Made by a program: the position numbers and the translations under genes
Shown: in pieces, positions 1 through 64,000 of the stretch
Position numbering within the stretch: position 1 is the first letter of the stretch
How the letters are laid out: each line of letters begins with the position of its first letter
Notes under the pieces: model-generated
Databases searched by the model: none
Told to the model about the DNA's origin: nothing
The model's input: only the letters and a program-made list of their open reading frames with translations
Source of the DNA: a bacterium
Lineage (GTDB): Bacteria > Patescibacteriota > Minisyncoccia > Phycocordibacterales > UBA1006
NCBI GenBank assembly: GCA_043771175.1
Contig: JAYVHO010000008.1
Span: 5,124 to 69,123, forward strand
DNA length: 64,000 nt
Direction: 5' to 3'

Positions 1-2629
1 TAATAACACCGCTACCGGATATTACTCATTATCGTCAAACACCACTGGTTTTAGTAACAGTGCGTATGGATTAGAATCACTTAAAAACAATACGACTGGT
101 TATCAAAACACTGCAGCAGGCAGGGACGCGCTTTATAGTAATACAACTGGAGATAGTAATAATGCTAGTGGATTTAGGGCTTTATACTCAAATACTTCTG
201 GAATAGCAAATAATGTATTAGGAATCGAATCCTTCTATTCAAATACAACCGGAGGACAAAACACAGGACTTGGTTCATTTTCTGGTTATGATTCAATTTC
301 TGGCTCAAAAAATACATTTCTTGGTTATAATTCAGGGCGTGGTATTACCACAGGAGGATCAAATACTATCATTGGTGCTAATGTTACTGGCTTGAATGCT
401 GCACTTGCAAACAACATCATCATTGCAGATGGTGATGGAAATCAGAGAATAAATATAGATGCTAGCGGTCATACAACGCTTAAACGAACAGGAATAAACG
501 GTGCTGGTTCTGCTTCAATACTAAACTTAACATCAGACGGTGCTACTATAAATGATTCAGCACGTCTTACTTTTTCCGCAAGAGATTCATCAGCAAATAA
601 TCAAACTTACGGTGCAATTGATGCACTCATCGTAGACCCAACAGCAGGAAGTGAAGACTCAAGTTTAGTATTCTATAACTTCAATGCTGGAGTAGAATCA
701 GAAGTTATGAGATTATCAAATACTGGTAATGTTGGAATTGGTATGACGTCACTATTAAACAAACTTGGCGTGGCAGGTGGTATAAGTTTTACTGGTGAAT
801 TACGAGAGAATTCTCTCTCAAATAAGCTAATCATAGCTGCTGGATCTGGGATTGGAACAGAAATACACGCAGGTGATGCAACAGGTATTATCTTCAAAGA
901 TGCCGGTAACAATGAAAAAATGAGAATGCTCGCAAATGGAAATATAGGAATTGGAACTATTGTACCTGATGTGTTTAGTCGTGGATACACCGGTAAGATT
1001 GTTGGTATTTCATCTACTGGGCAATCAGCTCTTTCAGTAAATAGTGCAACGGGTTCAAATGCCTATCTTGATTTAGGAGTAAATAATACATACATTGGAG
1101 GTATTCAAGCGAGCTCATCAACACTTGAGGTTGGTACAAGTTCTGTAAATCCACTATTGTTTAGCACAAATGGTGTTGAAAAAATGAGAATACTTTCAAG
1201 TGGAAATATAGGAATTGGAACTTCGGCACCAACTACTAGTTTGCACGTTATTAAAAGTGCTGTAACATCTCAAAACGTACTAAATCTTGAAACATCTGGA
1301 GTAAACGGTAGACCATTCTTAAACTTCAGAGCAGAAGGTAGTGACTATGGTTACATTGGTTATGGTTCAACTGGGGCTGACACAATGCACTTGGTAAATT
1401 ATAAAAATTCAAATTTGCAGTTTGGAACAAATTCTTTAGTACGGATGACTATTGATTCTTCAGGATATCTTGGAGTTGGAAATACAAACCCTCTTCAACT
1501 TCTTGATATTAAAGGTGCAGCTGCATCAGCAGTATACGAAGGATTTGTCGTGCGAGACGCTACTTCAGAACAAGTTCGTATAGGTTATAAATCAGGTAGC
1601 CCTACCGCTGGGCTCGCTTCTACTCAAATACTAAATACTAACCTTGGAGGAGGTGACTATGAAACAATGATTGCTGCACCAAGCCTAGGGGGGTATAGTA
1701 ATATGTCATTTAGAACTTCAGGTGCAGGAGGAGGTAGTTTACAAGAAGTTATGAAGATTACTGGTGAAACCGGAACCGTGTCTATAACTAACGCAGGTGT
1801 TGATTCGACAGGTATTCCGCTCGACGTAATAACAACCGCTACAACAGCTGCAAGATTTACTAATAATGTTGGTAACTGTACTATTAACCCAACAACAACT
1901 TCTCTTTCTTGTTCATCTGATATTCGTTTGAAAAAAAATATTACCAACATGCGCGACAATACTCCATTTAACTTAAACACTGCGTTAAATGAACATAACC
2001 AAACAGTGCTACAGAAGATCGAAGGTCTTACTCCTGTGACATATAATTGGAATTCAGAATCAAATGGTGCAACAAAACATTCAGGATTTATTGCACAAGA
2101 AGTTGAGCAATTGTTCCCAGATTTAGTTGCCACTGACCCAGTAACTGGTCTTAAATCAGTAAACTATATGGGATTTGCTCCCTATGTGGTAGAGGCTATT
2201 TCATCTATTACTAATATTTCTGATTCATTCAAAACAAATTTAGTAGCGTGGCTTGCAAATGTGAATAATGGAATTGATACCGTGATTGCCAATACCTTTA
2301 AAGCAAAGAATATTGAAACCAAAGCAATTACGATTAATCCTGATGATAAAACAAAATCAGGTATCACCATTTATGACCGCGTGACGGGACAGCCAGTGTG
2401 TATGTTTGTTGCAAATGGAACCACCACCACAGAGCAAGGCGTATGTGGAGAAGTTCCATCAACTCAAACTATTATCCCACCACCAGCACCTGTACCAGAG
2501 CCAACCCCAGATCCAGCACCAGAAGAAAATCCAGAAATTATCCCACCAGCAGCAGATCAATTACCTCCTGTGCCAGATCCCATACCAGAACCTCCCGTAA
2601 CCGACCCAGCTCCAGAAATAACTCTATAA
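1..2629 (+). CDS. Large repeat-rich surface / tail-fibre-like protein with a C-terminal intramolecular-chaperone (peptidase S74-like) domain and a Pro-rich tail; 5' end lies outside the window
   Basis: Frame 2 is open from base 2. N/G/T-rich ~14-aa repeats. Four 'MR(I/M)L..GN(I/V)GIGT' units. Motif 'SSDIRLKKNI...HSGFIAQEVEQLFPDLV...VNYMGF'. Tail 'PPPAPVPEPTPDPAPEE...'. Confidence 0.8.
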   Translation, partial: NNTATGYYSLSSNTTGFSNSAYGLESLKNNTTGYQNTAAGRDALYSNTTGDSNNASGFRALYSNTSGIANNVLGIESFYSNTTGGQNTGLGSFSGYDSISGSKNTFLGYNSGRGITTGGSNTIIGANVTGLNAALANNIIIADGDGNQRINIDASGHTTLKRTGINGAGSASILNLTSDGATINDSARLTFSARDSSANNQTYGAIDALIVDPTAGSEDSSLVFYNFNAGVESEVMRLSNTGNVGIGMTSLLNKLGVAGGISFTGELRENSLSNKLIIAAGSGIGTEIHAGDATGIIFKDAGNNEKMRMLANGNIGIGTIVPDVFSRGYTGKIVGISSTGQSALSVNSATGSNAYLDLGVNNTYIGGIQASSSTLEVGTSSVNPLLFSTNGVEKMRILSSGNIGIGTSAPTTSLHVIKSAVTSQNVLNLETSGVNGRPFLNFRAEGSDYGYIGYGSTGADTMHLVNYKNSNLQFGTNSLVRMTIDSSGYLGVGNTNPLQLLDIKGAAASAVYEGFVVRDATSEQVRIGYKSGSPTAGLASTQILNTNLGGGDYETMIAAPSLGGYSNMSFRTSGAGGGSLQEVMKITGETGTVSITNAGVDSTGIPLDVITTATTAARFTNNVGNCTINPTTTSLSCSSDIRLKKNITNMRDNTPFNLNTALNEHNQTVLQKIEGLTPVTYNWNSESNGATKHSGFIAQEVEQLFPDLVATDPVTGLKSVNYMGFAPYVVEAISSITNISDSFKTNLVAWLANVNNGIDTVIANTFKAKNIETKAITINPDDKTKSGITIYDRVTGQPVCMFVANGTTTTEQGVCGEVPSTQTIIPPPAPVPEPTPDPAPEENPEIIPPAADQLPPVPDPIPEPPVTDPAPEITL

Positions 2630-2631
2630 TA

Positions 2632-2660
2632 AATTCCCCACAAAAATGTGGGGAATTTTG
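2632..2660 (+). terminator. Rho-independent terminator of the surface-protein gene
   Basis: Perfect 11-bp stem aattccccaca/tgtggggaatt, loop aaaa, then tt(t)g; begins 3 nt after the TAA stop. Confidence 0.8.
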
Positions 2661-2680
2661 TCAATAATGAGATTATTTTT

Positions 2681-2760
2681 TCCGTCATCCCGCAACTGCC
2701 AGTGGTTATCTCAATGTTTTTTCCATCATCCCGTTGAACAACGGGAACCAGGCGGCTAAC
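2681..2760 (+). repeat. GTCATCCCG mosaic repeat, locus A (one linear 40-nt unit plus one hairpin unit)
   Basis: tccgtcatcccgcaactgccagtggttatctcaatgtttt followed by ttccatcatcccgttgaacaacgggaaccaggcggc; related copies at five other loci. Confidence 0.85.
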
Positions 2761-2802
2761 AATAAAACTTGTTAGATTTTTTATAATAATTTTCTGAATT
2801 TA

Positions 2803-2811
2803 TGCTACGAT
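2803..2811 (+). promoter_or_regulatory. Extended -10 box (tgctacgat), 6 nt upstream of ATG 2818
   Basis: TGn + TACGAT; same geometry as about 18 other starts in the window. Confidence 0.5.
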
Positions 2812-2817
2812 TTCTAA

Positions 2818-3144
2818 ATGAAAGATTTTGATGCGTGGAATATAATCAAAAAAAAGTATGATGAAAAAGATAGAGAAATAATCAAAGTATTTTGTCATGA
2901 GCGAGAGATTTGGTGGATTTCATTAGGGTTGAATATAGGTGATGAAGAAGATGGTAAAGGAGCTTTGTTTGAAAGACCAATATTAGTTATAAAAAAATTT
3001 AACAATAATATATTTTGGGGATGTTCACTTTCAACAAAAATTAAAGACCAAAATAAATACTATCATAAGATTGATACTAAGGAAGGAATTCGATCGGTAA
3101 TAATTTCTCAGTTGCGATTGTATGATACTAAGAGAAAAATTTGA
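2818..3144 (+). CDS. PemK/MazF-family toxin-like protein; the C-terminus appears frameshifted
   Basis: 'REIWWISLGLNIGDEEDGKGALFERPILVIKKFN...FWGCSLSTK...SQLRLYDTKR' resembles MazF/PemK-fold proteins. The missing C-terminal helix reads in the +1 frame (3143-3199). Confidence 0.6.
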   Translation: MKDFDAWNIIKKKYDEKDREIIKVFCHEREIWWISLGLNIGDEEDGKGALFERPILVIKKFNNNIFWGCSLSTKIKDQNKYYHKIDTKEGIRSVIISQLRLYDTKRKI

Positions 3145-3335
3145 TACAATAGAAATTGAAAAATTTAAGCAAATAAAAACAGCAATTAAAAAATTACTGT
3201 AATCATTTTCCCCGGCAGATTGCTCTGCTGAAAACCCGAAGGCATTTGTACTAATTATGTTACCAAATAAAAATAGATTGTCAATAAAAAACTTAATCTC
3301 TGTAAAAAATACTATAATTTTTTTAATTATTACCA

Positions 3336-3470
3336 TTCGTCATCCCGCAATTGCCATTTGTTACCTCACTATTTTTGCGTCATTCCTATGTTGCTTTTGT
3401 TATCTCAATATTGTTTCCGTCATTCAACTGTTGTTTACGTCATCTCGCTTTTCAGCGGGATGACGGACAT
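3336..3470 (+). repeat. GTCATCCCG mosaic repeat, locus B (four tandem degenerate units ending in an 11-bp hairpin)
   Basis: Units start at 3336, 3377, 3416 and 3437. The last is cgtcatctcgc-ttttca-gcgggatgacg. The ORF-track MurG N-terminal extension merely translates these repeats. Confidence 0.85.
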
Positions 3471-3479
3471 GAGACCAAA

Positions 3480-3488
3480 TGCTATAAT
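3480..3488 (+). promoter_or_regulatory. Extended -10 box (tgctataat), 6 nt upstream of the murG ATG
   Basis: TGcTATAAT at 3480-3488; ATG at 3495. Confidence 0.6.
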
Positions 3489-3494
3489 ATTCCT

Positions 3495-4625
3495 ATGAAA
3501 ATAGCGTATACAGGCGGAGGCACGGGCGGACATATGTACCCAATTATTGCGGTGAATGAAGAATTGTTAGACGTATATGAAACAGGGAAGTTTGTTGATC
3601 AAGGTATTTATTTTTTTTCAAACTCTCCGTATGATAAATTTTTGCTCCAGAAAAATTTTATAGAATATGTACATATACCAGCAGGTAAGTTACGCCTTTA
3701 TCCATCATTTCAAAATTTTATTGATATCTTTAAAACATTATATGGAATTATTATTGCATCAATTCGTTTATATGCAATTATGCCTGATGTAGTATTTGGA
3801 AAGGGTGGATACGCCAGTTTTCCAACGGTGTTTGCAGCGTGGATGTTAGGAATTCCTGTAGTGATTCATGAATCAGATGTAGCACCAGGACGTTCAAATT
3901 CTTTATGTGCAAAGTTTGCTACGTTTGTTTGCACTTCATATGCAGAAGCATTTGAATATTTTGATAATAAAGAAATTTTGATACATACCGGGCAGCCAAT
4001 GAGGCGCGCGCTGCAAGCGCGCGCCTCAGAAGAATTTGCATATGAAGGAGTAGATAGAAACAAAAAAACTCTTTTAGTTATTGGAGGCAGTCAAGGTGCC
4101 GCTTTATTTAATGACTTAGTTGCAGGGTTAGCGCCAGAGCTCTTAGAAACACATAATATTTTACATATTACGGGAACAAAAAATTATGAAGCTCAAAAAA
4201 AATTAATGGATTCACTATTGGCAAATAATCCTTACAAAAGTTCCTATATTATTTTTGATTATGTTGATGAGGTAATGTTTAAAAAACTGGCGTCTGCTGC
4301 AGATGCTGCATTAACGCGGGCCGGATCAACACTCTTTGAACTTGCATGTATGGAACTTCCTTGTATTGTAGTGCCATTTACGGTTTCAAATCGTGATCAT
4401 GCAAGAAAAAATGCGTTTGCATTTGCAGCTACTGGTGCGGGGATTGTAATAGAAGAATCAAATTTGTCTACGCAAATATTTCTTAAGGAATTATATGAAA
4501 TTGAAACAGATATACGGTATAAACAATCTGCACAAACATTTCCGTCATTAAAACTCCACCGACATGCTGCTAAAACTATTGCAGATTTACTTATAACCGT
4601 TGCCAAAGAACATTATAAAGAATAA
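3495..4625 (+). CDS. murG: UDP-N-acetylglucosamine--N-acetylmuramyl-(pentapeptide) pyrophosphoryl-undecaprenol GlcNAc transferase (MurG)
   Basis: 'MKIAYTGGGTGGHMYPIIAV', 'LLVIGGSQGA', 'TRAGSTLFEL'. Start moved to 3495 (repeats upstream, -10 box). Confidence 0.9.
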   Translation: MKIAYTGGGTGGHMYPIIAVNEELLDVYETGKFVDQGIYFFSNSPYDKFLLQKNFIEYVHIPAGKLRLYPSFQNFIDIFKTLYGIIIASIRLYAIMPDVVFGKGGYASFPTVFAAWMLGIPVVIHESDVAPGRSNSLCAKFATFVCTSYAEAFEYFDNKEILIHTGQPMRRALQARASEEFAYEGVDRNKKTLLVIGGSQGAALFNDLVAGLAPELLETHNILHITGTKNYEAQKKLMDSLLANNPYKSSYIIFDYVDEVMFKKLASAADAALTRAGSTLFELACMELPCIVVPFTVSNRDHARKNAFAFAATGAGIVIEESNLSTQIFLKELYEIETDIRYKQSAQTFPSLKLHRHAAKTIADLLITVAKEHYKE

Positions 4626-4647
4626 TAGAAGTGGTATAATACTATTC

Positions 4648-5907
4648 ATGCTAAACGGTATTTTGAACAATAAAAAAACACTGCTTGTTACTGCAGTGTT
4701 TTTTTTGCTGATGCCACTGCTGGTGTTTGCAAATACCGAAAAAGAATTAAAAAAGTCTCAGCAAACAATTATTGAATTACAAAAGAAAAAACAATTACTT
4801 TTAACAGAATACGATGCGGCAACAAAAAAAGTAGAGCAAACAAAAAATATTCTTAAACAAAATGAATTAAATAAAGAAGAAACACTATTACAGATTGCAC
4901 AAGAGCAAGAAGTGATAAACCGTGGTAGTGCAACAGAACTTGCGCTGACACGCCAAATTATTACTGGGGAACGATCACTTAAAAATCTTATTCGCAAAAT
5001 TAATATGTATCAAACTCAAAATAGATTATTACTAATGCTTTCAAAGAAAACATTACTTGAACAAAGTAATACTTCTTATCAACATCTTGTAAAAAACCTA
5101 ACAGGTAATTTAGAAAATTATAAAGAAATGCAGTCAACATTGTATGCAGTAAAAAATTCAAATGCAATTTCTGTTGTTAATAAAACAAAGCTTGAAGAGA
5201 TTTATGATTTTAGAAATAAAGAGTTACTTCAAATAATAGCAGTAGATAGTAAAAATGCTGATTTGTTTTTTGATGATATTCACGATGTTGACAAAAAGAT
5301 TGGATCCGAAGAAAAAAACTATGAAGCATTACATGATGAGTGGGAACTTGATAATATAGAGAATGAAAAAAATAATTCAGTAAATAAATTACCAGAAAAG
5401 GGAACCAAATATGCATGGCCATTAAAAGATGTTTATATCACTCAAAAATTTGGAAAAACAAAAGATTCAAAGCGTTTGTATCTCTCTGGTAGTCACAGTG
5501 GCGTAGATTTTAGAGCAAAATATGATAATTTGTATTCGGTTGGAAATGGTGTAGTAATAGCGGTAGGTGATACTGATTTGGCCTGTAATAAATCTTCGTT
5601 TGGGAAATGGATATTGATTGAATACCCAGAAGGAATTTCTGCCGTATATGGACATCTTTCAAAAGTATTTGTTTCAAGGGGAGATAAAGTGAAAACTGGA
5701 AATATTTTGGGAGTTACGGGAAATACGGGCCGCACCACGGGGCCACATCTTCATTTGGGATTTTATGCTACATATAATGAACAAGGAGAAAAAATTGTAA
5801 ACGTAGAAGGCAAACAAAGCACGATGTGTAAAGGAAGTATTTTAGTTCAACCACGTGCACCGCGCAGTGCATATATTGACCCGCTTGAGTATTTTAGTAA
5901 AAATTAA
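4648..5907 (+). CDS. M23 family metallopeptidase with N-terminal signal/TM segment and coiled coil (EnvC/NlpD-like)
   Basis: 'HSGVDFRA', 'AVYGHLS', 'GNTGRTTGPHLHLG'. tggtataat at 4632-4640 supports ATG 4648. Confidence 0.85.
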   Translation: MLNGILNNKKTLLVTAVFFLLMPLLVFANTEKELKKSQQTIIELQKKKQLLLTEYDAATKKVEQTKNILKQNELNKEETLLQIAQEQEVINRGSATELALTRQIITGERSLKNLIRKINMYQTQNRLLLMLSKKTLLEQSNTSYQHLVKNLTGNLENYKEMQSTLYAVKNSNAISVVNKTKLEEIYDFRNKELLQIIAVDSKNADLFFDDIHDVDKKIGSEEKNYEALHDEWELDNIENEKNNSVNKLPEKGTKYAWPLKDVYITQKFGKTKDSKRLYLSGSHSGVDFRAKYDNLYSVGNGVVIAVGDTDLACNKSSFGKWILIEYPEGISAVYGHLSKVFVSRGDKVKTGNILGVTGNTGRTTGPHLHLGFYATYNEQGEKIVNVEGKQSTMCKGSILVQPRAPRSAYIDPLEYFSKN

Positions 5908-5910
5908 TTG

Positions 5911-6037
5911 TTTTTGTCATTTCGCTACGATCGTTTGTTATTCCGCTGTACTTCTTCCGTCATCTCGCTGAAAAGCGGGATCTAGGGCGGAAAGATAGAC
6001 ACAAACTGGATACCGTTATACAACGGTATGACGGATA
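5911..6037. repeat. GTCATCCCG mosaic repeat, locus C (one linear unit plus a head-to-head pair of hairpin units)
   Basis: ttccgtcatctcgctgaaaagcgggatctagg (forward) and ctggataccgttatacaacggtatgacgga (reverse). Confidence 0.85.
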
Positions 6038-6038
6038 G

Positions 6039-6545
6039 TTACACCTTCTTATATAACTCAACAGAAACCCCTAAAGATTCTTCAAACGGAAGAATGGAAT
6101 GTTCATATTTTGAAACCTCTTTATGATTACTGAAATGATGAACTGTTTCTGTAATAGCAGAAAACCGAGCAATCGCAATAGTTCCGTTTGGTTTTAAAAT
6201 TCTATGAACTTCAGAAAGTAAACTCTGTTCATTGATAAATTTATGAAACGAGTTAGAAAACACCACCAAATCAGCTGATTCTGATAAAATGTTGGTACCA
6301 AAAATCCGTGGGTTTGATAAGTAGGTAATTGATATATTATGATTATCTTTGTATTCTTTAGTAAACTTTTCAAATTGTTCAAAATTATGAGTAACACCAA
6401 TATAATGTTCACCTGTTTGCAGTGCTTCAAAAATAAGAGGTGGATGACCGTATGACGTAAATACACCAAATTCCACCACTGTGGGTGCCACGGTTAATTG
6501 TGAAGTGACGTATCTTTTGATTTGAAGAGGGAGATTAAACCACAT
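6039..6545 (-). CDS. Class I SAM-dependent methyltransferase
   Basis: 'ADLVVFSNSFHKFINEQSLLSEVHRILKPNGTIAI' (Methyltransf_11-like). Start at 'MWFNLP' is supported by tgttacaat (rc of 6556-6564). Confidence 0.65.
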   Translation of the reverse strand: MWFNLPLQIKRYVTSQLTVAPTVVEFGVFTSYGHPPLIFEALQTGEHYIGVTHNFEQFEKFTKEYKDNHNISITYLSNPRIFGTNILSESADLVVFSNSFHKFINEQSLLSEVHRILKPNGTIAIARFSAITETVHHFSNHKEVSKYEHSILPFEESLGVSVELYKKV

Positions 6546-6588
6546 ATATAAACATATTGTAACATGGGTGTTGTGGTATAATTTTTTG

Positions 6589-8367
6589 ATGAAGAATGTA
6601 AATACTATCCCGCAAACACTTAAAAAAATAAATATCATTGCATTTAAAAATTATAAAGAAATACTTATTACACTTTTACTTATTACACTTTTCTCTGCAG
6701 TTTCACCCTATGCATTTTCATATTTTCAAGGTGCATTTATTGATAAAATTATTGAATATACAAAAGTTGGTGGTACTTTACAGCCCGTATATATATCAAT
6801 TTTGATATTTGGTGGGGTTTACTTTGTATTAAAAATTGCAGATATTTTGTATGATTTTTTTGATAGAAGATTTGGAATAAAACTTGCAACTACCACAGAA
6901 AAATTATTATTAGACAAAAAAAGTCAGTTAAGTGTTGCAGATTATGATAACAGTGAAACATGGTCAATGATACAAAAAGCAACAGAGGCGCAAGGTCAAA
7001 TCCACAGCACCATATATTTTCAAAATAGTATTATAAGGCAGTTTTTTAGTTTGATTGCAGCGATTATTATTGTTGCAAATTTTTCTTGGGTTGCGCTTGT
7101 TGTTATTTTAATCACTACTATCCCAAATGCTGTAATTAATTATCTTGAAAACAACGCCGACTGGAAAAGATGGCTTCATGAAACAGCTGCTCGCAAACAT
7201 TTAAGTTATTTATCAGGAGTTTTTTCTTCAGAAAAATCACTCGCTGAGATAAAATTCTTTCAAGTGGCAAAAAAACTCATTCAAAAATGGAATACGGATA
7301 AAATAGAAATTGTTGAAAAAAAGATTTTTGTAATACAAGAAAAGTTTTTACCATATTTTGGGATATCTGCATTGATTTCGATACTGGGCTATATTGTGGT
7401 ATTTTATATTTTAACTCAAATGGCAATCAATGGAGAGGTTTCAATTGGAAAAATTACATTTTATATTTCAAGTATTTTTGCTCTTAATAATTCTTTTTCA
7501 TCACTTATTTCAAAAATTGGAGCAAATTATCAAAATGTTTTGAAACTCAAAGAATACGTTGATTTTCTTGATCTTGATATTTCTACCAAAGAAGAAGGAA
7601 TTGAACCAGAAAATTTAATTCATCCGCCGGTTATAACGATTAAAAATTTATATTTTTCTTATCCAGAAAAAGATGTACTTAAAAATATTTCTTGTACTAT
7701 AAAACCAGGGGAAAAAATTGCCGTGGTTGGGCTGAATGGTGCCGGTAAAACAACACTTATTAAAATGCTGACAAAAATCTATAATCCAAATTCTGGAAGT
7801 ATTCATATCGATGAACATTTATTGGAAGATCTTTCAACGTCGTGGTGGTATAACCACCTTGGAGTGCTTTCTCAGGAATATACCAACTACAGCTTTACCG
7901 TAGAAGAGTCAATTGCTATTGGTTCAAACAGTGAATTTGATGCTGAATTGGTAATGCAATGTGCACAATTAGCGCAAGTTCATGAAACTATTATGGAGCT
8001 ACCGTTAGGATACAAAACTCAATTAGGCAAGCAGTTTAAAAATGGTCATAATTTTTCTATTGGTCAATGGCAAAAAATAGCAATTGCCCGTGCATTATAT
8101 AGACAGCCAAAAGTTTTGATTTTAGATGAACCAACATCAGCAGTTGACGCAGAAGCAGAAGAAGCAATTTTTAATAATCTGCATGATTTGTCAGGTGACA
8201 CTACTCTTATTTTTGTGTCACACCGATTCTCAACCATCCGCCGAGCAGACAGAATTATGTTAGTACAAGATGGAACCATTGCGGAGCAAGGAAGTCATGA
8301 ACAGCTTATGAAACTTCACGGTGAATACTCCAGATTATTTAATTTACAAGCAAAATCGTATCAATAA
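6589..8367 (+). CDS. ABC transporter, fused permease/ATP-binding protein (type I exporter)
   Basis: N-terminal TM domain; Walker A 'GLNGAGKTT', signature-like 'FSIGQWQKIAIARAL', Walker B 'LILDEPTSAVD'. tggtataat at 6574-6582. Confidence 0.85.
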   Translation: MKNVNTIPQTLKKINIIAFKNYKEILITLLLITLFSAVSPYAFSYFQGAFIDKIIEYTKVGGTLQPVYISILIFGGVYFVLKIADILYDFFDRRFGIKLATTTEKLLLDKKSQLSVADYDNSETWSMIQKATEAQGQIHSTIYFQNSIIRQFFSLIAAIIIVANFSWVALVVILITTIPNAVINYLENNADWKRWLHETAARKHLSYLSGVFSSEKSLAEIKFFQVAKKLIQKWNTDKIEIVEKKIFVIQEKFLPYFGISALISILGYIVVFYILTQMAINGEVSIGKITFYISSIFALNNSFSSLISKIGANYQNVLKLKEYVDFLDLDISTKEEGIEPENLIHPPVITIKNLYFSYPEKDVLKNISCTIKPGEKIAVVGLNGAGKTTLIKMLTKIYNPNSGSIHIDEHLLEDLSTSWWYNHLGVLSQEYTNYSFTVEESIAIGSNSEFDAELVMQCAQLAQVHETIMELPLGYKTQLGKQFKNGHNFSIGQWQKIAIARALYRQPKVLILDEPTSAVDAEAEEAIFNNLHDLSGDTTLIFVSHRFSTIRRADRIMLVQDGTIAEQGSHEQLMKLHGEYSRLFNLQAKSYQ

Positions 8368-8408
8368 AACTTTTTTCTTTATAAGAAATTTGCTATACTA
8401 CTACCATT

Positions 8409-9563
8409 ATGTCATCACTGTATAAAGACGCAATTTATTGGATAGAAGTTGATCAAATTGAACCAAACCCGTTTCAACCGCGAAAAGAATTTGACGAATC
8501 AGCACTGCTTGATTTGGCTGATTCAATACGTCAATATGGGATTTTGCAGCCGCTGGTGGTTACTCGGGTTGAAGATATAAATCCAGAAGGAGGCATGAAT
8601 GTTCATTATGAACTCATTGCGGGAGAACGCAGATTGCGTGCTTCAAAATTAGCAGGACTGTATCAAGTTCCCGTAATTATTAGAAAAAATGAAGACAACA
8701 AAGCAAAATTTGAACTTGCTATTATAGAAAATCTTCAACGAGAAGACTTAAATGCTATTGATCGTGCAATTGCATTTGAACGTCTTACCTCTGAGTTTGG
8801 TTTGACTCATGCACAAGTAGGAAAGAGAATGGGAAAGTCTCGTGAATATGTTTCAAATACGTTGCGGCTTTTAATGCTTCCCGAAGAAATCAGACAAGCA
8901 GTTTCATCAAGAAGGCTTCCTGAAGGGCACTGTAGGCCGCTGTTAATGCTCCATGGACGTACAGAAGAACAAATGACGTTGTATCATGAAATCGTTATTA
9001 AAAAACTCACCGTGCGTGATGCAGAAAAAATAGCTCGCGGAATTGCGGTTGAACGCGTTCGTATGAGTTCTCCTGTTCCAAGAGATTTAAATCTTGAAAA
9101 ACGTGAACAAGAAGTTTCAAAAAGAATTGGTGCACGCGTTACGGTAGAAAAACATCGCGGACAAGGTGGACGGTTAAGTATAGAAGTTATGTCAGAAGAA
9201 GATATTGAACAAATTATGAAAGCCTTAGAATCATTAGGGACATTACCTGGTGCAGAGCTTCTTAAAAACCAACTTTCAGATTCTTTAGATGGATTCAATA
9301 GGCGTCAAATGAGTTTAGGAGGAGATGCCTTTAAAAGTGCAGCACCCGTTGTTACGCCAGAGCCAGAAGTTGTTGAAGAACCAAAAAAAGAAATTAACTA
9401 TGATGATTTTTCTTATGCTGATGAAGGGGATTATTCCGTGTTTGGAGGGTCAGTTTTGGAAACTCCACCAGATGCATCTGACTTTGGATCATATGCAACA
9501 CAAACTCCGGTGGCGGATAAAAAAGAAGATGATGAAGACCCAACGATTACGTTTTCAGTTTAG
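8409..9563 (+). CDS. parB: ParB/Spo0J family partition protein with a long acidic C-terminal extension
   Basis: 'GILQPLVV', 'ELIAGERRLRASKLAG', HTH 'THAQVGKRMGKSREYVSNTLRLL'. No parA adjacent. Confidence 0.85.
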   Translation: MSSLYKDAIYWIEVDQIEPNPFQPRKEFDESALLDLADSIRQYGILQPLVVTRVEDINPEGGMNVHYELIAGERRLRASKLAGLYQVPVIIRKNEDNKAKFELAIIENLQREDLNAIDRAIAFERLTSEFGLTHAQVGKRMGKSREYVSNTLRLLMLPEEIRQAVSSRRLPEGHCRPLLMLHGRTEEQMTLYHEIVIKKLTVRDAEKIARGIAVERVRMSSPVPRDLNLEKREQEVSKRIGARVTVEKHRGQGGRLSIEVMSEEDIEQIMKALESLGTLPGAELLKNQLSDSLDGFNRRQMSLGGDAFKSAAPVVTPEPEVVEEPKKEINYDDFSYADEGDYSVFGGSVLETPPDASDFGSYATQTPVADKKEDDEDPTITFSV

Positions 9564-9600
9564 TCCGTCATCCCGTTGAAGAACGGGATCCAGGCTGCTT
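9563..9600 (+). repeat. GTCATCCCG repeat, locus D (single hairpin unit)
   Basis: gtccgtcatcccgttgaagaacgggatccaggctgc, directly abutting the parB TAG stop. Confidence 0.85.
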
Positions 9601-9602
9601 AT

Positions 9603-10160
9603 ATGCACAAAAATTTCCAAATAAAAAATTCAAATATTTCGTATTCGGTAATTCCAAGCGAAAAAGCAAAAAAAGTTTCCATTCATATTAGTGGAGACTT
9701 TTTGGTTTCCGTTAGAAAACCAAAGCATATTACTTATATTCAACTGCAAGATTTGATGAGCAAAAATATTCAAGTAGTAACAAAACTTTTAGAAAAAGCT
9801 CGCAAGCGTCCACAAATTAAACTTGAAACAACACATGAGGAATATAAAAAAACAAAAGATGACGTCCATGAATTTTTCAGATATCATGTTGAAAGAGAAA
9901 ATATGTATTATAATTTTGTCTATGAAAATATTTCTATCAAGAAACAAAAAACAAGATGGGGAAGTTGTTCCAGTAATAAATCACTTTCACTTAATTTTAA
10001 TATTTCAAAACTACCACTCCATTTAATGAGATATGTGATTGTTCATGAGTTGTGTCATTTAAAAGAAATGAATCACTCAAAAAGATTTTGGGATTTAGTT
10101 GCCATAGCTGACCCGGACTACAAACTCCATAATAAAGAACTTAAAAATTATCTTCCATAA
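9603..10160 (+). CDS. YgjP-like (DUF45) HExxH metallopeptidase
   Basis: 'YVIVHELCHLKEMNHSKRFW'. Start moved to ATG 9603 because the ORF-track start lies inside the repeat. Confidence 0.7.
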   Translation: MHKNFQIKNSNISYSVIPSEKAKKVSIHISGDFLVSVRKPKHITYIQLQDLMSKNIQVVTKLLEKARKRPQIKLETTHEEYKKTKDDVHEFFRYHVERENMYYNFVYENISIKKQKTRWGSCSSNKSLSLNFNISKLPLHLMRYVIVHELCHLKEMNHSKRFWDLVAIADPDYKLHNKELKNYLP

Positions 10161-10161
10161 G

Positions 10162-10189
10162 AAAATCGCAGATACTATCTGCGATTTTC
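10162..10189. terminator. Bidirectional terminator between convergent genes
   Basis: aaaatcgcagat-act-atctgcgatttt. Confidence 0.75.
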
Positions 10190-10191
10190 TA

Positions 10192-11703
10192 TTATCCAAA
10201 GAATTTGGTAAATAATGTGACACCTTTTGTTTTGTTTCTAATATTTCTTTTAGCGAAGTTAGTTTTTGCAAATTCTAACATTTTATAATTTGGTTTAGTT
10301 TTATCATTTGTTTCTATTGAAACAACATCATTTGAATGAAGCTCATTTTTTAATGAAGAATACTTTCCATTAACATTCATTGCGTGTGCATGGTCACCAA
10401 TGTCAGTGTGTACCGCATAGGCAAAATCAATTCCGGTTGATCCGTGAGGTAAATCAATTACGTCTCCCTTTGGGGTAAATATAAATATTCTATCTTCAAA
10501 AAAATCACTCTTTAAATCTTTAATATAAGATTCTGGATTTTTTACGCCATCTTCAATTTCTGAAAGTTCGGTAAGCCAAGAAAGTGCATGGAACTTTTCT
10601 TTTTTGGTATCTTTTGCAATTAATGCATTTTTATAAGCAAAGTGGGCAGTGACTCCAAATTCAGACTGGCGGTTCATTTCATGAGTTCTGATTTGAATTT
10701 CAGCGCAAATCCCATCACCCGTAAATACGGTAGTGTGTAGTGATTGATATCCATTTGGTTTTGGTATGGCAATAAAATCTTTGATTCTTCCGGGAACTGG
10801 TTTTAAATGACTGTGGATAATTCCCAATGCTTTATAGCAATCTGCTGTGGTGTCTACTAAAACACGCAGGGCAATAATATCTGAAACTTCAGAAATTGAA
10901 TATCCTTTGCGTACCATCTTTTTATATAATGAAAATATTCCCTTAATTCTATGTGTGGTGGAATTTTCAATACCATTGTCACTGAGGATTCTTTTTAGTT
11001 TCTTGAAAAGTTTTTCAATAATTTCTTCATGTCTGGTTTGTTTTGATTCCAAAACTTTCATGAGAGATTCATATTCTTGTGGATACGCAAAAGGAAACGC
11101 GGCATCTTGAATTTCTCCTGAAAGCTTTCCCATACCAAGACGTCCCGCCAATGGCGCATAAATTTCAATACTTTCCATCGCAATTCTTTTACGTTTGTCA
11201 GGGCGCACACCTTCTAGTGTTGAGAGGTTGTGAAGCCGGTCACATAATTTAATAACCACCACACGTAAATCTTTTGCTGATGCAATAAAAAATTTTCGCA
11301 GAGATTCAACATGACGTTCGTGACCTTTATACTTTAATTTACCTAATTTGGTAACCCCTTCAATAAGTTGCAAAATTTCTATGCCAAACTCATTTTTAAT
11401 TTCATCTTCGGTAATGGTGGTATCTTCAAGTGTGTCATGAAGTAATGCTGCTGCAACGGTGGTTGCCCCCATTCCAAATCTCACCACATTACAAGCCGTT
11501 TCAAAAACATGAAATACATATGGTTCACCACTGTTTCTCATCTGGCCATCATGATAGATAATCGCGGTGGATATGGCTTTTTCAAGAAGTACTTTTTCTT
11601 CATTAGTATAGGTTTTATCCCAATATTTTAAAAGAAGTTCTTCTAAAACAGATACCACTAAAACATCTTTTGGGTTTTGAGTTTGATCAAGAGAGGTTGT
11701 CAT
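10192..11703 (-). CDS. RelA/SpoT homologue: (p)ppGpp hydrolase/synthetase with TGS domain, short form
   Basis: HD 'LLHDTLEDT', synthetase 'GYQSLHTTV', TGS 'IFIFTPKGDVIDLPHGSTGIDFAY'. tgatatact box (rc of 11711-11719), 7 nt from the ATG. Confidence 0.85.
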   Translation of the reverse strand: MTTSLDQTQNPKDVLVVSVLEELLLKYWDKTYTNEEKVLLEKAISTAIIYHDGQMRNSGEPYVFHVFETACNVVRFGMGATTVAAALLHDTLEDTTITEDEIKNEFGIEILQLIEGVTKLGKLKYKGHERHVESLRKFFIASAKDLRVVVIKLCDRLHNLSTLEGVRPDKRKRIAMESIEIYAPLAGRLGMGKLSGEIQDAAFPFAYPQEYESLMKVLESKQTRHEEIIEKLFKKLKRILSDNGIENSTTHRIKGIFSLYKKMVRKGYSISEVSDIIALRVLVDTTADCYKALGIIHSHLKPVPGRIKDFIAIPKPNGYQSLHTTVFTGDGICAEIQIRTHEMNRQSEFGVTAHFAYKNALIAKDTKKEKFHALSWLTELSEIEDGVKNPESYIKDLKSDFFEDRIFIFTPKGDVIDLPHGSTGIDFAYAVHTDIGDHAHAMNVNGKYSSLKNELHSNDVVSIETNDKTKPNYKMLEFAKTNFAKRNIRNKTKGVTLFTKFFG

Positions 11704-11750
11704 AAAAGTAAGTATATCAAAAAATAGCAAATGTGATATAGTAATTGTAT

Positions 11751-13058
11751 ATGAAAACAGCAAGCTCTGATGGAGCAGCAGGAACGCAAGATATATTGGT
11801 TTCTTCTGCTCGTCTCAAAAAACAACTTATCGATACTATTTCGCAAGTTGCCAATCATCATGGGTTTGACTACATCGAAACTCCTATTTTAGAAAATATA
11901 GAAACATTAAAATCTGCGGAAAGTGACTTTAGGATTTTTTATGCATTAACGGGTGCTGATGACGCGTGGGATACGGGACTTCGATATGACCTTACGGTTC
12001 CTCTTGCTCGAATTGTTACAAAGTATTGGCCAGAACTCCCAAAACCTTTTAAGCGATATCAGTATGGAGAAGTGTTTAGGGGAGAAAAGCCACAAAAGGG
12101 CAGATATCGTCACTTTACACAATTTGATCTGGATATTGTAGGAACGAAAAATATTGATGCGGATATTGGACTTTTTATGTTGGCTCGTAGCACGTTTGAT
12201 CAAATCAACCTTGGAATTATTTCAACATTTCATATTAACTCAAGAAATTTCTTTACGGCACTGCAAGAAGTTCTTGGTATTGCCTCAGAAAAATTAACGG
12301 AACTGGTAAAACTTTTTGATAAATCAGAAAAAATTACTAAAGAAGAGTTTACTTCAGAGCTTGCAATGTTGGTCACTGATAGTAATAGTCAAGAAATTTG
12401 TATAAAGCTACTTGAAATTATTCCAACGTCAGAATTTGCTATGATGCTTGATACTGTTAAAACAAGTTCTCTTTACACAGATCTTCTTGAAGAATTTACT
12501 GCCGTTAAAGACGCACTAGACAATCAAGATGCCGTAACAAAATATGTTTTTAATCCCATGATTGCACGAGGATTTGGGTATTACACGGGCATGGTATGTG
12601 AAATGAAAGTAGAGGGATTCTCTTTTTCAGTATTAGGAGGTGGACGTTACGACAATTTAACAGAAAAATTCTCTCCACAGAATTTCCCCGCAACAGGGAT
12701 ATCTTTTGGAATTGATAGAATTCTTTTGGTGTTATCTGAACTTGGTGTATCGGTAAAAAGCACCCACGATAAAAAAATAGTGATTGGGTGTCTAGACGAA
12801 ACAGCAAAAAAATACACTTATTTAACACTTTTAAATATTTCAAAAATATTATCAAAAGACGACAGCATAGAAATGTACGTGGCTGATGCCGTTGATGCAA
12901 AATCAGTTCTAATGTATTCATTATCAAAACAGGCAACACATATGGTTATTATTGGTGAAAATGAAATGCGATCTGCTACCGTAACGATAAAAAATTTAAT
13001 CACCAAAGAACAAGCCACTATAACAGCAGATATGGTAGAAAATTACTTAAAATCATAA
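11751..13058 (+). CDS. hisS: Histidine--tRNA ligase
   Basis: 'RYQYGEVFRGEKPQKGRYRHFTQFDLDIVG', 'GGGRYDNL'. tgatatagt at 11734-11742. Confidence 0.85.
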   Translation: MKTASSDGAAGTQDILVSSARLKKQLIDTISQVANHHGFDYIETPILENIETLKSAESDFRIFYALTGADDAWDTGLRYDLTVPLARIVTKYWPELPKPFKRYQYGEVFRGEKPQKGRYRHFTQFDLDIVGTKNIDADIGLFMLARSTFDQINLGIISTFHINSRNFFTALQEVLGIASEKLTELVKLFDKSEKITKEEFTSELAMLVTDSNSQEICIKLLEIIPTSEFAMMLDTVKTSSLYTDLLEEFTAVKDALDNQDAVTKYVFNPMIARGFGYYTGMVCEMKVEGFSFSVLGGGRYDNLTEKFSPQNFPATGISFGIDRILLVLSELGVSVKSTHDKKIVIGCLDETAKKYTYLTLLNISKILSKDDSIEMYVADAVDAKSVLMYSLSKQATHMVIIGENEMRSATVTIKNLITKEQATITADMVENYLKS

Positions 13059-13072
13059 GGTATACTATATTC

Positions 13073-13450
13073 ATGAACAGTATTGTATTTTTTGCAAAAT
13101 TGTTGCTTGGTGTATCAGTTGCACATGCACAATCAACGTTGCCTCCACAATTCACGATGCCAAAACTCGGAAATATGTTGTGTCCGGATAGTACTAAAGT
13201 ATGTGCGTTTGACTCATTGCCTGATTTTATAAATATGATTTTAAAATTTATTGTTGATGCAGGGACACCTATTGTAGCTATTGCCTTTATTTGGACAGGG
13301 CTTAAGTATGTTTTGGCTCAAGGTAATCCTGGAAAATTAACAGAAGCTCATAGAACTGCAAAATATACATTGATTGGCGCGGCTCTTATCTTGGGATCAT
13401 TTGTTATCACTAAAGTAATCACTGCCACGGTAGGTGATATCATTAATTAA
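13073..13450 (+). CDS. Pilin-like small membrane protein 1 (VirB2/TrbC-type: signal peptide plus 2 TM helices)
   Basis: '...GVSVAHA|QS', TM 'IVAIAFIWTGLKYV', loop 'AQGNPGKLTEAHR', TM 'LIGAALILGSFVI'. Confidence 0.6.
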   Translation: MNSIVFFAKLLLGVSVAHAQSTLPPQFTMPKLGNMLCPDSTKVCAFDSLPDFINMILKFIVDAGTPIVAIAFIWTGLKYVLAQGNPGKLTEAHRTAKYTLIGAALILGSFVITKVITATVGDIIN

Positions 13451-13451
13451 T

Positions 13452-13799
13452 ATGGAACAGACATTGATGTATCTACAAAGTGTTCTAGGGGTCAGCACTG
13501 CTTATGCAGCAGGATCAATTAAGTCTTTTGGTGATGCGGTAAATTTTGTGATTTCTCTTATAAAAGACACAGCAATTCCTGTTCTTATTTCTGGCGCCGT
13601 AATTATTTTCTTCTTTGGTGTTATCAAAACGTTTATTTATGAAACCAATCCAGAAACCATTGCAAAAAATAAATATTATATGATATGGGGGCTGGGTGCC
13701 ATTTTTGTGATGCTGTCTATTTGGGGAATTATCAATGTTATTTCTTCATCTACGGGAATCGGAATAGGAGGAGATATTACTATTCCACAGTTTAAATAA
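13452..13799 (+). CDS. Pilin-like small membrane protein 2
   Basis: 'GVSTAYA|AG', two TM helices, tail 'STGIGIGGDITIPQFK'. tgatatcat at 13435-13443 supports ATG 13452. Confidence 0.6.
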   Translation: MEQTLMYLQSVLGVSTAYAAGSIKSFGDAVNFVISLIKDTAIPVLISGAVIIFFFGVIKTFIYETNPETIAKNKYYMIWGLGAIFVMLSIWGIINVISSSTGIGIGGDITIPQFK

Positions 13800-13867
13800 T
13801 CATGAGGTACACCAAAGGTGTATAATGATGAAGTATCAATTAATTACTGGATATTTAATTACGAACT

Positions 13868-14248
13868 ATGAAGACTTTACAAAAAATAGGAATCTATCTG
13901 ATGTCATCGGTTTGGCTTTTGCCAACCTTTGCACATGCTCAGGTTATTCCAGGAGGGCAATCGATATGGCAGATTGGAGCACCAATTCTTACCTATATCA
14001 TGAATAATCTTATTCCAATTTTGGTAACCGTTGCGGTTATTATATTGATAGTAAATATTATCCGATTTATCATTGGAGCAAAAGAAGGCAAAGTTGATAA
14101 TGCTGCAGCAGGAAAACAACTTGCATGGAGTATTGGAGGACTATTTATCATTCTTGCAATTTGGGGAATTATTGCCGTAATCTCAAAAACTCTTGGAATT
14201 GGAGTTGGAGGAGCACCAATAGATTTGCCACGCGTTCCATTTCCATAA
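13868..14248 (+). CDS. Pilin-like small membrane protein 3
   Basis: 'LLPTFAHA|QV', two TM helices, tail 'KTLGIGVGGAPIDLPRVPFP'; closest paralogue of protein 2. Confidence 0.6.
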   Translation: MKTLQKIGIYLMSSVWLLPTFAHAQVIPGGQSIWQIGAPILTYIMNNLIPILVTVAVIILIVNIIRFIIGAKEGKVDNAAAGKQLAWSIGGLFIILAIWGIIAVISKTLGIGVGGAPIDLPRVPFP

Positions 14249-14266
14249 AGTGAATATCTCTTTTTT

Positions 14267-14291
14267 AAAAACAGCAGAAATGCTGTTTTTT
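14267..14291 (+). terminator. Rho-independent terminator inside the pilin-like array
   Basis: aaaaacagca-gaaa-tgctgtttttt. The same RNA-sense sequence recurs after tRNA-Gln (47601-47626). Confidence 0.75.
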
Positions 14292-14311
14292 GTTTGGTGT
14301 ATAATTTATAT

Positions 14312-14632
14312 ATGATGATTGATTTTCTTCAAACTATTACTCTGTCAGCAGAGGCGCAAACTGCAGCAGCGGGTGCAAACAAAGTCATTAATAAATTATT
14401 TACGGGAATTATTAATCCTGCTATTAAACTCATGTTTGTAGTAGGTATGGTTTATTTTTTCTATTCAATTGTTCGCAGAGTAATTTGGGAACAAGGCAAG
14501 AGTGATTCCTTTGGTTGGAAAGATGGTCGCGGAGGAGTATTGGTATGGGGGATTCTTGGAATTTTTATTATGGTGGCGGCAGCGGGGTTGGTGGGTGTTT
14601 TAAAAACAGGAATTCTTTCGATAAGTAAATAG
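14312..14632 (+). CDS. Pilin-like small membrane protein 4
   Basis: 'TLSAEA|QT', two TM helices. tgtataat at 14298-14305 supports ATG 14312. Confidence 0.55.
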   Translation: MMIDFLQTITLSAEAQTAAAGANKVINKLFTGIINPAIKLMFVVGMVYFFYSIVRRVIWEQGKSDSFGWKDGRGGVLVWGILGIFIMVAAAGLVGVLKTGILSISK

Positions 14633-14636
14633 ATAT

Positions 14637-14900
14637 ATGTTGTTTGATCTTATTCTCAAAACTCCTGAATTTGCAAACAGTGCGCTGGGATTTTTTACCA
14701 GTTATATATTATTACCATTTATAGGAGTAGTTGCAGGATTTTCTTTTGTGGTATTTGTCTATGGTTATGTTAAATATATACACTTGGGTGAATACTACAC
14801 CAAAGGGGAAGATGAAGGAAAAGAACTGATGGGTAAAGGTATTTTATTCCTTGGTATTTGTGCATTTATTTTTATTATTTCTTATTATTTTCTCGCATAA
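14637..14900 (+). CDS. Small 2-TM membrane protein 5 (most divergent member of the array)
   Basis: 87 aa, two hydrophobic helices separated by the charged loop 'GEYYTKGEDEGKE'. Confidence 0.5.
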   Translation: MLFDLILKTPEFANSALGFFTSYILLPFIGVVAGFSFVVFVYGYVKYIHLGEYYTKGEDEGKELMGKGILFLGICAFIFIISYYFLA

Positions 14901-14905
14901 CACAT

Positions 14906-15715
14906 ATGAAAAAAAACACTAAAACCATTTTTGCGGTAGCTATTGTAATTATTTTGATGGTGGCAATCTTTACCACTAAGGAATACTTGAAGAAAAAAAT
15001 GATCGTTAAAGACATACCAACTATGAAGATATGTTCTACTAAAGAACAACTATTGAGTAAAGATAAATATACTATTAATCAAAAAACAGATACATATAAA
15101 GTTTCTGTAGATGTTGAATTACCACAAGATATTGAAATATCACAAATGCTTACTCAGAAAATAAATACCATAATGCAAGAATTTATTACTAGCACCAATA
15201 CTCTTACTCAAGAAGATCTTGCCATGTCAGCATCTATCCATGAACAGGTAATAACGGGCGAATTTTATGTTTATAAAAACATCATCAACTATTCATTACA
15301 TGTATATAACTACACAGGAGGTGCTCATGGTATAACATCGTATCAAACATTTATTATTCCAATATCATCTGGAGTAGCATTAAATTTCCCAACTATTGTT
15401 ACTTCACCAGAGTTATTTAAAACAGTCATTTCTTCTACTATTATTCCCACTATTATAACTCAACTTGCTGATGTGTATGGGGGAAACTCTGAATATTACA
15501 ATAAAAAAACACTAGAAGATCAGCTTCTTAAGTCAGATACATGGTTAGACAATTTCAATACATTTAAAGTTTCAGAAAAAGGAATTATCTTTGTGTTTGG
15601 TGCATATCAAATTGCTCCGTACTCTTCTGGAGAGCCAGAGATTTTGGTACCATGGAATATTATATCTCCAGTATTAACACAAGAATTTTTAGCAACAACA
15701 AAATTGTGTAAATAA
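14906..15715 (+). CDS. DUF3298/DUF4163-like (RsiV/PdaC C-terminal-like) membrane-anchored protein
   Basis: N-terminal TM; 'YNYTGGAHGITSYQTF' and 'YQIAPYSSGEPEILVPW' motifs. Confidence 0.6.
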   Translation: MKKNTKTIFAVAIVIILMVAIFTTKEYLKKKMIVKDIPTMKICSTKEQLLSKDKYTINQKTDTYKVSVDVELPQDIEISQMLTQKINTIMQEFITSTNTLTQEDLAMSASIHEQVITGEFYVYKNIINYSLHVYNYTGGAHGITSYQTFIIPISSGVALNFPTIVTSPELFKTVISSTIIPTIITQLADVYGGNSEYYNKKTLEDQLLKSDTWLDNFNTFKVSEKGIIFVFGAYQIAPYSSGEPEILVPWNIISPVLTQEFLATTKLCK

Positions 15716-15741
15716 CTTCTTAAAGATGATATACTTTTACT

Positions 15742-16593
15742 ATGATTAAGAAAAAAACAACAAAAGATATTCACCATACTAAAAAAGTTTCCATTGGTAT
15801 TGTGATATTGACGGTATTTTTTGTGGTTGCAATTATTGCAAGTAAAAGTAGTAAGCATCATGAAATACTTTCTGTAATAAATGATGATGTTTCTGAAGAA
15901 TGTAACGTTGCTCAGATAAATATTAGAGGAGTTATTCTTCCATATTTACCACCAGTAGAATATGACGAAGATGGAAATGAAATACCTATGTATGATGCTG
16001 TGAGTAGTGAAAATATTATTGCCAGTTTAGAAAAAATTAAAAAAGATGACACCATTTCTGCTATTCTTTTGAATATAGATTCTCCGGGAGGTGTGCCAGT
16101 TCCTGCAGAAGAAATAGATCAAGCAGTGCAACACGCTGGATTACCTGTTGTTTCTTTGATACGGTCAGTTGGGACATCAGCGGCATACTGGGCGGTGAGC
16201 AGCAGTAACCACATAATTGCTTCAAAAAATTCTGACATTGGAAGTATTGGCGTGACATCATCTTATTTAGAAAATAAACATCCTGATCAAAAATTTATAG
16301 AAATTTCCAGTGGTAAATACAAAGATTATGGTAATCCAGATAAACCATTAACCGATGACGAAAAGAATATTATTTTACGTGACGTAAAAATTATTCATGA
16401 AAATTTCATGGATGCTGTTTCAAAAAATAGAAATATTGCCAGAGATATTGTGATGCAATTTTCTGACGGAACCACGGTTCTTGGTCAAAAGGCTCTTGAA
16501 ATAGGTTTAATTGATCAAATTGGTGGATTTTATGAAGCAAAAGACTATTTGCGCGAATTAATTGATGAAGATCCTGTTATTTGTGAGTATTAA
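15742..16593 (+). CDS. sppA: Signal peptide peptidase SppA (S49), 36K type
   Basis: 'IDSPGGVPV', 'GTSAAYWAVS', 'GSIGV'. tgatatact at 15727-15735. Confidence 0.8.
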   Translation: MIKKKTTKDIHHTKKVSIGIVILTVFFVVAIIASKSSKHHEILSVINDDVSEECNVAQINIRGVILPYLPPVEYDEDGNEIPMYDAVSSENIIASLEKIKKDDTISAILLNIDSPGGVPVPAEEIDQAVQHAGLPVVSLIRSVGTSAAYWAVSSSNHIIASKNSDIGSIGVTSSYLENKHPDQKFIEISSGKYKDYGNPDKPLTDDEKNIILRDVKIIHENFMDAVSKNRNIARDIVMQFSDGTTVLGQKALEIGLIDQIGGFYEAKDYLRELIDEDPVICEY

Positions 16594-16630
16594 CCACACA
16601 TCTTTGCATTTTTGTCAAAAATAGGGTAAC

Positions 16631-18106
16631 ATGATACCCACTATGGCAAAAGACTCAACTATTATACGTTTTGAAAACGTTTCGTTTGATTACGGTCCTC
16701 ACAAGCAAACCCTTGACGATGTGTCATTTGGTGTGCGAACACGTTCAAAAATTGCTCTCATGGGGCAAAATGGGGCAGGAAAGAGTACTTTGTTTGGACT
16801 TATTACTAAAACTCTTTTACCTATTGAGGGACGAGTGCTTACCGAGCATGGTGCAACCATTGCCATTGCGCGTCAGGTAATTCCGCGAGATTGGATGGAT
16901 TTAACCGTACGAGAGTTTTTTGAAAAATCTTTCAATGAAAAGATTTACGATATTGACCCACGCATTAAAGGCGTGCTTGAAGTAGTGTCATTTGAAACAC
17001 CATACGACAGACAAATCAAAACATTTTCTGGTGGTCAACAAGCACGGTTGTTGCTTGCTTCTGCCTTAATTGCTGAACCAGATATTTTGCTTCTTGATGA
17101 ACCAACCAACAATTTAGATCATATTGGAATTGAGCATCTTACAAATTTTTTGAAAGAATATAAAAAAACAGTACTGGTAATTTCTCACGATGCGGAATTT
17201 TTAAATCAATTTACTCATGGGGTGTTATATCTTGATGTATACACCAAAAAGATTGAACAATACACCGGAAACTATACTGATGTATTAAAAGATATTACTG
17301 CCAGAGTTGAAAAAGAAAATATGAAGAACGCTCAGTTGAAAAAAGAAATTATTTCCAACAAAGAGAAAGCAAATCAGTTTGCCTTTAAAGGAGGTCAAAT
17401 GCGTATGGTGGCAAAACGCATGAGAGAAAAAGCAGAAGAATTAGAAGATGAAATGGTAGATGTCCGTAAAGAGGATAAAACTATTCGACCTTTTTTTATT
17501 CCTACCCAAGAAAATTTGAGCGGAGATTTAATTACTATTAATAGTTTAACAGTATTTAAAAATCATATTCCTACTCAAAAAAAAGTAAACCTCGCGATGA
17601 AAAAAAGTACCCACCTTCATTTAATTGGGCCAAATGGAATAGGAAAATCAACATTATTAGAAAGAATTACCAAAAATGAAGAAGATGGTATTAAGGTTTC
17701 ATCAGATATTCGTATTGGATATTACCGCCAAGATTTCTCAAACATTGATTTTGATAAATCTTCATATCAAGTCCTATCAGAAGCAATGCTTACCACTGAT
17801 AAAGAAATCAATGAAGAAAAGATTCGTGCCACAGCGGCTCAATTTTTAATCGTAGGGGATATGATTCATAACAAGATCGGATCACTTTCAGAAGGGCAAA
17901 AAGGATTAATCGCATTTGCCAGATTAGTAATAGAAAAACCAGGACTTTTGGTATTAGATGAACCAACCAACCATATTAACTTCCGTCACATTCCCGTAAT
18001 TGCAGAAGCGCTGAGTAAATTCCAAGGAGCCATGATTGTTGTTTCTCACGTTCCAGAATTTATTGCAAAAATAAGAATAGATGAAACACTTGATTTAGGA
18101 AAATAA
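16631..18106 (+). CDS. ABC-F family ATPase (two ABC domains, no TM domain)
   Basis: 'GQNGAGKSTL'/'SGGQQARL'/'LLLDEPTNNLD' and 'GPNGIGKSTL'/'SEGQKGLI'/'LVLDEPTNHIN'. The start could instead be 16643. Confidence 0.85.
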   Translation: MIPTMAKDSTIIRFENVSFDYGPHKQTLDDVSFGVRTRSKIALMGQNGAGKSTLFGLITKTLLPIEGRVLTEHGATIAIARQVIPRDWMDLTVREFFEKSFNEKIYDIDPRIKGVLEVVSFETPYDRQIKTFSGGQQARLLLASALIAEPDILLLDEPTNNLDHIGIEHLTNFLKEYKKTVLVISHDAEFLNQFTHGVLYLDVYTKKIEQYTGNYTDVLKDITARVEKENMKNAQLKKEIISNKEKANQFAFKGGQMRMVAKRMREKAEELEDEMVDVRKEDKTIRPFFIPTQENLSGDLITINSLTVFKNHIPTQKKVNLAMKKSTHLHLIGPNGIGKSTLLERITKNEEDGIKVSSDIRIGYYRQDFSNIDFDKSSYQVLSEAMLTTDKEINEEKIRATAAQFLIVGDMIHNKIGSLSEGQKGLIAFARLVIEKPGLLVLDEPTNHINFRHIPVIAEALSKFQGAMIVVSHVPEFIAKIRIDETLDLGK

Positions 18107-18136
18107 AAAAACCGCTGCACAATGCAGCGGTTTTTT
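18107..18136 (+). terminator. Rho-independent terminator
   Basis: accgctgca-caa-tgcagcggt followed by a T6 run. Confidence 0.8.
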
Positions 18137-18156
18137 ATAATCGGTGAGATAAATAG

Positions 18157-19137
18157 TTACTGTGCTTTCCATAGTACTTTAGGAATTTTACTTAAGCTGA
18201 GCTTGTTATAATTTCTCATGCAATCTGGATCATAGAATATTCTCTCGTCTTTGATAAAATCAAGTATACTTTTTGAAAATGAAGAACAGATGCTTATCAT
18301 CGATAGACGTTGATAAATATGTTCAGTTTCAGATACGTCATGCTCTACTTCGGTAAAACTGACCAAGATTTCTTGAGGTGCAGCAGAAGTAGCTTGAATA
18401 ATTTGCTGAAGGGTATAATCCGTCATGCAGCAAGGACAAGCATTTGAAAAATATAAAAGAGGATTATGGTTATGAATAATATTTGCACAAACTGCTTCTT
18501 TTCCTTGTATTGACATAAAAACATTATTTTTTTGAGTATTTACAACGGCTTCAAGTACTTGAGAAGAAATCATTCCTTTTTTATATGAAGCATCTTTAAG
18601 ATAGTTATAGATATTTTTGACAGGAAAGAAATATTCTGAAAAAAAATCCAGCGGAGTTTCCTCGTTAATATATGTTTCTGTTAAGATTCCTACTCGATAA
18701 TAATAGGGAAAATCATGATTTGGTTTGAATACTGCTAATTCATGAGAAAGTAATCCAAACGCATATGCAGACTTTACTCCAATAATTTTATTATCTTCAT
18801 GCGAAATAAGATTAAAAACATCAGAAATTTGAAGTAAGTATGCATCTAAAAGATCCTTGCCACTTCTTATTATGGTAGGAGAAAAATTTGCAATATGTAC
18901 AACATTTTCAAAATACAAAGGAGGTAAAGCAACTTCAAAGCTTTTTAAATATTTTATCTTATTAAGAAGCTGCTTTTTTTCTTTAGGTAATAGGTGTTTA
19001 AATATACCAAGGATACTTTCAATACTTTCTGATGATTTATCATCAAACGTAAGACCGGCGGTCAGTAGTTCATAGAGTGAGTCAGTGAATCCGAAAGATT
19101 CAACATCAAGGGAGGAGTTATAAATAATTTTTGCCAT
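18157..19137 (-). CDS. Hypothetical protein (orphan, about 327 aa)
   Basis: Long ORF with no motif I recognise. ATG at 'MAKIIYN' is preferred over the TTG at 19206, because TTGACA-17-TATCTT (19206-19178, minus strand) lies upstream of it. Confidence 0.5.
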   Translation of the reverse strand: MAKIIYNSSLDVESFGFTDSLYELLTAGLTFDDKSSESIESILGIFKHLLPKEKKQLLNKIKYLKSFEVALPPLYFENVVHIANFSPTIIRSGKDLLDAYLLQISDVFNLISHEDNKIIGVKSAYAFGLLSHELAVFKPNHDFPYYYRVGILTETYINEETPLDFFSEYFFPVKNIYNYLKDASYKKGMISSQVLEAVVNTQKNNVFMSIQGKEAVCANIIHNHNPLLYFSNACPCCMTDYTLQQIIQATSAAPQEILVSFTEVEHDVSETEHIYQRLSMISICSSFSKSILDFIKDERIFYDPDCMRNYNKLSLSKIPKVLWKAQ

Positions 19138-19493
19138 ATCTTGAGTTAGATTAAGTTTTTTAAATAAATTCTTCTTTAAGATACATTTTTTATCTATCAA
19201 TGTCAAACATATTGTGCGACATTAACTTACAAAAGATAAAAGTAGGCTTTATGAAAAATATACAAAAGATAGGTGTGACATTGTGTGCGCTAGTGTGTAT
19301 AAGGTGAATATTAACTGCATAATAATGATCAGCAAACTATGTTTAAAGTCTGAAGTTATAGTATTCTAAAAACCACAATAAACTATGGTTTATAATCTTT
19401 CTTTGTCGCAAAAGATATATTGTACGACATTGATATATCTTTAAAACAATTATGTTATCCACAGTTGAATATTTTTTATAACAATTACCTATT

Positions 19494-19527
19494 TAAAAAA
19501 ATAACCCAGAAAATTTCTGAGTTATTT
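19494..19527 (-). terminator. Rho-independent terminator of the 19579-19986 gene
   Basis: Minus-strand sense: ataactcaga...tctgggttat followed by a T7 run. Confidence 0.65.
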
Positions 19528-19578
19528 ATTGTTAACTAAGTAAAAATATCAAATTACGTGTAATTGATACACCACATA

Positions 19579-19986
19579 TTACCCAAATCGTAAGTATGTA
19601 AAGTATATACTGCACAATTCAAGCATGACAAAGAATCCGGCAATTACCCCACTGCTTACTTCATGAACACTAGTCTTTCCACTAACAGATAATAATTCAT
19701 AGATTTTTTTCTTTTTTGATCGATAGCCAGCTAGAGACACTTTTTCAATCAGCCACACCACCATACTTATTACAAGCCCTATGCAAACACCCGTATACAA
19801 CATGACAATAATGTCAGGATAGTGTTGGGTATGAGGATCACCTGCCATCATTTTTGTAAATGAATTCCAAAAAAAATTATATAATTTCTTTGAAAAGATT
19901 TCAGAAATAAATGGAGCAAGAACCCCAAATACTAAAATATAAATAGCAGCGGGTACTTGAGAAAATACTTTGATAATATTCTTCAT
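19579..19986 (-). CDS. Hypothetical membrane protein (orphan)
   Basis: 135 aa with 3-4 hydrophobic helices; ATG start; terminator downstream. Confidence 0.5.
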   Translation of the reverse strand: MKNIIKVFSQVPAAIYILVFGVLAPFISEIFSKKLYNFFWNSFTKMMAGDPHTQHYPDIIVMLYTGVCIGLVISMVVWLIEKVSLAGYRSKKKKIYELLSVSGKTSVHEVSSGVIAGFFVMLELCSIYFTYLRFG

Positions 19987-20189
19987 TTTTATAATTTAAA
20001 TAAGATGATGTTAATTATAGTACATTATATAAAATATATGTCAATAAATAATATTATTATGATGTATGTCAAAAAAAGTAATCCACAGCTTGAATACTCT
20101 CCCCTTGCAATTATTGTGGAATTTGTAATAATGCACTCAATCAGTTTAATGATAAATAGCTGATATTTATAATCTAATTAAGTATAAGC

Positions 20190-20465
20190 ATGACAACACT
20201 TGACCTTGAACAATTAATGGTAATTTCATTCTCATCATCAAGAATTTCACTTGGAGAAGATGACGATGAGGTTGATGAAGAAGAAAGCCCTTCTTTATAT
20301 GACGAAGACGCTCCAAAGAAAAAAATAAACCCATTTGAACTTGTTGATGAAGACAACAAAGATGGTGGCACAGCAGAGGGAGACGACGACGTTGACCCTT
20401 TGGTTGGTGATGAAGATGAAGAAGACATTGAAGAAATGGATGGATTCTCTGAAGTTGAGGAATAA
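20190..20465 (+). CDS. Hyper-acidic D/E-rich small protein
   Basis: 'GEDDDEVDEEE...GDDDVDPLVGDEDEEDIEEMDGFSEVEE'; ATG start; terminator at 20487-20511. Confidence 0.55.
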   Translation: MTTLDLEQLMVISFSSSRISLGEDDDEVDEEESPSLYDEDAPKKKINPFELVDEDNKDGGTAEGDDDVDPLVGDEDEEDIEEMDGFSEVEE

Positions 20466-20486
20466 TTACAAATTCAAAACTTATAT

Positions 20487-20511
20487 AAAAATACGCTTAC
20501 GCGTATTTTTA
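20487..20511 (+). terminator. Rho-independent terminator
   Basis: aaaaatacgc-ttac-gcgtattttt. Confidence 0.75.
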
Positions 20512-20533
20512 TATTGTGTAAAATTCTCTACAT

Positions 20534-20561
20534 AAAAATCACATACTAATATGTGATTTTT
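20534..20561. terminator. Palindromic terminator serving the K/A-rich gene on the minus strand
   Basis: aaaaatcacata-ctaa-tatgtgattttt. Confidence 0.7.
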
Positions 20562-20570
20562 ATGAAAAGA

Positions 20571-20729
20571 TTATTTTTTTGAAACCTTTTTAGTTGCTTT
20601 TTTAACTGCTTTCTTTACTGCTTTTTTAGGAGCGACTTTTTTAACAGCCTTTTTAACAACTTTCTTTACTGCTTTTTTAATTGCTTTTTTAGGAGCAACT
20701 TTTTTAACAGCCTTTTTTGCGATAGCCAT
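20571..20729 (-). CDS. 52-aa lysine/alanine-rich, histone-H1-like basic protein (not in the ORF track)
   Basis: Hand translation: MAIAKKAVKKVAPKKAIKKAVKKVVKKAVKKVAPKKAVKKAVKKATKKVSKK*. ATG start, TAA stop, internal ~63-nt DNA duplication. Confidence 0.65.
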   Translation of the reverse strand: MAIAKKAVKKVAPKKAIKKAVKKVVKKAVKKVAPKKAVKKAVKKATKKVSKK

Positions 20730-21024
20730 ACGTGTACTTAGTGTTGAAAAACGAATAATAAATAAAATGAGATAAATATTATTGTTAGTGATTGGTTAGG
20801 GTCGACCGCATGAATAACATAAATGGTCGATACAAGCATTTACATTTCATGTATAGATATTGTATGAATAAATTGAGGTTCATACAATAGATAAGGCTGT
20901 GTATAACCATACTTCATTCTATCTTTTGCAATCGTTTTGCAAAAGATAGAATTATATTTATGATAGTAAGAAAAATTACTCCACCACTACATTCTTTTTA
21001 ATTATTAGTAAAAATTCAAAATCT

Positions 21025-21125
21025 CACCAAAACACTTCTCTCTAAACTCCATCCGGACGCAAGCGTTCCTATTCATACTTCTTTTATAAGTCCCGCAAGC
21101 ATGTTTAAGGAGAAGTGTTTTGGTG
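21025..21125. other. 101-nt long hairpin (candidate ncRNA or MITE-like element)
   Basis: The 23-nt arm caccaaaacacttctctctaaac pairs with gtttaaggagaagtgttttggtg (one mismatch, one G.U). The interior carries two cGCAAGc motifs. Confidence 0.4.
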
Positions 21126-21159
21126 GATTTTTACTTGTGTTGCAGAAAATCACTAAATA

Positions 21160-21168
21160 TGGTATTGT
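21160..21168 (+). promoter_or_regulatory. rpmA promoter, extended -10 (tggtattgt), with TTGCAG -35 at 21140-21145
   Basis: 17-nt spacer; about 30-nt leader to ATG 21200. Confidence 0.5.
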
Positions 21169-21199
21169 ATGAAAACATTAATCAATATTTTTCACCATT

Positions 21200-21475
21200 A
21201 TGGCACATAGGAAAGCAGGAGGAACAGCAAGGAGTTTTAGAGATTCAAACCCTCAATACCTTGGAACCAAAAAATACGGAGGAGAAAAAGTACAATCTGG
21301 AAATATCATTATTCGTCAACGCGGTACAAAAATCATGCCAGGAACGAATGTGGATATTGGTTCAGATCATACTATCTACGCTACTACAGAAGGATTTGTT
21401 GTTTACGGAACCAAACGAGTAACACACTTTGATGGAACGGTAAAAGTTAAAAAAACTGTATCAGTTCAAAAATAA
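21200..21475 (+). CDS. rpmA: 50S ribosomal protein L27
   Basis: '[44 protein letters not shown]'. Confidence 0.9.
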
Positions 21476-21483
21476 ACTTCATA

Positions 21484-21508
21484 AAAAATACCCTTACGGG
21501 TATTTTTT
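21484..21508. terminator. Bidirectional terminator between rpmA and rplI
   Basis: aaaaaataccc-ttac-gggtatttttt. Confidence 0.8.
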
Positions 21509-21512
21509 ATGT

Positions 21513-21953
21513 CTACTGAATAGTTATTATAACTTTTGCAATTAAACCATCTGCACAAGTGATTGAAATCTTATAATCCCCTATTTTGTGAATGGAATCT
21601 TCTAATTCAATGTCAATTTCTTTAACAAGAATTTTGAATGTTTTTAAAATTTCTTCACTGATTATTTTTTTAGTTACCGATTTATATAATGTTCCTTGAG
21701 GAGTTTTATCAGATTTAATAATTACGGTGTGATTATTCAAAATATCGTAACGTTTTCTTTTGGTCGTGACTTCTTCTTGCTTTAACTGTGCAACTTTTTT
21801 ATCATGATGAATTTTTTCATGCAATACTTGCTCTGTGGCTGGTTCAGCCAGTTGTTTTGGAAACAGCATGTTGCGTGCTTGTCCCTCACTTACCTCTTTG
21901 ATGTCGCCTTTTTGACCCATTCCTTTAATATTCTGTAGAAGACGTACTTTCAT
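21513..21953 (-). CDS. rplI: 50S ribosomal protein L9
   Basis: 'MKVRLLQNIKGMGQKGDIKEVSEGQARNMLFPKQLA'. Confidence 0.9.
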   Translation of the reverse strand: MKVRLLQNIKGMGQKGDIKEVSEGQARNMLFPKQLAEPATEQVLHEKIHHDKKVAQLKQEEVTTKRKRYDILNNHTVIIKSDKTPQGTLYKSVTKKIISEEILKTFKILVKEIDIELEDSIHKIGDYKISITCADGLIAKVIITIQ

Positions 21954-21989
21954 ATGTATCCATCATACATTTTAAAACGCATGCAGTCA

Positions 21990-22020
21990 AAAGGGCCCGA
22001 CGCTATGCGTCGGGCCCTTT
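21990..22020 (-). terminator. Terminator of the helicase gene
   Basis: aaagggcccgacgc-tat-gcgtcgggcccttt (14-bp GC-rich stem). Confidence 0.75.
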
Positions 22021-22041
22021 TATAATATTGTTAGAGAAATA

Positions 22042-23232
22042 TTAAACAAACGTAATTGCGAATCCTTTTTTATCTGCTCGTCCTGTTCTACCAATTCGGT
22101 GAACATAGGTGTCATATGTCTGTGGGATTTCATAATTAACTACGTGAGTAACTTCTGGGATATCAAGTCCACGTGCCGCAACATCTGTTGCAACGAGGAT
22201 ATTAATATCATTGTTTTTAAACGCTGTTAGAGTACGTTGACGTTCAACGTGTCGTTTGTCTCCGTGGATAGATCCAGCCTTGTAGCCTCGTTTTTCAAGC
22301 TCTACAGCCAAATCATGAACAACATACTTCATACCAGCAAAGATGATAGTTTTTTTACACTCATCTTTTGCAAGAATAAGTTCAAGTCCATCCATTTTGG
22401 TTGGAAAATCTTCCGTATAAATCACGTCTTGGTCAATATTTTTAGAAGTGTCACGTGTTTTAACGGTAATAATTTTTGGAGCTTTCATGAAGTTGTTTAC
22501 TAGGTTTTCAATTTTCTTAGGAAACGTAGCTGAGAAGAAAAGACTTTGTCTTTCTTCTGGCATTTCTGCAAGCATTGCGGTGATGTCATCAACAAATCCC
22601 ATATCAAGCATTTTATCTGCTTCATCGAGAACTACATTTTTAACTTGAGAAAGGTCAATTTCCCCTCGTGCACATAAATCCATTAAACGTCCTGGAGTTC
22701 CAATAATAACGTGAACTCCTTTTCGTAGATTTTGAACTTGGTTGTACATTGAGGTTCCTCCAACACAAATTGCACTGAAAAGATTGATACCTCGTGTAAA
22801 TTGGTCTAATTCTTTGTGAATTTGAATGGCAAGTTCACGTGTTGGTGTCATCACTAACAAAGTTTGTGAATCATCAGCAAGAATTTTATGAACCATAGGA
22901 ATCAAAAACGCAGCTGTTTTACCAGTACCGGTGTTTGCAATACCTACAACGTCCATTCCTTCCATGATAAATGGAATTGATTTGTCTTGAATAGGACTTG
23001 GGTTAACGTAATTTTTTTGTGCAATAGTTGCAGCCAATAATGGATTTAATCCAAAATCAGAAAATGTGTGAGTTGGAACGTATGCTACTTCGTTTTCAAC
23101 AGGCTCTGCCTTGTTAATGAATTTTGAAATATCAATTCCTCCACGCATCATTCTTTTCTTTTGTGCCCATCCTTTTGGTTTTGCTTGTTGAGGATTATTT
23201 GAGCGTCCTCGTTGTCTATCTCTAAATGACAT
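22042..23232 (-). CDS. DEAD-box ATP-dependent RNA helicase
   Basis: 'ANTGTGKTAAF', 'VLDEADKM', 'SAT', 'HRIGRTGRA'. Start at 'MSFRDRQRG'. Confidence 0.9.
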   Translation of the reverse strand: MSFRDRQRGRSNNPQQAKPKGWAQKKRMMRGGIDISKFINKAEPVENEVAYVPTHTFSDFGLNPLLAATIAQKNYVNPSPIQDKSIPFIMEGMDVVGIANTGTGKTAAFLIPMVHKILADDSQTLLVMTPTRELAIQIHKELDQFTRGINLFSAICVGGTSMYNQVQNLRKGVHVIIGTPGRLMDLCARGEIDLSQVKNVVLDEADKMLDMGFVDDITAMLAEMPEERQSLFFSATFPKKIENLVNNFMKAPKIITVKTRDTSKNIDQDVIYTEDFPTKMDGLELILAKDECKKTIIFAGMKYVVHDLAVELEKRGYKAGSIHGDKRHVERQRTLTAFKNNDINILVATDVAARGLDIPEVTHVVNYEIPQTYDTYVHRIGRTGRADKKGFAITFV

Positions 23233-23503
23233 AAATATGTTTATAGAGGTGTTGATAATTTCCCAATAATTTATAGAGTATAAAATTACCACACCTGTGT
23301 TACAGCTAATATAATTGACCAATGTAGAAAAAGTAACATGTATCCTTTAAAAAATACCGAACTTGTTGTAAAACCGGCCTAGTATTGAAACACAGGCAAA
23401 ATAGCTAATATCCCAATGCTGGTAATAATATCATTAAAGAGTAAAAATGTCAAATAACCTCATGTATAAACAAAAAAACACGGTATATCTCTTATGATAA
23501 TTT

Positions 23504-24727
23504 CTATTTCTTTGTATTAATAATCTCAATTGCTTTTTGAAGCTGAGTATCAACTTTTTTATCTTTAATTTCTTGTTCGGTTCTTGTTACGATAAAGTCT
23601 GGAATAATACCCTTTTTTGAAATTTGGTGGTCGTCAGGTGTTAACCACTGTGCAATGGTGATTTTTATGGCTGAGCCTTCTCCTACTTCCATAAGCTCTT
23701 GAACAGATCCTTTACCAAAAGTAGTAGTTCCTACTAAAGTAGCACGGTCGTTTTCACGAAGTGCTCCTGCGAGGATTTCTGAAGCAGAAGCTGATCCTCC
23801 GTCTACCAATAGTACTACGGGTACATTTTTACCAATAGTTTCATAACCCATAGACAAATGAGAAATATTTTTCTTTTTTCCACCAAAATCTTCTTTTACG
23901 ATCACGGCATTTTTAGGAAGAAAATGGCTTGAAATATCAATTGCGGAAGTCAAAAGTCCACCCGGGTTTCCTCGCAGATCTATAATGAGACCCTTTGGTT
24001 TAGTGGCAAGTGCATTGTTAAGTGCTTTTTTAAATAATGCTGCAGAATCAGTAGAAAAACTGGCAAGTTGGATTTCATAAATACCATTATCAAGTTGCTT
24101 TTCAGTAATAATAGGAACTTTGATAATTTCTCGTTCTATGGTGACATCAAAAAGATCTTTTCCTTCTCGTAAAATGGTTAAGGTAACAGCAGTACCTTCT
24201 TTTCCTCGTATCTTTGAAAGTGCTTGTGAAATAGTAATAGTTGAAGAATCCTCACCATCAATTTTAACCATAATATCTTTTGGTAAAATACCTGCACGTT
24301 CTGCAGGAGACCCTTTGAGTGGTGAAATGACGGTCAAAACGCCACTAATAGATTCTATTTCTGCTCCAATGCCTCCAAACTCACCTTGGATTTCTTGTGC
24401 AAATAATTCTGCTTCTTTTGGTGAAAAGTACATGGTAAACGGGTCACCATATGATGCAGTTAATCCTTTTATGGCATCGTATACTTTATCTTGGTTTTGA
24501 GGTTGTTTAAATGGATATTTTTCTTGGAGAAGATTCCACACTTGCCAAAATTCTCCAAAATCAGCTGAAACTGACGGTGGTACTGTAATATTTGACACTT
24601 CTTGTACTTTTTTAATCCCTTTAATGTCGTGAGTAGAACCCACTTTTACTCCAATAAAAAACATAATAGCAAGCAGTGACACTGCCGACGATCCAATAAA
24701 AACTGACGAAGGTACTTTGTATTTCAT
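23504..24727 (-). CDS. S41 carboxy-terminal processing protease with PDZ domain
   Basis: 'GGIGAEI', PDZ 'GSPAERAGILPKD', 'DLRGNPGGLL', 'DGGSASASEI'. Confidence 0.85.
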   Translation of the reverse strand: MKYKVPSSVFIGSSAVSLLAIMFFIGVKVGSTHDIKGIKKVQEVSNITVPPSVSADFGEFWQVWNLLQEKYPFKQPQNQDKVYDAIKGLTASYGDPFTMYFSPKEAELFAQEIQGEFGGIGAEIESISGVLTVISPLKGSPAERAGILPKDIMVKIDGEDSSTITISQALSKIRGKEGTAVTLTILREGKDLFDVTIEREIIKVPIITEKQLDNGIYEIQLASFSTDSAALFKKALNNALATKPKGLIIDLRGNPGGLLTSAIDISSHFLPKNAVIVKEDFGGKKKNISHLSMGYETIGKNVPVVLLVDGGSASASEILAGALRENDRATLVGTTTFGKGSVQELMEVGEGSAIKITIAQWLTPDDHQISKKGIIPDFIVTRTEQEIKDKKVDTQLQKAIEIINTKK

Positions 24728-24769
24728 GTTATTAAGTATATCATCTTTGTTAAATTATTTGGGTGTGAA

Positions 24770-26068
24770 TTACTGTGGTGGAAGTAAATCTTTTCCATAT
24801 TTTGTATAGGCGTTTTTGGTGTATGAATTATTAGGACTCCACACCATAAATCCTTGAGTGTCATGAATAGATAATCCTCGCAGTTGATCTTGAATTTCTT
24901 TTACACCGTATGTTTCTTTAAGGCTAAAATCTTGAACCCATGGGCGAATCTTTTTAAAATCGTGTTTAGAAAGTTGAGACCTGCTGTAGGCGCCTTCCAT
25001 AACTTTTACAATAGTTTCATAGGGATGTTTTTCTGGGTCTTTTACACCCACTGCCCCACTGGTGTAGTGGGAAGGATAAATCATCGGGCACACATAATCA
25101 AAATTATCTAATGCAATAGAAAGATTTTGTCCAATTCCTACATCATCTTGTGTAGTCAGTAATCCAAAAATATCAACCGATGAAGTAATTTCTTTTTCTT
25201 TTAATCCCTTTGAAATATATTTGAAAAATGTTTCTATAACTTGAACTTTTGTTTTTGATTTTGATGAAGGATACACTAAAGCGTATGAACTGTTGGTATC
25301 TGTTGGATATCTTACATAATCAAAGTTGATTTCATCAAATCCATATGAATCTGCAAGCTTTGCAATCTCCAAAACATAATCCCATGTTGGTGTATATCCA
25401 GGATCAATCCAAGAAACACCCTTTTTATCTTTCCAGGGTTTTTTTGTTGAACTGTTTATAATGGCACTTTCTGGATGTTTTTGGGTGTATAAATTATCCT
25501 GAAATACTGCTATGCGGCCAATAACATATATTCCTTTTCCATGTAGTGTTTTAACCAGATTTTGAATGTCTTTGATTCTCGTGAATTTATTCTTTTGGGC
25601 ATACGGATACAGTGGTGAATCTTCTGGTACAGGAATAGATATAACTCCTGTCTCATCTTTTAAATCTATGATAATACTATTTAAAATGGGTGATTTTTCT
25701 ACCACAGAAATAACTTCACTTCTTTTTTGCGTGGTTGAGCCAACCCATGATGTCATGTAGATCGCTTTAATATTATTTGAATCGGGTAAATCATATACTG
25801 GCTCTGGTGGTAACACTGGCTCTTCTTTTTGTAAAATTGAAACATCAGTTTGTTTTGTGAGTATCATTGAGTTTTCTTTAAGATCAGAAATTTTAAAAGA
25901 TTTATAAATATTGGTAGGTGTTTCTTGGGCGCTTACAATATTTGAAAAAGAAGAAGATTCTTCTGAAAAGTTTTTTGTTACCGTAAGATATCTCGAAGAA
26001 CCTATAATAATAACAATCAAAAGAATTGATTCTAATATGGTAAATGAATATTTAATCAAGGATTTCAT
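24770..26068 (-). CDS. Putative glycoside hydrolase, DUF4015-like TIM barrel, membrane anchored
   Basis: 'IKAIYMTSW', 'GIYVIGRIAVFQD', 'FDEINFDYVRYP'. The start could instead be 26131. Confidence 0.6.
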   Translation of the reverse strand: MKSLIKYSFTILESILLIVIIIGSSRYLTVTKNFSEESSSFSNIVSAQETPTNIYKSFKISDLKENSMILTKQTDVSILQKEEPVLPPEPVYDLPDSNNIKAIYMTSWVGSTTQKRSEVISVVEKSPILNSIIIDLKDETGVISIPVPEDSPLYPYAQKNKFTRIKDIQNLVKTLHGKGIYVIGRIAVFQDNLYTQKHPESAIINSSTKKPWKDKKGVSWIDPGYTPTWDYVLEIAKLADSYGFDEINFDYVRYPTDTNSSYALVYPSSKSKTKVQVIETFFKYISKGLKEKEITSSVDIFGLLTTQDDVGIGQNLSIALDNFDYVCPMIYPSHYTSGAVGVKDPEKHPYETIVKVMEGAYSRSQLSKHDFKKIRPWVQDFSLKETYGVKEIQDQLRGLSIHDTQGFMVWSPNNSYTKNAYTKYGKDLLPPQ

Positions 26069-26750
26069 AGCGATTGTAAGTGTTGTTATTAAACTGTTTT
26101 GAAGGTTCGATGTTATTTGATGTTTGCTCAATATTTTTAATAATTTTTCTTCTCGTGGGTATTAAATTACCTTGAGGCGATGGCTCTGACTGCATGGTGG
26201 TCTCAATATTTTGAGGCAGTTTATTAATGGGGTTTTCTGATTCTGTTTTAATCAACTCTTCTGATGTGGTGATAGTGGTAACGGTTTCAGTGTATGTTTG
26301 AGAAATTTGTGGTGGATCTTCATCATCATTCAGTAATGCAGAAAAAACTGGATATGAAGAAAACATATCTTTGAATCGTGATGATGAAGCAGCTATATCA
26401 GGTAATGCAATTACGGGTTCATTAACTACTATTTGAGGAATAGATGTTTCTACTATTTGTGGTGTATCAGAGGTTTGAGAAACAGTGATTGTTTCGGTGT
26501 GAATATTACTATGAGCCGTTGAAGTATCTTGCGATGTAAATATTTCAACGGTTTTTTTTGTAATAGGCTTGGTATTTAGATGATAAGAATTTTTTTGAGA
26601 TATTTGGTACAAAGCTGCACAACTAGAAAGTATAATTGTTATGCCTATGATTTCCAGTAGTATAGTAGTTTGATATGAAAATCCAAGTAATAAAATAACC
26701 AGCAGTAGCGTGCAGGTGGTTGCTATTATTTTGATAATCCATCCATTCAT
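26052..26750 (-). CDS. Hypothetical membrane-anchored protein with T/S/Q/P-rich low-complexity ectodomain
   Basis: Start at 'MNGWIIKIIATT', downstream of the rsmI stop; 2 TM helices then a low-complexity region. Confidence 0.45.
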   Translation of the reverse strand: MNGWIIKIIATTCTLLLVILLLGFSYQTTILLEIIGITIILSSCAALYQISQKNSYHLNTKPITKKTVEIFTSQDTSTAHSNIHTETITVSQTSDTPQIVETSIPQIVVNEPVIALPDIAASSSRFKDMFSSYPVFSALLNDDEDPPQISQTYTETVTTITTSEELIKTESENPINKLPQNIETTMQSEPSPQGNLIPTRRKIIKNIEQTSNNIEPSKQFNNNTYNRYEILD

Positions 26751-26769
26751 ACCTATTAGTATATCAAAC

Positions 26770-27477
26770 CTAAACAGGAGAAACAGTAATGACAAATTCT
26801 CCTTTTGGAGTGTTATTTTTGAATTCTTGTAATAGTTGTTCTTTAATCTCAATAGGTGTTCCCACATAAACAGTTTCAAACATTTTGGTAAGCTCTCTTC
26901 CGATAACCAAGGTACAAGAAAGCTTTGCGCAGTCATCAAGTAGCTTTATGATTCCATAGGGGCTTTCATATATAATAATGTGATATTCAAATTCTGTTAG
27001 TAGTGTTTCTATTTTTTTAAGTATGGTTTGGCGCCCTTTTTTCTTGGGTAGGAATCCCATAAATACTACTGGCTGTTCTCCAATGATGCCAGAAATTGAC
27101 ATCTGCGCAGCAAGTGCAGAAACACCCGGGATTGGTTCAATGGTTGCATCTGGTGCCATTTTGCGCGTGAAATTAACCAAAAATCCTCCTGGATCAGATA
27201 CTCCTGGAGTTCCCGCATCAGAAATATATGAAACATGTTCCCCTTTTTGTAGGCGTCCCACAATTTCATCAAAAACTTTTCTATCAGAATACTCATGACA
27301 TGAATGACACGATGTGGTGATATCAAAATGCATTAATAATTTTTTACTATTGCGTGTATCTTCTGCAAAAATAACATCACAGGTTTTAAGAGTTTCTATC
27401 CCTCGTGGAGTCATGTCTCCTAAATTTCCAATAGGTGTTGCAACAATTGAAAGTTTTCCGTTTTTATTCATGGTCAT
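26770..27477 (-). CDS. rsmI: 16S rRNA (cytidine1402-2'-O)-methyltransferase RsmI
   Basis: 'LSIVATPIGNLGDMTPRGIETLKTCDVIFAEDTR', 'GTPGVSDPG'. tgattatat box (rc of 27486-27494). Confidence 0.85.
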   Translation of the reverse strand: MTMNKNGKLSIVATPIGNLGDMTPRGIETLKTCDVIFAEDTRNSKKLLMHFDITTSCHSCHEYSDRKVFDEIVGRLQKGEHVSYISDAGTPGVSDPGGFLVNFTRKMAPDATIEPIPGVSALAAQMSISGIIGEQPVVFMGFLPKKKGRQTILKKIETLLTEFEYHIIIYESPYGIIKLLDDCAKLSCTLVIGRELTKMFETVYVGTPIEIKEQLLQEFKNNTPKGEFVITVSPV

Positions 27478-27519
27478 ATAATACGATATAATCAGATTAT
27501 TGTAAATAATTACGAGATC

Positions 27520-27528
27520 TGATATAAT
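27520..27528 (+). promoter_or_regulatory. Extended -10 (tgatataat), 10 nt upstream of ATG 27539
   Basis: TGaTATAAT consensus. Confidence 0.55.
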
Positions 27529-27538
27529 CTCGAAACTT

Positions 27539-28018
27539 ATGTCAATATTCACAAAAATTTCTGCATGGTACGAACGAACGTACAAAATCCAAATTGGAAT
27601 TGCAGCCGTTCTTTTTATACTTCAACTTGGTCATCTTATTTGGTTGTTTGGTGAAGTACTGTGGCTTAAACTGTTTGGATATCAATTATTTACCGTTTCT
27701 GATAGTTTCCAAAAACTTCTGATTGCGTTTGATTATACAGAAATTCCAGCAATCATAACTTCTTCACTTATATATATCCACGAATATCGCAAACATAAAA
27801 AATTTAAAGATATTCTCTACTTTTTCTTTATTGTCATTCAACTTCTTCACATCTTTTGGATTACTGACGAATTTGTTATCAACACCACCACCCAAGCAGG
27901 AACCATTCTTCCGTCTTGGCTTGCCATTGTTGCTATTGTAATTGATTATCTTGAACTTCCCGTTATGTTTGAGACATGCAAGAAATTCTTTGTTGAGCTT
28001 AAAAAATCAAGAACGTAA
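27539..28018 (+). CDS. Hypothetical integral membrane protein
   Basis: 159 aa with about 4 TM helices; promoter and terminator flank it. Confidence 0.5.
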   Translation: MSIFTKISAWYERTYKIQIGIAAVLFILQLGHLIWLFGEVLWLKLFGYQLFTVSDSFQKLLIAFDYTEIPAIITSSLIYIHEYRKHKKFKDILYFFFIVIQLLHIFWITDEFVINTTTQAGTILPSWLAIVAIVIDYLELPVMFETCKKFFVELKKSRT

Positions 28019-28023
28019 TAGTA

Positions 28024-28051
28024 AAAACGCATCAACTAGTTTGATGCGTTT
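28024..28051. terminator. Bidirectional terminator
   Basis: aaaacgcatcaa-ctag-ttgatgcgtttt. Confidence 0.75.
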
Positions 28052-28719
28052 TAGTTTACCCTAAATATATTCCCCGCTGGTGGATATACCTTAACCAATG
28101 GGTCAATGGATGTGTCATATTTTTTGGCCGGTGCAAGTCTGCGGCCATAAGCTATGAATTTTGATGGTACCTCTATCCATAAATCTCGTGGAATAACTTC
28201 ACATAAATCTTGTTCTATTTTTTCAACAACTGTATTGTCAGTTAAATTATACCGAATAGCAAATCTCTTTACGTGGGTATCCACGGGGATACCATCACAT
28301 AAGTTAAATGCGTACGCGCGGGTGACTTGTGCGGTCTTTCTACCAACCCCAGGAAGTTGTATAAGATCTTCTATTTCTGTAGGCACCACACCACCAAATT
28401 TTTCAACTAACAATTGTGAAAGGCCCACAATATTTTTAGCCTTTGCTTTATAAAAACCTGTTCGAAAAATAATTTTTTTAATATCTTCAATATTTGCAGC
28501 AGCAAGCGTCGCAGCGTTTGGATATGCCTCAAACAACACTGGTGTTACTTCGTTTACTTTTTTGTCGGTACATTGTGCAGACAATGCCACTGCAACCACC
28601 AATTCCCATGGTGTATTCCAATTCAGTTCCGTAAGGCGATCTTGTGGATAGAGTTTTTTTAACTCAGTCCACAAGAGCAAAAATCTTTCTTTTCGTACTT
28701 TCAATAATTTGGTATTCAT
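28051..28719 (-). CDS. Endonuclease III-like HhH-GPD DNA glycosylase (no C-terminal Fe-S Cys cluster visible)
   Basis: 'LPGVGRKTAQV' HhH and 'DTHVKRF'. Start at 'MNTKLL', because the ORF-track start overlaps tRNA-Ile. Confidence 0.75.
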   Translation of the reverse strand: MNTKLLKVRKERFLLLWTELKKLYPQDRLTELNWNTPWELVVAVALSAQCTDKKVNEVTPVLFEAYPNAATLAAANIEDIKKIIFRTGFYKAKAKNIVGLSQLLVEKFGGVVPTEIEDLIQLPGVGRKTAQVTRAYAFNLCDGIPVDTHVKRFAIRYNLTDNTVVEKIEQDLCEVIPRDLWIEVPSKFIAYGRRLAPAKKYDTSIDPLVKVYPPAGNIFRVN

Positions 28720-28728
28720 ATTTTCTTG

Positions 28729-28802
28729 TGGGTGTACCAGGACTCGAACCTGGGACCTCGTCATTATCAGTGACGCGCTCTAACCACCTGAGCTACACAC
28801 CC
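28729..28802 (-). tRNA. tRNA-Ile (GAT)
   Basis: Hand-folded cloverleaf gggtgtg/tacaccc, anticodon loop ctGATaa, T-loop ttcgagt; no encoded CCA. tgatattat -10 lies 12 nt upstream. Confidence 0.9.
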
Positions 28803-28868
28803 TTAGTGTTACTATAATATCACAAATTTAAAAAAATAAAAGCAAAATAAAAACCAGTTTCCTGGTTT

Positions 28869-29174
28869 TTATTTCTTTTTAACTTCTGAGCGTTTAGCTG
28901 TTGGTTTTTTGGTAGGAAGCGCATTTCTCTTGCGAGCTTCTACTATTCCTTGTGATACTAAAAAGTTAAAAACAGTATCTGAAGGTTGAGCACCAACTCC
29001 TATCCAGTAAAGTGAACGTTCCTTATTAATTGAAACGGTTCCTGGTTTTGGTGTATAGTGACCAATTTCTTCAACAAATTTAGCTGATTTTGGGCCTTTT
29101 CGAGCGTCAGTAACAACCACCTTGTAGTGAGGTTCATTTCTGCGTCCAATTCTGTGTAATCTAATCTTTAACAT
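28869..29174 (-). CDS. rpsP: 30S ribosomal protein S16
   Basis: 'MLKIRLHRIGRRNEPHYKVVVTDAR'. tgctattat (rc of 29182-29190), 7 nt from the ATG. Confidence 0.9.
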   Translation of the reverse strand: MLKIRLHRIGRRNEPHYKVVVTDARKGPKSAKFVEEIGHYTPKPGTVSINKERSLYWIGVGAQPSDTVFNFLVSQGIVEARKRNALPTKKPTAKRSEVKKK

Positions 29175-29223
29175 GCTTTCAATAATAGCAACTAAGGTTC
29201 TAAATGTCAAATAGTATATCTTC

Positions 29224-29285
29224 CTTTTGTCATCCCGCCACTAGCGGGATCCAGCTGGACTGCGCTTGTGACGCAGTGACGGACA
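29224..29285. repeat. GTCATCCCG repeat, locus E (head-to-head pair)
   Basis: ttgtcatcccgccactagcgggatccagc followed by ctggactgcgcttgtgacgcagtgacggac. Confidence 0.8.
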
Positions 29286-29293
29286 TTGTTTTG

Positions 29294-30166
29294 CTACTTT
29301 GCAAATTTAATCGCTTCTAAGATGGCCTCTTTGGTCCTTGCTGCAATAGTAAACCCCGCTCGGTGGCAAAATACTAAATCTTTTATACCAGAAGCTTCTT
29401 CTAAATACTCGTCACGCAGTCCATACCATTTTTCTGGAAATAATACTCTTGTTGCAAACCCATTTTGTGAAGATCTCACACACTTTGCGCGCCAACGGTT
29501 TCCTTTAGGATACACAAATATGGTTACCCAAGGATAAATAATAAGCTCATCTACTAAATCCAAATACTCATCAATGATGATAATACTGTCATCTGGATGC
29601 TCTGAAACAATTTCACGAGCAACTTCTTTGCAGTGCATTTGATATTTCCCTGTCTCAATGATATTGCTAAAAACTTGTTTTGCATACGTTACTGCATTAG
29701 CAAATAAATGATCATTTTCATCAATTTCTTTTCTATTAAATCCAGAAATAATTTCACCCAATGTTATTTGAGGAAAAATTCCTTGGTCTTTATTTAAAAT
29801 AATTCCATTATCAAATGCATCTACTGGGATGCAAATTTTTGACTCGATATAGTCCCATGTTTCTTGATTATTTCCACAAAGCTCCATGCCATACGTAGCC
29901 CATATTAAGCCACAGGTGGCATAATCAGTGTCTGAAAGTGGATGTTTCCCTGCACCGCCATGTTGATGGTGATCAAAACGGCAGAGGGTGGCGTCGAAGA
30001 CGCCACCCATATCCAACACAAAATCCGCTTGTTCACGAATTTCCTTGTCTCTGGTTCGCACAACCTGATACTGAATATTTTTTGATTCAAGATAGAGTTG
30101 CAGTAGAGCCACTGCACATACTTCATCGGTATGAAACGCTCCATCGTGTGTTGCTATTATTTTCAT
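29294..30166 (-). CDS. MYG1/UPF0160 family metal-dependent hydrolase
   Basis: 'ATHDGAFHTDEVCAVALL', 'VVRTRD', 'RFDHHQ'. Confidence 0.8.
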   Translation of the reverse strand: MKIIATHDGAFHTDEVCAVALLQLYLESKNIQYQVVRTRDKEIREQADFVLDMGGVFDATLCRFDHHQHGGAGKHPLSDTDYATCGLIWATYGMELCGNNQETWDYIESKICIPVDAFDNGIILNKDQGIFPQITLGEIISGFNRKEIDENDHLFANAVTYAKQVFSNIIETGKYQMHCKEVAREIVSEHPDDSIIIIDEYLDLVDELIIYPWVTIFVYPKGNRWRAKCVRSSQNGFATRVLFPEKWYGLRDEYLEEASGIKDLVFCHRAGFTIAARTKEAILEAIKFAK

Positions 30167-30168
30167 AA

Positions 30169-30504
30169 TTACAAAATAGTAGTCACCACTGAAGAATAAA
30201 TTCCTGTGGTAATACTAAAAAAAGCAAGCATAAGAGCATTGTCATAAGAAACAACACCGCTGAACTGTGCAACTAAAAATATTACAATAAACATCACCAG
30301 TGTTCCCGCAAAGCCAAGTGTCAAGAAATTTAGCGGTAAAAGTACCAGCGAAAGAACAGGTTTAATAAGTTCAAATAAAATAGTAAGTAAAACCCCACCA
30401 ATTATATAGTAGTAAATCTGATCACCCATTGAAACTCCGGTAATAATATAATCAATTCCGTACAATCCAAGTGATAACAGTACTACTTCAAAAAATCTTT
30501 TCAT
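30169..30504 (-). CDS. Small 4-TM membrane protein (YvlD / phage-holin-4_2-like)
   Basis: 'IKPVLSLVLLPLNFLTLGF' core; four hydrophobic helices. Confidence 0.5.
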   Translation of the reverse strand: MKRFFEVVLLSLGLYGIDYIITGVSMGDQIYYYIIGGVLLTILFELIKPVLSLVLLPLNFLTLGFAGTLVMFIVIFLVAQFSGVVSYDNALMLAFFSITTGIYSSVVTTIL

Positions 30505-30508
30505 GGTA

Positions 30509-30958
30509 TTACCCCAGTAACTCATCCACGACTTCTTTCACCAAAGCACCATCAGCTTTACCAGCTAAATCTTTCATGATACTTCCCACAAAAGGGCCTT
30601 TTGAAATGGTGTCAGTTGCAGCTGCTATTTTCTCTTGTACTACTTTCATAATTTCATCTTTTTCCATAAGTTTTGGAAGGTATGCTTCAAGGACCGTAAG
30701 TTCAAATTTTTCAGCGTCAGCAAGGTCTTCTCGTCCAGCTTTACTGAATTCTTCAATAGAATCTTTTCTTTTTTTAGATTCTCTTCTTATTACGAAAACA
30801 GTTTCTTCTTCTGATAGAAGTCCGTCTGGACCTCGTTTAAGATGTACTAATTCTGTGGTAATAGCAGAAAGAATTCCACGGATTACCATTAATTTTTCTG
30901 ATTCTTTTGCGCGCATTGCGTCTTTCATGTGTTCTTTGAGAGTAAGTAAAAGGCTCAT
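30509..30958 (-). CDS. GatB/YqeY domain protein
   Basis: 'LKEHMKDAMRAKESEKLMVIRGILSAI', 'LEAYLP'. Confidence 0.75.
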   Translation of the reverse strand: MSLLLTLKEHMKDAMRAKESEKLMVIRGILSAITTELVHLKRGPDGLLSEEETVFVIRRESKKRKDSIEEFSKAGREDLADAEKFELTVLEAYLPKLMEKDEIMKVVQEKIAAATDTISKGPFVGSIMKDLAGKADGALVKEVVDELLG

Positions 30959-31026
30959 ATATACCGTGTTATATCTATTATTATACTTGCATAATACCAC
31001 AATTATATTATTTTAAAAACGGTGGA

Positions 31027-32832
31027 TTATGGTAAAACTTCTGGCTGAATCAGTTCAAACGCCGGTAAGGGAGGGACAATATCTTCTTTCACGGGTTCGT
31101 CAGCAGTGATATCTATCTTGGGTTTTTTAGTTCCCCAAAATTCATATGAATTTGCAAAAGATTTTTTAAGAAACTGACGCATTGCCCAAGAACCCGTAAT
31201 CGTGGTGGTTTTTGGTGCACTTTCAAGTACTATTGCAAATGAATATTTTGGCTTGTCGTAGGGGAAAAAACCAGTTACCCAAGAATTGATTCTTGTTTTG
31301 TCTGCCCCCACCTGAGCGGTTCCTGTTTTGGCTGCAATATTTATTTCAGAAAGATTGAGTACCCACGCAGTTCCATTCAAAACAGTTTCTCTCATTCCTT
31401 TTCTGATAATTTCATATGATGATTCACTAATCGGAAGAACTTGTTGAGTGATTCCTTGCTCACTTTTTAAAATAACGGGAGAAACTAATGTTCCACTATT
31501 AGCAATTGCCCCAATACCACGTGCTAACTGAATAGGCGTTACTTGAAATCCATATTGTCCAATTGATGTATTGTAAGTATCGCCCAACCACCAACCTTCT
31601 TTAAATAAACGCTGTTTCCAGCTGGGTGTTGGTAAATTGCCTTTTTTTTCATCCATAAAAGAAATCCCCGTTTCTGAGGCAAGTCCAAAAGACGCAGTAT
31701 ATTTTTCAATATTTTTTATTCCAATTCCTTTTATATTCTTATACCCTCCACCAATAGCATAAAAATAGGTATTTACCGACTGAGCCAGCGCTTTTGTAAC
31801 ATTTGTAGTACCGTGGCCTCCCTTTTTCCAATCTTTATAAATTGAGGGCTTGTCTGGATTATATTTGTTAGGGATTTCAATAGTTCCCGTAGAATCAACC
31901 GTAGTAAATTCTGTTACGGTCCCTTCATTTAAAGCTGCAATGGCAATAAATGGTTTAATTGTTGATCCTGGTGAATATAAACCAGATGTAACTCGATTAA
32001 GAAATGGTTTTCGTTTATCATTAAAATAATCTTTAATTGCTTGTGAATCTTTTCTATCAGAAAAAATTTGTGGTGAAAATTCTGGAGCACTGACCATGGT
32101 AATAATTTCTCCTGTTTCAATATTCATAATAACTCCAGCAGCACCAATATATCCACCCTCATCCATGGAAGATGAAAGGGTGTTAAATAAATCTGTTTGT
32201 ATGGTGGCATCAATTGAAACGGTGACATTACTTCCATTTTGTGGAGCAGATACCGTTTGTGTCCCAATTTTTTTACCGTTTGAATTAACTTCTTGAAAAA
32301 TAGAACCATTTGTTCCTTTAAGGAGTTCATTAAATGACTTTTCCAGACCAACATATCCTTTGAGTTCTTTTTGCCATAGTTGACCACTTTTATCTTTCTT
32401 GGGATATTCTACATATCCCAGTAGTGAAAACCCTGGTTCAGAAATATAGGTTCGCTTAGGAAAGTCTGCTTCTGTTTTAGTGTCATTCCACACCAAAAGT
32501 TTTCCATTCCTATCTACAATATTCCCACGCTGTCCCCAAAGTGGCGCAGATGAGAGACGATTATCTTCTGCAATTTTCATAAAACGTGAACCATCTTTAA
32601 CTTGGAGATTGTATAGCTTAAGAGAAATTAATAACAAAAAAGAAATCATAAGTCCCACCACAATGGTTCGAGGAAATTCTGGAAGTTTTTTACTCATAAC
32701 ATTTTGTAAATTATCAATATCAAGTCCTGATATATTTTCTCCATCAATAAATACTTCTTCTAGATTTTTGTAGGATAGTTTTGAGTCTATTCTTTTATAA
32801 ATTCCCTTTTTCTTAGGTGTAAAAAATTTCAT
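31027..32832 (-). CDS. Penicillin-binding protein 2 / class B transpeptidase
   Basis: 'SPGSTIKP', 'SVNTYF', 'KTGTAQV'; N-terminal TM. Confidence 0.85.
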   Translation of the reverse strand: MKFFTPKKKGIYKRIDSKLSYKNLEEVFIDGENISGLDIDNLQNVMSKKLPEFPRTIVVGLMISFLLLISLKLYNLQVKDGSRFMKIAEDNRLSSAPLWGQRGNIVDRNGKLLVWNDTKTEADFPKRTYISEPGFSLLGYVEYPKKDKSGQLWQKELKGYVGLEKSFNELLKGTNGSIFQEVNSNGKKIGTQTVSAPQNGSNVTVSIDATIQTDLFNTLSSSMDEGGYIGAAGVIMNIETGEIITMVSAPEFSPQIFSDRKDSQAIKDYFNDKRKPFLNRVTSGLYSPGSTIKPFIAIAALNEGTVTEFTTVDSTGTIEIPNKYNPDKPSIYKDWKKGGHGTTNVTKALAQSVNTYFYAIGGGYKNIKGIGIKNIEKYTASFGLASETGISFMDEKKGNLPTPSWKQRLFKEGWWLGDTYNTSIGQYGFQVTPIQLARGIGAIANSGTLVSPVILKSEQGITQQVLPISESSYEIIRKGMRETVLNGTAWVLNLSEINIAAKTGTAQVGADKTRINSWVTGFFPYDKPKYSFAIVLESAPKTTTITGSWAMRQFLKKSFANSYEFWGTKKPKIDITADEPVKEDIVPPLPAFELIQPEVLP

Positions 32833-32833
32833 A

Positions 32834-33091
32834 TTAAAAAGCAAATTGTGGAATCTTGAGAGAATTTTTAAGAGAAGAAAGTCCATAAAATATCCCTAAA
32901 AGAAGGACGGTAAATATTACTTGATTCCACAACGGCAAAGAACTCATAATGATGAGTACTAAAAATCCGGAAATTGATGATTCTTCAAAGGGTGTGGTTA
33001 GTACCATAAGCACAGAAAATGGTATCAAAAACCATAGTGGAGCCACCAAACCTGCCCATAAACAAATAGTAACCGCAAGCGCAAATTTCAT
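32834..33091 (-). CDS. Small membrane protein (position suggests MreD-like; unproven)
   Basis: 85 aa with 3 TM helices; immediately upstream of and abutting PBP2. Confidence 0.4.
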   Translation of the reverse strand: MKFALAVTICLWAGLVAPLWFLIPFSVLMVLTTPFEESSISGFLVLIIMSSLPLWNQVIFTVLLLGIFYGLSSLKNSLKIPQFAF

Positions 33092-33180
33092 AAAGACAGT
33101 ATAACGCTTTTCATCTTCATCTGCACTGATTGATTATTTTGATTAAGTCAATTATTATTACAGTATATAAGTAACTATGT

Positions 33181-33429
33181 ATGTTTATGGTAGAAATTTA
33201 CACCACGGGGTCTCACTGTGCATTTTGCACAATCGCAAAAAATTTTATGAAAGATAATAATATCGCATTTACTGAATATAATATTGAAGAAGATGAAGAT
33301 AGAAGAAATGAAGCTGTTCAAACATATCATGCGCAAGGTGTACCACTGATTGTAGTAAATGGAACTCCAGTATATGGTTTTAAACCAGAAGAAATAATGT
33401 CACTGATTAATAAGCCTGCGGTTGTATAA
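33181..33429 (+). CDS. Glutaredoxin/NrdH-like thioredoxin-fold protein
   Basis: 'IYTTGSHCAFC', 'GVPLIVVNG'. Confidence 0.75.
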   Translation: MFMVEIYTTGSHCAFCTIAKNFMKDNNIAFTEYNIEEDEDRRNEAVQTYHAQGVPLIVVNGTPVYGFKPEEIMSLINKPAVV

Positions 33430-34000
33430 TAATATGTTAACAAAACACATATTTGAATTCCATAATGAAATTCCTATTTCGATTAATGCTATAAAAGGAC
33501 ATATTGCTTTGTATGAGAAATATGTAGATGAAGCAAACACTATAGTTAAAAAACTGCAGTCTGGAAATTTTGAGCCCGCTGAAAAACAAGAAATGATGAG
33601 AAGATTTTCTTTTGAATATAGTGGAGCAAAAAACCATGAATATTTCTTTGAAACACTGACAGGTAATACTTCCCCACTCAATCCATCGTCATTACTATAT
33701 GAAGCTATTGTTTTAACATGGGGATCATATGACGCGTGGAAAGAAGAATTTATGACTCTTTCAAAAACTCGCGGTGTTGGATGGGCAATACTGTGGCATG
33801 ATGCAAAAACAAATTCTCTATTTAACAGCTGGGTTGATGAACAGCATATTGGTCAACTTGTGGGTGCTGATCATATTTTGGGAATTGATTGTTGGGAGCA
33901 TTCATTTATTCTTGATTTTGGTATTACCGGACGCGCTGCATATGTTGAGAAAATATTTAGTGCGTTAAATTTTGGAATTATTGAAAAGCGGTTTAAATAA
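33422..34000 (+). CDS. Fe/Mn superoxide dismutase family protein
   Basis: 'NHEYFF', 'GVGWAILW', 'GIDCWEHSF'; divergent N-terminus. Confidence 0.65.
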   Translation: MYNNMLTKHIFEFHNEIPISINAIKGHIALYEKYVDEANTIVKKLQSGNFEPAEKQEMMRRFSFEYSGAKNHEYFFETLTGNTSPLNPSSLLYEAIVLTWGSYDAWKEEFMTLSKTRGVGWAILWHDAKTNSLFNSWVDEQHIGQLVGADHILGIDCWEHSFILDFGITGRAAYVEKIFSALNFGIIEKRFK

Positions 34001-35461
34001 ATTGTGCGGTAATGTAATATAACTCATTATACAAAACATGATCACCATAGATAGAGAAATAATGAGTGATAAATAGCCACTTACTGAAATACTTTCAATA
34101 TGATAGCGGACAGAAACAGCAACCAACATAATTATGTTGGTTGTTTTGGTAAAACACCATGCCAGCAATAAAAGAATTGTATGAATAAATGGGACAGACT
34201 GTTCAAACATCGCAAGCAATAAAAATCCAATTCCAAGTACGGTGTATAAAAATACCAGGGGCATGACAAGAATTGACATGATCATTCCAGATGGTGTTGC
34301 AACTCCAAAGAATGCAATTACCAATGAAAGCGTTCCACACCAAGCACCAACGGTGGTTACCAGGATGCTTCCAATAAATGTGGCAACCCTTGAATAATTG
34401 TAGATGCGTTTCAAATGATTAAATAATTTCATACAGATAACAATCCCAAGTGTTGCACCACAAGAAAGTAAAAGCCCTACGTGAGATATCAATATTTCTC
34501 CTGTTGCAACTACTACCGCTGTTACAATATATAAAATTGTTTTTTCAATGGAAGGTAAAATTTTAAGAACTCGTAAACCTTCATGAATCATAATTGACTG
34601 ATATGCTCGCTGTGATGCTTGAGAGTTTCCTGCGACCATTACCAACATATATGCAAATAGCAGTGATATTATAGTAATGGGATTTTTAGAAATAAATCTC
34701 CCTAAGAGTAAAAATAATCCTTCATACACCAGTACAATATTATATCCCGACAATACAATAATATGAGAAATTCCAACATCTCTAAATAAATTATTAAACC
34801 AAAATGGTATATGTGTTTGCATTCCTAAAACAATTCCTTCTACAATCCCTAGTGTTTCATCTTTAAGGTATTTTTGATACAACGTTGAAAAATAATTTTG
34901 AAGATTAGCTGAATATAAACCAATCATGTTTGATTTTATTTTTATCAAAGATGACTCTTTTACATTAACAAATATTCTTTTGTTGTTATTTTTTACGCTA
35001 ACATATGCATTCATGTAAACAATATCATTTTGATGATAAATATGTGAGGTGGTTAATCGTGCTGGTAGATCAAACGTATTAATTTCAATATCATATACTC
35101 TTGATTTTTTAGATGTGTATAATAATTTATTAATAGTTATTGTTAAATTTTCTTGATAGGTGTTTGCCATAAGAGCATTAAGATTTCGAACGGTAATATT
35201 TTCTTTATGTTGAAAAAAATTTTGACCTGATATAAAAACAGTAAAAGAAAGTAATAATATTAAGAATAATTTTTTAAAAGACTTTAATCGCTTTGAAATA
35301 ATAATAACGGTGGTCACAAAAATTATACAGAGGATACATAGTAAAATTTGTGATGTTTTGTCATGATGATTATTAGCATGAACATATAGACCCGAAATAA
35401 GCCAGGTCAAACAACCAAGCGGTATCCATGCCGTAATGCAATCTAAAAGATACTGTTTCAT
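33965..35461 (-). CDS. comEC: ComEC/Rec2 family DNA internalisation channel
   Basis: Polytopic; 'GISHIIVLSGYNIVLV' competence-domain motif. Confidence 0.75.
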   Translation of the reverse strand: MKQYLLDCITAWIPLGCLTWLISGLYVHANNHHDKTSQILLCILCIIFVTTVIIISKRLKSFKKLFLILLLSFTVFISGQNFFQHKENITVRNLNALMANTYQENLTITINKLLYTSKKSRVYDIEINTFDLPARLTTSHIYHQNDIVYMNAYVSVKNNNKRIFVNVKESSLIKIKSNMIGLYSANLQNYFSTLYQKYLKDETLGIVEGIVLGMQTHIPFWFNNLFRDVGISHIIVLSGYNIVLVYEGLFLLLGRFISKNPITIISLLFAYMLVMVAGNSQASQRAYQSIMIHEGLRVLKILPSIEKTILYIVTAVVVATGEILISHVGLLLSCGATLGIVICMKLFNHLKRIYNYSRVATFIGSILVTTVGAWCGTLSLVIAFFGVATPSGMIMSILVMPLVFLYTVLGIGFLLLAMFEQSVPFIHTILLLLAWCFTKTTNIIMLVAVSVRYHIESISVSGYLSLIISLSMVIMFCIMSYITLPHNLFKPLFNNSKI

Positions 35462-35648
35462 AGTAAATAGAATACTGTTTTATAAAAAATATTTCATTAA
35501 AAAAGTAACAAGTTTTCTTGTTACTTTTTTTTGCAAATTATTTACATACAAAAATACCACCATATGGTGGTATGCTTGCCGTTTGATAGTTTTGACCCAA
35601 CATGATTTGAGGTCATCTTAATTATTACGTACTTTTATGTAATGTCAA

Positions 35649-36632
35649 TTATTTTTCCACAGAGGTAGCACCTAAAAGCCAAACAGTTGCATGTTCTTTT
35701 TTGTGAGTTGATGAGTTCAATATTTCAGAAACAGTGATGAGTGATTGCAAAAACTTTGAATTAATTTCTTTTTTCTTAAGTAATACATCTAAGGTTAATT
35801 GATCAATTGAATTATTTTTATCAATATAATTTTTAACATACCTTGTTAGCAATATTACCGTGGTGATATTAATTACTATTTCAAAAAAATATTCTAAACT
35901 TCCCATGTCTACTGATTCTAAAATCAGATAAGCGTCTTCAAAATTTTCAAGCGAAGATAAAAGTTTTACCGCATCATGTGACAGAGAATTTTCTGTTGCA
36001 TGATTTTCTGTAAACTGATATGCCTGTAAAATACTGAGGCTGTCTCTGAATGATCCTTTTGCTTGATAAGAAATTTTTACCGTATCTGTTTCTGATAATG
36101 AAATATTTTCAAGCTTTGCAACCTTGGTTACCAATTTTTGTATTTCCAAAATATTAGGGGTTTTAAAATCAAACACCACACAGCGTGAAATAATCGTTGG
36201 CAGAACTTTTTGTTTTTCTGTGGTAGCAAAAATAAAAATTACATGTTTTGGTGGTTCTTCTATTGTTTTTAAAAGTGAATTCCAAGCTTCTTTAGTAAGC
36301 ATGTGTGCTTCATCGATAATATACATTTTGTATTCTGATGAAATAGGAAGTGTTGAAATGGTCTCTTTTAATTCTTTGGCGTCATCTAATTTTCTATAAC
36401 TCGCTCCATCAATTTCATAAATATCTTCTGGAGCAATATCAAGTGATTTTGCAAATATTCTGGCAAGTGATGTCTTACCCAATCCGCGTCCGCCTACAAA
36501 TAAATATGCATGTGATGGATTCTTTTCTGAAACTTGTTTTTTTAGAATGGAAACAATATGGTCTTGACCAGCAACATCTTCAAATTGTCCTGGGCGGTGT
36601 TTTCTATACAATACATCTGACATAGCGTCCAT
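35649..36632 (-). CDS. dnaX: DNA polymerase III gamma/tau subunit (short form)
   Basis: 'YRKHRPGQFEDVAGQ', 'GGRGLGKTSLARI', 'IIDEAHML', 'SRC'. Confidence 0.85.
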   Translation of the reverse strand: MDAMSDVLYRKHRPGQFEDVAGQDHIVSILKKQVSEKNPSHAYLFVGGRGLGKTSLARIFAKSLDIAPEDIYEIDGASYRKLDDAKELKETISTLPISSEYKMYIIDEAHMLTKEAWNSLLKTIEEPPKHVIFIFATTEKQKVLPTIISRCVVFDFKTPNILEIQKLVTKVAKLENISLSETDTVKISYQAKGSFRDSLSILQAYQFTENHATENSLSHDAVKLLSSLENFEDAYLILESVDMGSLEYFFEIVINITTVILLTRYVKNYIDKNNSIDQLTLDVLLKKKEINSKFLQSLITVSEILNSSTHKKEHATVWLLGATSVEK

Positions 36633-36704
36633 TATACCTTTTTTAGATAAAATTAAAACCCACAGAATTTCTATAGGTTTTAATGGTAATGAATTTTTTA
36701 TATT

Positions 36705-37121
36705 TTATCGGCAGGTATCAGCATGCAGTGATGTTATTTCAAAAGGTTTTTTTGAATACATTGAATCTTCCAATACAACAAAAACTTCATGAATGAAAGC
36801 TTCTCTAAATTTGAGCAGCTTTTCAATAATAACTTGCTGGTGCTTAGGGTTACTATTAAAGCACAATAACACAGTAGCAACTTGTTTTTGCTGCAGATTA
36901 CAATGAGATAGCAGAACCAATGCCGTTGCGAGTTTTTCGTCTGATGTTAAAAAGATTCTCGGATGATACATAAAAATATTGTATCCATCAACGCTTGATA
37001 TAATATCAGAATCAACATAAGACTTTTTTGCAAGTAAAAATTGTCGTTCAAAATCTGAATGATTTTTAAGTACTACATTGACATTACTTACTACTTCGAT
37101 AAATTTTTTGGCCGTGTACAT
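36705..37121 (-). CDS. Hypothetical protein
   Basis: 139-aa ORF from 'MYTAKKF'; no recognisable motif. Confidence 0.4.
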   Translation of the reverse strand: MYTAKKFIEVVSNVNVVLKNHSDFERQFLLAKKSYVDSDIISSVDGYNIFMYHPRIFLTSDEKLATALVLLSHCNLQQKQVATVLLCFNSNPKHQQVIIEKLLKFREAFIHEVFVVLEDSMYSKKPFEITSLHADTCR

Positions 37122-37176
37122 TTTTTTAATGTTTAAAGTTTCAAATATAAAATAGCATACATTCAGAATTGTGCAA

Positions 37177-38223
37177 CTACTCAATTGAATTTAATATCTC
37201 CATACATTCCTTATAAGATCTACTCATTACCAATCTTTGCTTAATATCATGATACTGTGGAAATTCTGAAAAATATGCTTTAAAATGTTTTGCCATTAAA
37301 GCAAATGATTTTGCTTTTACTTCCCCACCTTCTAGATCAAATTCCAAATCACCACAGTGATAATGTGCAGGGCGTGTAGTTCCAATTTTATACATATACA
37401 GATCAACATGTTCTTTACACATGGAAATTAATTCTTCTAAATTCTTTGGTTTTAAAAGTTCTTGTTTATCAAAAATCCACGGCTTTCCAAAAATCCCTTT
37501 ACCTATCATGACACCGTCACAACCTGTTAGAGTTCTCACTTCATCTGCTTTTTCAAATGAGGTAATATTTCCATTTGCAAGAACGGGCACACCTGACCCA
37601 TGGGCCAAATCTACAATTTCTTTAAGTACATCCCAATGAGGTTCTGGTTTTGACATTTCTGTTTTGGTTCTGGCGTGGATAGTTAACAAATCTGGCTTCA
37701 TATCAATAACGGATTTTATATAGTCTTCATCATATTTTGACCAACCAATTCTGGTTTTAATAGAAATAGGAAGTTCTGGTGCACCTTCTCTACAAGCATC
37801 AATGAGTGATTTTAATATATCTGGATTTTTAATAAGACATGATCCTGCGCCTTGTTTACAAATGGTATCATCAGGACACCCTGCGTTAATATCAATTCCA
37901 TCAAACCCCAATTCTGCAACTTTTTTTGCCGCAATTTTCATTTTTTCGGGATTACTTCCAAACAACTGAGCAATAAGAGGTCTTTGACTGTTGGTGTATT
38001 CTAAATCTCGCATTAAACTAATTTGACCAATAGGATGAATGAATCCATCAGCAGAAACAAATTCTGTCCAAAGAGCATGTAAAGATGAATCATTTTGACC
38101 CATTCTTGAATATTTTGCCAACATTTCACGCTCTGCATAATCAGTTACATCTGCCATGGGTGCACAAACAAAAATATATCCATGTTTCTCTATTAAATTT
38201 TTCCACAAATCTCTTGACTTCAT
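37177..38223 (-). CDS. tRNA-dihydrouridine synthase
   Basis: 'CAPMADVTD', 'GIDINAGCP', 'TIHARTK'. Confidence 0.85.
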   Translation of the reverse strand: MKSRDLWKNLIEKHGYIFVCAPMADVTDYAEREMLAKYSRMGQNDSSLHALWTEFVSADGFIHPIGQISLMRDLEYTNSQRPLIAQLFGSNPEKMKIAAKKVAELGFDGIDINAGCPDDTICKQGAGSCLIKNPDILKSLIDACREGAPELPISIKTRIGWSKYDEDYIKSVIDMKPDLLTIHARTKTEMSKPEPHWDVLKEIVDLAHGSGVPVLANGNITSFEKADEVRTLTGCDGVMIGKGIFGKPWIFDKQELLKPKNLEELISMCKEHVDLYMYKIGTTRPAHYHCGDLEFDLEGGEVKAKSFALMAKHFKAYFSEFPQYHDIKQRLVMSRSYKECMEILNSIE

Positions 38224-38246
38224 AAGAAACGATTGTAACGTATTTT

Positions 38247-39083
38247 TTATTTATATACAATCTTTGGATAAAATCGTAAATCAATATAATTCAAAATAGA
38301 TATTTCTTTGGGTATATTTTTTAGCACCACATCTATAATAGGTTTATTAGCAACAGCAATTTTTGTTAAAGATGCCGAGTCAACAAATACTTGTATTACA
38401 CCAAACGAGTGTGTCATCATTAAACAAACGTACTCCGGTTTTTTGGGATCATACGTACATTCTTTAATTCTGTGGTTGTTGTTTGAAAACATTTGATAGA
38501 TAGTCAAAATTTCTTCTGAAATAAATGCTGGCAAAATATTATTAGTAAGTATAAGTGACGTATTTACTTTTGGATTTATATCAAAATCGTTTTGTGGAGT
38601 CTTGAGAAGAGGTCTGCCGTTACGTGAGCGCTGCCAACAAGAGATTTCTTCCAAAGGAATAGTATTGCAGTGAACAATTTTTGCTTCTTGTTCTTTGATA
38701 TCGATATAAATTTCATTAAAGTTGCGGTAGTTCACATCAACTTCTGCTATTTCTGGGTATTTACTTTTTAAGTAACGTTCAATATTTTTTGATGACTGCA
38801 AAATTCTTTGCGGATATGGAATCACTATTTCTGGAAATCGTGAAATATATGTTGTTACATTTTTTCCAATTTCATAAGAAGACAGAGACTGATTTCCCGT
38901 AATATTAATTATTTGAATTGATAGTGACTCATTTCGTATAATGCTGATATAACATGCAGATATAATAATCACTCCACCCATAATTCCCCACAATGTTCCA
39001 CTAAAAAAATGTCGTATTAAAACAACCACTGATGATGGTTGTTTTTTTTGTACATGCTTTTTCTGTTGTAATTCTTTCTCCAT
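38247..39083 (-). CDS. ftsQ: FtsQ/DivIB-like cell-division protein (TM plus POTRA)
   Basis: N-terminal TM, then 'IQIINITGNQSLSSYEI' POTRA-like start. Confidence 0.55.
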   Translation of the reverse strand: MEKELQQKKHVQKKQPSSVVVLIRHFFSGTLWGIMGGVIIISACYISIIRNESLSIQIINITGNQSLSSYEIGKNVTTYISRFPEIVIPYPQRILQSSKNIERYLKSKYPEIAEVDVNYRNFNEIYIDIKEQEAKIVHCNTIPLEEISCWQRSRNGRPLLKTPQNDFDINPKVNTSLILTNNILPAFISEEILTIYQMFSNNNHRIKECTYDPKKPEYVCLMMTHSFGVIQVFVDSASLTKIAVANKPIIDVVLKNIPKEISILNYIDLRFYPKIVYK

Positions 39084-39090
39084 GATGTAA

Positions 39091-40353
39091 TTATACAATA
39101 GTATCAAACCCACAATATGGAATCAAAGCATCCGGGATTTTTATTGATCCATCTGCTTGTTGAAAATTTTCAATGAGTGAAACCAAAATACGAGGAGTTG
39201 GAATAGCCGTACAGTTAAGTGAATGAGCAAATCTCATCTTTCCTTCTGAATCTTTGTATCTAACATTAAATCTTCGAGTCTGAAAATCATGAAAATACGA
39301 AGCTGAAGAAATTTCACGATATTTTTCTTCTCCTGGTACCCACAATTCTGTATCATATTTCTTTACTTGTCCTTGACCCAAATCTCCTCCGCAGTTAATT
39401 ACTGTTCTATAAGGAATTCCCAGTGATTCAATAAATTGTTCAACATTACGTTGAATCCATTCATGATATTCAACTGATTTTGTGTGAGATGCTTCACATA
39501 AAATAATTTGTTCAAATTTATAAAATTCATGAACGCGAATTAAACCTTTTGTGTCTTTACCGTGTGACCCTGCTTCTCTACGATAACAAGGTGAAAATGC
39601 CAATATTTTACGCGGAAATTCTGACTCATCAAGTACTTCATCACTAAAATACCCCATGGTAGAAACCTCTGCCGTTCCAATAAGATTTTGGCCATCTTGA
39701 GTTTCAAATAGATCTTCTGCATCATTTGGTAAATGTCCTGTTCCAAAAAAATTCTCTTTGTTAACAATGGTTGGCGTAATCATGAATTCTGGAAAACCAT
39801 TTTTAAGATAAAAATCTTTTGCATAATTCCAAATAGCAAAGGTTAAAAGAGCTCCTCTGTTTTTCATAAAATAACCACGGAATCCATGTACTTTTGTTCC
39901 CCTTTCAAAATCAACCATATTATGTTTTATCATTAAATCAATGTGATTTTGTGGTTCAAATTCAAATTTCTTAGCTTCTCCCCAATGCCGAATAGGAACG
40001 TTTTCTTCATCTGAATTTCCTTCTGGAACTGACATATCGGGAACATTTGGAACTTTCAACATAAGCTCTTTCCAAGCAATCAAAATAGTGTTGTATTGTT
40101 CTTCTTGGCTGCGAAGCACTTCTTTTAAATCTTTCATAGCAGCAATATGTTCAGCACGCTCTGTGTCGCTTGCTGAAGTAATAAGATCAGAAACAGCGTT
40201 TTGTTTGGTCCGCAACTCTTCTATCTTTTTAAGAAGCAATAATCTGTCATCATCAAGTTTTATGAGTTTGTCAATATCAACCTTAATTTTTTTAGTAATT
40301 GCTGCATTTTTTACAATTTCAGCGTGAGCTCTGATGAATTTGATGTCTAACAT
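39091..40353 (-). CDS. serS: Serine--tRNA ligase
   Basis: 'MLDIKFIR', 'FSPCYRREAGSHGKDTKGLIRVHEF', 'GSGLA-type' C-terminal region. tgatataat (rc of 40363-40371). Confidence 0.9.
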   Translation of the reverse strand: MLDIKFIRAHAEIVKNAAITKKIKVDIDKLIKLDDDRLLLLKKIEELRTKQNAVSDLITSASDTERAEHIAAMKDLKEVLRSQEEQYNTILIAWKELMLKVPNVPDMSVPEGNSDEENVPIRHWGEAKKFEFEPQNHIDLMIKHNMVDFERGTKVHGFRGYFMKNRGALLTFAIWNYAKDFYLKNGFPEFMITPTIVNKENFFGTGHLPNDAEDLFETQDGQNLIGTAEVSTMGYFSDEVLDESEFPRKILAFSPCYRREAGSHGKDTKGLIRVHEFYKFEQIILCEASHTKSVEYHEWIQRNVEQFIESLGIPYRTVINCGGDLGQGQVKKYDTELWVPGEEKYREISSASYFHDFQTRRFNVRYKDSEGKMRFAHSLNCTAIPTPRILVSLIENFQQADGSIKIPDALIPYCGFDTIV

Positions 40354-40388
40354 ATAAAAATTATTATATCACAATTGGCCCAATCCAG

Positions 40389-40419
40389 AAATTTAACAAC
40401 AAACATTGTTGTTAAATTT
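40389..40419. promoter_or_regulatory. 31-bp perfect palindrome between divergent serS and dprA
   Basis: aaatttaacaaca-aacat-tgttgttaaattt. It lies upstream of both -10 boxes, so it is not a terminator position. Confidence 0.4.
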
Positions 40420-40459
40420 TTACTCGCAGATACAGCACAATATTATTACAATAGTCACT

Positions 40460-41320
40460 ATGGACAAAGAATTCCCAATTGATAATATTGCAAAACATAT
40501 ACTTCCAAATTACACAGCGGGATTTTTGCCAGGATTTCCCAAGGAAATTTCCTGTCGTGGCAATATTGATATTTTAAGCTCAGAACTTTTAATTACCATT
40601 GTGGGAACTCGTAAACCGAGTGATTATGGAATTCTCCTTATTGAAAAATTATTTGAAGTTCTTGCAAAACATCATAGGCGTATTACTACCATTTCTGGAC
40701 TTGCATTTGGCATAGATGCTCTTACTCATGAACTTAGCTTAAAATACCATATCCCAACGATTGCTATTCCTGGGTCGGGACTTCATGATGATGTTATTGG
40801 TCCACGGACAAATTTAAATATTGCACATCGTATTCTTAAAAATAACGGACTCCTCCTCTCTCCTTTTAGTGAAAAGGATACTTCACGTCCTTCAATGTTT
40901 CCTCAGCGCAATTTACTTATGGCTGCAATGTCAAATGTTGTTATTGTAATTGAGGCACTTACAAAATCAGGATCGCTCATTACAGCTCATGAGGCATTGT
41001 CGTATGGAAAACCTGTTTATGTATTTCCGGGATCGTTCTTTTCGCCACTTTCAGAGGGTTGTCATGAGTTAATTCAAAAAGGAGCTGAAGTTATGGTGAG
41101 CTTTGAATCATTTGTCGAGGATATGAATCTTAATAATAATCAAATGGAACTTGCGCTTTTAAGCGGTGTGCCAACTAATATTTGGGACTTGCCTCACTCA
41201 CTTTCAGAACTCTGTGAACACTTTAAAAAATCACCTCCTGAAATGCTTTCCGAGATCACACTTTTGGAATTAGATGGTGTGATAAAAAATATTGGTGGGA
41301 GATATCAAAAAGTAAAATGA
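40460..41320 (+). CDS. dprA: DNA processing protein DprA (Smf)
   Basis: 'VGTRKPSDYG', 'SGLAFGIDALTHE', 'RNLLMAAMS'. Confidence 0.85.
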   Translation: MDKEFPIDNIAKHILPNYTAGFLPGFPKEISCRGNIDILSSELLITIVGTRKPSDYGILLIEKLFEVLAKHHRRITTISGLAFGIDALTHELSLKYHIPTIAIPGSGLHDDVIGPRTNLNIAHRILKNNGLLLSPFSEKDTSRPSMFPQRNLLMAAMSNVVIVIEALTKSGSLITAHEALSYGKPVYVFPGSFFSPLSEGCHELIQKGAEVMVSFESFVEDMNLNNNQMELALLSGVPTNIWDLPHSLSELCEHFKKSPPEMLSEITLLELDGVIKNIGGRYQKVK

Positions 41321-41361
41321 GTTCTTTACTTTTAGCAAAAATATGGTATTGTTGTAACACT

Positions 41362-42048
41362 ATGCAAACCTACACCTACACAGGGACAGAACCTATTTAT
41401 AACAATGTTTTTTTGGCTGATTGTGGTGTGGCTTCACGCCGTGGAGCTGACAAATTAATTGAAGAAGGACTGGTAAGAATTAATGATGTCATTACCAAAA
41501 AAGGTCAAAAATTAGAACTTGGCGACACTATCACGGTAGATAAAGAAAAAATTGAATTCTCATATTTTGTATTTTATAAACCTCGTGGAACAGAAACAGG
41601 AATTCATAAAGGAATGCCAGGAATGCACCCTATTGGAAGACTCGATAAAGAGTCAGAAGGATTGCTTATTTACAGCGACGATCATCGTTTGGTTGACAAG
41701 CTTTTGAATCCAGAAAATCACACCACGAAAGAATATGAAGTGTGGTCTCAAGAACGAATATTGGACGAAGCAGAACAAAAACTTAAAAGAGGTTTGCGTT
41801 ATGGTGGTATCACCTATCGTGCTCCAAAATCTTTAATTATTGCACCATCACGAGATAAAATTACTATTATTTTAACAGAAGGTAAAAAACACGAAATTCG
41901 TAGAATGTTTGCTGCTGTAAAACTTACCGTAAAAAGACTCAAGAGAAATAAAATTGGAAACCTTGAATCTCCTACTTTACAACCGGGTGATTTTAAAAAA
42001 TTACGTGGCTCAGATTTAAAATATATTCAAGAAATTTTATCTAAATAA
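41362..42048 (+). CDS. Pseudouridine synthase (RsuA/RluB/RluF family) with S4 domain
   Basis: 'GRLDKESEGLLI', 'KKHEIRRM'. tggtattgt at 41344-41352 supports ATG 41362. Confidence 0.8.
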   Translation: MQTYTYTGTEPIYNNVFLADCGVASRRGADKLIEEGLVRINDVITKKGQKLELGDTITVDKEKIEFSYFVFYKPRGTETGIHKGMPGMHPIGRLDKESEGLLIYSDDHRLVDKLLNPENHTTKEYEVWSQERILDEAEQKLKRGLRYGGITYRAPKSLIIAPSRDKITIILTEGKKHEIRRMFAAVKLTVKRLKRNKIGNLESPTLQPGDFKKLRGSDLKYIQEILSK

Positions 42049-42104
42049 TTGATTTTATTGTTAAATGATATAAGATTGATGAAAATCTTTAAAATTCTAT
42101 ATTT

Positions 42105-42662
42105 ATGAAGCAGCATATTCACAACCATGGTAAGAAATATTTTACAATTTTTCTTGTATTGTATTGTCTTTTACTTATTTTCCACGTTGCAACAATCCCA
42201 TTTAATGGTTTATTTAGTTACGGCATTCTCCTAACGGGAATAATTCTTGCAATATTCTCGCATAAACGTCATGGGTACGAAACACTAATCCTACTGTTGA
42301 TACATATGTCATTTGAATGGTGGCAACATGCCAATCATGCGTTTGAATATGGATTACAAGAGTTAATACTTTCTATCATTCATGCAATTTTTGATGGAGT
42401 GTTTTTGTGGGAAGAATTAAAAGCACACACTAAAAAAACATTGCGTAGTATTATTTGTACATGTGTTGTTTTGGGTATTGGTGCTATGTTCATCATTGCA
42501 CCATTGTATAAAAATGAGACTCAAGATATTGAATCTCATCAAACAGAAGAAACCCATCAACATTCACCTAACAGTTCATTACTTGAAATCTTTGTGATGG
42601 GAGGCATTATGGGTTGCATCATCTCTCATGTATTTCTTCAAAAGAAACAAGAGTTATCGTAA
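42105..42662 (+). CDS. Hypothetical His-rich membrane protein
   Basis: 185 aa with 4-5 TM helices. Confidence 0.45.
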   Translation: MKQHIHNHGKKYFTIFLVLYCLLLIFHVATIPFNGLFSYGILLTGIILAIFSHKRHGYETLILLLIHMSFEWWQHANHAFEYGLQELILSIIHAIFDGVFLWEELKAHTKKTLRSIICTCVVLGIGAMFIIAPLYKNETQDIESHQTEETHQHSPNSSLLEIFVMGGIMGCIISHVFLQKKQELS

Positions 42663-43460
42663 CAAATTTTCAAACACACTTATTACTGCAAGGGGGCCAA
42701 CACCGCCTGGGACTGGTGTGTAGTATCCAGCAATATTATAACAACCTGGATCAATATCTCCCGTTAATTTTCCTTCTTGTTCGCTGGTTCCGCCGTCAAT
42801 TAAAAATACTCCTCGAGTAATCATGTCTTCTTTGATGATATGTGTTTTCCCAACACCAGAAATAATAATATCCGCATTTTTTAAAGACTCCACATATTCA
42901 TCTTGTGGGGTCTTTTCTGTAATAATTTTATAATACAAAGATTTTGATGCAAAATAACGTGAAACAGGCGCACCTACTAATGTTCCATTTCCAACAATAA
43001 CAATATGCTCTCCTTCAATATTATAAAATACCGAATCCAGAATATGTTGTACGGCTGCGGCAACGGGTGGAATTCTCTTTGTGGTTCCCTCATCAAATGC
43101 CAATAATGAATCATAAGAAAGTACATCAATATCTAAGTCATAGGGCACCATATTAACAATGGTTGGTGTATCGCACCAATGAGGAATAGGAAGCTGTAGC
43201 ACTATCCCATCAAAGTTTTGCGTGGTAAGTTCTGTCACAAATTCACATGCGGATGCCGTATTTTTTTCTCCTTCGTAAATAATAGTTTGTGCATGAACAC
43301 CAATTCTTGCTGCTACTTTTTTCTTCATTTCTACAAATTGTTCAACCGCAAAAGAGTGTTCAAAAATAACAAAACAAACACGTTTTTGAGGAGCGGATAA
43401 AAGCTCTGCTTTTATCCGCTCCTCAATCCCCTGTGCCAATTTTTTTCCATCTATTTTCAT
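42654..43460 (-). CDS. folD: Bifunctional methylenetetrahydrofolate dehydrogenase/cyclohydrolase
   Basis: 'MKIDGKKLAQ', 'YTPVPGGVGPLAV'. Confidence 0.85.
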   Translation of the reverse strand: MKIDGKKLAQGIEERIKAELLSAPQKRVCFVIFEHSFAVEQFVEMKKKVAARIGVHAQTIIYEGEKNTASACEFVTELTTQNFDGIVLQLPIPHWCDTPTIVNMVPYDLDIDVLSYDSLLAFDEGTTKRIPPVAAAVQHILDSVFYNIEGEHIVIVGNGTLVGAPVSRYFASKSLYYKIITEKTPQDEYVESLKNADIIISGVGKTHIIKEDMITRGVFLIDGGTSEQEGKLTGDIDPGCYNIAGYYTPVPGGVGPLAVISVFENLLR

Positions 43461-44650
43461 ATATTGTTTCTTAAAATTTTATCTATCGTAATGGCAATAT
43501 TTTGTGCGTCAACTTCATTTTTCCCTTGTGTGGTGATAGCTGGTGTTCCAATACGGATACCAGATGGATCTTGTGGTGAGCGTGTGTCATAAGGAATGGT
43601 ATTCATGTTTACAATAATTCCATGTTGTTCCAATAACTCACTGGCAGTTTTTCCAGAAATTCCTGCACCACCATTCCAGGTGTCAACAATAAATAAATGA
43701 GTATCTGTTCCCTCTGACACAATTCTCCATCCTAAATTTTGCAGTGTCTGCGCCATAACCTTTGCATTTTTTATTACCTGTGAAATATATTCAAAGTATT
43801 GTAATGTTTGAGATTCTTGCAAAGCCACGGCAACCGCACCAATTTGATTCATGTGTGGACCACCTTGCATGCCAGGGAAAATAGTCTTATCAATTTTTTT
43901 ATCTAAATTTCGTATATCTTTTTTTGAAAAAATCAGCGCGCCACGTGGACCACGTAACGTCTTGTGAGTGGTAGTCATTACGGTATCAGCATATTCAAAT
44001 GGTGACGGAAAGTTTTTGGTTATGATAAGACCAGAAATATGAGAGATATCAGCGTGCAACAAAGCTCCACAGATATCTGCAATTTCACGTAATTTTTTCC
44101 AGTCAATAACACGTGAATACGCGGTATATCCCGCTACAATAATATCTGGTTTTTCTGCAGTTGCTATTTCTGCAATATGTTGATAATCCAATATTTCTGT
44201 TTTTTGTTCAACAAAATATGGAACTTGATGCCAAATTTTACCGGTAACAGAAACCTTATACCCATGTGTTAAGTGTCCTCCATGAGAAAGGTCTAACCCC
44301 ATAATTTTCCCACCATGTGGCACCAATGCTTGATATATTGCCATATTTGCAGGAGAACCAGAATATGACTGTACATTTACTGCCCAATCTTCTGCAGAAA
44401 CGCCAAATGCAGTCAGCGCACGATTTTGGCATAGTTCTTCAATCTGATCAATATATTCATTTCCTGCGTAATATCTGGCACGTGAGTACCCTTCTGCATA
44501 TTTATTGGTTAAAACTGAACCCGTTACTAAAAGCACATCTGCTGAGACATAATTTTCTGAGGCAATCAAATTGACCTTGTCATTTTGACGATGTGACTCA
44601 AGTGCTATAAGATTTTGAATTTCGTGATCATTCATAGAGACATTATACAT
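43457..44650 (-). CDS. glyA: Serine hydroxymethyltransferase
   Basis: 'LIASENY', 'TTTHKTLRGPRG'. Confidence 0.9.
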   Translation of the reverse strand: MYNVSMNDHEIQNLIALESHRQNDKVNLIASENYVSADVLLVTGSVLTNKYAEGYSRARYYAGNEYIDQIEELCQNRALTAFGVSAEDWAVNVQSYSGSPANMAIYQALVPHGGKIMGLDLSHGGHLTHGYKVSVTGKIWHQVPYFVEQKTEILDYQHIAEIATAEKPDIIVAGYTAYSRVIDWKKLREIADICGALLHADISHISGLIITKNFPSPFEYADTVMTTTHKTLRGPRGALIFSKKDIRNLDKKIDKTIFPGMQGGPHMNQIGAVAVALQESQTLQYFEYISQVIKNAKVMAQTLQNLGWRIVSEGTDTHLFIVDTWNGGAGISGKTASELLEQHGIIVNMNTIPYDTRSPQDPSGIRIGTPAITTQGKNEVDAQNIAITIDKILRNNI

Positions 44651-44741
44651 AAAATTTATATTTCTGTAACTTTAAATACCCTGTTTTCCAAGGCTTCATA
44701 TCACAAAAAAAATCCCCTCATTGGGGATTTTTTTATGATAC

Positions 44742-45296
44742 TTATTTATCTGAAAAGCTATCTACGCTAATGAAGACCATTTCTGATCCATCAGAAAGCA
44801 TAATGTGAAGCTCATCTGCTTTGAGCATATATGATGCTGATTTTGTAAGTTGATCTAAATAAGCAGATTCAAGAGTTTCTCCTGCACATGCTTTTTTTGT
44901 TGAAGTAATTTTTGAGATAGTAATTTTTGAAGCATCTGCCGTTAAACTACCTGCCAAACCATTACAGTCTGTAGTGCTGTACGCACGCATTGTTTTTTGA
45001 TCAAATTTCAACACAAACTTATTTCCATCAGGTGACGTAATTTGTGAACCAGTAGAAGTTTTGGTAAACAACCATGACCAGTCAGTATCATAAATTGAAG
45101 TAACACCTACCACGGTGGTTCCTTTTGCTGGAATCACATTTCCATTTTCATCTAATTCTGTTAATGTATCCATTTCAGTTACCAGCGGTTCTGTTATTAA
45201 TGCTTCTTTTGCTTTTTTATTTTTTGTGATAAAGAAAATTAATGTTCCTACGATAAGTAATACTAAAACCAATGAGATTGCAGTGTTTTTGTTCAT
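44742..45296 (-). CDS. META-domain (HslJ-like) secreted/anchored protein
   Basis: N-terminal TM; 'DCNGLAGSLT...ISKITSTKKAC' META pattern. Confidence 0.6.
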   Translation of the reverse strand: MNKNTAISLVLVLLIVGTLIFFITKNKKAKEALITEPLVTEMDTLTELDENGNVIPAKGTTVVGVTSIYDTDWSWLFTKTSTGSQITSPDGNKFVLKFDQKTMRAYSTTDCNGLAGSLTADASKITISKITSTKKACAGETLESAYLDQLTKSASYMLKADELHIMLSDGSEMVFISVDSFSDK

Positions 45297-45323
45297 ATAT
45301 ATAAGTATACTCCTACTTTTGAA

Positions 45324-45773
45324 TTACATAAACTTTGTTAGATAAATTACTAGTGTTGCCAATGTTCCCCACCACCCAATTAATGAAATAATAAAGCTTG
45401 CAATAATGTGGTATTGAGTTTTTTTACTCAGTAGTTTTGTTTCTTGATGTTGCTTTTCTAAATCAAGTAACTGCGGACTGATAACAAAACTTAAATATAT
45501 TCCATTTAAAATTAACAGCACAAGAAATACTAAATGAATAAATGGTGCTCCAAAAAATGGAGTTTGGTAATAGAATAAAAATCCTCCTACCGTTCCAATA
45601 GTCAGCCCCAGCCAAATAAGTGGTTTAGTCACCTTGTGTGCACGTATGGTTGTTTGTGTCCAATAATGAGAGCGTCGTGCAATAAATCCCAGGGTATCAA
45701 TCACGGTTACTGCTCCATGACCAACAATAAGCCCCGTGATGAGTAAAAATAGTCCAATGTATGTTTGGGTCAT
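45324..45773 (-). CDS. Hypothetical membrane protein
   Basis: Start at 'MTQTYIG' is supported by tgctacaat (rc of 45780-45788), 6 nt upstream. Confidence 0.45.
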   Translation of the reverse strand: MTQTYIGLFLLITGLIVGHGAVTVIDTLGFIARRSHYWTQTTIRAHKVTKPLIWLGLTIGTVGGFLFYYQTPFFGAPFIHLVFLVLLILNGIYLSFVISPQLLDLEKQHQETKLLSKKTQYHIIASFIISLIGWWGTLATLVIYLTKFM

Positions 45774-45835
45774 AAGATTATTGTAGCACTTGGAATTGAC
45801 ATAGCCGATTTCTGAGGTTGACACAGTAAGAGCAC

Positions 45836-46507
45836 TCACTCATATTCAGCAAATAACGTTGCGAGAAAATCACTTTCTAACTTATTTTCTTTATAGTTAA
45901 TAATCATCTCTCGATATTTTTCAATTAATGGTTCAACTTCATCAGAAAGTTCTGTGAGATTTATTTTATAAAAAGTTGACTCAACTTTATCTTCAAACCA
46001 ATCAATAAATTCATCAATCTCCTTTGTAAAATTTGCTTTCCCAAAAAAGTGCATCGAAATAATATGTGCGTAGGCGTCAGCATTTCTCAGCAGCTGTGCT
46101 TCTTTTGAGGTTGGGTTATGATCAAGTTCAGTTGACTTTATACATTCTGATACTTCATTTATGAAGTTATCATCGTAACCAAAGTTTTTTAGTTCGATTT
46201 TTGCATATTCAACACTGCGATTTTCATGTCCTGTTGGATCTGGCGTGTCACGCTTGTAAATAAGTCCTGCATCATGGAACAAAGCAGCATAGAGGCACAC
46301 TTGAAAATCTATTTCATTTTTATAGTGAGATTCACCAATCTTCTTAATCTGGATCAAAACATTATTAATGTGGTTTGGGAAAAACCAATCAACACGGAGG
46401 TATTTAAAACGGAATTCATCATTATTTATCTGAGGATGAAGATTGTATAGATTATTATAGGCGGTAGTAAAATTTTTAATAAAGTCTGGATCGAGGTAGT
46501 TTTTCAT
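45836..46507 (-). CDS. HD-domain phosphohydrolase
   Basis: 'AALFHDAGL'. Confidence 0.6.
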   Translation of the reverse strand: MKNYLDPDFIKNFTTAYNNLYNLHPQINNDEFRFKYLRVDWFFPNHINNVLIQIKKIGESHYKNEIDFQVCLYAALFHDAGLIYKRDTPDPTGHENRSVEYAKIELKNFGYDDNFINEVSECIKSTELDHNPTSKEAQLLRNADAYAHIISMHFFGKANFTKEIDEFIDWFEDKVESTFYKINLTELSDEVEPLIEKYREMIINYKENKLESDFLATLFAEYE

Positions 46508-46518
46508 AATAAAAGTAT

Positions 46519-47502
46519 TTATTTAGTAAGAGCATCTATTAATGAATCTAAATTTTCAGAGAGAAATTTGATTCTTTTGTGATCTTCAAAAAGAAAGTGA
46601 TCAACGCGAGTGTTGTCTTTTAGATAATGTTCACTTTCAACCCAAAAACCGTTGATACTTTTGACATAAAAAAGTTGCAAACCTTTTTTTATCTCGTCAT
46701 ACGATATTGGGTAAACACTCGCATAAGCATCTATATATTTTCTTGCATTATCAATATTGATATTCGTCACTCCACTAGAGAGAAATCCATAACACATTGA
46801 TCTAAATAATTCATATGTCCTTGGTGAATAGCCTGTTTTTTCAAAATCAAACACCCATTTCACGTTATCATGTTCATCAAATAAAACATTATGCTCTAGA
46901 TAATCACCGTGAATAAGATGATCCGATTGCAAACCCAAGCTTTCAAAATTTATAGTATTTTTTAACAAAAGTTCCTTCTTTATCTGTATATTTTCATTCG
47001 CAGTTTTATCAAACTCACTTAACGTATCAACTTCTGATATTTTTTTCGTAATATCTTCGATCTTTTTGAATATTTTTTCTTTATCTTCGATAGTAAAATA
47101 ATCTTCAATAACAAGCTTTGAGTTCTTACCAAGAAGGTGAATTTTTCCCAACATCTTCCCTAAAGAAATAATTGCAGTATCTGACAATTCCCCTCTTTCA
47201 ATATGCCTGCCTTCAATAAACGGAAATAAAGCATAATAAGTGTGATCATGTTCAAAAAAAGTTTTCCCATCTAAAAATGATATTGGAAGAATAACAGGAA
47301 TTCCACCATTAGAAAAATATTTCTTGGAAGCATGAATCTCTATAATTCTGTTGGGTTTATCAAATCTATATTTTTTAAGAAAAAATCTATCTTCTCCATC
47401 TGAAAGAAAATAATTTTCACTTAAAAATCCTTTTGTTACTTTTTCAAATAAGGAAACATTAATACCATAGATATTGTTTATTTTTTGCAAAAGATGCTCC
47501 AT
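46519..47502 (-). CDS. Aminoglycoside/choline-kinase-type phosphotransferase (APH family)
   Basis: 'LIHGDYLEHNVLFD...VFDFE'. Confidence 0.7.
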   Translation of the reverse strand: MEHLLQKINNIYGINVSLFEKVTKGFLSENYFLSDGEDRFFLKKYRFDKPNRIIEIHASKKYFSNGGIPVILPISFLDGKTFFEHDHTYYALFPFIEGRHIERGELSDTAIISLGKMLGKIHLLGKNSKLVIEDYFTIEDKEKIFKKIEDITKKISEVDTLSEFDKTANENIQIKKELLLKNTINFESLGLQSDHLIHGDYLEHNVLFDEHDNVKWVFDFEKTGYSPRTYELFRSMCYGFLSSGVTNINIDNARKYIDAYASVYPISYDEIKKGLQLFYVKSINGFWVESEHYLKDNTRVDHFLFEDHKRIKFLSENLDSLIDALTK

Positions 47503-47600
47503 AGATGTCTATTATACCTTTCTATATCAAGACAACAATATATTATGACTTTTTATTCCCCTTTAAAGAACGGGAATAGTTCTTGTATCTTTACTCATAA

Positions 47601-47626
47601 AAAAACAGCATTTCTGCTGTTTTTTT
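47601..47626 (-). terminator. Terminator after tRNA-Gln
   Basis: The reverse complement equals the 14267-14291 terminator (acagca-gaaa-tgctgt plus U-run). Confidence 0.75.
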
Positions 47627-47659
47627 ATTTTAACCCTCTTGGTCACCTTCCCTAAAATG

Positions 47660-47730
47660 TTGCCAGACTAGGATTCGAACCTAGATAAACGGCACCAAAA
47701 ACCGTTGTCCTACCATTAGACGATCTGGCA
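47660..47730 (-). tRNA. tRNA-Gln (TTG)
   Basis: Hand fold: tgccaga/tctggca acceptor, anticodon stem acggt/gccgt, loop ttTTGgt, T-loop ttcgaat; 71 nt; no CCA. Confidence 0.85.
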
Positions 47731-48085
47731 ATGTGATACTAATATACCCTATTTTTCAAAAAAAATAAAGCGATGGATAATATTAAATATCCATGGCTTT
47801 ATCTGTGTATTTATTGTATTTTTTGTTTATACACACGCCATTACTTCTAGCGCCTGTTCTTGTGTTTGGCTATCCCAAATTCCATCTGACTTTGAAACAC
47901 AATATTTGTTGTTGACATATCGCAAACATGCCTTGAGTCTTGCAAGAAAATGTCTGAACATGAATAGCTTGATTTTAGCATGGCACAATTATCGACTTTC
48001 AGGATATATATAAACTGTGCAAAGATCATGAAGATACAAAAAGAGTCGACCGCGTGATCGACTCTATATTTAAACTCTTTGATTG

Positions 48086-49915
48086 TTAATGTGCATGCAA
48101 CGTACTCTCGAGAATTTTTGACTCATGAGTAAAATGCATTTTTTCTATCAATTTTACAAACTTTCTATTGAGTAATAATTTATCGTAACTTCCCTGATCA
48201 ATTATCTTGCCTTTTTCAAAAAATATTATTTCATCAAAAAGTGGTAATAAATGTAACCGATGAACCGTTGAGATAATTGTAAGATCCTTAGAACAGTTTA
48301 GGAAAATATTTTCATAAACACGTCGTTCAGTTTCTGAATCAAGACTACTTGTTGGTTCATCTAAAAGTAGAATCTGAGCATCTTTACTGGCATACAAACC
48401 ACGCGCAAGTGCTAATCGTTGTTGCTGTCCTCCACTCAAATTCACACCCTTTTCATTCATAGATGTTTCTAATCCATACGGAAGGTATTCTAATACTTCA
48501 TCAAAACATGCTGTATGCATTACTTTTTGTACCGCCTCTTTGTCATACTCATCTTCTTTTGAAAAAGTAATATTTCCAAGTACCGTGGTAGCAAAAATTT
48601 CGGGTGTTTGTGGAATAAGTGAAATACCTCCACTAATACTTAAAAATGCACCTTTCTGAATAATATTGTCTACAGAAACGTTACCTTTTGGAAACGAATA
48701 CAAGCCTCTAATAATTTTAAGAAGCGTTGTTTTACCACTTCCTGTCTTACCAATACATGCAATTTTTTTTCCTTTTTCTATTTTAAACGAAATATCATTA
48801 AGTTGATACTTTGAAGCTTCTTCATTTTCATACGAAAACGAAAGACCTTCAACAGAAATACAATTCCATTCTTTTGACAAAGACAAACTTATTGAATCCG
48901 CTTTTACAAAGTCTTTCACTAGCTCTTCTGAATTTGTAAGCTTTGAAGAGTTTTTAATAACATCTCCATATGAACTTGTAAACTGATAAAAAAGTTCACT
49001 TACGGTATCAAGATATTTAATCAATAAGTAGACACTTCCAACCAAAACTCCCCGTGGGGTATTAATATGTTGTACGAAATATATCCCAAGAACTAAAACA
49101 ATCATGACATTACAACACATACTAACTACAAACCATTTGACCTCAAGATTAACACTATGTTTTCTATAAAGTTCATATGGTTTGTCAATTTTTCGAGTAA
49201 TAATATCACAAACCATTTTTTCAGCTCTTAAAATAATTACTGTTGTAATATTACTTATCGTATCAAAAATGTTTTCTGTAATATTATTTTCATGGTGATT
49301 AAGTTGTCGATGCTGATTAATAATTACTGTGTCAAGTCGCGTGATCACCCAAAAAGTAATTGCAATCATAATTACCACAAGAACAGCTGCAGGTAAACTA
49401 AAATATGCAAGCACAATATAGCTCCCGATTAGCTTAAAGAATCCACGGATAATAATGAACACAGAAGATGAAAAGCTGTAAATTGCATCAGTGCCTTTTT
49501 CTACCTTATCAATAGTGTCACCTGAATGGTGATCTACATGCCACTTCATGGATAAATTCATAATTCCATGCATAAGAAACTTTTTGTAGTTTGCTCGAAC
49601 TTTAAATGCATTAGTTCGCTCCATTACACGCGCAGGACCATGAAATATCCATGACGAAACAGTACTTAAAAAATATCCTCCTAATAGAAGTAATAATTTA
49701 ACTATTGTTTCTTCCGTTATTCCAGACTCAGTGACTGTCTTAATGATTGCAGCCAATATGAATGGTTCAAGGAATAAATCTATCGAACTGGAAAATATAA
49801 ATAAAATCCAGTAAATAATTATGTTCTTTTTACCATCATAAGAATAATGCCATGTCTTCTTAAGAAGATACAAAAGCGGACTTTCCGCCTGTGGGTAATT
49901 TTTTACCGACTCCAT
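48086..49915 (-). CDS. ABC transporter, fused permease/ATP-binding exporter
   Basis: 6-TM N-terminal half; 'GKTGSGKTTLL', 'LSGGQQQRLALARGL', 'LLLDEPTSSLD'. ATG at 'MESVKNY' preferred over the upstream TTG. Confidence 0.85.
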   Translation of the reverse strand: MESVKNYPQAESPLLYLLKKTWHYSYDGKKNIIIYWILFIFSSSIDLFLEPFILAAIIKTVTESGITEETIVKLLLLLGGYFLSTVSSWIFHGPARVMERTNAFKVRANYKKFLMHGIMNLSMKWHVDHHSGDTIDKVEKGTDAIYSFSSSVFIIIRGFFKLIGSYIVLAYFSLPAAVLVVIMIAITFWVITRLDTVIINQHRQLNHHENNITENIFDTISNITTVIILRAEKMVCDIITRKIDKPYELYRKHSVNLEVKWFVVSMCCNVMIVLVLGIYFVQHINTPRGVLVGSVYLLIKYLDTVSELFYQFTSSYGDVIKNSSKLTNSEELVKDFVKADSISLSLSKEWNCISVEGLSFSYENEEASKYQLNDISFKIEKGKKIACIGKTGSGKTTLLKIIRGLYSFPKGNVSVDNIIQKGAFLSISGGISLIPQTPEIFATTVLGNITFSKEDEYDKEAVQKVMHTACFDEVLEYLPYGLETSMNEKGVNLSGGQQQRLALARGLYASKDAQILLLDEPTSSLDSETERRVYENIFLNCSKDLTIISTVHRLHLLPLFDEIIFFEKGKIIDQGSYDKLLLNRKFVKLIEKMHFTHESKILESTLHAH

Positions 49916-50157
49916 ATTAATATATTTAGTTGTTAAAGAATGATTAATTTTTTCCAAACAAAGCCAAACAGCTTATGTTTGGCATAGGTGTCTTAAATAG
50001 AGATACTTGAGAAACGAGAGCCAAACACAAACTTTTTTACCATAAAATAAGACACCACCGCTGCGGCTAGTGTTTGTGTAAAATAATTACGATTTTGTGT
50101 ATGAATATCCTTCATGTATTTTTACCATATCATGTAAGATCATGACTGTCAAACAAT

Positions 50158-50922
50158 TTATTGTTTTTTTCTTGCTTTAAATCCAAATATTGTTTTATAA
50201 TGTGATTCACCAAATAAAACGGGGTAAAAATCTGAGTCAGAGATTATCTGCTTACCGTCTTGAGTATAACCAACAATATCACCATGATGAATCAGTTCAT
50301 AGTTTTTAACAGTTGGATTCAACGTGTCGGTCTCATTTTTAGAGTAAATTTCATAACATTCAAATTGCTCTGATGTATTACAAGATTTTTTATCAATAAT
50401 ACTTTTAACAACACCAAGCATAGAAAAAATATTAACAACATCCTGATATGTTTTTTCTATTGTTCCTAAGCTATTATCTCCATATTCAAAAGCAATTGCA
50501 GGAATAATTTTATTTTCATGCCGAGTTGCGGTAAAAATTGAAATGCCTTTTGTTGCTGTCATGTATAAAATTGTTTTAACATGTTCACATACAGAAATCA
50601 TTTTCTGAACTTCTTTTGAATCATCTTCAATGATAATACAATTTTGAATACCTGACACAGTAGAATGAACATCAATAATATAATCAAAATTACTCATATA
50701 TAACATCATATAAAATGCAATTTGTTCTTCATTATTTCCATTTTGTTTACCTGGAAATGATCTATTTAAGTCTGAATCAATGAATCTTTTATTGTGTAAA
50801 ACTGCTTGGGCATTTGCGATATTGCACGTTATTGACCCATTTACTATTTTTAAATTCTTTATTTTTTCTATGACATGTAATCCCAGAACTTCATTTCCAT
50901 GACTGCAAACATTCATTAACAC
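50158..50922 (-). CDS. Succinylglutamate desuccinylase/aspartoacylase (AstE/AspA, M14-like) family protein; N-terminus apparently frameshifted
   Basis: 'SHGNEVLG', 'DLNRSFPG', 'DVHST'. The in-frame upstream sequence 'IRKKIEEVYKLPHPRV' has no start codon; the ATG at 50980 is in another frame. Confidence 0.65.
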   Translation of the reverse strand: MLMNVCSHGNEVLGLHVIEKIKNLKIVNGSITCNIANAQAVLHNKRFIDSDLNRSFPGKQNGNNEEQIAFYMMLYMSNFDYIIDVHSTVSGIQNCIIIEDDSKEVQKMISVCEHVKTILYMTATKGISIFTATRHENKIIPAIAFEYGDNSLGTIEKTYQDVVNIFSMLGVVKSIIDKKSCNTSEQFECYEIYSKNETDTLNPTVKNYELIHHGDIVGYTQDGKQIISDSDFYPVLFGESHYKTIFGFKARKKQ

Positions 50923-51004
50923 CCTTGGGTGTGGGAGTTTATAAACTTCTTCTATCTTTTTTCGTATTCTTGACGAACATTTGATTCCATATTTATTATC
51001 CTAC

Positions 51005-51039
51005 CACAAAACACCACACATTTCTGTGTGGTGTTTTGT
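51005..51039. repeat. Long hairpin family, copy 1 (also a terminator position)
   Basis: acaaaacaccacaca-tttc-tgtgtggtgttttgt, a perfect 15-bp stem. Confidence 0.8.
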
Positions 51040-51061
51040 ATGATTTTAGGTAATGAATAAC

Positions 51062-51616
51062 TTATTTCTTTTTTATAACTACATCAAACGTATGCCAAGG
51101 GATTTTAGTATGGGGATCTTTTTTAGTAACAGATTCGCCATCAATTTCATTGAAAGAAATAACTTCATGAGTTTTTTCTATTTCTTCTATAATTTCCTCA
51201 ACTTCTTCTCGTGTGAATGTTGTAATGTGACTGCTTTCAGACCATGAATGATTTTTACCCCATATATTAAAAATACAAACATCTGAAAGTGCTACCATTT
51301 TAAAAATCATTTCTCGTGGAAATTTTATAAATGGAAAGGTATTTATACATACTGCTGCGTCAAAATAGTGAGGGTGCGTATAGGTGTCAGATATAGTGTT
51401 AAAATCTTCAAAAGATATGGGAATAGTTTTTTTAAAATCTACAGAAAATGAATCCAATAGTGCTGGATCAATACCTGTCACAAAAGCACCTGATTTAGTA
51501 CCAACATCATATATATATCCTTCTCCTGCACCAATGTCTAAAATTGTTTTTTCTTTGATATCTTTAAAGATATCAATAAGCGTCTTGAGCGCGGTTCTTG
51601 TATTGAGAAAATTCAT
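51062..51616 (-). CDS. Class I SAM-dependent methyltransferase
   Basis: 'ILDIGAGEGY' motif I. Start at 'MNFLNTR', because the ORF-track extension covers hairpin copy 2. Confidence 0.7.
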   Translation of the reverse strand: MNFLNTRTALKTLIDIFKDIKEKTILDIGAGEGYIYDVGTKSGAFVTGIDPALLDSFSVDFKKTIPISFEDFNTISDTYTHPHYFDAAVCINTFPFIKFPREMIFKMVALSDVCIFNIWGKNHSWSESSHITTFTREEVEEIIEEIEKTHEVISFNEIDGESVTKKDPHTKIPWHTFDVVIKKK

Positions 51617-51664
51617 AACTGAAGAGTAACAACTCAAAGATATTATGTCAATTATAAAATCAAA

Positions 51665-51694
51665 AAAACACCATACAATTCTATATGGTGTTTT
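51665..51694. repeat. Long hairpin family, copy 2
   Basis: aaaacaccata-caattcta-tatggtgtttt. Confidence 0.7.
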
Positions 51695-51789
51695 CAATAT
51701 TTATTTGTGGACTTAAACGTTGAGATTTCAAACCAGATAGCAAAATATTTAAATAGAATTAGTACTTTTCTCAATATATAAATTGGTAA

Positions 51790-52320
51790 TTACTTTAATA
51801 GCATTGAATATTGAACGGTATTAATTCTTACACCTTTCTTTACTCGAGATTGTAATTTTACACATTCTTTTATAAAACCGAGTTTTTCAAAAATCCTCTG
51901 CATGGGAATATTTTCTTCTTCACATTCAGCTGAAACTCTTACTATATCTGTTTCGTTTTGTAGGTAGTTTATAAAAAGTTGCATTGCTTCAAGACCATAA
52001 CCTTTCCCATAATATGCAGTGTCACCAATTACAATACCTAGTTCACCGATTCCATGATAATAACTAATCTCAGTGAGTGAAATAGTCCCAATGGTTTTAT
52101 TGTCTATTGTATCTATAACTGCTGCATGTATCTCATCCTCGCTTTCTCGACATGCAACAAAATATTCTATTTGTTCTTCCGCAGTAAGCAGTCTGAACGG
52201 TTCAGGTATATACTCTTGAATTTGAGGACTACTGTCCCATGTATTCCACAGTAAAATATTAGATTCTTCGAAAGGACGCAGAAGAATTCTTTGTGATTGT
52301 TGGGGTGTTTTTATAAACAT
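51790..52320 (-). CDS. GNAT family N-acetyltransferase (RimJ/RimL-like)
   Basis: 'GKGYGLEAMQLFINYL', 'ENIPMQRIFEKLGF'. Confidence 0.8.
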   Translation of the reverse strand: MFIKTPQQSQRILLRPFEESNILLWNTWDSSPQIQEYIPEPFRLLTAEEQIEYFVACRESEDEIHAAVIDTIDNKTIGTISLTEISYYHGIGELGIVIGDTAYYGKGYGLEAMQLFINYLQNETDIVRVSAECEEENIPMQRIFEKLGFIKECVKLQSRVKKGVRINTVQYSMLLK

Positions 52321-52456
52321 AGTATCTTTATACCATAAAAATAGTCTGATATTCTTTTCCCAATATCCTATCCAATACGTACTTATAAACTAAACAATAG
52401 ATTTGACCGTATAGTACAAATTGTGAAACTCCTTCATTGTATTGTTTAATAATATT

Positions 52457-53017
52457 CTAATCTTTTTTCAATGCCTTTCCAAGTTCATGCCAAAGTGACA
52501 ATTTTTGAGCAAAAAAATCTTTTAACACTTGTGGATCCATATCTGCTTGTGGAATATCAAAACCTTCTCTGATAATTATTCTATCAAATGCACTGCCCTG
52601 CTCGGACTTAGAAAGTTCTTTTGAAATTGTTGCGTGCTCAATATACTCAAATATATGTTTTTCTCCGTGCTCATCAACCTATCCAAGGTATTCAATAATA
52701 TCAACACTTCTATCTTCCATATTATCCATCATTGCAAGTATTTGCTCAGCAGTTAGCCAAGTATTTATAAATTTTATGAAAGGTCCAGGGAATCCTTTGA
52801 GCACTGTTATGTAATATCCAGTATCGGTAACAATTACTGGCTTCTTAAAATGTTCATATGCATACGCTAATGAAAATTCTGTTATTTCTTTAGTATTTTT
52901 TGCTTGTATTTCTGGAACATCAACCTTATCACGTTTTAATTCTATGTTGTAGTTTTTTAAAATATCATGTGCAATAGCAAATTTCATTTCACTTGATGTG
53001 TTTAGAATTATTTCCAT
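52457..53017 (-). pseudogene. HAM1/RdgB-like non-canonical NTP pyrophosphatase interrupted by an in-frame TAG
   Basis: 112-aa N-terminal part ('PEIQ', 'VTDTGYYITVLKGFPGPF'). TAG at 52679-52681. The same frame continues for 73 aa ('GSAFDRIIIREGF...') to TAG at 52457. Confidence 0.6.
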
Positions 53018-53031
53018 GATTAAATATTATC

Positions 53032-53064
53032 ACAAAACACCACATATTCTGTGTGGTGTTTTGT
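53032..53064. repeat. Long hairpin family, copy 3
   Basis: acaaaacaccaca-tattc-tgtgtggtgttttgt; near-identical to copy 1. Confidence 0.8.
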
Positions 53065-53138
53065 ATTTGGTTTTATTGTGTTGCGTCGCCAGAGCGCGAC
53101 ATCCTGCAAAAATATAGTCGCTTCGTTTCTTGTTTTTG

Positions 53139-53211
53139 TGGACCCTAACGGATTCGAACCGTTGACCTCCTCAGTGCAAATGAGGCGCTCTACCAACTAA
53201 GCTAAGGGCCC
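53139..53211 (-). tRNA. tRNA-Ala (TGC)
   Basis: Hand fold: gggccct/agggtcc with G3:U70, anticodon loop ttTGCac, T-loop ttcgaat; 73 nt; no CCA. Confidence 0.9.
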
Positions 53212-53370
53212 AAAGACGGCCATTTCTGACCGACTCAACAGTAATGGTAATTACTGTCATAGTGGATATTATGTTACCATATTTTTGCATCACTGCAAAC
53301 CATGGAAATCTTGTGAAAATCACAAAACTTTATAACATCCACCTAAATATGTAAGGTGCTTCTGAATTAT

Positions 53371-53379
53371 ATTGTAACA
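53371..53379 (-). promoter_or_regulatory. Extended -10 (tgttacaat, minus strand), about 150 nt upstream of tRNA-Ala
   Basis: rc of attgtaaca; the only consensus-like -10 between uvrC and tRNA-Ala. Confidence 0.4.
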
Positions 53380-53429
53380 CGGAGGAGGTTTTTGGGCAAA
53401 AAATGAGTCGAAAAGCAAAGCTTTTCGAC

Positions 53430-54662
53430 TCATTTTTTATGTTTAATTTGATCTCTCTTTTGACGATGCCATGTCAGTCCAAACCGATGAGCTTCTGAAT
53501 TTACCAGTAAAATATCTCCGCGATATTTTGAAACTAATTCTGCGTCACCTAATACATCTTTTGGTTTATGATGCTCATCTTTTACCACAGAAACAACGGG
53601 TATGGTAAGGTTATATTCCTGTAAAATTTCAAGTGCCGCATTTCTTTGGATATTATTTCCATCCATCACAATCAGCATCGGCAGTGGCCATGATGTATGT
53701 TTAAATCTTCTGCGCAGAACTTCTTTTAAAGCCCCTGCATCATCAGCTTTTGTTTTTGTGGTTATGATAAATTTTCTATAAGATGCTTTATCAATTTCTC
53801 CGTATTGCATAACGGTCATGACACCCACCATATCTTTTCCAAACATATGAGCAATGTCATATGCTTCAATGCGTGAGTTTGCCAGATGTTCGTAGTGGTG
53901 AGAAATATCTTTTTTAATGAGCGAAATATCATTAATATGAGATAACGCAAACATTTTCATCTTACATTTCCCCGCTTCTTCAAATTCCATTTTTTTAGCA
54001 TGCTCATTCATTTTCTTTTCAAGAGAATTTATAAGTTCTCCCTTTTTTCCATTAAACAACTGAACAATATTTTTAATAACTTGTGCATATATTTTTTGAG
54101 CATCATCTAAAGAAGTATCAGGTGTTAAAGATAAATTTTGATAAAACTTTTCATGACGTGGATCATTTGATGTTTTATCACGAAATGGGAAAATTCCTCT
54201 AATTATTTTAAGAGCTTCTTTCAGTGATCCTCCACTGGGAAATGGTCCATATGAATATTTTATTTTATACGTCAGTGTATCAGATTTAGTAGCCAAAGAA
54301 CGTTCTCGTTCCATAAATATTCGCGGAAACGGCTCGTCAGTAATAATAACCATATAGTAACTTCTGTTGTCTTTTTCTCTGGTGTTGTAATATGGTTTTA
54401 TTTGCTTAATTAAACTGGCTTCTAAAATCAGTGCTTCTAATACAGAATCAGTAGGAATACATTGAACCGTAGTTGCAACTTTTACCATTTCTATGATTTT
54501 TTCACCACGCTCAGTAATTAAATCTTTTGAAAAATAACTTTTTGTACGTTCTTTGATTGAGGTGGCTTTTCCAACATACAAAACAGTTCCTTGTTGATCA
54601 AGGAACTGATATACGCCTGGCGAATCGGGAAGAAGTATTGTTTTATATTCTTCTATCGTCAT
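53430..54662 (-). CDS. uvrC: Excinuclease ABC subunit C, short form lacking the C-terminal (HhH)2
   Basis: GIY-YIG 'GVYQFLDQQGTVLYVGKA', UVR 'MEFEEAGKCK'; ends just after 'NSEAHRFGLTWHRQKR'. Confidence 0.8.
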   Translation of the reverse strand: MTIEEYKTILLPDSPGVYQFLDQQGTVLYVGKATSIKERTKSYFSKDLITERGEKIIEMVKVATTVQCIPTDSVLEALILEASLIKQIKPYYNTREKDNRSYYMVIITDEPFPRIFMERERSLATKSDTLTYKIKYSYGPFPSGGSLKEALKIIRGIFPFRDKTSNDPRHEKFYQNLSLTPDTSLDDAQKIYAQVIKNIVQLFNGKKGELINSLEKKMNEHAKKMEFEEAGKCKMKMFALSHINDISLIKKDISHHYEHLANSRIEAYDIAHMFGKDMVGVMTVMQYGEIDKASYRKFIITTKTKADDAGALKEVLRRRFKHTSWPLPMLIVMDGNNIQRNAALEILQEYNLTIPVVSVVKDEHHKPKDVLGDAELVSKYRGDILLVNSEAHRFGLTWHRQKRDQIKHKK

Positions 54663-54671
54663 ATTATTTAT

Positions 54672-55763
54672 TTATGAAAGATCATTAATGGTTCCAAAAA
54701 CTGCCAAAGAAACTATAATAAAAATTCCTACAATACTGATTACTGCTTGAGCATTTTTTGAAATCTTTTTTCTACGAATTGTCTCATATAAAACAATAAG
54801 GATTCTTCCTCCATCTAAAATGGGAAGTGGTAAAATATTTAACACCGCAAGATTAATAGATATAATAGCAACCAAAACCAAGAATAATGAGTATCCTTCA
54901 GAAAGTGTAGTGCCCAACATTTTTACAATTCCAATAGGCCCCGTCACCGAATCTTTTAAAGGTATGTCACCTTTGTCGTCACTTGGCACCACCATGGCAT
55001 GAATCGCATTAAAAAACCCTTTCATGGTTTCTGCTGAGAGAAATACGGTATATTGAAGTGATGTACCAACTGCAGAAATAAATGGTTTTTTAATGGTTAA
55101 ATCCTCAACCAAAGCTACTCCAATTTTATTTTCTCCATCAATAATATCTGGTGTTACTATTACTACTTCTTCTGCACCTTCAAAGGCAACTGAAAGAGGT
55201 AAACCTTTTTTGGCTTCAGAAATAAATTGTTCACGTGTTGGATTAAAAATTTCTTTTTCAAGTGATGAATTTTGAATACCTGTAATTTTTACTTTTACTG
55301 GTAAATCGGCAAGATCTGCTGGTGAACCTGTTTGAACTGAATAAATTGAAAGAATGGGTGTATCTTTTGTTTCATTATCTATAAGACTTTTTGGAAGTGA
55401 TTCAGAAGGAAGGCTGACACCTTTGGTAAATAACACCAAAAATATAAACCATGCTGCAATGAAATTCATAACCACTCCAGCTACTAAAATAATAATCTTT
55501 CGGTATGCTCGAGCACCGCTAAAAGAATCATGTTCTGTGTCTGTTGAGTCAATTTCATCACCTTTAAGCTTTACAAATCCACCCAGTAAAAGTGCACCGA
55601 AAGAAAATTTAGTACCATTTTTTACAAAACTTACTACACGAGGAGGAAACCCCACTGCAAATTCCATTACTTTTACCCCAACTGCCTTGGCAGCAAAAAA
55701 GTGTCCAAGTTCATGGATTACTACCAAAATAATAATTGCAATCAGTGGGATCAAAATAGTCAT
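54672..55763 (-). CDS. rseP: RIP metalloprotease RseP (M50 site-2 protease) with PDZ
   Basis: 'HELGHFFAAK', 'NILPLPILDGG'. Confidence 0.9.
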   Translation of the reverse strand: MTILIPLIAIIILVVIHELGHFFAAKAVGVKVMEFAVGFPPRVVSFVKNGTKFSFGALLLGGFVKLKGDEIDSTDTEHDSFSGARAYRKIIILVAGVVMNFIAAWFIFLVLFTKGVSLPSESLPKSLIDNETKDTPILSIYSVQTGSPADLADLPVKVKITGIQNSSLEKEIFNPTREQFISEAKKGLPLSVAFEGAEEVVIVTPDIIDGENKIGVALVEDLTIKKPFISAVGTSLQYTVFLSAETMKGFFNAIHAMVVPSDDKGDIPLKDSVTGPIGIVKMLGTTLSEGYSLFLVLVAIISINLAVLNILPLPILDGGRILIVLYETIRRKKISKNAQAVISIVGIFIIVSLAVFGTINDLS

Positions 55764-55785
55764 AGGGTTATTAGTATATCACAGA

Positions 55786-56337
55786 CTACACGGTCATGAT
55801 TTCTTTCTCTTTGGTTGCAAAAAACTCATCAAGTTTTCTATTTCCGGCATCAACCGCGTCTTGCATATTTTTTTTCAGACGCTTTGCATCATCTTCACTT
55901 AACTCTCCTGCTTTTTTCATCTCGTCAATTGCTTTATCGCAATCTTGACGGTTTCCACGAATTTTGATGCGAGCCTCTTCTTGTTTTTTACCGATAAGTT
56001 TTACTAGTTCTTTTCTTGAATCTTCTGTCATTTGAGGAACGGTGACACGAATCCCAGAACTATCGACTGAAATAGAAACAGGCAAATTGGCGTCACGCAG
56101 TGCTGTTTCTACAGATTTTGAAAGACTATTGTCCCAAGGTGCAATTTTGAGTGTTCTTGCTCCTTCAATTCCAATCGTTGCGCATGCTTTAAGTGGTTGG
56201 AAATCTCCATACACAGAGACCATAACACTGTCTACCGTAGCTGGGGTAATTCTACCCGCTTGAATCATAATATATTCATCTTTAAGCCAATTTTGGCTTT
56301 CGGTAATCTCTTGTTCGAGTTTTTTGATTGGTTGCAT
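55786..56337 (-). CDS. frr: Ribosome recycling factor
   Basis: Full-length RRF-like protein; 'RVTVPQMTEDSRKELVK', 'IRGNRQD'. Confidence 0.9.
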   Translation of the reverse strand: MQPIKKLEQEITESQNWLKDEYIMIQAGRITPATVDSVMVSVYGDFQPLKACATIGIEGARTLKIAPWDNSLSKSVETALRDANLPVSISVDSSGIRVTVPQMTEDSRKELVKLIGKKQEEARIKIRGNRQDCDKAIDEMKKAGELSEDDAKRLKKNMQDAVDAGNRKLDEFFATKEKEIMTV

Positions 56338-56371
56338 ATGTTTGTATAGTACTACAATATATAGTTTTTTG

Positions 56372-58267
56372 CTATCTCATTTCACATCCCTTTTGCTTTA
56401 AAAGTGTGTAAATCTTTTCAATTTCAATATTTACTTCATCATCGGTAAGGTTTGAATTTTCTCCTTGAAACACGAATCGTATCAAAACAGAAGTTTTATC
56501 ATCTTTGGTATATTCATCAGCAATATAGGGAGTTTTTATGAGATTTTTCAGAGGAATTTCTTTACATAAATTAAGCACTTCTTGTACGGAAACATCTTCA
56601 GGAATAAAACAAGAAACATCACGCGTTGAATAAGGAGTCAGTCCCCACATAACAAATTTTTTATTTTCTGATGTATCACCAATAAATTCATACGAATAAT
56701 CTTCTTCATCAATGTTCTCTGGTAAAATTCTATACATTTTATATCCACTTTCTTCTGTAATTAAATCCAACATATTCATGCATTTTTTTTCATTCATCAT
56801 ATCTATAAACATTTCAAATTGTTTCATTTTTTTAGAACCATCAAAGATCACCAATAATAATTCTTCTAAAGCATCAGCTTTAAATACCGTTCCAATTTCA
56901 TACATGCACACGTTTTGAATTTCAAGAAAATCTTTGTTAAGACGTGATGATTCTACTGATTGCTTAAAAGCAGGAAGGAGCGTGTCGCGCAGCGACACGC
57001 GCTCTTTTGAAACTGGTGAGGAAAGCGTCAGTGAGCCTGATGAAACTAATGAATGATTACGAACTTCATTAAAACCAGATTCAGAAAGTGCTGTTCTTAA
57101 AATGCTGGTAATAAGTGTTTTTTTATCTTTATGTGGCGTAAATAAAAGCCGAGGTAATTCTTCTGGGATATTACTGTATCCATGAATTCTCCCAATTTCT
57201 TCAATTACATCAACTGCGTAATTTAAATCAACTCGGTATGCTGGTACGGTAACTTTAAAATCAGTATGTTCATACACCACAGCACAACCAATTAATTCTA
57301 GAATTTTTATAATCTCGAGAGGATCAAGCGCTGATCCATATCCAAGTAACGACATAATTTCTGATTCAGAAACAGTAATTATGGGCGCAGTATACGTGTC
57401 AGCGTTGGTGTCATCAATATATACCGTATCAATATGAGCGAGCTCGGCAAGTAGTACATAGAGAGCATGTAAAGCGTCATCAATTAGGACGCCATTCCTA
57501 TGAATTGAAAATCGTTTTGAAGCATCCGTAACAAGTTTAAGTCTACGCGAAGTTTTTCTGATATTATTTTCATCAAACACACCCAGTTCAAAAATTGCAT
57601 CGGTAGTATGTTCATCCACTATGGCATGATCGCCACCTTTTATTCCAGCCAATGAAAGTATTTTTTGATTTAAACTATCTCTAATCACCATATCACCTTC
57701 TGATAATATATATTCTTTCCCTCCCATCATAGTAAAAATTTCACCTTCCTCTACTACGTCAACTAAAAACGTTCCACTACATTTTGAAGCATCATACACA
57801 TGCACCGGTTGTCCCGAGATAATCATCACCAAATTGGTAATATCTACGAGTAGTGATTTTGAAGTCATATCACAACTTGCCAAAATATTTTTTATCCACG
57901 CAGGAGACTGCGTATTTTTAACTTCTGGGATTCTCACAAATACGATTCTCTTTGAACCAGTTTTAATAGAATCTCCTTTTTGTTTGATTACTGTAAATCC
58001 AGTTGGAATTTCTGCATAGATATTTGAAAATGGTTGCTTGGTAAAAATACAAAGTTCACGCAAAAACCCGACATGTGAAAGTAAATCTCCATAACGGTTT
58101 GGCGTGATTTCTATGTCAATTGTATGATCGGTTGAATAATCTTCAGACGTGATGGTTTCTATTGATTCCACTTCAGCCAAATGATCCGTAATCAACTCAT
58201 CAAGTATTTCTTTTGAAGGAAGTGTTATTGCTCCAATTTTTTCTAGTAGTTGTTGTGAATATTTCAT
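56372..58267 (-). CDS. pheT: Phenylalanine--tRNA ligase beta subunit (short)
   Basis: Directly downstream of pheS; B3/4 region 'QPVHVYD', B5 'VPAYRVDL...DVIEEIGRIHGY'. Confidence 0.8.
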   Translation of the reverse strand: MKYSQQLLEKIGAITLPSKEILDELITDHLAEVESIETITSEDYSTDHTIDIEITPNRYGDLLSHVGFLRELCIFTKQPFSNIYAEIPTGFTVIKQKGDSIKTGSKRIVFVRIPEVKNTQSPAWIKNILASCDMTSKSLLVDITNLVMIISGQPVHVYDASKCSGTFLVDVVEEGEIFTMMGGKEYILSEGDMVIRDSLNQKILSLAGIKGGDHAIVDEHTTDAIFELGVFDENNIRKTSRRLKLVTDASKRFSIHRNGVLIDDALHALYVLLAELAHIDTVYIDDTNADTYTAPIITVSESEIMSLLGYGSALDPLEIIKILELIGCAVVYEHTDFKVTVPAYRVDLNYAVDVIEEIGRIHGYSNIPEELPRLLFTPHKDKKTLITSILRTALSESGFNEVRNHSLVSSGSLTLSSPVSKERVSLRDTLLPAFKQSVESSRLNKDFLEIQNVCMYEIGTVFKADALEELLLVIFDGSKKMKQFEMFIDMMNEKKCMNMLDLITEESGYKMYRILPENIDEEDYSYEFIGDTSENKKFVMWGLTPYSTRDVSCFIPEDVSVQEVLNLCKEIPLKNLIKTPYIADEYTKDDKTSVLIRFVFQGENSNLTDDEVNIEIEKIYTLLKQKGCEMR

Positions 58268-58269
58268 AA

Positions 58270-58977
58270 TTAAAATTGATTAATGCGTTCATCGCCACTT
58301 GAAAATAGTCTAATATCAGAGATTCCATACTTAATGACCGCCAAACGGTCAAGCCCCATACCAAACGCAAATCCTGTATATTTTTTACTGTCATATCCTC
58401 CATTTTCTATCACTTCTGGGTGTACCATCCCAGCACCTAAAAGCTCAAGCCACTTTTTTCCTGTCCATACCGCTACTTCAAATCCAGGTTCCACAAATGG
58501 AAAAAAACTTGGACGTAATTTTATCTTTGCAGTATCTCCATATAATTCTTTAATAAATCGTAGAAGCACTCCTTTTAAATGAGCGACGGAAATTCCTTCA
58601 CCAATCACAAATCCTTCAACTTGATGAAACTGCATTTCATGCGTTGCATCTGTTGATTCATTTCTAAAAACTTTCCCTACGGTACAAAACGCGAATGGTG
58701 GCTCTTGACCTAATTCTTTTAATTGTTTCATTCTTCTGATTTGAGTGTTTGATGTGTGCGTTCTCAGTACCATTCCCGGCAAATCTTTGATATAAAAGGT
58801 GTCTTGCATATCACGGGCGGGATGATTTTTTTCAATCCGAAGTGCATCAAAATTATGCCATTCATCTTCTAATTCTCTGGCTGAAGTAATTTCAAATCCC
58901 ATACCGGTTAAAATTTTATACACTTCATGTTCTATAATTGTCAGTGGATGTAATGTTCCTGTTTTCATATTATGCAT
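58270..58977 (-). CDS. pheS: Phenylalanine--tRNA ligase alpha subunit (catalytic core only)
   Basis: 'HPARDMQDTFY', 'LRTHTS', 'FPFVEPG', 'GFAFGMGLDRL'. Confidence 0.9.
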   Translation of the reverse strand: MHNMKTGTLHPLTIIEHEVYKILTGMGFEITSARELEDEWHNFDALRIEKNHPARDMQDTFYIKDLPGMVLRTHTSNTQIRRMKQLKELGQEPPFAFCTVGKVFRNESTDATHEMQFHQVEGFVIGEGISVAHLKGVLLRFIKELYGDTAKIKLRPSFFPFVEPGFEVAVWTGKKWLELLGAGMVHPEVIENGGYDSKKYTGFAFGMGLDRLAVIKYGISDIRLFSSGDERINQF

Positions 58978-60394
58978 TTTTTTTAGATACTAGTAATTCT
59001 TTAAACTTCGCAGGGTTACCAGAACCCTTTGCTGTTTTCATCGCCATTCCCACTAAAAACTGCAACAATGTATCTTTTCCATTTTTGTATTCTTCCCATT
59101 GTAAAGTATTTTCAGAAATTACCGTTTCAATAATAATCATTAAAGCTGTTTCATCTTGAACTTGAATAAGCCCCAGACTTGTTGCAATTTCAAAAGGATT
59201 TCTTTCATCAGTCAGCATGACAGGCATAATATCTTTTACTCCTCGAGAACTTAATTTTCCATCTTTGTATAAATACAAAAGTTCACCTAACTTCCCAGGT
59301 GTAATCTTTGATGTAATATCACCAAAACCAAGTTTTGTAGAAAGTGACATTCCAACAAAATCAGATTTAATATAATTTGCTGCCAGTATAATAATATCTG
59401 TTTGAGGAAATACCTCCATAAACATTTCAAAATATCTTCTCAAGGTTGGCTCCATTAAAAAGAATTCCGCCATTTCAGAACTAACACCTAATTGTTCATA
59501 TCGCGTACGCAAATCCCATGGTAATTCTGGTAAATTCTTTTTAAGTTCATAAGTATCAAATAATTCTGAAATATAGAACTTTGGAATATCTGGATCTGGG
59601 AAGTATCGGTAATCATCACTGTTTTCTTTGGTTCTTTGAGAAAACGTTGTTCCATCAGCATCATTCCACCCCCGAGTTTCTTGCACAATTTCTGACTCGC
59701 GACCCGCGTCATATAATGCTGACATTCTTTTTATTTCATGATCAATAGCTTTACCAACAACAGAAAAAGAGTTGAGGTTTTTAATTTCAACTTTTGTTCC
59801 AAAAATATGTGGGTCTTTTGAAATAGAGATATTTACCTCCACACGCATTTGTCCTTTATCCATTTCTGCTTCAGAAACACCTAACTCTCTCATAAGTAAT
59901 CTAAATTCTTTTGCAAAACTCATAGCATCGTCGGCATTATGAAGTACTGGTTCAGTTACGAGTTCCATCAAAGGTACTCCAGCACGATTATAATCAACTA
60001 AAGATTTCCCTTCAACGTGAACAGAGGTTCCCGTGTCTTCTTCCAAGTGAATTCGCGTAATCCCAAAACCAAGCAGTGACCCATTTGAAACGAGTGGAAA
60101 TTTATATTGAGAAATCTGATAACCTTTTGGAATATCTGGGTAAAAATAATTTTTTCTATCAAATTCAGTAAAGTCAGCAATATCTCCAGAAACAGCCAGT
60201 CCCACCTGAATCACTTTTTTGATGGCTTCTTTATTTGGTACGGGTAATGTGCCCGGATGAGCCAAACATACTGGACATACATTGGTATTTGGCACGGTTT
60301 CGTTTGCGTCGTTCTTACATCCACAAAACATTTTTGATGCGGTATGTAATTCTGCATGAATTTCAAGACCTATGGTTGGATAATACGTTGTCAT
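58970..60394 (-). CDS. gatB: Asp/Glu-tRNA amidotransferase subunit B
   Basis: 'PTIGLEIHAEL', 'CPVCLAHPGTLP', 'DYRYFPDPD'. Start at 'MTTYYP' (tatact box 7 nt upstream). Confidence 0.9.
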   Translation of the reverse strand: MTTYYPTIGLEIHAELHTASKMFCGCKNDANETVPNTNVCPVCLAHPGTLPVPNKEAIKKVIQVGLAVSGDIADFTEFDRKNYFYPDIPKGYQISQYKFPLVSNGSLLGFGITRIHLEEDTGTSVHVEGKSLVDYNRAGVPLMELVTEPVLHNADDAMSFAKEFRLLMRELGVSEAEMDKGQMRVEVNISISKDPHIFGTKVEIKNLNSFSVVGKAIDHEIKRMSALYDAGRESEIVQETRGWNDADGTTFSQRTKENSDDYRYFPDPDIPKFYISELFDTYELKKNLPELPWDLRTRYEQLGVSSEMAEFFLMEPTLRRYFEMFMEVFPQTDIIILAANYIKSDFVGMSLSTKLGFGDITSKITPGKLGELLYLYKDGKLSSRGVKDIMPVMLTDERNPFEIATSLGLIQVQDETALMIIIETVISENTLQWEEYKNGKDTLLQFLVGMAMKTAKGSGNPAKFKELLVSKKNA

Positions 60395-60474
60395 GTGTAT
60401 AAGTATAGCGTTTTTTACAGAAAATGGTAGTATTAATTGAGTATAAACCTTAAACAATTTAACTCATATTACAC

Positions 60475-60630
60475 ATGCTACAGATACTTGAAAACCCTAT
60501 TGTTGACATTTTTCTTATCATCAACATCATTATCTTTGTACTACACATAAAAGATTTTGGACCATTTTCTCAAAAAAAGTTCCAGCACCTCATAGACACA
60601 ACAAATAATAAGAAACATGACGAAGTTTAA
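60475..60630 (+). CDS. Possible 51-aa single-TM small protein (not in the ORF track)
   Basis: Hand translation MLQILENPIVDIFLIINIIIFVLHIKDFGPFSQKKFQHLIDTTNNKKHDEV*; followed by a strong terminator. Confidence 0.3.
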   Translation: MLQILENPIVDIFLIINIIIFVLHIKDFGPFSQKKFQHLIDTTNNKKHDEV

Positions 60631-60645
60631 ATTATTGTATTTAAA

Positions 60646-60678
60646 AAGACCGACAAGCTGCGCTTGTCGGTCTTTTTT
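60646..60678. terminator. Bidirectional terminator (obg and the small ORF)
   Basis: agaccgacaagc-tgc-gcttgtcggtct flanked by A5/T6 runs. Confidence 0.8.
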
Positions 60679-61666
60679 ATTCTGTTATTGTTTTTACTTC
60701 CACACTTTTTACAATGGTCTGTAAAACTTTTTTTACTAAAGCATCATCATATAAAGAAAGAACTGCAACATCTTTTTTAATTTTTTTACCAAGTTCTTTT
60801 GCAATCTTTACAGCGTCTTCGGTAAGTTCATCAATCTTTGTTATAACCACCATTTCGTCTTTTTCAAGAAGATTTTTATCAAATGCGCCAAGTTCGTTTC
60901 TAATTGCATTATATGCAACCACTAATTCATCAACATTCTCTTTTGCTTCTATAAAATGAACCAAAACGCGTGTTCTTTGAATATGCTTTAAAAATTTATG
61001 ACCCAAACCTTTCCCTTCTGAAGCACCTTCAATAAGTCCTGGAATATCTGCAAATACGTAGTCAAAATACACGCCTAAGTTTGGCTCAATAGTAGTGAAG
61101 GGATAGTTGGCAACTTTTCCTTGTGAAGCCGTGGCAACATTTAAAAATGAAGTTTTTCCCGCATTTGGAAATCCAATGATTCCAACATCTGCAATCATTC
61201 GAAGTTCGCAGGTAATGGTTCCTTCTTCACCTTTTTTACCAGGTGTACATTCTAATGGTGTTACATTGTTTGAACGCTTAAAGTGTTCATTTCCAAAACC
61301 TCCGTTTCCTCCCGTTAAAATTTGGAATTTTTGTCCCGTTTCAAGGAGATCATAAATCTCACCTGTTGAAATATTCTTAACCAGCGTTCCTCTAGGAACT
61401 TTTATAATTAAATCATCTCCCGTTGCACCATGTTTACCCATATTTCCACCAGGTCCACCTGACATTGCTTGTTGCAATTTAATGTTTCGGTAATGTTCAA
61501 GATATGAAAGATCAGCAATGGCTTCCAAATATACATCCCCTCCTTTTCCTCCGTCACCACCACCTGGTCCACACAAAGGCTTGAACTTCTCTCGTCTCCA
61601 GCGAACAACACCATCACCTCCGTTTCCGGCTTTAATTTTTAGCGTTACATTATCTACAAATGACAT
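60677..61666 (-). CDS. obg: GTPase Obg/CgtA
   Basis: 'FVDNVTLKIKAGNGGDGVV', 'GFPNAGKTS', 'DIPGLIEGA'. Confidence 0.9.
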   Translation of the reverse strand: MSFVDNVTLKIKAGNGGDGVVRWRREKFKPLCGPGGGDGGKGGDVYLEAIADLSYLEHYRNIKLQQAMSGGPGGNMGKHGATGDDLIIKVPRGTLVKNISTGEIYDLLETGQKFQILTGGNGGFGNEHFKRSNNVTPLECTPGKKGEEGTITCELRMIADVGIIGFPNAGKTSFLNVATASQGKVANYPFTTIEPNLGVYFDYVFADIPGLIEGASEGKGLGHKFLKHIQRTRVLVHFIEAKENVDELVVAYNAIRNELGAFDKNLLEKDEMVVITKIDELTEDAVKIAKELGKKIKKDVAVLSLYDDALVKKVLQTIVKSVEVKTITE

Positions 61667-61712
61667 AATGTACTATCTTGACATTTTTTTGACTAAATGT
61701 CAAAAAAACTCC

Positions 61713-62825
61713 TTAAACTCTAAACTCAATCACATCACCATCTTGTACTATGTATGTCTTTCCTTCCACACGAAGCTTGCCTTTATTACGGGCTTCTGTA
61801 AGTGATCCGCATTCTATAAAGTCAGCAAATGCAACAACCTCTGCGCGGATGAATTTCTTTTCAAAATCTGTGTGAATTGCTGCAGCAGCCACTGGTGCGG
61901 ATGATCCAATCTTTACCGTCCATGCACGAGTCTCCATCTCTCCGGTTGTTAAATATGACATAAGTCCCAGTGCTTTATACCCAGCGTCAATAAGTCCGTC
62001 CAGTCCAACTCCTTCAACTTGCAAATCCGTTCGCATTTCATCGCGTTCTTCTTCAGAAAAAGATTTCAATTCTCCTTCACTTTGTGCATCAATCAAAATC
62101 ACTGATGCATGCAAAATTTCATGCGCATACGCCACGAACTCATCATATAATACTTTGTTAGTGTCATTTAAATTCTTTCCCGTGCTTTTTCTGTTTCCTG
62201 CAACAATCATTTTTTTGTTAGTAAGAAAATGCATCGCATATAAAAATCCTGGTTCAATATCACCTTCTGTGGTAAACGTAAATGCAGGCTTACTCTCTAC
62301 AAGATGAGATTTAAGACGTTTTAAACACGCAGATTCTGCCATAGCAACTTCATCACCTCGTCTTACATCTTTTTCAATATTTGAAATTCTTTTTTCAAGC
62401 GTTTGTAAGTCTGCCAAAATAAGCTCCATCATAATTACTTCCAAATCTCGTTTTGGGTGTGGTGTTCCATATACATGAGTAATATCTGTAGTTGCGTTAT
62501 TTTCAAATAGTCGTACTACGTGAACAATTGCGTCAGTCTCACGTATATGAGAAAGAAATTGGTTCCCTAATCCTGCCCCCGTTGATGCACCTTCAACAAG
62601 TCCTGCAATATCAACAAATTCCACTACTGCTGGAATTATTTTCTGTGAACCAGAAAGTTTTGAAAGAACTTGCAAGCGCCCATCTTTAACGGGAACAATC
62701 CCCACTGACGGATCAATCGTACAAAATGGGTAATTCTCTGCTGGTACTGACTTTTCTGTTAATGCATTAAATAATGTTGATTTTCCAACATTAGGCAAAC
62801 CCACAATTCCAAGTGATATATTCAT
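61713..62825 (-). CDS. ychF: Ribosome-binding ATPase YchF
   Basis: 'LGIVGLPNVGKSTLFNALT', 'FVDIAGLV', TGS-like C-terminus. Confidence 0.9.
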   Translation of the reverse strand: MNISLGIVGLPNVGKSTLFNALTEKSVPAENYPFCTIDPSVGIVPVKDGRLQVLSKLSGSQKIIPAVVEFVDIAGLVEGASTGAGLGNQFLSHIRETDAIVHVVRLFENNATTDITHVYGTPHPKRDLEVIMMELILADLQTLEKRISNIEKDVRRGDEVAMAESACLKRLKSHLVESKPAFTFTTEGDIEPGFLYAMHFLTNKKMIVAGNRKSTGKNLNDTNKVLYDEFVAYAHEILHASVILIDAQSEGELKSFSEEERDEMRTDLQVEGVGLDGLIDAGYKALGLMSYLTTGEMETRAWTVKIGSSAPVAAAAIHTDFEKKFIRAEVVAFADFIECGSLTEARNKGKLRVEGKTYIVQDGDVIEFRV

Positions 62826-62871
62826 GTGTACTACTGTACACAATTTTTTATGTAAATTCAAGAAATCTATT

Positions 62872-62880
62872 TGATATAAT
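62872..62880 (+). promoter_or_regulatory. Extended -10 (tgatataat), 7 nt upstream of ATG 62888
   Basis: TGaTATAAT. Confidence 0.55.
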
Positions 62881-62887
62881 TATATGT

Positions 62888-64000
62888 ATGAAATATTTTA
62901 CTGCTGCCCTGTCATTTTTAACTTTATTATTAACAGTTCCTCATAATTCTTTATTTGTTTTTGCACAAGAAATTACTTCTACCACAGAAACATCAGAAGA
63001 TAGTTCCAAAGTTTACGTGATTTCTTATGATGCATCAGATATTATATTGGCTGATGTTGGTTTGGGTTCAAAAATTATGTCCTTGGCATCTTCACAAAAT
63101 CTTGATGAAACCATTGGAGCAGTAATAGAAAATACCGGTGCAGACATCACCAGAAATTTTGAAAATTTAAACACTATAGCAGCATCAATGACCGAAGCAG
63201 AAAAAAATACGCTGATGGAACAGATTCCAGGAATTTCTATTAGAGAACCAAAAATGTACCAGTTAACACTTTCCACTAAGGCTTCCTATGTTCAAGCTAC
63301 ACAATTTGCAGCAGATATGGGATATACCGGTTCAGGACAATACGTGGCAGTGATAGATTCTGGAATTGATGATACCACCAGCATGTTGACTGGTAAGCTT
63401 AATAGTGGATATGAGGCATGCTTTTCTAATTCTGGACTACTTACTCCGCAATATGTAAATCCATCTATTACCACTAATGGTGGTGGATACTATGCATGCC
63501 CTACAAATATTGGAACACTTCCAACACGCACCTCAACGTCGCCACTTACATTTTCACCAGCAACAGTAATGAATGCATCACAGCCTCTTAACACTTATTC
63601 ATCAACTATTGGAAATGATATTAATCACGGTACAAACGTAGCACAAATTGCCGTAGGAAGTCATATTACTTCACCCTCAAATATTACAGGAATTGCGCCC
63701 GGGGCAAACCTCGTTGGTGTCAATGTATCCACCTTTGTTGATAGCAGAAATCCTGTTGCTGGAATCCCTACAGGTACGGGTACGGGATATGAAGTTAGTA
63801 TTGATACTACTCCAGATTATATTGCTATTAGTGATGTTGATTTAATAGAGGGCCTTCGGTACGTGCAGTATCTAAAAGACACTTTAGGTGTCCCTATTGC
63901 TGCAGTAAATATGAGTCTTTCTGATAATGAGGCATATGATGATCAGAATGATTGTGACACTCGTGTCGTTCCTGCTCAAAACATTGACAACACTCTTGTT
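62888..64000 (+). CDS. Secreted subtilisin-like serine protease (S8) with signal peptide and propeptide; 3' end outside the window (not in the ORF track)
   Basis: Hand translation is open for 371 codons to the window edge: 'MKYFTAALSFLTLLLTVP...', 'YVAVIDSGID' (Asp), 'NHGTNVAQIAVG' (His). Confidence 0.8.
   Translation, partial: MKYFTAALSFLTLLLTVPHNSLFVFAQEITSTTETSEDSSKVYVISYDASDIILADVGLGSKIMSLASSQNLDETIGAVIENTGADITRNFENLNTIAASMTEAEKNTLMEQIPGISIREPKMYQLTLSTKASYVQATQFAADMGYTGSGQYVAVIDSGIDDTTSMLTGKLNSGYEACFSNSGLLTPQYVNPSITTNGGGYYACPTNIGTLPTRTSTSPLTFSPATVMNASQPLNTYSSTIGNDINHGTNVAQIAVGSHITSPSNITGIAPGANLVGVNVSTFVDSRNPVAGIPTGTGTGYEVSIDTTPDYIAISDVDLIEGLRYVQYLKDTLGVPIAAVNMSLSDNEAYDDQNDCDTRVVPAQNIDNTLV

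Follow-up and report, generated by a model that had tools for sequence, protein, structure and literature searches.

The 64-kb window, by which we mean the whole stretch of DNA analyzed here, belongs to a 197-kb metagenome scaffold (scaffold_21). The host is a CPR/Patescibacteria bacterium, and the relatives of its ParB protein carry the names Pacebacteria, Nomurabacteria, and Campbellbacteria. A family of short, oriented hairpin repeats is scattered through the gaps between genes. The flanking genes include those for a giant Peptidase_S74/tail-fiber-like protein, a PemK-like ORF, murG, an M23 peptidase, a methyltransferase, an ABC transporter, parB, a ygjP-like gene, MYG1, and rpsP. In the window, the repeats occur as single units, as inverted pairs with their heads facing outward, as one double-headed palindrome, and as arrays of half units. 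The features are as follows:

2681 to 2720, + strand: half unit L1, 85% identical to half unit L2; only 8.9 bits with the covariance model
2719 to 2757, + strand: unit B; covariance model 39.4 bits, E 8e-9; also found by the structural scan and as repeat family D2
2818 to 3144, + strand: PemK/MazF-like ORF of 108 aa, apparently frameshifted; Pfam PemK_toxin E 2.9e-4, below the cut-off
3336 to 3435, + strand: tandem array of half units L2 (3336 to 3375), L3 (3376 to 3415), and truncated L4 (3416 to 3435); Tandem Repeats Finder
3432 to 3471, both strands: unit E; covariance model 35.6 and 27.6 bits
5911 to 5954, + strand: half unit L5; sequence reading and alignment to the hairpin units
5953 to 5991, + strand: unit C+; covariance model 39.6 bits; exact match to the published Ssn-related motif (SRM) expression
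6000 to 6038, - strand: unit C-; covariance model 44.1 bits, E 3.7e-10
9561 to 9599, + strand: unit A; covariance model 46.6 bits, E 6.9e-11
29223 to 29260, + strand: unit D+; covariance model 34.9 bits; exact match to the SRM expression; fold
29249 to 29286, - strand: unit D-; covariance model 30.6 bits, E 2.7e-6; fold

The covariance model was trained on 23 units from the window, the rest of the scaffold, and other CPR-like contigs, and it was run over the 64-kb window with filters off. Exactly eight matches in the window are significant (E 7e-11 to 2e-5), with the next-best match at E 0.09, and all eight units are intergenic. The hairpin family is genuine, and the model confirms it at five of the six loci listed in the initial annotation. 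The sixth, described as a degenerate copy at about 47552 to 47580, has no head, no tail, and no covariance-model match even at E 10, and we drop it from the family. A structural scan that is independent of the model, defined by the head, a hairpin of at least 5 bp, and a CYAG tail, finds six units where 0.27 are expected (100 dinucleotide shuffles, with a maximum of two per shuffle). The bare 10-mer CGTCATCCCG at 2 mismatches is not significant alone, occurring 22 times in the window versus 12.5 expected. The signal resides in the complete head-hairpin-tail unit.

The units share a common plan of about 36 to 39 nt: a T-rich lead-in, a head of the form (C)CGTCAT, a hairpin of 7 to 9 bp, and the tail ATCCAG(G), the first C of which directly abuts the palindrome. 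The head reads CGTCAT in units A, C+, C-, E+, and E-, TGTCAT in D+, CGTCAC in D-, and CATCAT in B, and across the 23 aligned units its GTCA shows conservation of at least 90%. Units A, B, C+, C-, D+, and D- have a tail with the C after the palindrome, which the double-headed E lacks. When folded as single-stranded DNA (ssDNA), the units form stems of 7 to 12 bp.

Pairing in the hairpin is maintained across copies that differ in sequence. Within the 23 units, 95.7% of the cells are paired, and six of the eight pairs are altered on both sides, i.e., they show compensatory change. The stems seen include CCCGTT/AACGGG, CTCGCT/AGCGGG, CCCGC/GCGGG, CTGCG/CGCAG, ACCGTT/AACGGT, and TCCCGC/GCGGGA. The observed covariation score was reached by none of 500 shuffles, and controls in which the 3' partner was slid show pairing dropping to 24 to 52%. 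The stem drifts, and the head and tail are almost invariant. The hairpin is under selection, with the letters of the stem free to vary if pairing is kept.

Unit A is a single copy. It reads tagTCCGTCAT-CCCGTT-gaag-AACGGG-ATCCAGGCTGCT, folds as ssDNA with an 8-bp stem (-7.6 kcal/mol, z -2.66), and occupies the 39-nt gap from the parB stop (9563) to the ygjP-like start (9603). Unit B, upstream of the PemK-like gene, is slightly degenerate in its head (CCATCAT) and its tail (AACCAGG). The initial annotation had proposed a hairpin consensus that correctly described a dispersed, oriented family and missed the inverted pairs and the double-headed palindrome. The stretches 5953 to 6038 and 29223 to 29286 each consist of two units, inverted, with heads out. 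In the first pair, unit C+ forms the left half, between the convergent M23 peptidase (+) and methyltransferase (-) genes, and the minus strand of unit C- reads TCCGTCAT-ACCGTT-gtat-AACGGT-ATCCAG, 2 nt from the methyltransferase stop. The D pair is flanked by the stop of MYG1 and the start of rpsP, two minus-strand genes, and the tails of its two units overlap in CCAGCTGG. The D- stem, CTGCG/CGCAG, differs from that of D+ and adds compensatory pairs, with the head and tail alike. Unit E is a palindrome (3436 to 3467) of the form aCGTCATCTCGC-ttttca-GCGGGATGACGGa, with an SRM head on each strand and without the ATCCAG tail; the ssDNA fold of 3333 to 3470 (z -3.2) gives it a 12-bp stem.

The linear units of the initial annotation, about 40 nt long, are also genuine, and they are half units that consist of the head and left arm only. 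Half unit L1 carries its head and left arm as TCCGTCATCCCGC, continues with AACTGCCAGTGGTTATCTCAATGTTTT without a right arm, and shares 85% identity across 39 nt with L2 at 3336 to 3375 (repeat family D10). In Tandem Repeats Finder, the stretch 3357 to 3446 comes out as a repeat with a 40-nt period, about 2 copies, and 76 to 81% matches. Half unit L5 has a degenerate head, TTTTGTCATTTCGC, also lacks the right arm, and begins directly after the M23 peptidase stop (5907). When half units are aligned to hairpin units, a 16-nt gap takes the place of the loop, right arm, and tail, after which the half units resume at CTGC/TTGC, resembling the sequence behind unit A. Half units are unable to fold because the right arm is missing. 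No half-unit match was found in any other fetched locus. Our guess is that half units are deletion derivatives that were then duplicated in tandem.

Additional copies are found on the scaffold outside the window, which was read for a further 7.7 kb on one side and for 7.2 kb on the other, the latter entirely within the giant gene. Two more units are present there, both intergenic: one is antisense between grpE and dnaK, and the other is at dnaJ. Further copies therefore exist on the scaffold, and all are intergenic, which is the opposite of repeats without other copies or placed at random with respect to genes. The 20-kb stretch L262 has 906 nt (4.5%) of intergenic sequence, and 708 of the 906 nt fall in four unit-bearing gaps. 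The units also lie internally in contigs of independent assemblies from other sequencing runs and thus are not an assembly artifact. Two independent short contigs end exactly inside units, as expected for a repeat common to many genomes in a sample; the start of the independent contig L002 coincides exactly with C-.

The relationship of the units to neighboring genes is close but less uniform than the proposed rule that places all copies directly 3' of a stop codon. The rule holds for A, L5/C+, C-, and D-, at 0 to 10 nt, and for the extra copy near dnaJ. It fails for L1/B, located 52 nt downstream of a stop past a terminator-like hairpin, for L2 through E, where L2 begins 190 nt past the PemK-like stop, and for the antisense grpE/dnaK copy. 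The units were also said to produce false N-terminal extensions of murG and the ygjP-like gene. These arise under naive longest-ORF calling and are absent from the gene calls stored with the public contig, where murG starts at 3495 and the ygjP-like gene at 9603. The expectation of mosaic-building, intergenic behavior like that of REP/BIME elements was borne out.

The PemK-like ORF is enclosed by repeats. Unit B (+) and the minus-strand head of unit E flank it in heads-out orientation and make an SRM-gene-SRM cassette that is absent from the ftsW-murG junction of the closest fetched relative. The 1753 representatives among its relatives are mostly about 130 aa, and in the window the C-terminal helix is encoded in another frame. 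A PDB sequence search with this ORF gave no meaningful match.

That closest relative, L243, has a ParB protein 80% identical to the one in the window and is syntenic across 18.7 kb, with the order mraY-ftsW-murG-gltX-M23-methyltransferase-ABC-parB-ygjP-relA. Neither the scan nor the covariance model finds units in this 18.7-kb syntenic locus, and three gaps can be compared directly:

parB/ygjP: in L243 the genes overlap as TAATG; in the window a 39-nt gap is filled by unit A
M23/methyltransferase: in L243, 28 nt with an A/T-flanked inverted repeat; in the window, 131 nt with L5 and the C pair
upstream of murG: in L243, ftsW, 45 nt away; in the window, the giant gene, the PemK-like cassette, and two arrays

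On our reading of its sequence, the inverted repeat in the M23/methyltransferase gap of L243 is probably a bidirectional terminator. Since the three unit-bearing gaps are empty in L243, the units were gained here, or lost in the relative, recently.

The repeats have a published counterpart. Chenal et al. (Nat Commun 2025) describe a 28-nt motif, the Neisseria Transformation Sequence (NTS), of the form CGTCATTCCCGCGMAVGCGGGAATCYRG and its degenerate relative, the SRM (PMC11893778). The partner in that work is SsnA, a 94-aa single-domain GIY-YIG nuclease (cd10448 for the ssn nuclease that defines membership) that binds the motif only as ssDNA, with no binding to duplex DNA, RNA, or the reverse strand, and that cuts a few nucleotides upstream of the motif (PMC11893778). 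Binding depends most on the C after the palindrome, and cleavage depends most on the three nucleotides before it (PMC11893778). The motif often flanks ssn genes, and the authors remark on an IS-like SRM-ssn-SRM architecture (PMC11893778). In Neisseria meningitidis, 2% of the motifs are inside genes, and the system lowers transformation by NTS-carrying DNA (PMC11893778). Orphan sets of SRMs exist, given that, even among genomes carrying more than 200 SRMs, only 81% contain ssn (PMC11893778).

Unit A can be written as CGTCAT-CCCGTTGAAGAACGGG-ATCCAG, with the head, tail, post-palindrome C, and loop size as in NTS. The published SRM expression, HGTCWYN(0-2)YYVSBRHN(0-5)WNVSBRGN(0-2)RNCYNB, is matched by two of the eight units (C+ at 5958 and D+ at 29228), compared with 0.04 expected from shuffles. 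The other six miss it solely at stem positions, where T stands in place of R or S, a consequence of their AT-richer, CCCGTT-type stems. The degenerate copies are B with its CATCAT head, E without the 3' C, and the half units, which cannot fold. A search for the strict dRS3 sequence (ATTCCC-N8-GGGAAT) gave three window matches at 2 mismatches versus 2.1 expected, and none are at units. Taken together, it is likely that the repeats of the window are SRM copies, members of the family that includes the NTS/dRS3-type repeats of Neisseria, and that a mechanism based on an Ssn nuclease would apply to them. A reading of the repeats as a new or CPR-specific family does not hold; the unit is the NTS/SRM hairpin, a family already described in 2025 and found here in a CPR genome.

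The family is widespread. A scan of one genome per species with the pattern CCGTCATCYCG-N6-12-CGGGATCYAG gave more than 119 loci among the matches listed, in Proteobacteria, Binatia, Elusimicrobia, Dehalococcoidia, and others, and the listed loci carry CCGTCATCCCGGCGAAGGCCGGGATCCAG-type hairpins, often as inverted pairs. The low-GC stem variant that forms the core of both A and B, TCATCCCGTT-N3-6-AACGGGAWCCAG (26 nt in unit A, with the loop free), is found in at least 120 metagenome contigs with GC contents of 0.30 to 0.64. The counts and taxonomic spread from both the genome and the metagenome scan are lower bounds from a nonrandom sample. An Ssn-like GIY-YIG protein is encoded at 21 of the 120 metagenome loci listed, and the five such proteins that were scanned are all single-domain PF01541. 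Homologs 68 to 77% identical to one of the Ssn proteins carry the NCBI names Taylorbacteria, Paceibacterota, Parcubacteria, Moranbacteria, Saccharibacteria, and Patescibacteria.

Heads-out SRM-ssn-SRM modules are found in contigs that either have a CPR-like gene complement or encode an Ssn that NCBI names from a CPR lineage (L190, L260/L261, L257, L253/L255, and L250), among which L253/L255 are listed as Saccharibacteria and L250 as Paceibacterota. In L260/L261, the ssn gene lies inside the dcw cluster, with a PBP gene on one side and a Mur ligase gene on the other. Other contigs also frequently carry gene-less heads-out pairs.

Neither phmmer nor an HMM of 118 Ssn sequences run with --max (best E 1.1) detected an Ssn in the 73 kb made up of the window, L001, and L247. 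The sole GIY-YIG protein recovered by motif expression in the searched part of the scaffold is UvrC, and the closest Ssn clusters (P0123 and P0127) come from other samples. The same 73 kb contains no Y1_Tnp relative in a phmmer search of all ORFs with two Y1_Tnp queries (best E 0.73). This upholds the initial annotation, which reported no Y1/RAYT transposase in the window, but its suggestion of a RAYT-like Y1 transposase as the partner is probably wrong, as the published partner of NTS/SRM is the small GIY-YIG nuclease Ssn.

A mechanism can be proposed from the published biochemistry of the Neisseria and Wolbachia systems. A unit would fold to a hairpin when its DNA becomes single-stranded, for example, during replication, repair, or the uptake of transforming DNA. 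A single-domain GIY-YIG Ssn of about 94 aa would then bind the hairpin together with the 3' C and cut only the strand so bound, a few nucleotides to the 5' side of the head. Cutting could restrict or modulate the recombination of DNA that carries the sites and may additionally drive the spread of the element. The heads-out pairs have the look of miniature SRM-ssn-SRM modules minus the gene. The cognate ssn may be encoded elsewhere in the genome, or it may be absent, which would make the window copies orphans.

As to how the copies spread, the pairs and singles could be nonautonomous, MITE-like derivatives of an IS-like SRM-ssn-SRM module, with Ssn mobilizing them in trans. This reading is compatible with assignment to the SRM family since it adds a claim on spread only. 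It draws on the ssn genes bracketed heads-out by SRMs, one of them inside the conserved dcw cluster (L260/L261), on pairs C and D, which share the module geometry minus the gene, on the many heads-out pairs in other contigs, and on the empty sites in the relative. The IS-like architecture noted by the authors of PMC11893778 points the same way. Against this, transposition has been shown for no Ssn, and a nuclease of about 94 aa shows no obvious capacity for strand transfer. The intergenic DNA of the relative is too diverged for a precise junction or a target-site duplication to be recognized, and loss in the relative could replace gain here. We regard the MITE-like origin as possible but doubtful. 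The broader proposal, that the pairs and singles are MITE-like offspring of SRM-ssn-SRM and that Ssn-type nucleases drive ssDNA-based mobility in bacteria, is speculative and rather unlikely. In a weaker variant, the host would lack ssn entirely, and its units would be orphans that were acquired, or are acted on, in trans, in keeping with organisms that depend on DNA uptake.

The remaining explanations do not involve Ssn. A primary role at the RNA level, with the hairpins acting mainly as transcription terminators or 3'-end mRNA stabilizers, draws on the position of most units at 0 to 10 nt past a stop codon and co-oriented with the upstream gene, on a T opposite G in two stems that would be tolerated as a U-G wobble in RNA, and on the A/T-flanked inverted repeat that L243 has between M23 and methyltransferase where the window has the C pair. 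However, no unit is followed by a T-run (tails ATCCAGGC...), and a terminator scan flags 0 units; canonical hairpin and T-run terminators instead adjoin units, after the dnaJ unit and before L1/B. One unit is antisense upstream of dnaK, and unit A sits within the tight junction of parB and ygjP, a place where termination would do harm. Rfam yields no matching family: only three tRNAs in the window reach threshold, nothing is called at the units at the gathering threshold, and up to E 10 the sole overlap with a unit is mir-205 at 3408 to 3476, with 17.6 bits versus a gathering score of 55. Published SsnA, moreover, does not bind the RNA form (PMC11893778). An RNA-level function as the main role is thus improbable, although the units may have a side effect on RNA. 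It is very unlikely that the repeats are REP/BIME elements made and moved by a RAYT, a Y1 HUH transposase. Short oriented palindromes, inverted pairs, and mosaics do resemble BIMEs, and Y1_Tnp genes occur 3 to 9 kb from ssn in two CPR loci (L252 and L253). REPs, however, typically carry a GTAG-type head tetranucleotide 5' of the palindrome, whereas the head here is of the CGTCAT type, Y1_Tnp relatives were not found in 73 kb of the scaffold, the units match SRM/NTS base for base, and in fetched loci they flank GIY-YIG genes. Least probable of all is the reading in which the units serve a site-specific recombinase or an IS110-type element as attachment or target sites. Its precedent is dRS3, the target of a specific phage recombinase in Neisseria (PMC11893778), but the window holds no copy of strict dRS3. 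The window ORFs that were inspected point to no recombinase, prophage, or IS at or close to the units, nor does Pfam report any on the ten flanking genes, and the units are small, complete, numerous, and unsplit by inserts.

Several other candidates were considered and rejected. A hammerhead-like three-way junction at C and D lacks the core CUGAUGA, and Rfam gives nothing relevant to E 10; the apparent junctions are simply two inverted units. A tRNA-derived or att-site origin was set aside, as the three tRNAs of the window are ordinary and none are at units. No R''/R' core sites of an attC/integron system were seen on sequence reading.

For annotation, the units are best masked or labeled as SRM/NTS-type repeats rather than handled as a new CPR family. 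Naive ORF callers can be misled by them, and short-read assemblies break at them. The finding extends a recently described nuclease-hairpin system to Patescibacteria. These small-genome organisms are thought to rely on DNA uptake, and the Neisseria system modulates natural transformation, so the system could be relevant to the way in which CPR bacteria deal with incoming DNA. Filled versus empty sites, both at the three gaps and where ssn is inserted in dcw elsewhere, could make such Ssn-driven mobility testable, if it is true. The empty sites provide circumstantial support for the mobility of the element, an idea put forward as a possibility in PMC11893778.

Comparison with known systems places the window repeats among several families of small intergenic elements. 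MITEs are approached by pairs C (86 nt) and D (64 nt), which are short, gene-less, bounded by inverted repeats, and located at sites that are empty in the relative. Unlike MITEs, the singles and half units do not have a MITE shape, target-site duplications cannot be seen, and the elements have no known transposase. Neisserial intergenic mosaic elements (NIMEs) have RS blocks of 50 to 150 bp, while the interspersed pieces of the window are 40-nt, head-bearing half units, and the window differs from dRS3 in having no strict copy of that sequence. The likeness to dRS3/NIME lies in a short AT(T)CCC-N8-GGG(A)AT palindrome and in intergenic mosaic arrays by surface-protein genes (PMC11893778). REP/BIME elements are likewise oriented, imperfect palindromes that act as ssDNA hairpins, form intergenic inverted pairs and mosaics, and are accompanied by a small nuclease gene of their own with copies on either side. 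They differ in head sequence and in the partner, which for the present family is a GIY-YIG rather than an HUH/Y1 protein, with no Y1 gene in the searched stretch.

The closest system is NTS/SRM. The window stems are AT-richer (CCCGTT/AACGGG), most copies fall outside the published expression, and 73 kb of the window scaffold yielded no ssn. The host is also different, with CPR bacteria not appearing in the main text of PMC11893778, and the sections of that paper used here make no mention of half-unit arrays that lack the right arm. The shared features are the head CGTCAT, a 7- to 9-bp hairpin with a loop of 4 to 5 nt, a C that abuts the palindrome, and ATCCAG as the tail, in copies that are strictly intergenic, clustered by a giant surface-protein gene, and often arranged as inverted pairs. 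Other CPR contigs hold ssn genes flanked by these same units, and in the Paceibacterota contig L250 the units agree with the NTS consensus of Neisseria at 27 of 28 positions.

Unit E, the double-headed hairpin repeat at 3432-3471 of the window, may contribute to the murG promoter. The ATGACG of its minus-strand head is a -35-like hexamer lying 17 nt upstream of TGcTATAAT (window 3460-3495), whose TATAAT, at 3483-3488, stands 6 nt ahead of the murG ATG (3495). The syntenic locus of the closest relative, which carries no unit, has TATAAT before murG as in the window, and the sequence upstream of it differs. Unit E may have taken the place of the murG promoter's -35 region.

The same minus-strand head and unit B bracket a PemK/MazF-like ORF (window 2818-3202 region) that runs for 108 aa to its stop, as opposed to ~130 aa in relatives. 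The C-terminal helix absent from the 108-aa product, REKFDTIEIEKFKQIKTAIKKLL*, is encoded in another frame at 3131-3202, which suggests that a frameshift has occurred within the A-run near 3134-3138. An identical 108-aa product also occurs in independent assemblies. No antitoxin gene adjoins the ORF.

Independent short-read contigs from other runs that overlap the window break at the units themselves. One of them ends at window positions 6006 and 9592, exactly inside units C- (6000-6038, minus strand) and A (9561-9599, plus strand) (...CGGGATCCA), and the 3' end of another likewise falls exactly inside one of these units. Repeats of this SRM type break assemblies, and the likely reason is that many organisms of a sample have the 26-mer in common.

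The window holds other repeats as well. The 25-nt AAAAACAGCAGAAATGCTGTTTTTT is found at two distant loci, 14267-14291 and 47600-47624, in opposite orientation and with arms that are 100% complementary; it looks like one bidirectional terminator used twice. Five overlapping 63-nt copies with a 12-nt repeat spacing, rich in TTTTTTAAC/AGC, occupy 20574-20711; read on the minus strand, they could be coding sequence for a Lys/Ala-rich repeat protein. Cumulative GC skew climbs until ~27 kb and declines steadily after, and most of the listed ORFs lie on the plus strand at the left end, with the minus strand predominating both from ~28 kb onward and at the window's right end. The switch at ~27000-28000 could be replication terminus-like or a coding-strand effect.

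In two CPR contigs, ssn has a Y1_Tnp (HUH) transposase gene within 3-9 kb, and in one of these (L253) an IS1595 DDE transposase also adjoins ssn. Two low-GC contigs (L160 and L166) carry SRM units alongside an 82-aa GIY-YIG protein whose resemblance to the Ssn query sequences is only weak (E about 1e-5).

L252 12720-13433, Y1_Tnp (HUH) transposase gene
L253 18779-19417, Y1_Tnp (HUH) transposase gene
L160 2268-2516, 82-aa GIY-YIG protein
L166 261-509, 82-aa GIY-YIG protein

The first repeat array begins shortly after the end of a giant, 3408-aa Peptidase_S74/tail-fibre-like protein (window 1-2629, with its gene extending upstream). In L252, a Parcubacteria contig, an ssn gene directly follows a giant protein of >3348 aa (1-10288). 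The Neisseria NTS is reported to cluster beside membrane and surface protein genes (PMC11893778). The placement of a repeat array or ssn beside giant protein genes may reflect the same tendency.

Follow-up and report, generated by a model that had tools for sequence, protein, structure and literature searches.

Start-proximal extended -10 boxes suggest leaderless, Shine-Dalgarno-free mRNAs on a Parcubacteria-type scaffold

Results

On a Patescibacteria (Parcubacteria-type) metagenome scaffold from an uncultured tiny-genome CPR bacterium, about half of the genes carry a -10 box 6–10 nt before the start codon and none has a normal ribosome-binding site, and therefore most messages probably begin at the AUG. 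We consider it likely (probability about 0.8) that these boxes are sigma70-type extended -10 promoters giving leaderless mRNAs free of Shine-Dalgarno (SD) sequences. We infer the transcription start site (TSS) positions and the leaderless state from promoter geometry, and likewise infer the translation mode and coupling.

Position statistics were calculated for the 69 genes of the 64-kb window, the whole stretch of DNA that was analysed, with the gap defined as the number of nucleotides between the end of the hexamer and the start codon. Hexamers with at most one mismatch to TATAAT precede 34 of the 69 genes at gaps of 6–9 nt, where the frequency at other upstream offsets predicts about 5 (Poisson p ~1e-17). 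The gap is 7 nt in 11 genes, 6 nt in nine, 8 and 9 nt in six each, and 10 nt in two. The stricter motif TGNTANNNT is found at gaps of 6–10 nt in 19/69 genes, compared with ~0.23 per offset elsewhere. The 18 boxes listed in the initial annotation were all recovered, each 8–9-mer at its coordinates and strand and with an ATG at the given distance, and at least 13 further boxes were added (Table 1). The positional enrichment at 6–10 nt that it predicted was seen both in the window and in ten related loci.

It is hardly credible that chance TATAAT-like words in AT-rich intergenic DNA (34% GC), together with starts chosen to fit the motif by the gene caller or by eye, produced this pattern. The total number of TGNTATAAT in the window is indeed at chance (nine found, 6.9 expected), a generic scan for -35/-10 pairs of hexamers yielded matches at chance level only, and one or two boxes of the initial annotation are weak or disagree with the gene calls (27486, 41344, 45780). 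However, six of the nine TGNTATAAT lie 6–10 nt before a called start (p ~3e-14), and elsewhere in the AT-rich DNA upstream of the starts the profile is flat. Moreover, two tests are independent of the gene caller. When strict extended -10 sites (TG.TA[TC]A[AC]T, both strands) were taken as the starting point and gene calls were not used, 14 of the 21 sites in the 64 kb had, 5–11 nt downstream, an ATG at the head of an ORF of 80 aa or more, and no such ATG was found in four control windows at other offsets. Under a crude rule, by which the first ATG of each ORF of at least 100 aa is the start, the peak remained (29 of 59 ORFs vs. 8 at the control offset).

The trait is common to related Parcubacteria. 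A box lies 6–9 nt before 38 of the 121 ORFs in ten of their loci (~8 expected), and the peak is present even in relatives of 44–47% GC, where the control offset yields 0. By contrast, no -10 peak was found in the non-CPR controls Clostridium (30% GC), Ruminococcus and Halanaerobium, which have SD sequences instead, or in AT-rich Flavobacteriales (25–26% GC). In the relative L066 (SerRS 88% identical), the upstream DNA has no similarity to that of the window recognisable by eye, and boxes persist before conserved N-termini: serS has TGCTATACT 8 nt before the equivalent ATG, and the HolB box is kept before the conserved MSDVLYRK/MSEVLYRK. L044, L048 and L049 have few start-proximal boxes, and their serS is leadered.

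Conserved N-termini and profile coverage also support the starts themselves. The earlier suggestion that the box marks the correct start holds for SerRS, whose N-terminus MLDIKF is shared by all relatives, and, by profile coverage, for MurG, HisS, ParB and the ABC transporter; the match to the MurG profile begins at residue 1, which makes the upstream TTG 3351 unnecessary. For YchF, the true start is likely ATG 62825 (MNISLGIVGLPNVGKST), and TTG 62843 was likely miscalled by the gene caller. Gene calls made independently on the source scaffold agree exactly with 13 of the 18 annotated starts. The difference between 14312 (annotated) and 14315 (called) reflects an ATGATG ambiguity. At 27477 (called at 27471), the annotated TGATTATAT lacks the -11 A, and TATTAT 6 nt before 27471 is a better hexamer. 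The called starts 41317 and 45839 overlap the end of the upstream gene by 4 nt, and the annotated 41362 and 45773 are internal to the called genes; ATG 41362 may be either a real internal start or a chance occurrence.

Table 1. Candidate -10 boxes and promoters in the window, with the genes that follow them. Boxes absent from the initial annotation are marked "new" where this was noted.
Element	Position	Strand	Downstream feature and context
Extended -10 TGCTACGAT	2803..2811	+	6 nt to ATG 2818, MazF/PemK-like, 108 aa; start as in gene call
TGCTATAAT	3480..3488	+	6 nt to ATG 3495, MurG
TGGTATAAT	4632..4640	+	7 nt to ATG 4648, M23 peptidase; within 22-nt spacer after murG
TGTTACAAT	6556..6564	-	10 nt to ATG 6545, methyltransferase; half of back-to-back divergent pair, 43-bp spacer
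TGGTATAAT	6574..6582	+	6 nt to ATG 6589, ABC exporter; divergent partner of methyltransferase box
TGCTATACT	8391..8399	+	9 nt to ATG 8409, ParB/Noc-like
TGATATACT	11711..11719	-	7 nt to ATG 11703, RelA/SpoT; divergent pair, 47-bp spacer
TGATATAGT	11734..11742	+	8 nt to ATG 11751, HisRS
aggTATACT	13058..13066	+	6 nt to ATG 13073, T4SS-pilin-like; first residue is last base of hisS stop codon, hexamer within 14-nt spacer after hisS; new
TGATATCAT	13435..13443	+	8 nt to ATG 13452; within last codons of upstream gene, 1-nt spacer
gTGTATAAT	14297..14305	+	6 nt to ATG 14312 or 9 nt to ATG 14315; directly after terminator hairpin 14267-14290
TGATATACT	15727..15735	+	6 nt to ATG 15742, S49 peptidase
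TGATATACT	24735..24743	-	7 nt to ATG 24727, S41 peptidase; new
TGATATACT	26758..26766	-	7 nt to ATG 26750; new
RsmI-like start region	27478..27494	-	TGATTATAT of initial annotation at 27486-27494; alternative TATTAT 27478-27483, 6 nt to called ATG 27471
TGATATAAT	27520..27528	+	10 nt to ATG 27539
TGATATTAT	28814..28822	-	11 nt to mature 5' end of tRNA-Ile (28802); just after rpsP terminator hairpin; non-coding-gene promoter
Full promoter TTGACA-17-TGcTATTAT	29182..29210	-	ends 7 nt before ATG 29174, ribosomal protein S16
cgtTATACT	33098..33106	-	6 nt to ATG 33091; new
aggTATAAT	36631..36639	-	7 nt to ATG 36623, HolB; directly after hairpin 36684-36652
cgtTACAAT	38232..38240	-	8 nt to ATG 38223, Dus
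tTGTATAAT	39090..39098	-	6 nt to ATG 39083; overlaps serS 3' end, 7-nt spacer
TGATATAAT	40363..40371	-	9 nt to ATG 40353, SerRS
tatTACAAT	40444..40452	+	7 nt to ATG 40460, DprA
TGGTATTGT	41344..41352	+	9 nt to ATG 41362; internal to called gene 41317-42048
cttTAAAAT, weaker box	42087..42095	+	9 nt to ATG 42105
gagTATACT	45304..45312	-	7 nt to ATG 45296, META domain
TGCTACAAT	45780..45788	-	6 nt to ATG 45773; internal to called gene starting at GTG 45839
aggTATAAT	47511..47519	-	8 nt to ATG 47502, APH/choline kinase-like
gggTATATT	47741..47749	-	10 nt to mature 5' end of tRNA-Gln (47730)
TTGACA-17-TACTCT, TG before hexamer	51623..51654	-	ends 6 nt before ATG 51616; downstream of hairpin 51695-51664
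TGATAATAT (or TGTGATAAT)	53024..53032	-	6–8 nt to ATG 53017, Ham1-like; overlaps 3' arm of tRNA-Ala terminator hairpin 53065-53031
TGATATACT	55773..55781	-	9 nt to ATG 55763, M50 peptidase
cgcTATACT	60402..60410	-	7 nt to ATG 60394, GatB
tgTACAGT	62833..62840	-	7 nt to ATG 62825, YchF
TGATATAAT	62872..62880	+	7 nt to ATG 62888, S8 peptidase, 1002 aa, runs off window

There is, as had been claimed, no SD signal. In positions -20 to -3 of the 69 genes, SD-like words are fewer than in control windows (GGAG in two genes, AGGA in one, GAGG in none), and the predicted pairing to a canonical anti-SD upstream of starts is -0.68 kcal/mol, weaker than in controls (-1.28 and -1.04). SD-like sequences are thus not enriched and, if anything, depleted. 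Following the earlier proposal to inspect the 16S 3' tail, which for the host itself lies outside the window, we found GGAGUUUUCUUUUA in place of the bacterial consensus GGAUcACCUCCUUu in two Parcubacteria relatives, L053 and L054, both fairly distant from the host (53% SerRS identity), and hence the anti-SD has been lost in both. This agrees with a published report in which roughly half of the Parcubacteria are without CCUCCU (PMC9297842).

The motif has the properties of a sigma70 extended -10 promoter rather than those of a ribosome site. Among 36 start-proximal hexamers chosen regardless of TG, 17 (47%) have TG at -15/-14, a 6-fold excess over all equal-scoring hexamers (7.3%; p ~1e-10). 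The hexamers have -11 A and -7 T of the invariant type. The -35 signal is weak, with T at -34 in 23/36 and a weak TTG at 17-bp spacing to the hexamer; there are two complete TTGACA-17 promoters, one upstream of rpsP and the other upstream of the gene starting at 51616. Two tRNA genes, tRNA-Ile and tRNA-Gln, also have the box, 10–11 nt upstream of the mature 5' end. At four loci, a terminator, a box and an ATG are packed together, with 13–47 nt available (14267-14312, 36684-36623, 53065-53017 and 51695-51616), and divergent gene pairs have spacers of 43–51 bp with two boxes in each. Finally, a box precedes only 2 of 16 tightly coupled genes but 28 of the 53 remaining ones (Fisher p = 0.0045), a 4-fold depletion.

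These features make it quite improbable that TAnnnT is an mRNA element, either a non-SD ribosome-binding site or an AU-rich enhancer (the Bacteroidota-type "group B" of GeneMarkS-2), on leadered transcripts from promoters further upstream. Such an element could explain motifs before genes that follow a co-directional neighbour at 1–26 nt (13452, 4648, 15742, 26750, 39083), a placement that GeneMarkS-2 reads as a sign of a ribosome-binding site rather than of a promoter (PMC6028130), and SD-independent translation of leadered mRNAs, e.g. rpmA and the DEAD helicase, must occur in any case. But it would not account for the sigma-specific bases with TG one base upstream and the weak -35, or for motifs before untranslated tRNA genes; nor is there space for another promoter where the motif directly follows or overlaps terminator hairpins, or any other promoter candidate in the divergent spacers of 43–47 bp. 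A ribosome site would also be expected before overlapping and tightly coupled genes, where the motif is depleted.

Discussion

In E. coli, transcription starts ~7–9 bp past the -10 element. For leaderless genes of M. tuberculosis, 6–8 nt were reported by GeneMarkS-2 (PMC6028130). Where the gap is 8–10 nt, the TSS could lie 1–3 nt upstream of the ATG. The base before the start is T in 46/69 genes (55% in relatives, 26% in non-CPR controls), which makes the ATG coincide precisely with a pyrimidine(-1)/purine(+1) pair; start codons are ATG in 67/69 genes, and both non-ATG calls lack a box.

Each computational prediction of the initial annotation was tested and borne out. The claim that mRNAs are mostly leaderless was supported, with "mostly" standing for roughly 45–60% of genes, which carry a convincing box and by promoter geometry look leaderless; ~23%, tight to the upstream gene and without a box, look translationally coupled, and the remaining genes look leadered, with no known signal. 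Among the clearly leadered, SD-less genes are rpmA, 13868, 30958 and the DEAD helicase, whose leader is ~186 nt. Both exceptions named in the initial annotation were confirmed: rpmA has TGGTATTGT 31 nt upstream, and 19137 has TTGACA-17-TATCTT ending 40 nt upstream. As leadered SD-less genes exist, there must be a second SD-independent mechanism, and boxed genes could in principle use it as well.

The boxes might be real promoters and yet give only a minor, leaderless fraction of the transcripts, with most protein made from longer polycistronic or leadered mRNAs by a different SD-independent route (S1/standby binding to unstructured AU-rich RNA, or 70S scanning). We regard this as unlikely, albeit the most plausible of the alternatives. 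In many cases, the box is inside a co-directional upstream gene or closely follows one, with no terminator between, and therefore read-through polycistronic transcripts should exist too; the SD-less leadered genes of the same window and the leadered serS of some related lineages point in the same direction. On the other hand, no upstream transcript can supply mRNA for post-terminator genes or for the 19 genes preceded by an opposite-strand or off-window neighbour, and 11–13 of these 19 keep the box at the usual distance. The T(-1)/A(+1) preference and the near-exclusive ATG fit a 5'-terminal AUG, and there would be no reason for selection to keep the box at exactly 6–9 nt if leaderless products did not matter.

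Under the preferred reading of leaderless transcription, the boxes would be extended -10 elements TGnTAnnnT with a weak or dispensable -35, from which RNA polymerase would start at the A of the ATG or within ~3 nt of it. The resulting mRNAs would have neither a 5' leader nor an SD sequence, and the 70S ribosome or 30S-IF2-fMet-tRNA would directly recognise their 5'-terminal AUG. Nearly all genes at least ~13 nt from their upstream neighbour would have their own promoter, in many cases within the 3' end of that neighbour, while overlapping or abutting genes, mostly boxless, would presumably be coupled by termination-reinitiation, and a minority of genes would have real leaders.

Leaderless initiation is known elsewhere, and we found no description of it for the CPR/Parcubacteria lineage in the literature. 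The mechanism would be of the type known from Actinobacteria and Deinococcus, here in an SD-free version and in a lineage new for it. The trait is in keeping with the disappearance of the 16S anti-SD from part of Parcubacteria, both as reported previously and as seen here.

Genomic context and gene set

Start sites were taken from 69 independent gene calls in the scaffold's own annotation (ENA metagenome assembly, BUSI22-1_SAMN19433714_METAG-scaffold_21, 197 kb), in which position 1 of the window falls at record position 102725, in reverse orientation. The window has a GC content of 31-37%, and an Rfam scan found three tRNAs and no rRNA genes within it. For SerRS, the closest housekeeping homologues come from Patescibacteria/Parcubacteria, those with names (66-69% identity) being assigned to the Patescibacteria group, Minisyncoccia, Paceibacterota, Kaiserbacteria, and Pacebacteria. 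HisRS had no match above 34% identity among GTDB species representatives (41% over one partial match). Given the SerRS homologue names and the low HisRS identities, the organism is a Parcubacteria-type CPR bacterium with no close sequenced representative. The loci of the distant HisRS matches (Clostridium, Halanaerobium, Flavobacteriales) were unusable for synteny and were taken as negative controls. An origin of the window from a phage or plasmid was rejected, as it holds housekeeping genes encoding aminoacyl-tRNA synthetases, ribosomal proteins, MurG, PBP, GatB, and RRF.

At the beginning of the window lies the C-terminal portion of a protein of 3408 aa (DUF2793, Peptidase_S74 intramolecular chaperone), and at its end the first part of an S8 peptidase of 1002 aa that has a PG-binding domain. 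Both belong to the large proteins, secreted or at the surface, that are typical of episymbiotic CPR. Five small genes (87-126 aa), at least two of them with T4SS-pilin/TrbC-like domains, form a cluster; several of them carry a box each, and a 4-nt spacer couples the last one to its neighbor. Further along, in a stretch of low coding density, the called ORFs are all tiny (41-135 aa) and Rfam had no match, and the 470-bp gap before rpmA contains a hairpin with a 16-bp stem.

Position of the boxes relative to start codons

The initial annotation had listed 18 extended -10 elements (boxes, of the TGnTAnnnT type) 6-10 nt before start codons and had proposed leaderless or near-leaderless mRNAs; by direct check, all 18 boxes and their start codons are exactly in place. 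The choice of starts held for the most part, as 13 of the 18 coincide with the independent calls, while those at 27477, 41362, and 45773 differ and the one at 14312, called at 14315, is ambiguous because of an ATGATG. At 41362 and 45773, the proposed starts are internal to genes that were called from 41317 and 45839, where they overlap the end of the upstream gene by 4 nt. The box proposed for 27477, TGATTATAT, lacks the -11 A; TATTAT, located 6 nt upstream of the ATG that was called at 27471, is a better reading. Beyond that list, we found at least 13 more boxes (see the table).

The claim that the -10 motif is positionally enriched near starts was borne out. TATAAT with at most one mismatch ends 6-9 nt upstream of 34 of the 69 genes, compared to ∼5 expected (∼1.25 per offset elsewhere upstream; p ∼1e-17), and TGNTANNNT is found at gaps of 6-10 nt, counted from the end of the -10 hexamer to the start codon, in 19 of 69 genes against 0.23 per offset. 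The strictest form, TGNTATAAT, occurs nine times in the window, with 6.9 expected, and six of the nine copies lie 6-10 nt before a called start (p ∼3e-14). The three perfect copies away from gene starts, two of which are antisense inside genes, may be chance occurrences (∼7 expected overall) or antisense or internal promoters.

Two tests involved no gene caller. When the motif was searched first, 14 of 21 TG.TA[TC]A[AC]T sites were followed within 5-11 nt by an ATG opening at least 80 aa, with none in each of four control windows at other offsets. When the first ATG of each ORF of at least 100 aa was taken as the start, the peak was seen in 29 of 59 ORFs, compared to 8 at the control offset. 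As both tests are caller-free, the signal is positional and not a product of start-codon choice.

Table. Coordinates of features in the window and in two related loci
Feature	Position	Strand	Remark
Large protein, C-terminal part	1-2629	+	window begins
Additional boxed start	13073
Small-gene cluster	13073-14900	+
Hairpin, box, ATG	14267-14290, 14298, 14312
Hairpin AACAGCAGAAATGCTGTTTTTT	14270-14291	+	before 14312 promoter
Low-density stretch	19138-21199
Hairpin before rpmA	20916-20952
Perfect TGNTATAAT	18204-18212	+
DEAD-box helicase ATG	23232	-
DEAD-box helicase upstream region	23233-23503	-
DEAD-box helicase promoter	23453-23425
Additional boxed start	24727
Additional boxed start	26750
HhH-GPD glycosylase, called	28051-28764	-
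HhH-GPD glycosylase, alternative ATG	28719
tRNA-Ile(GAU)	28728-28802	-
Additional boxed start	33091
Additional boxed start	36623		hairpin 36684-36652, box 36639-36631
Perfect TGNTATAAT	36996-37004	+
Additional boxed start	38223
Additional boxed start	39083
Additional boxed start	40460
Additional boxed start	42105
Perfect TGNTATAAT	42735-42743	-
Additional boxed start	45296
Additional boxed start	47502
Hairpin AACAGCAGAAATGCTGTTTTTT	47600-47621	-	downstream of tRNA-Gln
Bidirectional hairpin	51006-51039		intergenic
Additional boxed start	51616
Bidirectional hairpin	51665-51694		intergenic
Additional boxed start	53017		hairpin 53065-53031 overlaps box
Bidirectional hairpin	53032-53064		intergenic
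tRNA-Ala(UGC)	53138-53211
Additional boxed start	55763
Additional boxed start	60394
YchF gene, additional boxed start	61713-62825	-	ATG 62825; called from TTG 62843
S8 peptidase, start	62888-64000	+	window ends
16S, then tRNAs and serS, L053	1-168
16S, then tRNAs and serS, L054	1643-3112

Promoter character of the box

Several independent features indicate that the box is a sigma70 extended -10 promoter. Such promoters, with a TGn element, are known from E. coli galP1 and are common in Bacillota and Mollicutes. Like them, the boxes have TG one base upstream of TAnnnT and a -35 hexamer that is weak or dispensable; unlike them, the boxes abut the start codon, whereas in other organisms these promoters normally precede a leader bearing a Shine-Dalgarno (SD) sequence. 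Among 36 hexamers chosen on hexamer score alone, 17 (47%) have TG at -15/-14, compared to 7.3% of equally good hexamers of the window (p ∼1e-10), and 23 have T at -34, suggesting a vestigial -35 TTG at 17-bp spacing. Apart from this T, -35 matches are near background, and only a few promoters have the full TTGACA, such as TTGACA-17-TGcTATTAT of the S16 gene, ending 7 nt before the ATG, and TTGACA-17-TACTCT of the gene at 51616, ending 6 nt before it. A generic -35/-10 scan yielded counts equal to or below those in shuffles (93 vs 93.5, 85 vs 86.6, and 70 vs 91.9), so what is enriched is the position of the extended -10 and not the classical promoter.

Boxes also precede genes whose products are not translated, namely tRNAs: TGATATTAT lies 11 nt before the mature 5' end of tRNA-Ile, and TATATT 10 nt before that of tRNA-Gln. 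Unlike these two, tRNA-Ala has its nearest box, TGGTAACAT, ∼58 nt upstream. Genes for tRNA-Ile(GAU) and tRNA-Ala(UGC) are usually located between 16S and 23S; in the window, each stands alone, at a distance of 24 kb from the other and without rRNA in the vicinity. As called, the gene for an HhH-GPD glycosylase shares 37 nt with tRNA-Ile; it more plausibly starts at the downstream ATG (MNTKLLKV...), 9 nt past the 3' end of the tRNA, and with this start the gene would be co-transcribed with the tRNA and freed by tRNA processing.

Terminator-like hairpins are about two-fold more frequent than in shuffles in two of three 20-kb stretches (22 vs 10.4 and 23 vs 9.2), the first stretch having 13 vs 9.5. 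Before the starts at 14312, 36623, and 53017, terminator, box, and ATG are packed together, so that there is no space for another promoter. An identical 22-nt terminator-type hairpin, AACAGCAGAAATGCTGTTTTTT, is found twice, with 0 expected by chance, and the three similar hairpins ACAAAACACCACA...TGTGGTGTTTTGT at 51-53 kb may represent one terminator used repeatedly or else a small repeat.

Divergent gene pairs 43-51 bp apart have one box facing each direction. Of 19 genes with an upstream neighbor that is encoded on the other strand or lies outside the window, 11 have a box; co-directional genes have one in 7 of 18 cases when the spacer exceeds 60 nt and in 10 of 16 when it is 13-60 nt long. 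Genes overlapping their upstream neighbor or lying within 12 nt of it have a box in 2 of 16 cases, compared to 28 of 53 other genes (Fisher p = 0.0045). This depletion is predicted by promoters combined with coupling, whereas a ribosome site of general use should be found at coupled genes as well.

The same counts bear on a non-SD ribosome-binding site of the Bacteroidota type (group B of GeneMarkS-2), where the motif is an mRNA element before all genes and not a promoter (PMC6028130). The window resembles group B in having no SD and AT-rich upstream regions. In contrast to group B, its motif comes with TGn and -35 features, is found before tRNAs, and is depleted at coupled genes; moreover, the Flavobacteriales control loci have no peak at 6-9 nt. 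We ruled this explanation out, as the box does not precede all genes and also precedes tRNAs.

For the sigma70 extended -10 promoter, the most frequent gap is 7 nt, followed by 6, 8, and 9 nt, and therefore the A of the ATG falls where RNA polymerase normally starts. A pyrimidine at -1 and a purine at +1 are the preferred context of transcription start sites, matched at the ATG by T(-1)A(+1); 46 of the 69 genes have T at -1. From the distance between the -10 element and the ATG and from this preference, we infer that transcription would begin on the A of the AUG or within ∼3 nt of it. The 6-8 nt spacing of leaderless genes in Mycobacterium tuberculosis equals the gaps in the window (PMC6028130).

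Shine-Dalgarno sequences and start codons

The reported lack of SD sequences holds for the gene set: GGAG, GAGG, and AGGA occur in positions -20 to -3 of 2, 0, and 1 of 69 genes, respectively, fewer than in control windows. Pairing with the canonical anti-SD is predicted to be weaker upstream of starts than in controls, with only 4 of 69 genes reaching -4.4 kcal/mol or stronger, again fewer than control windows. No class of genes in the window has an SD signal.

ATG is the start codon in 67 of 69 called genes and in every boxed gene. That the box picks the right start, as had been proposed, agrees with the MurG, HisRS, ParB, and ABC-exporter profiles, whose alignments to the proteins defined by the boxes begin at the first residues. 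All relatives have the SerRS N-terminus MLDIKF in common; in the closest one (L066), the gene caller added 12 codons, and TGCTATACT is still 8 nt before the conserved ATG. Similarly, YchF was called from a TTG, and its canonical N-terminus MNISLGIVGLPNVGKST begins at a downstream ATG with tgTACAGT 7 nt upstream, so the boxed ATG replaces the TTG call. The gene thus has its own start-proximal box; YchF has been described as a regulator of leaderless-mRNA translation conserved in CPR (PMC12641178).

The genes with leaders also have no SD and would need another SD-independent route of translation. They include rpmA, already singled out as an exception in the initial annotation, the genes at 13868 and 30958, and the DEAD-box helicase gene. 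The latter has a near-consensus TTGACA-17-TGATATTAT ∼186 nt upstream, and thus a long leader in an otherwise leaderless context, which may be regulatory.

Related loci and the 16S rRNA 3' tail

We compared the window with ten Parcubacteria loci (SerRS identity 44-88%, GC 39-50%), using the first-ATG rule. A box at gaps of 6-9 nt was found in 38 of 121 ORFs, compared to ∼8 expected (p ∼3e-14), and T is at -1 in 55%. The closest locus (L066; SerRS 88% identical, 39% GC) is syntenic with the window, and its boxes are kept 6-8 nt before the orthologous starts of SerRS, the downstream POTRA-like gene, HolB, a 185-aa protein, and SHMT; placed side by side, the upstream sequences of the two have no recognizable similarity. 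The trait is not uniform, since start-proximal boxes are few in three of the loci (L044, L048, and L049), where serS is preceded by a leader of 10-40 nt. The pooled non-CPR controls, two Flavobacteriales loci included, had no box peak, and T at -1 in 26%. SD 4-mers were present in 6 of 11 Clostridium, 9 of 18 Ruminococcus, and 9 of 16 Halanaerobium ORFs, and in none of the two Flavobacteriales loci.

Two of the relatives, L053 and L054 (SerRS 53% identical), contain 16S genes. In an alignment with the bacterial SSU model of Rfam, both have GGAGUUUUCUUUUA at the 3' end against the consensus GGAUcACCUCCUUu / GGAUCACCUCCUUA tail, and therefore the CCUCC core is lost in both. The tail is U-rich (GUUUUCUUUUA). 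In these loci, 16S is followed by tRNAs and serS with no 23S within the sequence, and the rRNA genes appear unlinked. An alternative SD complementary to this tail (AAGAA / AAAAGAAAA, with UUUUCUUUU as the alternative anti-SD) was rejected, because it is not enriched before boxed or unboxed genes of the window.

The loss fits the phylogenetic neighborhood of the window, as only 48% of Parcubacteria were reported to have a detectable anti-SD motif (Tsurumaki et al., 2022, RNA 28:1041, PMC9297842). SD helices probably do not form in the lineages lacking it; how these lineages initiate translation is not addressed in that study, where the word "leaderless" is absent (PMC9297842).

Comparison with known systems

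In group C genomes of GeneMarkS-2 (M. tuberculosis, C. glutamicum, D. deserti), a Pribnow box lies 6-8 nt before promoter-proximal starts, and leaderless genes have the transcription start at the A of the AUG, no SD, and mainly AUG as the start codon, while leadered and operon-internal genes carry a normal SD, and typically 25-50% of operons are leaderless (PMC6028130). Like these Actinobacteria and Deinococcus-Thermus, the window has a localized -10 box, no SD at boxed genes, and a preference for AUG. Unlike the mostly high-GC group C, it is low-GC and belongs to a CPR/Parcubacteria lineage, its promoters are extended -10 (TGn) with little -35, and boxes precede most genes with spacers of at least 13 nt, operon-internal ones included. 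Its remaining genes also differ from group C in having no SD sites. As these genes have neither an SD nor an alternative-SD signal, the window probably works like group C, as its SD-free variant. In haloarchaea and Sulfolobus (group D), similarly, most transcription units have no leader, and SD is of little or no importance; the window differs in the transcription and translation machinery and in the distance of the promoter box, which in archaea is ∼26 nt upstream (PMC6028130).

Proposed model and implications

Extended -10 elements of individual genes thus abut ATG codons, SD sequences are absent, and relatives have the same arrangement. The mRNAs beginning with 5'-AUG would be translated by the SD-independent leaderless pathway, and overlapping or abutting genes (∼23%) by termination-reinitiation. 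More broadly, with a probability that we put somewhat below one half (about 0.45), the lineage may have given up the SD/anti-SD system, with most genes transcribed as monocistronic leaderless mRNAs from their own extended -10 promoters, many inside the preceding gene, and with reinitiation serving overlapping genes. Leaderless mRNAs would then be the default rather than a large minority, explaining how the reduced CPR ribosome lacking anti-SD finds starts.

We found no paper linking leaderless initiation with Patescibacteria, Parcubacteria, or Saccharibacteria, and the matches to "leaderless" for CPR were reference-list items or concerned other taxa; the search was incomplete, and an earlier description is possible. 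The loss of anti-SD in about half of Parcubacteria was reported without an explanation of translation starts (PMC9297842), and transcription start at the AUG is a testable answer. If it is correct, gene callers relying on SD would misplace starts in CPR MAGs, as happened in two cases, with YchF of the window and with SerRS of L066, and, as nearly every gene has its own promoter, CPR operon predictions would need revising. In the genetic systems now emerging for CPR, expression constructs would call for leaderless designs. Finally, a deep-branching, low-GC lineage with reduced genomes would be added to the discussion of leaderless initiation as an ancestral or a repeatedly derived trait.

Follow-up and report, generated by a model that had tools for sequence, protein, structure and literature searches.

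Two small convergent genes of opposite charge

The window, by which we mean the whole 64-kb stretch of DNA that was analysed, is AT-rich (G+C ~30-38%) and carries ordinary bacterial housekeeping genes, together with two short and strongly charged genes that face each other. The nearest proteins to its ribosomal protein L27 are labelled Candidatus Paceibacterota, Pacebacteria or Nomurabacteria, and the source is an uncultured, Paceibacteria-like bacterium. On the plus strand, an ATG-initiated ORF at 20190-20465 encodes a 91-aa hyper-acidic protein with 18 D, 18 E, 4 K and 1 R (40% D+E, net charge -31), and on the minus strand a second ATG-initiated ORF at 20571-20729 encodes a 52-aa polycation of (A/V)KK repeats with 24 K (46%), 11 A (21%), 10 V (19%), 2 P and neither D nor E (net charge +24). 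Both translations agree exactly with those of the preliminary description, and the internal duplication of ~63 nt that it noticed in the basic gene was recovered by Tandem Repeats Finder as a 63-nt (21-codon) tandem duplication at 20597-20717 of the minus strand (period 63, 1.9 copies, 89% matches). The basic gene had also been called unannotated, which does not hold: both genes lie on the 197-kb metagenomic contig ENA ERZ28573538 BUSI22-1 scaffold_21, and the public gene calls on that contig include the 52-aa product. The 64 kb contain one hyper-acidic ORF and one hyper-basic, low-complexity ORF, and no other hyper-charged ones; the two are immediate neighbours.

The closest relative with both flanks visible, ENA ERZ27336856 NODE_561 (L003), has an L27 that is 87% identical to that of the window, a 100-aa homologue of the acidic protein (5638-5940) and a 45-aa orthologue of the basic peptide (6064-6201, 80% identity). 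A further relative, Logan SRR29492108 (L136), whose L27 and that of the window share a 90% cluster, contains a 46-aa basic orthologue (6-146) on a contig that stops just beyond the stop codon of this gene and covers the basic side only.

Codon log-odds were modelled on 33 long ORFs from the window. The acidic frame scored 0.80 bits/codon and the basic frame 0.50 bits/codon (runner-up 0.29), each the highest of its six frames, and L27 and L9 scored 0.49 and 0.37 bits/codon under the same model. The S-rich ORF that had been pointed out antisense to the acidic gene (20174-20428) is indeed present. The comparison of codon usage that had been proposed for it favours the acidic frame (0.26 against 0.80 bits/codon), and the S-rich ORF is reduced to 44 aa in L003; on these grounds and on the codon-position differences it was rejected as a real gene and is regarded as a shadow of the acidic frame. 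Between the window and L003, differences at codon positions 1/2/3 number 28/25/47 across 82 codons of the acidic gene and 6/6/20 across 45 codons of the basic gene, and different codons are used at 11 of 34 and 15 of 36 conserved residues, respectively. Such an excess at third positions indicates selection on the proteins in both frames. Judged by codon usage and divergence, both ORFs are genuine protein-coding genes in the frames given here. Two ORFs that are short, repetitive and without database homologues might raise the suspicion that low-complexity DNA has produced one or both of them without any coding function and that the antisense ORF is the real gene, but this reading appears largely refuted and is hardly credible in view of the frame-specific codon usage and position-specific differences of both, the starts, stops and motifs kept while the DNA diverged, the terminator structures conserved in L003 and the shortened antisense ORF there. 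A Shine-Dalgarno sequence was absent in all of the 25 genes inspected, and its absence is therefore no argument against translation. Many of these 25 genes have a TGnTATACT-like box 8-12 nt upstream of the ATG, a hint that their mRNAs have short leaders or none.

Each gene appears to be equipped with signals of its own. Upstream of the acidic gene, a consensus scan located a promoter-like site at 20105-20132 of the plus strand (TTGCAA, 16 nt, TG-extended AATAAT), and an identical site occurs at 5549-5576 of L003 in the conserved stretch CTTGCAA...TTTGTAATAATG..TCAATCAGTTTA..GCTGAT; it presumably functions as a promoter. The two hairpin terminators that had been described between the genes are real, and the spans originally given (20487-20511 and 20534-20561) are their inner parts. 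The hairpin 3' of the acidic gene (20483-20514) has a perfect 14-bp stem, a 4-nt loop and arms consisting of an A-tract and a T-tract, with a folding energy of -15.5 kcal/mol (z -6.0 against shuffles). The hairpin 3' of the basic gene has 26-nt arms (20520-20575; 15-bp core 20531-20564) and folds at -20.6 kcal/mol (z -6.4 on the minus strand). Equivalent hairpins of different sequence follow both genes in L003 (acidic gene: 16 bp, z -7.7; basic gene: z -5.6), and the 3' flank TTATGAAAAGATTATTTTTTTGA of the basic-gene hairpin is identical in both genomes. Since the stems include A-tracts and T-tracts on either side, either hairpin could terminate transcription from both directions, and both are probably bidirectional terminators. 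With a promoter-like site and a hairpin for each gene, the arrangement points to insulated convergent units and not to an operon; as read from these signals, the acidic and basic genes are separate convergent transcription units.

In the three-genome alignment, the non-coding region 5' of the basic gene (20730-20952, minus strand) is conserved with a mean column identity of 80%. It contains an invariant ACACTAAGTA.ACGT beside the ATG, a near-invariant hairpin block of ~55 nt, an invariant GTTATACACAGCCTT and a TTTGCAAA...TTTGCAAA palindrome at 20916-20952. The block 20799-20908 is 76% identical to L003, compared with ~50% for other spacers. The consensus fold of the region has 35 pairs, 3 of them with compensatory changes, and Rfam returned sub-threshold noise only for the intergenic regions. 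Such conservation suggests a leader, an operator or a promoter. The transcript of the basic gene may be leaderless and start from ACACTAAGTA, or may carry a ~165-nt leader starting from GTTATACA.

An orphan polyanion and a repeat polycation

The acidic protein and its L003 homologue match in BLASTP over the N-terminal 52 residues only (E 2e-4, 38% identity) and are 41% identical over a full-length alignment. With L27 at 87% identity between the same genomes, the acidic protein is fast-evolving. Conserved in both are MTTLxxEQL at the N-terminus, EDDD, DEEE, a central KKKxxxFxxV and a C-terminal DGFxE. Conservation of hydrophobic and aromatic motifs amid acidic runs is typical of docking motifs and is a hint that the protein may have a specific folded client, beyond the repeat peptide alone. 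AlphaFold2 on the single sequence gave no secondary structure (pLDDT 61, pTM 0.13), and the protein is predicted to be disordered. No matches were obtained in Pfam (E<=1), NCBIfam, PHROGs, PADLOC or a PDB sequence search, and an alignment of the family found nothing in a locus scan of JGI metagenomes. A word-indexed search of 5.8 billion proteins, a full phmmer search on 1.84 billion representatives and a two-sequence profile run against the protein collection at E<=10 each returned the query itself only; as the L003 protein is absent from this collection, like all of the Lys/Ala peptides considered here, its negatives undercount and this one is weakened. When DNA was scanned with a manually written pattern for MTTLxxEQL plus a downstream acidic run, the 4 matches were due to chance and lay in unrelated ORFs of 16-37 aa. 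The acidic protein is an orphan whose family is known from two genomes only.

The basic peptide had been compared to histone H1, Hc1 and AlgP. Linker histone H1 combines a winged-helix globular domain with a Lys/Ala/Pro-rich C-terminal tail, and the likeness stands for the composition of that tail; it does not extend to the Hc1, HC2 and linker-histone profiles or to KPAA repeats. The 52-aa peptide matched neither Hc1 (PF07432) nor HC2 (PF07382) at E<=1, its L003 orthologue matched neither at E<=0.1, and Linker_histone of Pfam was unmatched by a peptide that is all repeat and has no globular domain. Nothing significant was found in Pfam, NCBIfam, PHROGs or PADLOC, and the best matches of a PDB sequence search were H2B tails (E 0.09-1, not significant). 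With no KPAA, two APKK and no N-terminal domain, it is not an AlgP/PhaF-type protein. By composition it falls into the generic bacterial class of Lys/Ala-repeat polycations, whose members, peptides or tails, have short A/V/P-K-K repeats with 40% Lys or more and lack D and E; membership in this class does not imply homology. The AlphaFold2 model (pLDDT 81) has three helices with breaks at P13 and P34. The peptide has no signal peptide, and its hydrophobic residues are Ala and Val only. Its lengths of 45, 46 and 52 aa in the three genomes point to drift in repeat number. By analogy with other polycations of this composition, the peptide most likely binds nucleic acid by charge.

Both genes are embedded in a region whose framework is shared with L003. 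The block that runs from an S49 peptidase to L27, L9, an S41 peptidase and DUF4015 is syntenic in the two genomes, and order, orientation and spacing of the pair are unchanged in L003, with the 100-aa acidic and the 45-aa Lys/Ala ORF convergent as in the window and followed by hairpins of their own. On either side of the pair the two genomes differ in their genes: an ABC-F ATPase, a 326-aa orphan and a DEAD-box helicase are found in the window only, L003 has different small ORFs, and the neighbouring membrane proteins of the two genomes are unrelated to each other. The 326-aa gene has no relative in GTDB genomes by locus scan. The stretch from the S49 peptidase to L27 is therefore best described as a variable island rich in lineage-specific genes, and in such an island the chance that two lineage-specific genes become adjacent is raised. 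Random adjacency of two given genes among the ~65 of the window would by arithmetic amount to ~3%, a figure that is inflated in favour of the pair since the stretch is variable and rich in orphans.

The preliminary description had proposed to look for co-occurrence of the two genes in related genomes. The pair does recur in L003 and the basic gene in L136, whereas beside L27 the pair is missing in all six more distant Paceibacteria (L27 67-71% identical), which have a different gene of 123-151 aa in its place and in which an inspection of 59 kb revealed no hyper-charged ORF. The pair is thus limited, among the genomes compared, to 2 members of a narrow lineage, and its adjacency there does not go beyond shared synteny, as that of a conserved two-gene system would.

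Lys/Ala repeats across bacteria and known charged systems

An exact degenerate DNA pattern for KKA[VATIM]KK[AV][AV]KK, scanned against GTDB species representatives, matched at least 120 loci/species, compared with a calculated ~0.3 expected by chance. The matches listed include Bacteroidota, Planctomycetota, Verrucomicrobiota, Acidobacteriota, Proteobacteria, Myxococcota, Actinobacteriota and several Patescibacteria. For 110 loci among the matches listed, an ORF carrying the motif was identified; 19 of these 110 carrier ORFs are of 70 aa or less, and the others carry the motif in tails of larger proteins, some of which we take from their N-termini to be topoisomerase I, L17, L24 and an RsfS-like protein. 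By its sequence, the basic peptide thus represents, in free-standing form, a Lys/Ala repeat that is widespread in bacteria and forms a little-studied compositional class. A literature search found no studies of free-standing Lys/Ala peptides.

Stand-alone peptides from Chitinophagaceae (33 aa), Planctomycetota (35 aa), Saccharibacteria (61 aa) and Paceibacterota resemble the basic peptide in belonging to a 30-60-aa class with KKA(V/A)KK and a Met-Ala start, encoded by a single small gene with its own signals. Common origin and convergence are indistinguishable for these peptides because the sequence is of low complexity. Unlike the basic gene of the window, none of them has an acidic neighbour, and those of one Paceibacterota and one Saccharibacteria genome lie among ordinary genes. 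No separate credible acidic ORF was found within 1 kb of any of the ~110 Lys/Ala loci among the matches listed. Three lenient matches to acidic neighbours proved to be alternate-frame artefacts in G+C-rich DNA. Pairing with an acidic gene is not a general property of Lys/Ala peptides.

Acidic and basic segments are joined in a different form in four Bryobacterales proteins, which consist of an acidic N-terminus, a Pro-rich linker and a Lys/Ala tail. Such fusions indicate that acid-base coupling has been selected for somewhere. Like the window pair, they combine an acidic run containing an aromatic motif (E-x-D-D-F) with a Lys/Ala repeat; unlike it, they hold both parts in one chain and belong to a different phylum. 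Their acidic module was rejected as a homologue of the window's acidic protein (hhalign probability 0.3%), and their tail scored 15-20 bits against HC2, under the 40-bit cut-off.

In the Lys/Ala proteins that have been studied, such as AlgP, PhaF, HupB and Hc2, the repeats are tails on larger proteins. The AlgP/PhaF family is defined by tandem KPAA (or KPVA) repeats on a helical N-terminal domain (PMC9239181). The KPAA repeats of AlgP bind DNA and position polyphosphate granules (PMC9239181), and the KPAA region of PhaF binds RNA, namely mRNAs (PMC12818456). The basic peptide shares with AlgP, PhaF, Hc1/Hc2 and the PAKKA tails of mycobacterial HupB and Ku an extreme content of Lys and Ala/Val in short tandem repeats, an internal duplication that varies the repeat number and a chain that is disordered or locally helical. 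As for these proteins, charge-driven binding of DNA, RNA or polyphosphate would be expected. It differs from them in comprising 52 aa only with no folded domain attached, in a repeat unit of (A/V)(A/V)KK in place of KPAA or a pentamer, and in having only two prolines.

DNA mimics such as DMP12, DMP19, Ocr and ArdA present carboxylates in a DNA-like pattern on a folded scaffold. Bacterial HU is bound by the acidic proteins DMP12 and DMP19 of Neisseria and by phage Gp46 (PMC3643605, PMC5722371, PMC8892312). The acidic protein resembles these in being small, acidic and a candidate competitor of DNA for a basic DNA-binding protein. They are folded, with a DNA-like charge surface and HU as target; for the acidic protein the single-sequence model predicts no fold, and the repeat peptide would be its candidate target. 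In eukaryotes, prothymosin-alpha and linker histone H1 form a disordered, charge-driven complex of high affinity (PMC7661507). The acidic protein is, like prothymosin-alpha, a highly acidic chain (40% D+E, net -31) that is predicted to be unstructured and has a short internal KKK patch; it showed no homology to prothymosin or parathymosin, with no Pfam match at E<=1. The window pair is similar to the eukaryotic one in that both partners are predicted to be disordered, with charges opposite in sign and similar in size, and differs in having no sequence relationship to it and about half the charges, in being bacterial and in being known here as adjacent genes. For a true pair, prothymosin-alpha with histone H1 would be the closest functional analogy, and the HU binders DMP12, DMP19 and Gp46 would be comparable too; homology was found to none of these.

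Partnership or shared neighbourhood

Taken together, the adjacency of the two genes would be best explained by common descent in a small-gene hot spot: adjacency in L003 is expected from shared ancestry alone, as the whole block from the S49 peptidase through L27, L9 and the S41 peptidase to DUF4015 is syntenic. We give an even chance to two independent genes that merely share a hot spot of lineage-specific small genes. The basic peptide would then coat polyanions electrostatically and independently of sequence, most likely chromosomal DNA and possibly also RNA, ribosomes or polyphosphate; once bound, it would fold into short helices with a kink at each of its two prolines, and the repeat number of its gene would drift through slippage or duplication. 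The acidic protein would be a fast-evolving, lineage-restricted, disordered polyanion that most likely serves as a charge decoy for basic proteins, with MTTLxxEQL, KKKxxxFxxV and DGFxE possibly providing specificity. Were the two proteins present in the same cell, they would attract each other, an attraction that may be, but need not be, the selected function.

Alternatively, the two could form a dedicated polyelectrolyte pair, in which the Lys/Ala polycation is chaperoned, antagonised or buffered by the acidic protein and a disordered, charge-driven complex controls the loading of the polycation on DNA or RNA, as for prothymosin-alpha with H1. We regard this as possible but unlikely. The points in its favour include those that speak against two independent genes: the sole hyper-acidic and the sole hyper-basic ORF of 64 kb adjoin, their convergent layout has been retained in L003 through gene gain and loss on both sides, the charges are opposite and of comparable magnitude (acidic/basic -31/+24 in the window and -36/+22 in L003), and the Bryobacterales fusions link an acidic segment to a Lys/Ala tail. 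In addition, both proteins are predicted to be disordered or just locally helical, and there are precedents for such complexes (PMC7661507) and for acidic HU binders (PMC3643605, PMC8892312). On the other side, the genes are not co-transcribed, since they converge on two strong hairpins, both probably bidirectional; the acidic family is known from two genomes only; none of the ~110 Lys/Ala loci among the matches listed has a separate acidic neighbour; the retained adjacency is what synteny predicts at this divergence; and the acidic module of the Bryobacterales proteins is not homologous. The more specific idea of a bacterial counterpart of prothymosin-alpha and H1 is doubtful. In such a system, nucleic acid of the ultra-small Patescibacteria cell would be compacted or coated by the polycation, whose gene would be controlled through the conserved, possibly structured 5' region, and a co-inherited disordered polyanion would chaperone or titrate the polycation, perhaps within a coacervate. 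The pairing proposed in the preliminary description, a DNA-compaction factor with its chaperone, antagonist or DNA mimic, has not been refuted, and support for it does not reach beyond a single narrow lineage; the caveat of a coincidental pairing that came with it still applies.

A different possibility is that the basic peptide associates with RNA or the ribosome instead of being a nucleoid protein, with the acidic protein unrelated to it. RNA and ribosomes are serious alternative targets given the gene neighbourhood and the precedent of PhaF, whose similar region binds mRNAs: the basic gene adjoins rpmA (L27) and rplI (L9) in 3 of 3 genomes, Lys/Ala tails occur on the proteins taken to be L17, L24, RsfS-like and topoisomerase I, and the conserved, possibly structured 5' region resembles autoregulated ribosomal-protein leaders. 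The peptide has no homology to ribosomal protein families in Pfam or NCBIfam, however, and the proximity to L27 and L9 does not imply co-transcription, since the basic gene is divergent from rpmA across 470 nt. As a whole this reading is improbable, though less so than the toxin-antitoxin reading below or the non-coding reading above. It concerns the target of the peptide and is compatible with two independent genes, so that its probability is not to be added to theirs.

A toxin-antitoxin-like module, in which a toxic cationic peptide is neutralised by the polyanion, is very improbable: opposite charges and adjacency would fit it, as would the harm caused by histone-like proteins when overexpressed (e.g. 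chlamydial Hc1), but the layout is not bicistronic and lacks the co-transcription of type II systems, matches are missing in PADLOC, Pfam and NCBIfam, the peptide has no signal peptide and no hydrophobic residues other than Ala and Val, and the locus has no mobile-element context.

If the two proteins are not partners, they would be ordinary lineage-specific low-complexity genes gathered in a variable region, and the locus would be a caution against reading function from charge complementarity. If the partnership is true, it would be the first bacterial disordered polyelectrolyte chaperone pair and a very small, tractable model of charge-driven complexes. Free-standing Lys/Ala peptides are encoded in many bacterial phyla, and one of them could rank among the main counter-ions of DNA or RNA in the genome-reduced cell of Patescibacteria.

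Conserved region upstream of the basic gene

The non-coding region 5' of the gene for the Lys-rich (A/V)KK-repeat peptide (window 20730-20952, minus strand) is conserved in three genomes, namely the window, the closest relative showing both flanks (L003, 6202-6425) and a third relative (L136, 147-350), with a mean column identity of 80%. Within it, GTTATACACAGCCTT is invariant, and a hairpin of about 55 nt (CATGAA..ATAAATG..loop TATCGACC..CATTTAT..TTCATG) is near-invariant in all three. After this hairpin comes GCGGTCGAC, which could pair with the loop TATCGACC to form a pseudoknot. The region also holds the palindrome TTTGCAAA-N4-5-TTTGCAAA, and ACACTAAGTA.ACGT is invariant where it adjoins the ATG of the basic gene. 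No conserved ORF was found in this region in the three genomes, and Rfam gave no match. Possible roles for the region are those of an operator or of a leader with RNA structure.

A second, long hairpin is predicted directly 5' of rpmA, which encodes L27 (window 21007-21135). Its perfect stem comprises about 18 bp (CACCAAAACACTTCTCTC / GAGAAGTGTTTTGGTG), and the 200-nt region containing it folds at -45 kcal/mol (z -4.6). This hairpin is not conserved in L003, and Rfam returned only sub-threshold noise for it (microRNA-precursor families, 18-25 bits).

Gene order around rpmA

In the window (21200-24727) and seven relatives (L003, L006, L007, L132, L133, L135 and L136), rpmA stands alone, without rplU (L21) upstream. 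The genes rpmA and rplI (L9) are convergent, and after rplI come an S41 peptidase gene and usually DUF4015. This layout as a whole is kept across the inspected Paceibacteria loci. At the more distant of these, a gene for a protein of 123-151 aa with the conserved end Y-Y-x-x-D-C-S...A-G-Y...C is divergent from rpmA. The interval between the S49 peptidase and L27 genes (window 16631-20000 versus L003 4200-5500) is a variable island: ABC-F and a DEAD-box helicase are present in the window but absent from L003, the 135-aa membrane protein of the window and the 127-aa one in the equivalent position of L003 are unrelated, and no relative of the 326-aa protein (window 18157-19137) was found in GTDB genomes.

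Lysine-rich repeats in other proteins

At six loci of the motif scan (L041, L057, L023, L056, L081, L096), Lys/Ala-repeat tails also occur on proteins whose N-termini, judged by eye, resemble those of ribosomal proteins L17 and L24, an RsfS-like factor and topoisomerase I. This would fit the reading of the repeat as a portable nucleic-acid-affinity module. Four Bryobacterales proteins (L042 1781-2566, L114 221-745, L115 3216-3983 and L118 5436-5888) are each a single-chain di-block polyampholyte, in which the N-terminus is hyper-acidic and carries the conserved motif E-x-D-D-F-x-Y-D-E, and a Pro-rich linker connects it to a long (A/P)KK-repeat tail. They match HC2 only below threshold, and we know of no described family for them.

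Translation and transcript starts

None of the 25 window genes inspected has a Shine-Dalgarno sequence, and in many a TGnTATACT or TATAAT-like box lies only 8-12 nt 5' of the ATG (for example at window 15742, 24727, 8409, 13073, 55763, 40353 and 47502). This pattern suggests that leaderless or very short-leader mRNAs are widespread in the source organism.
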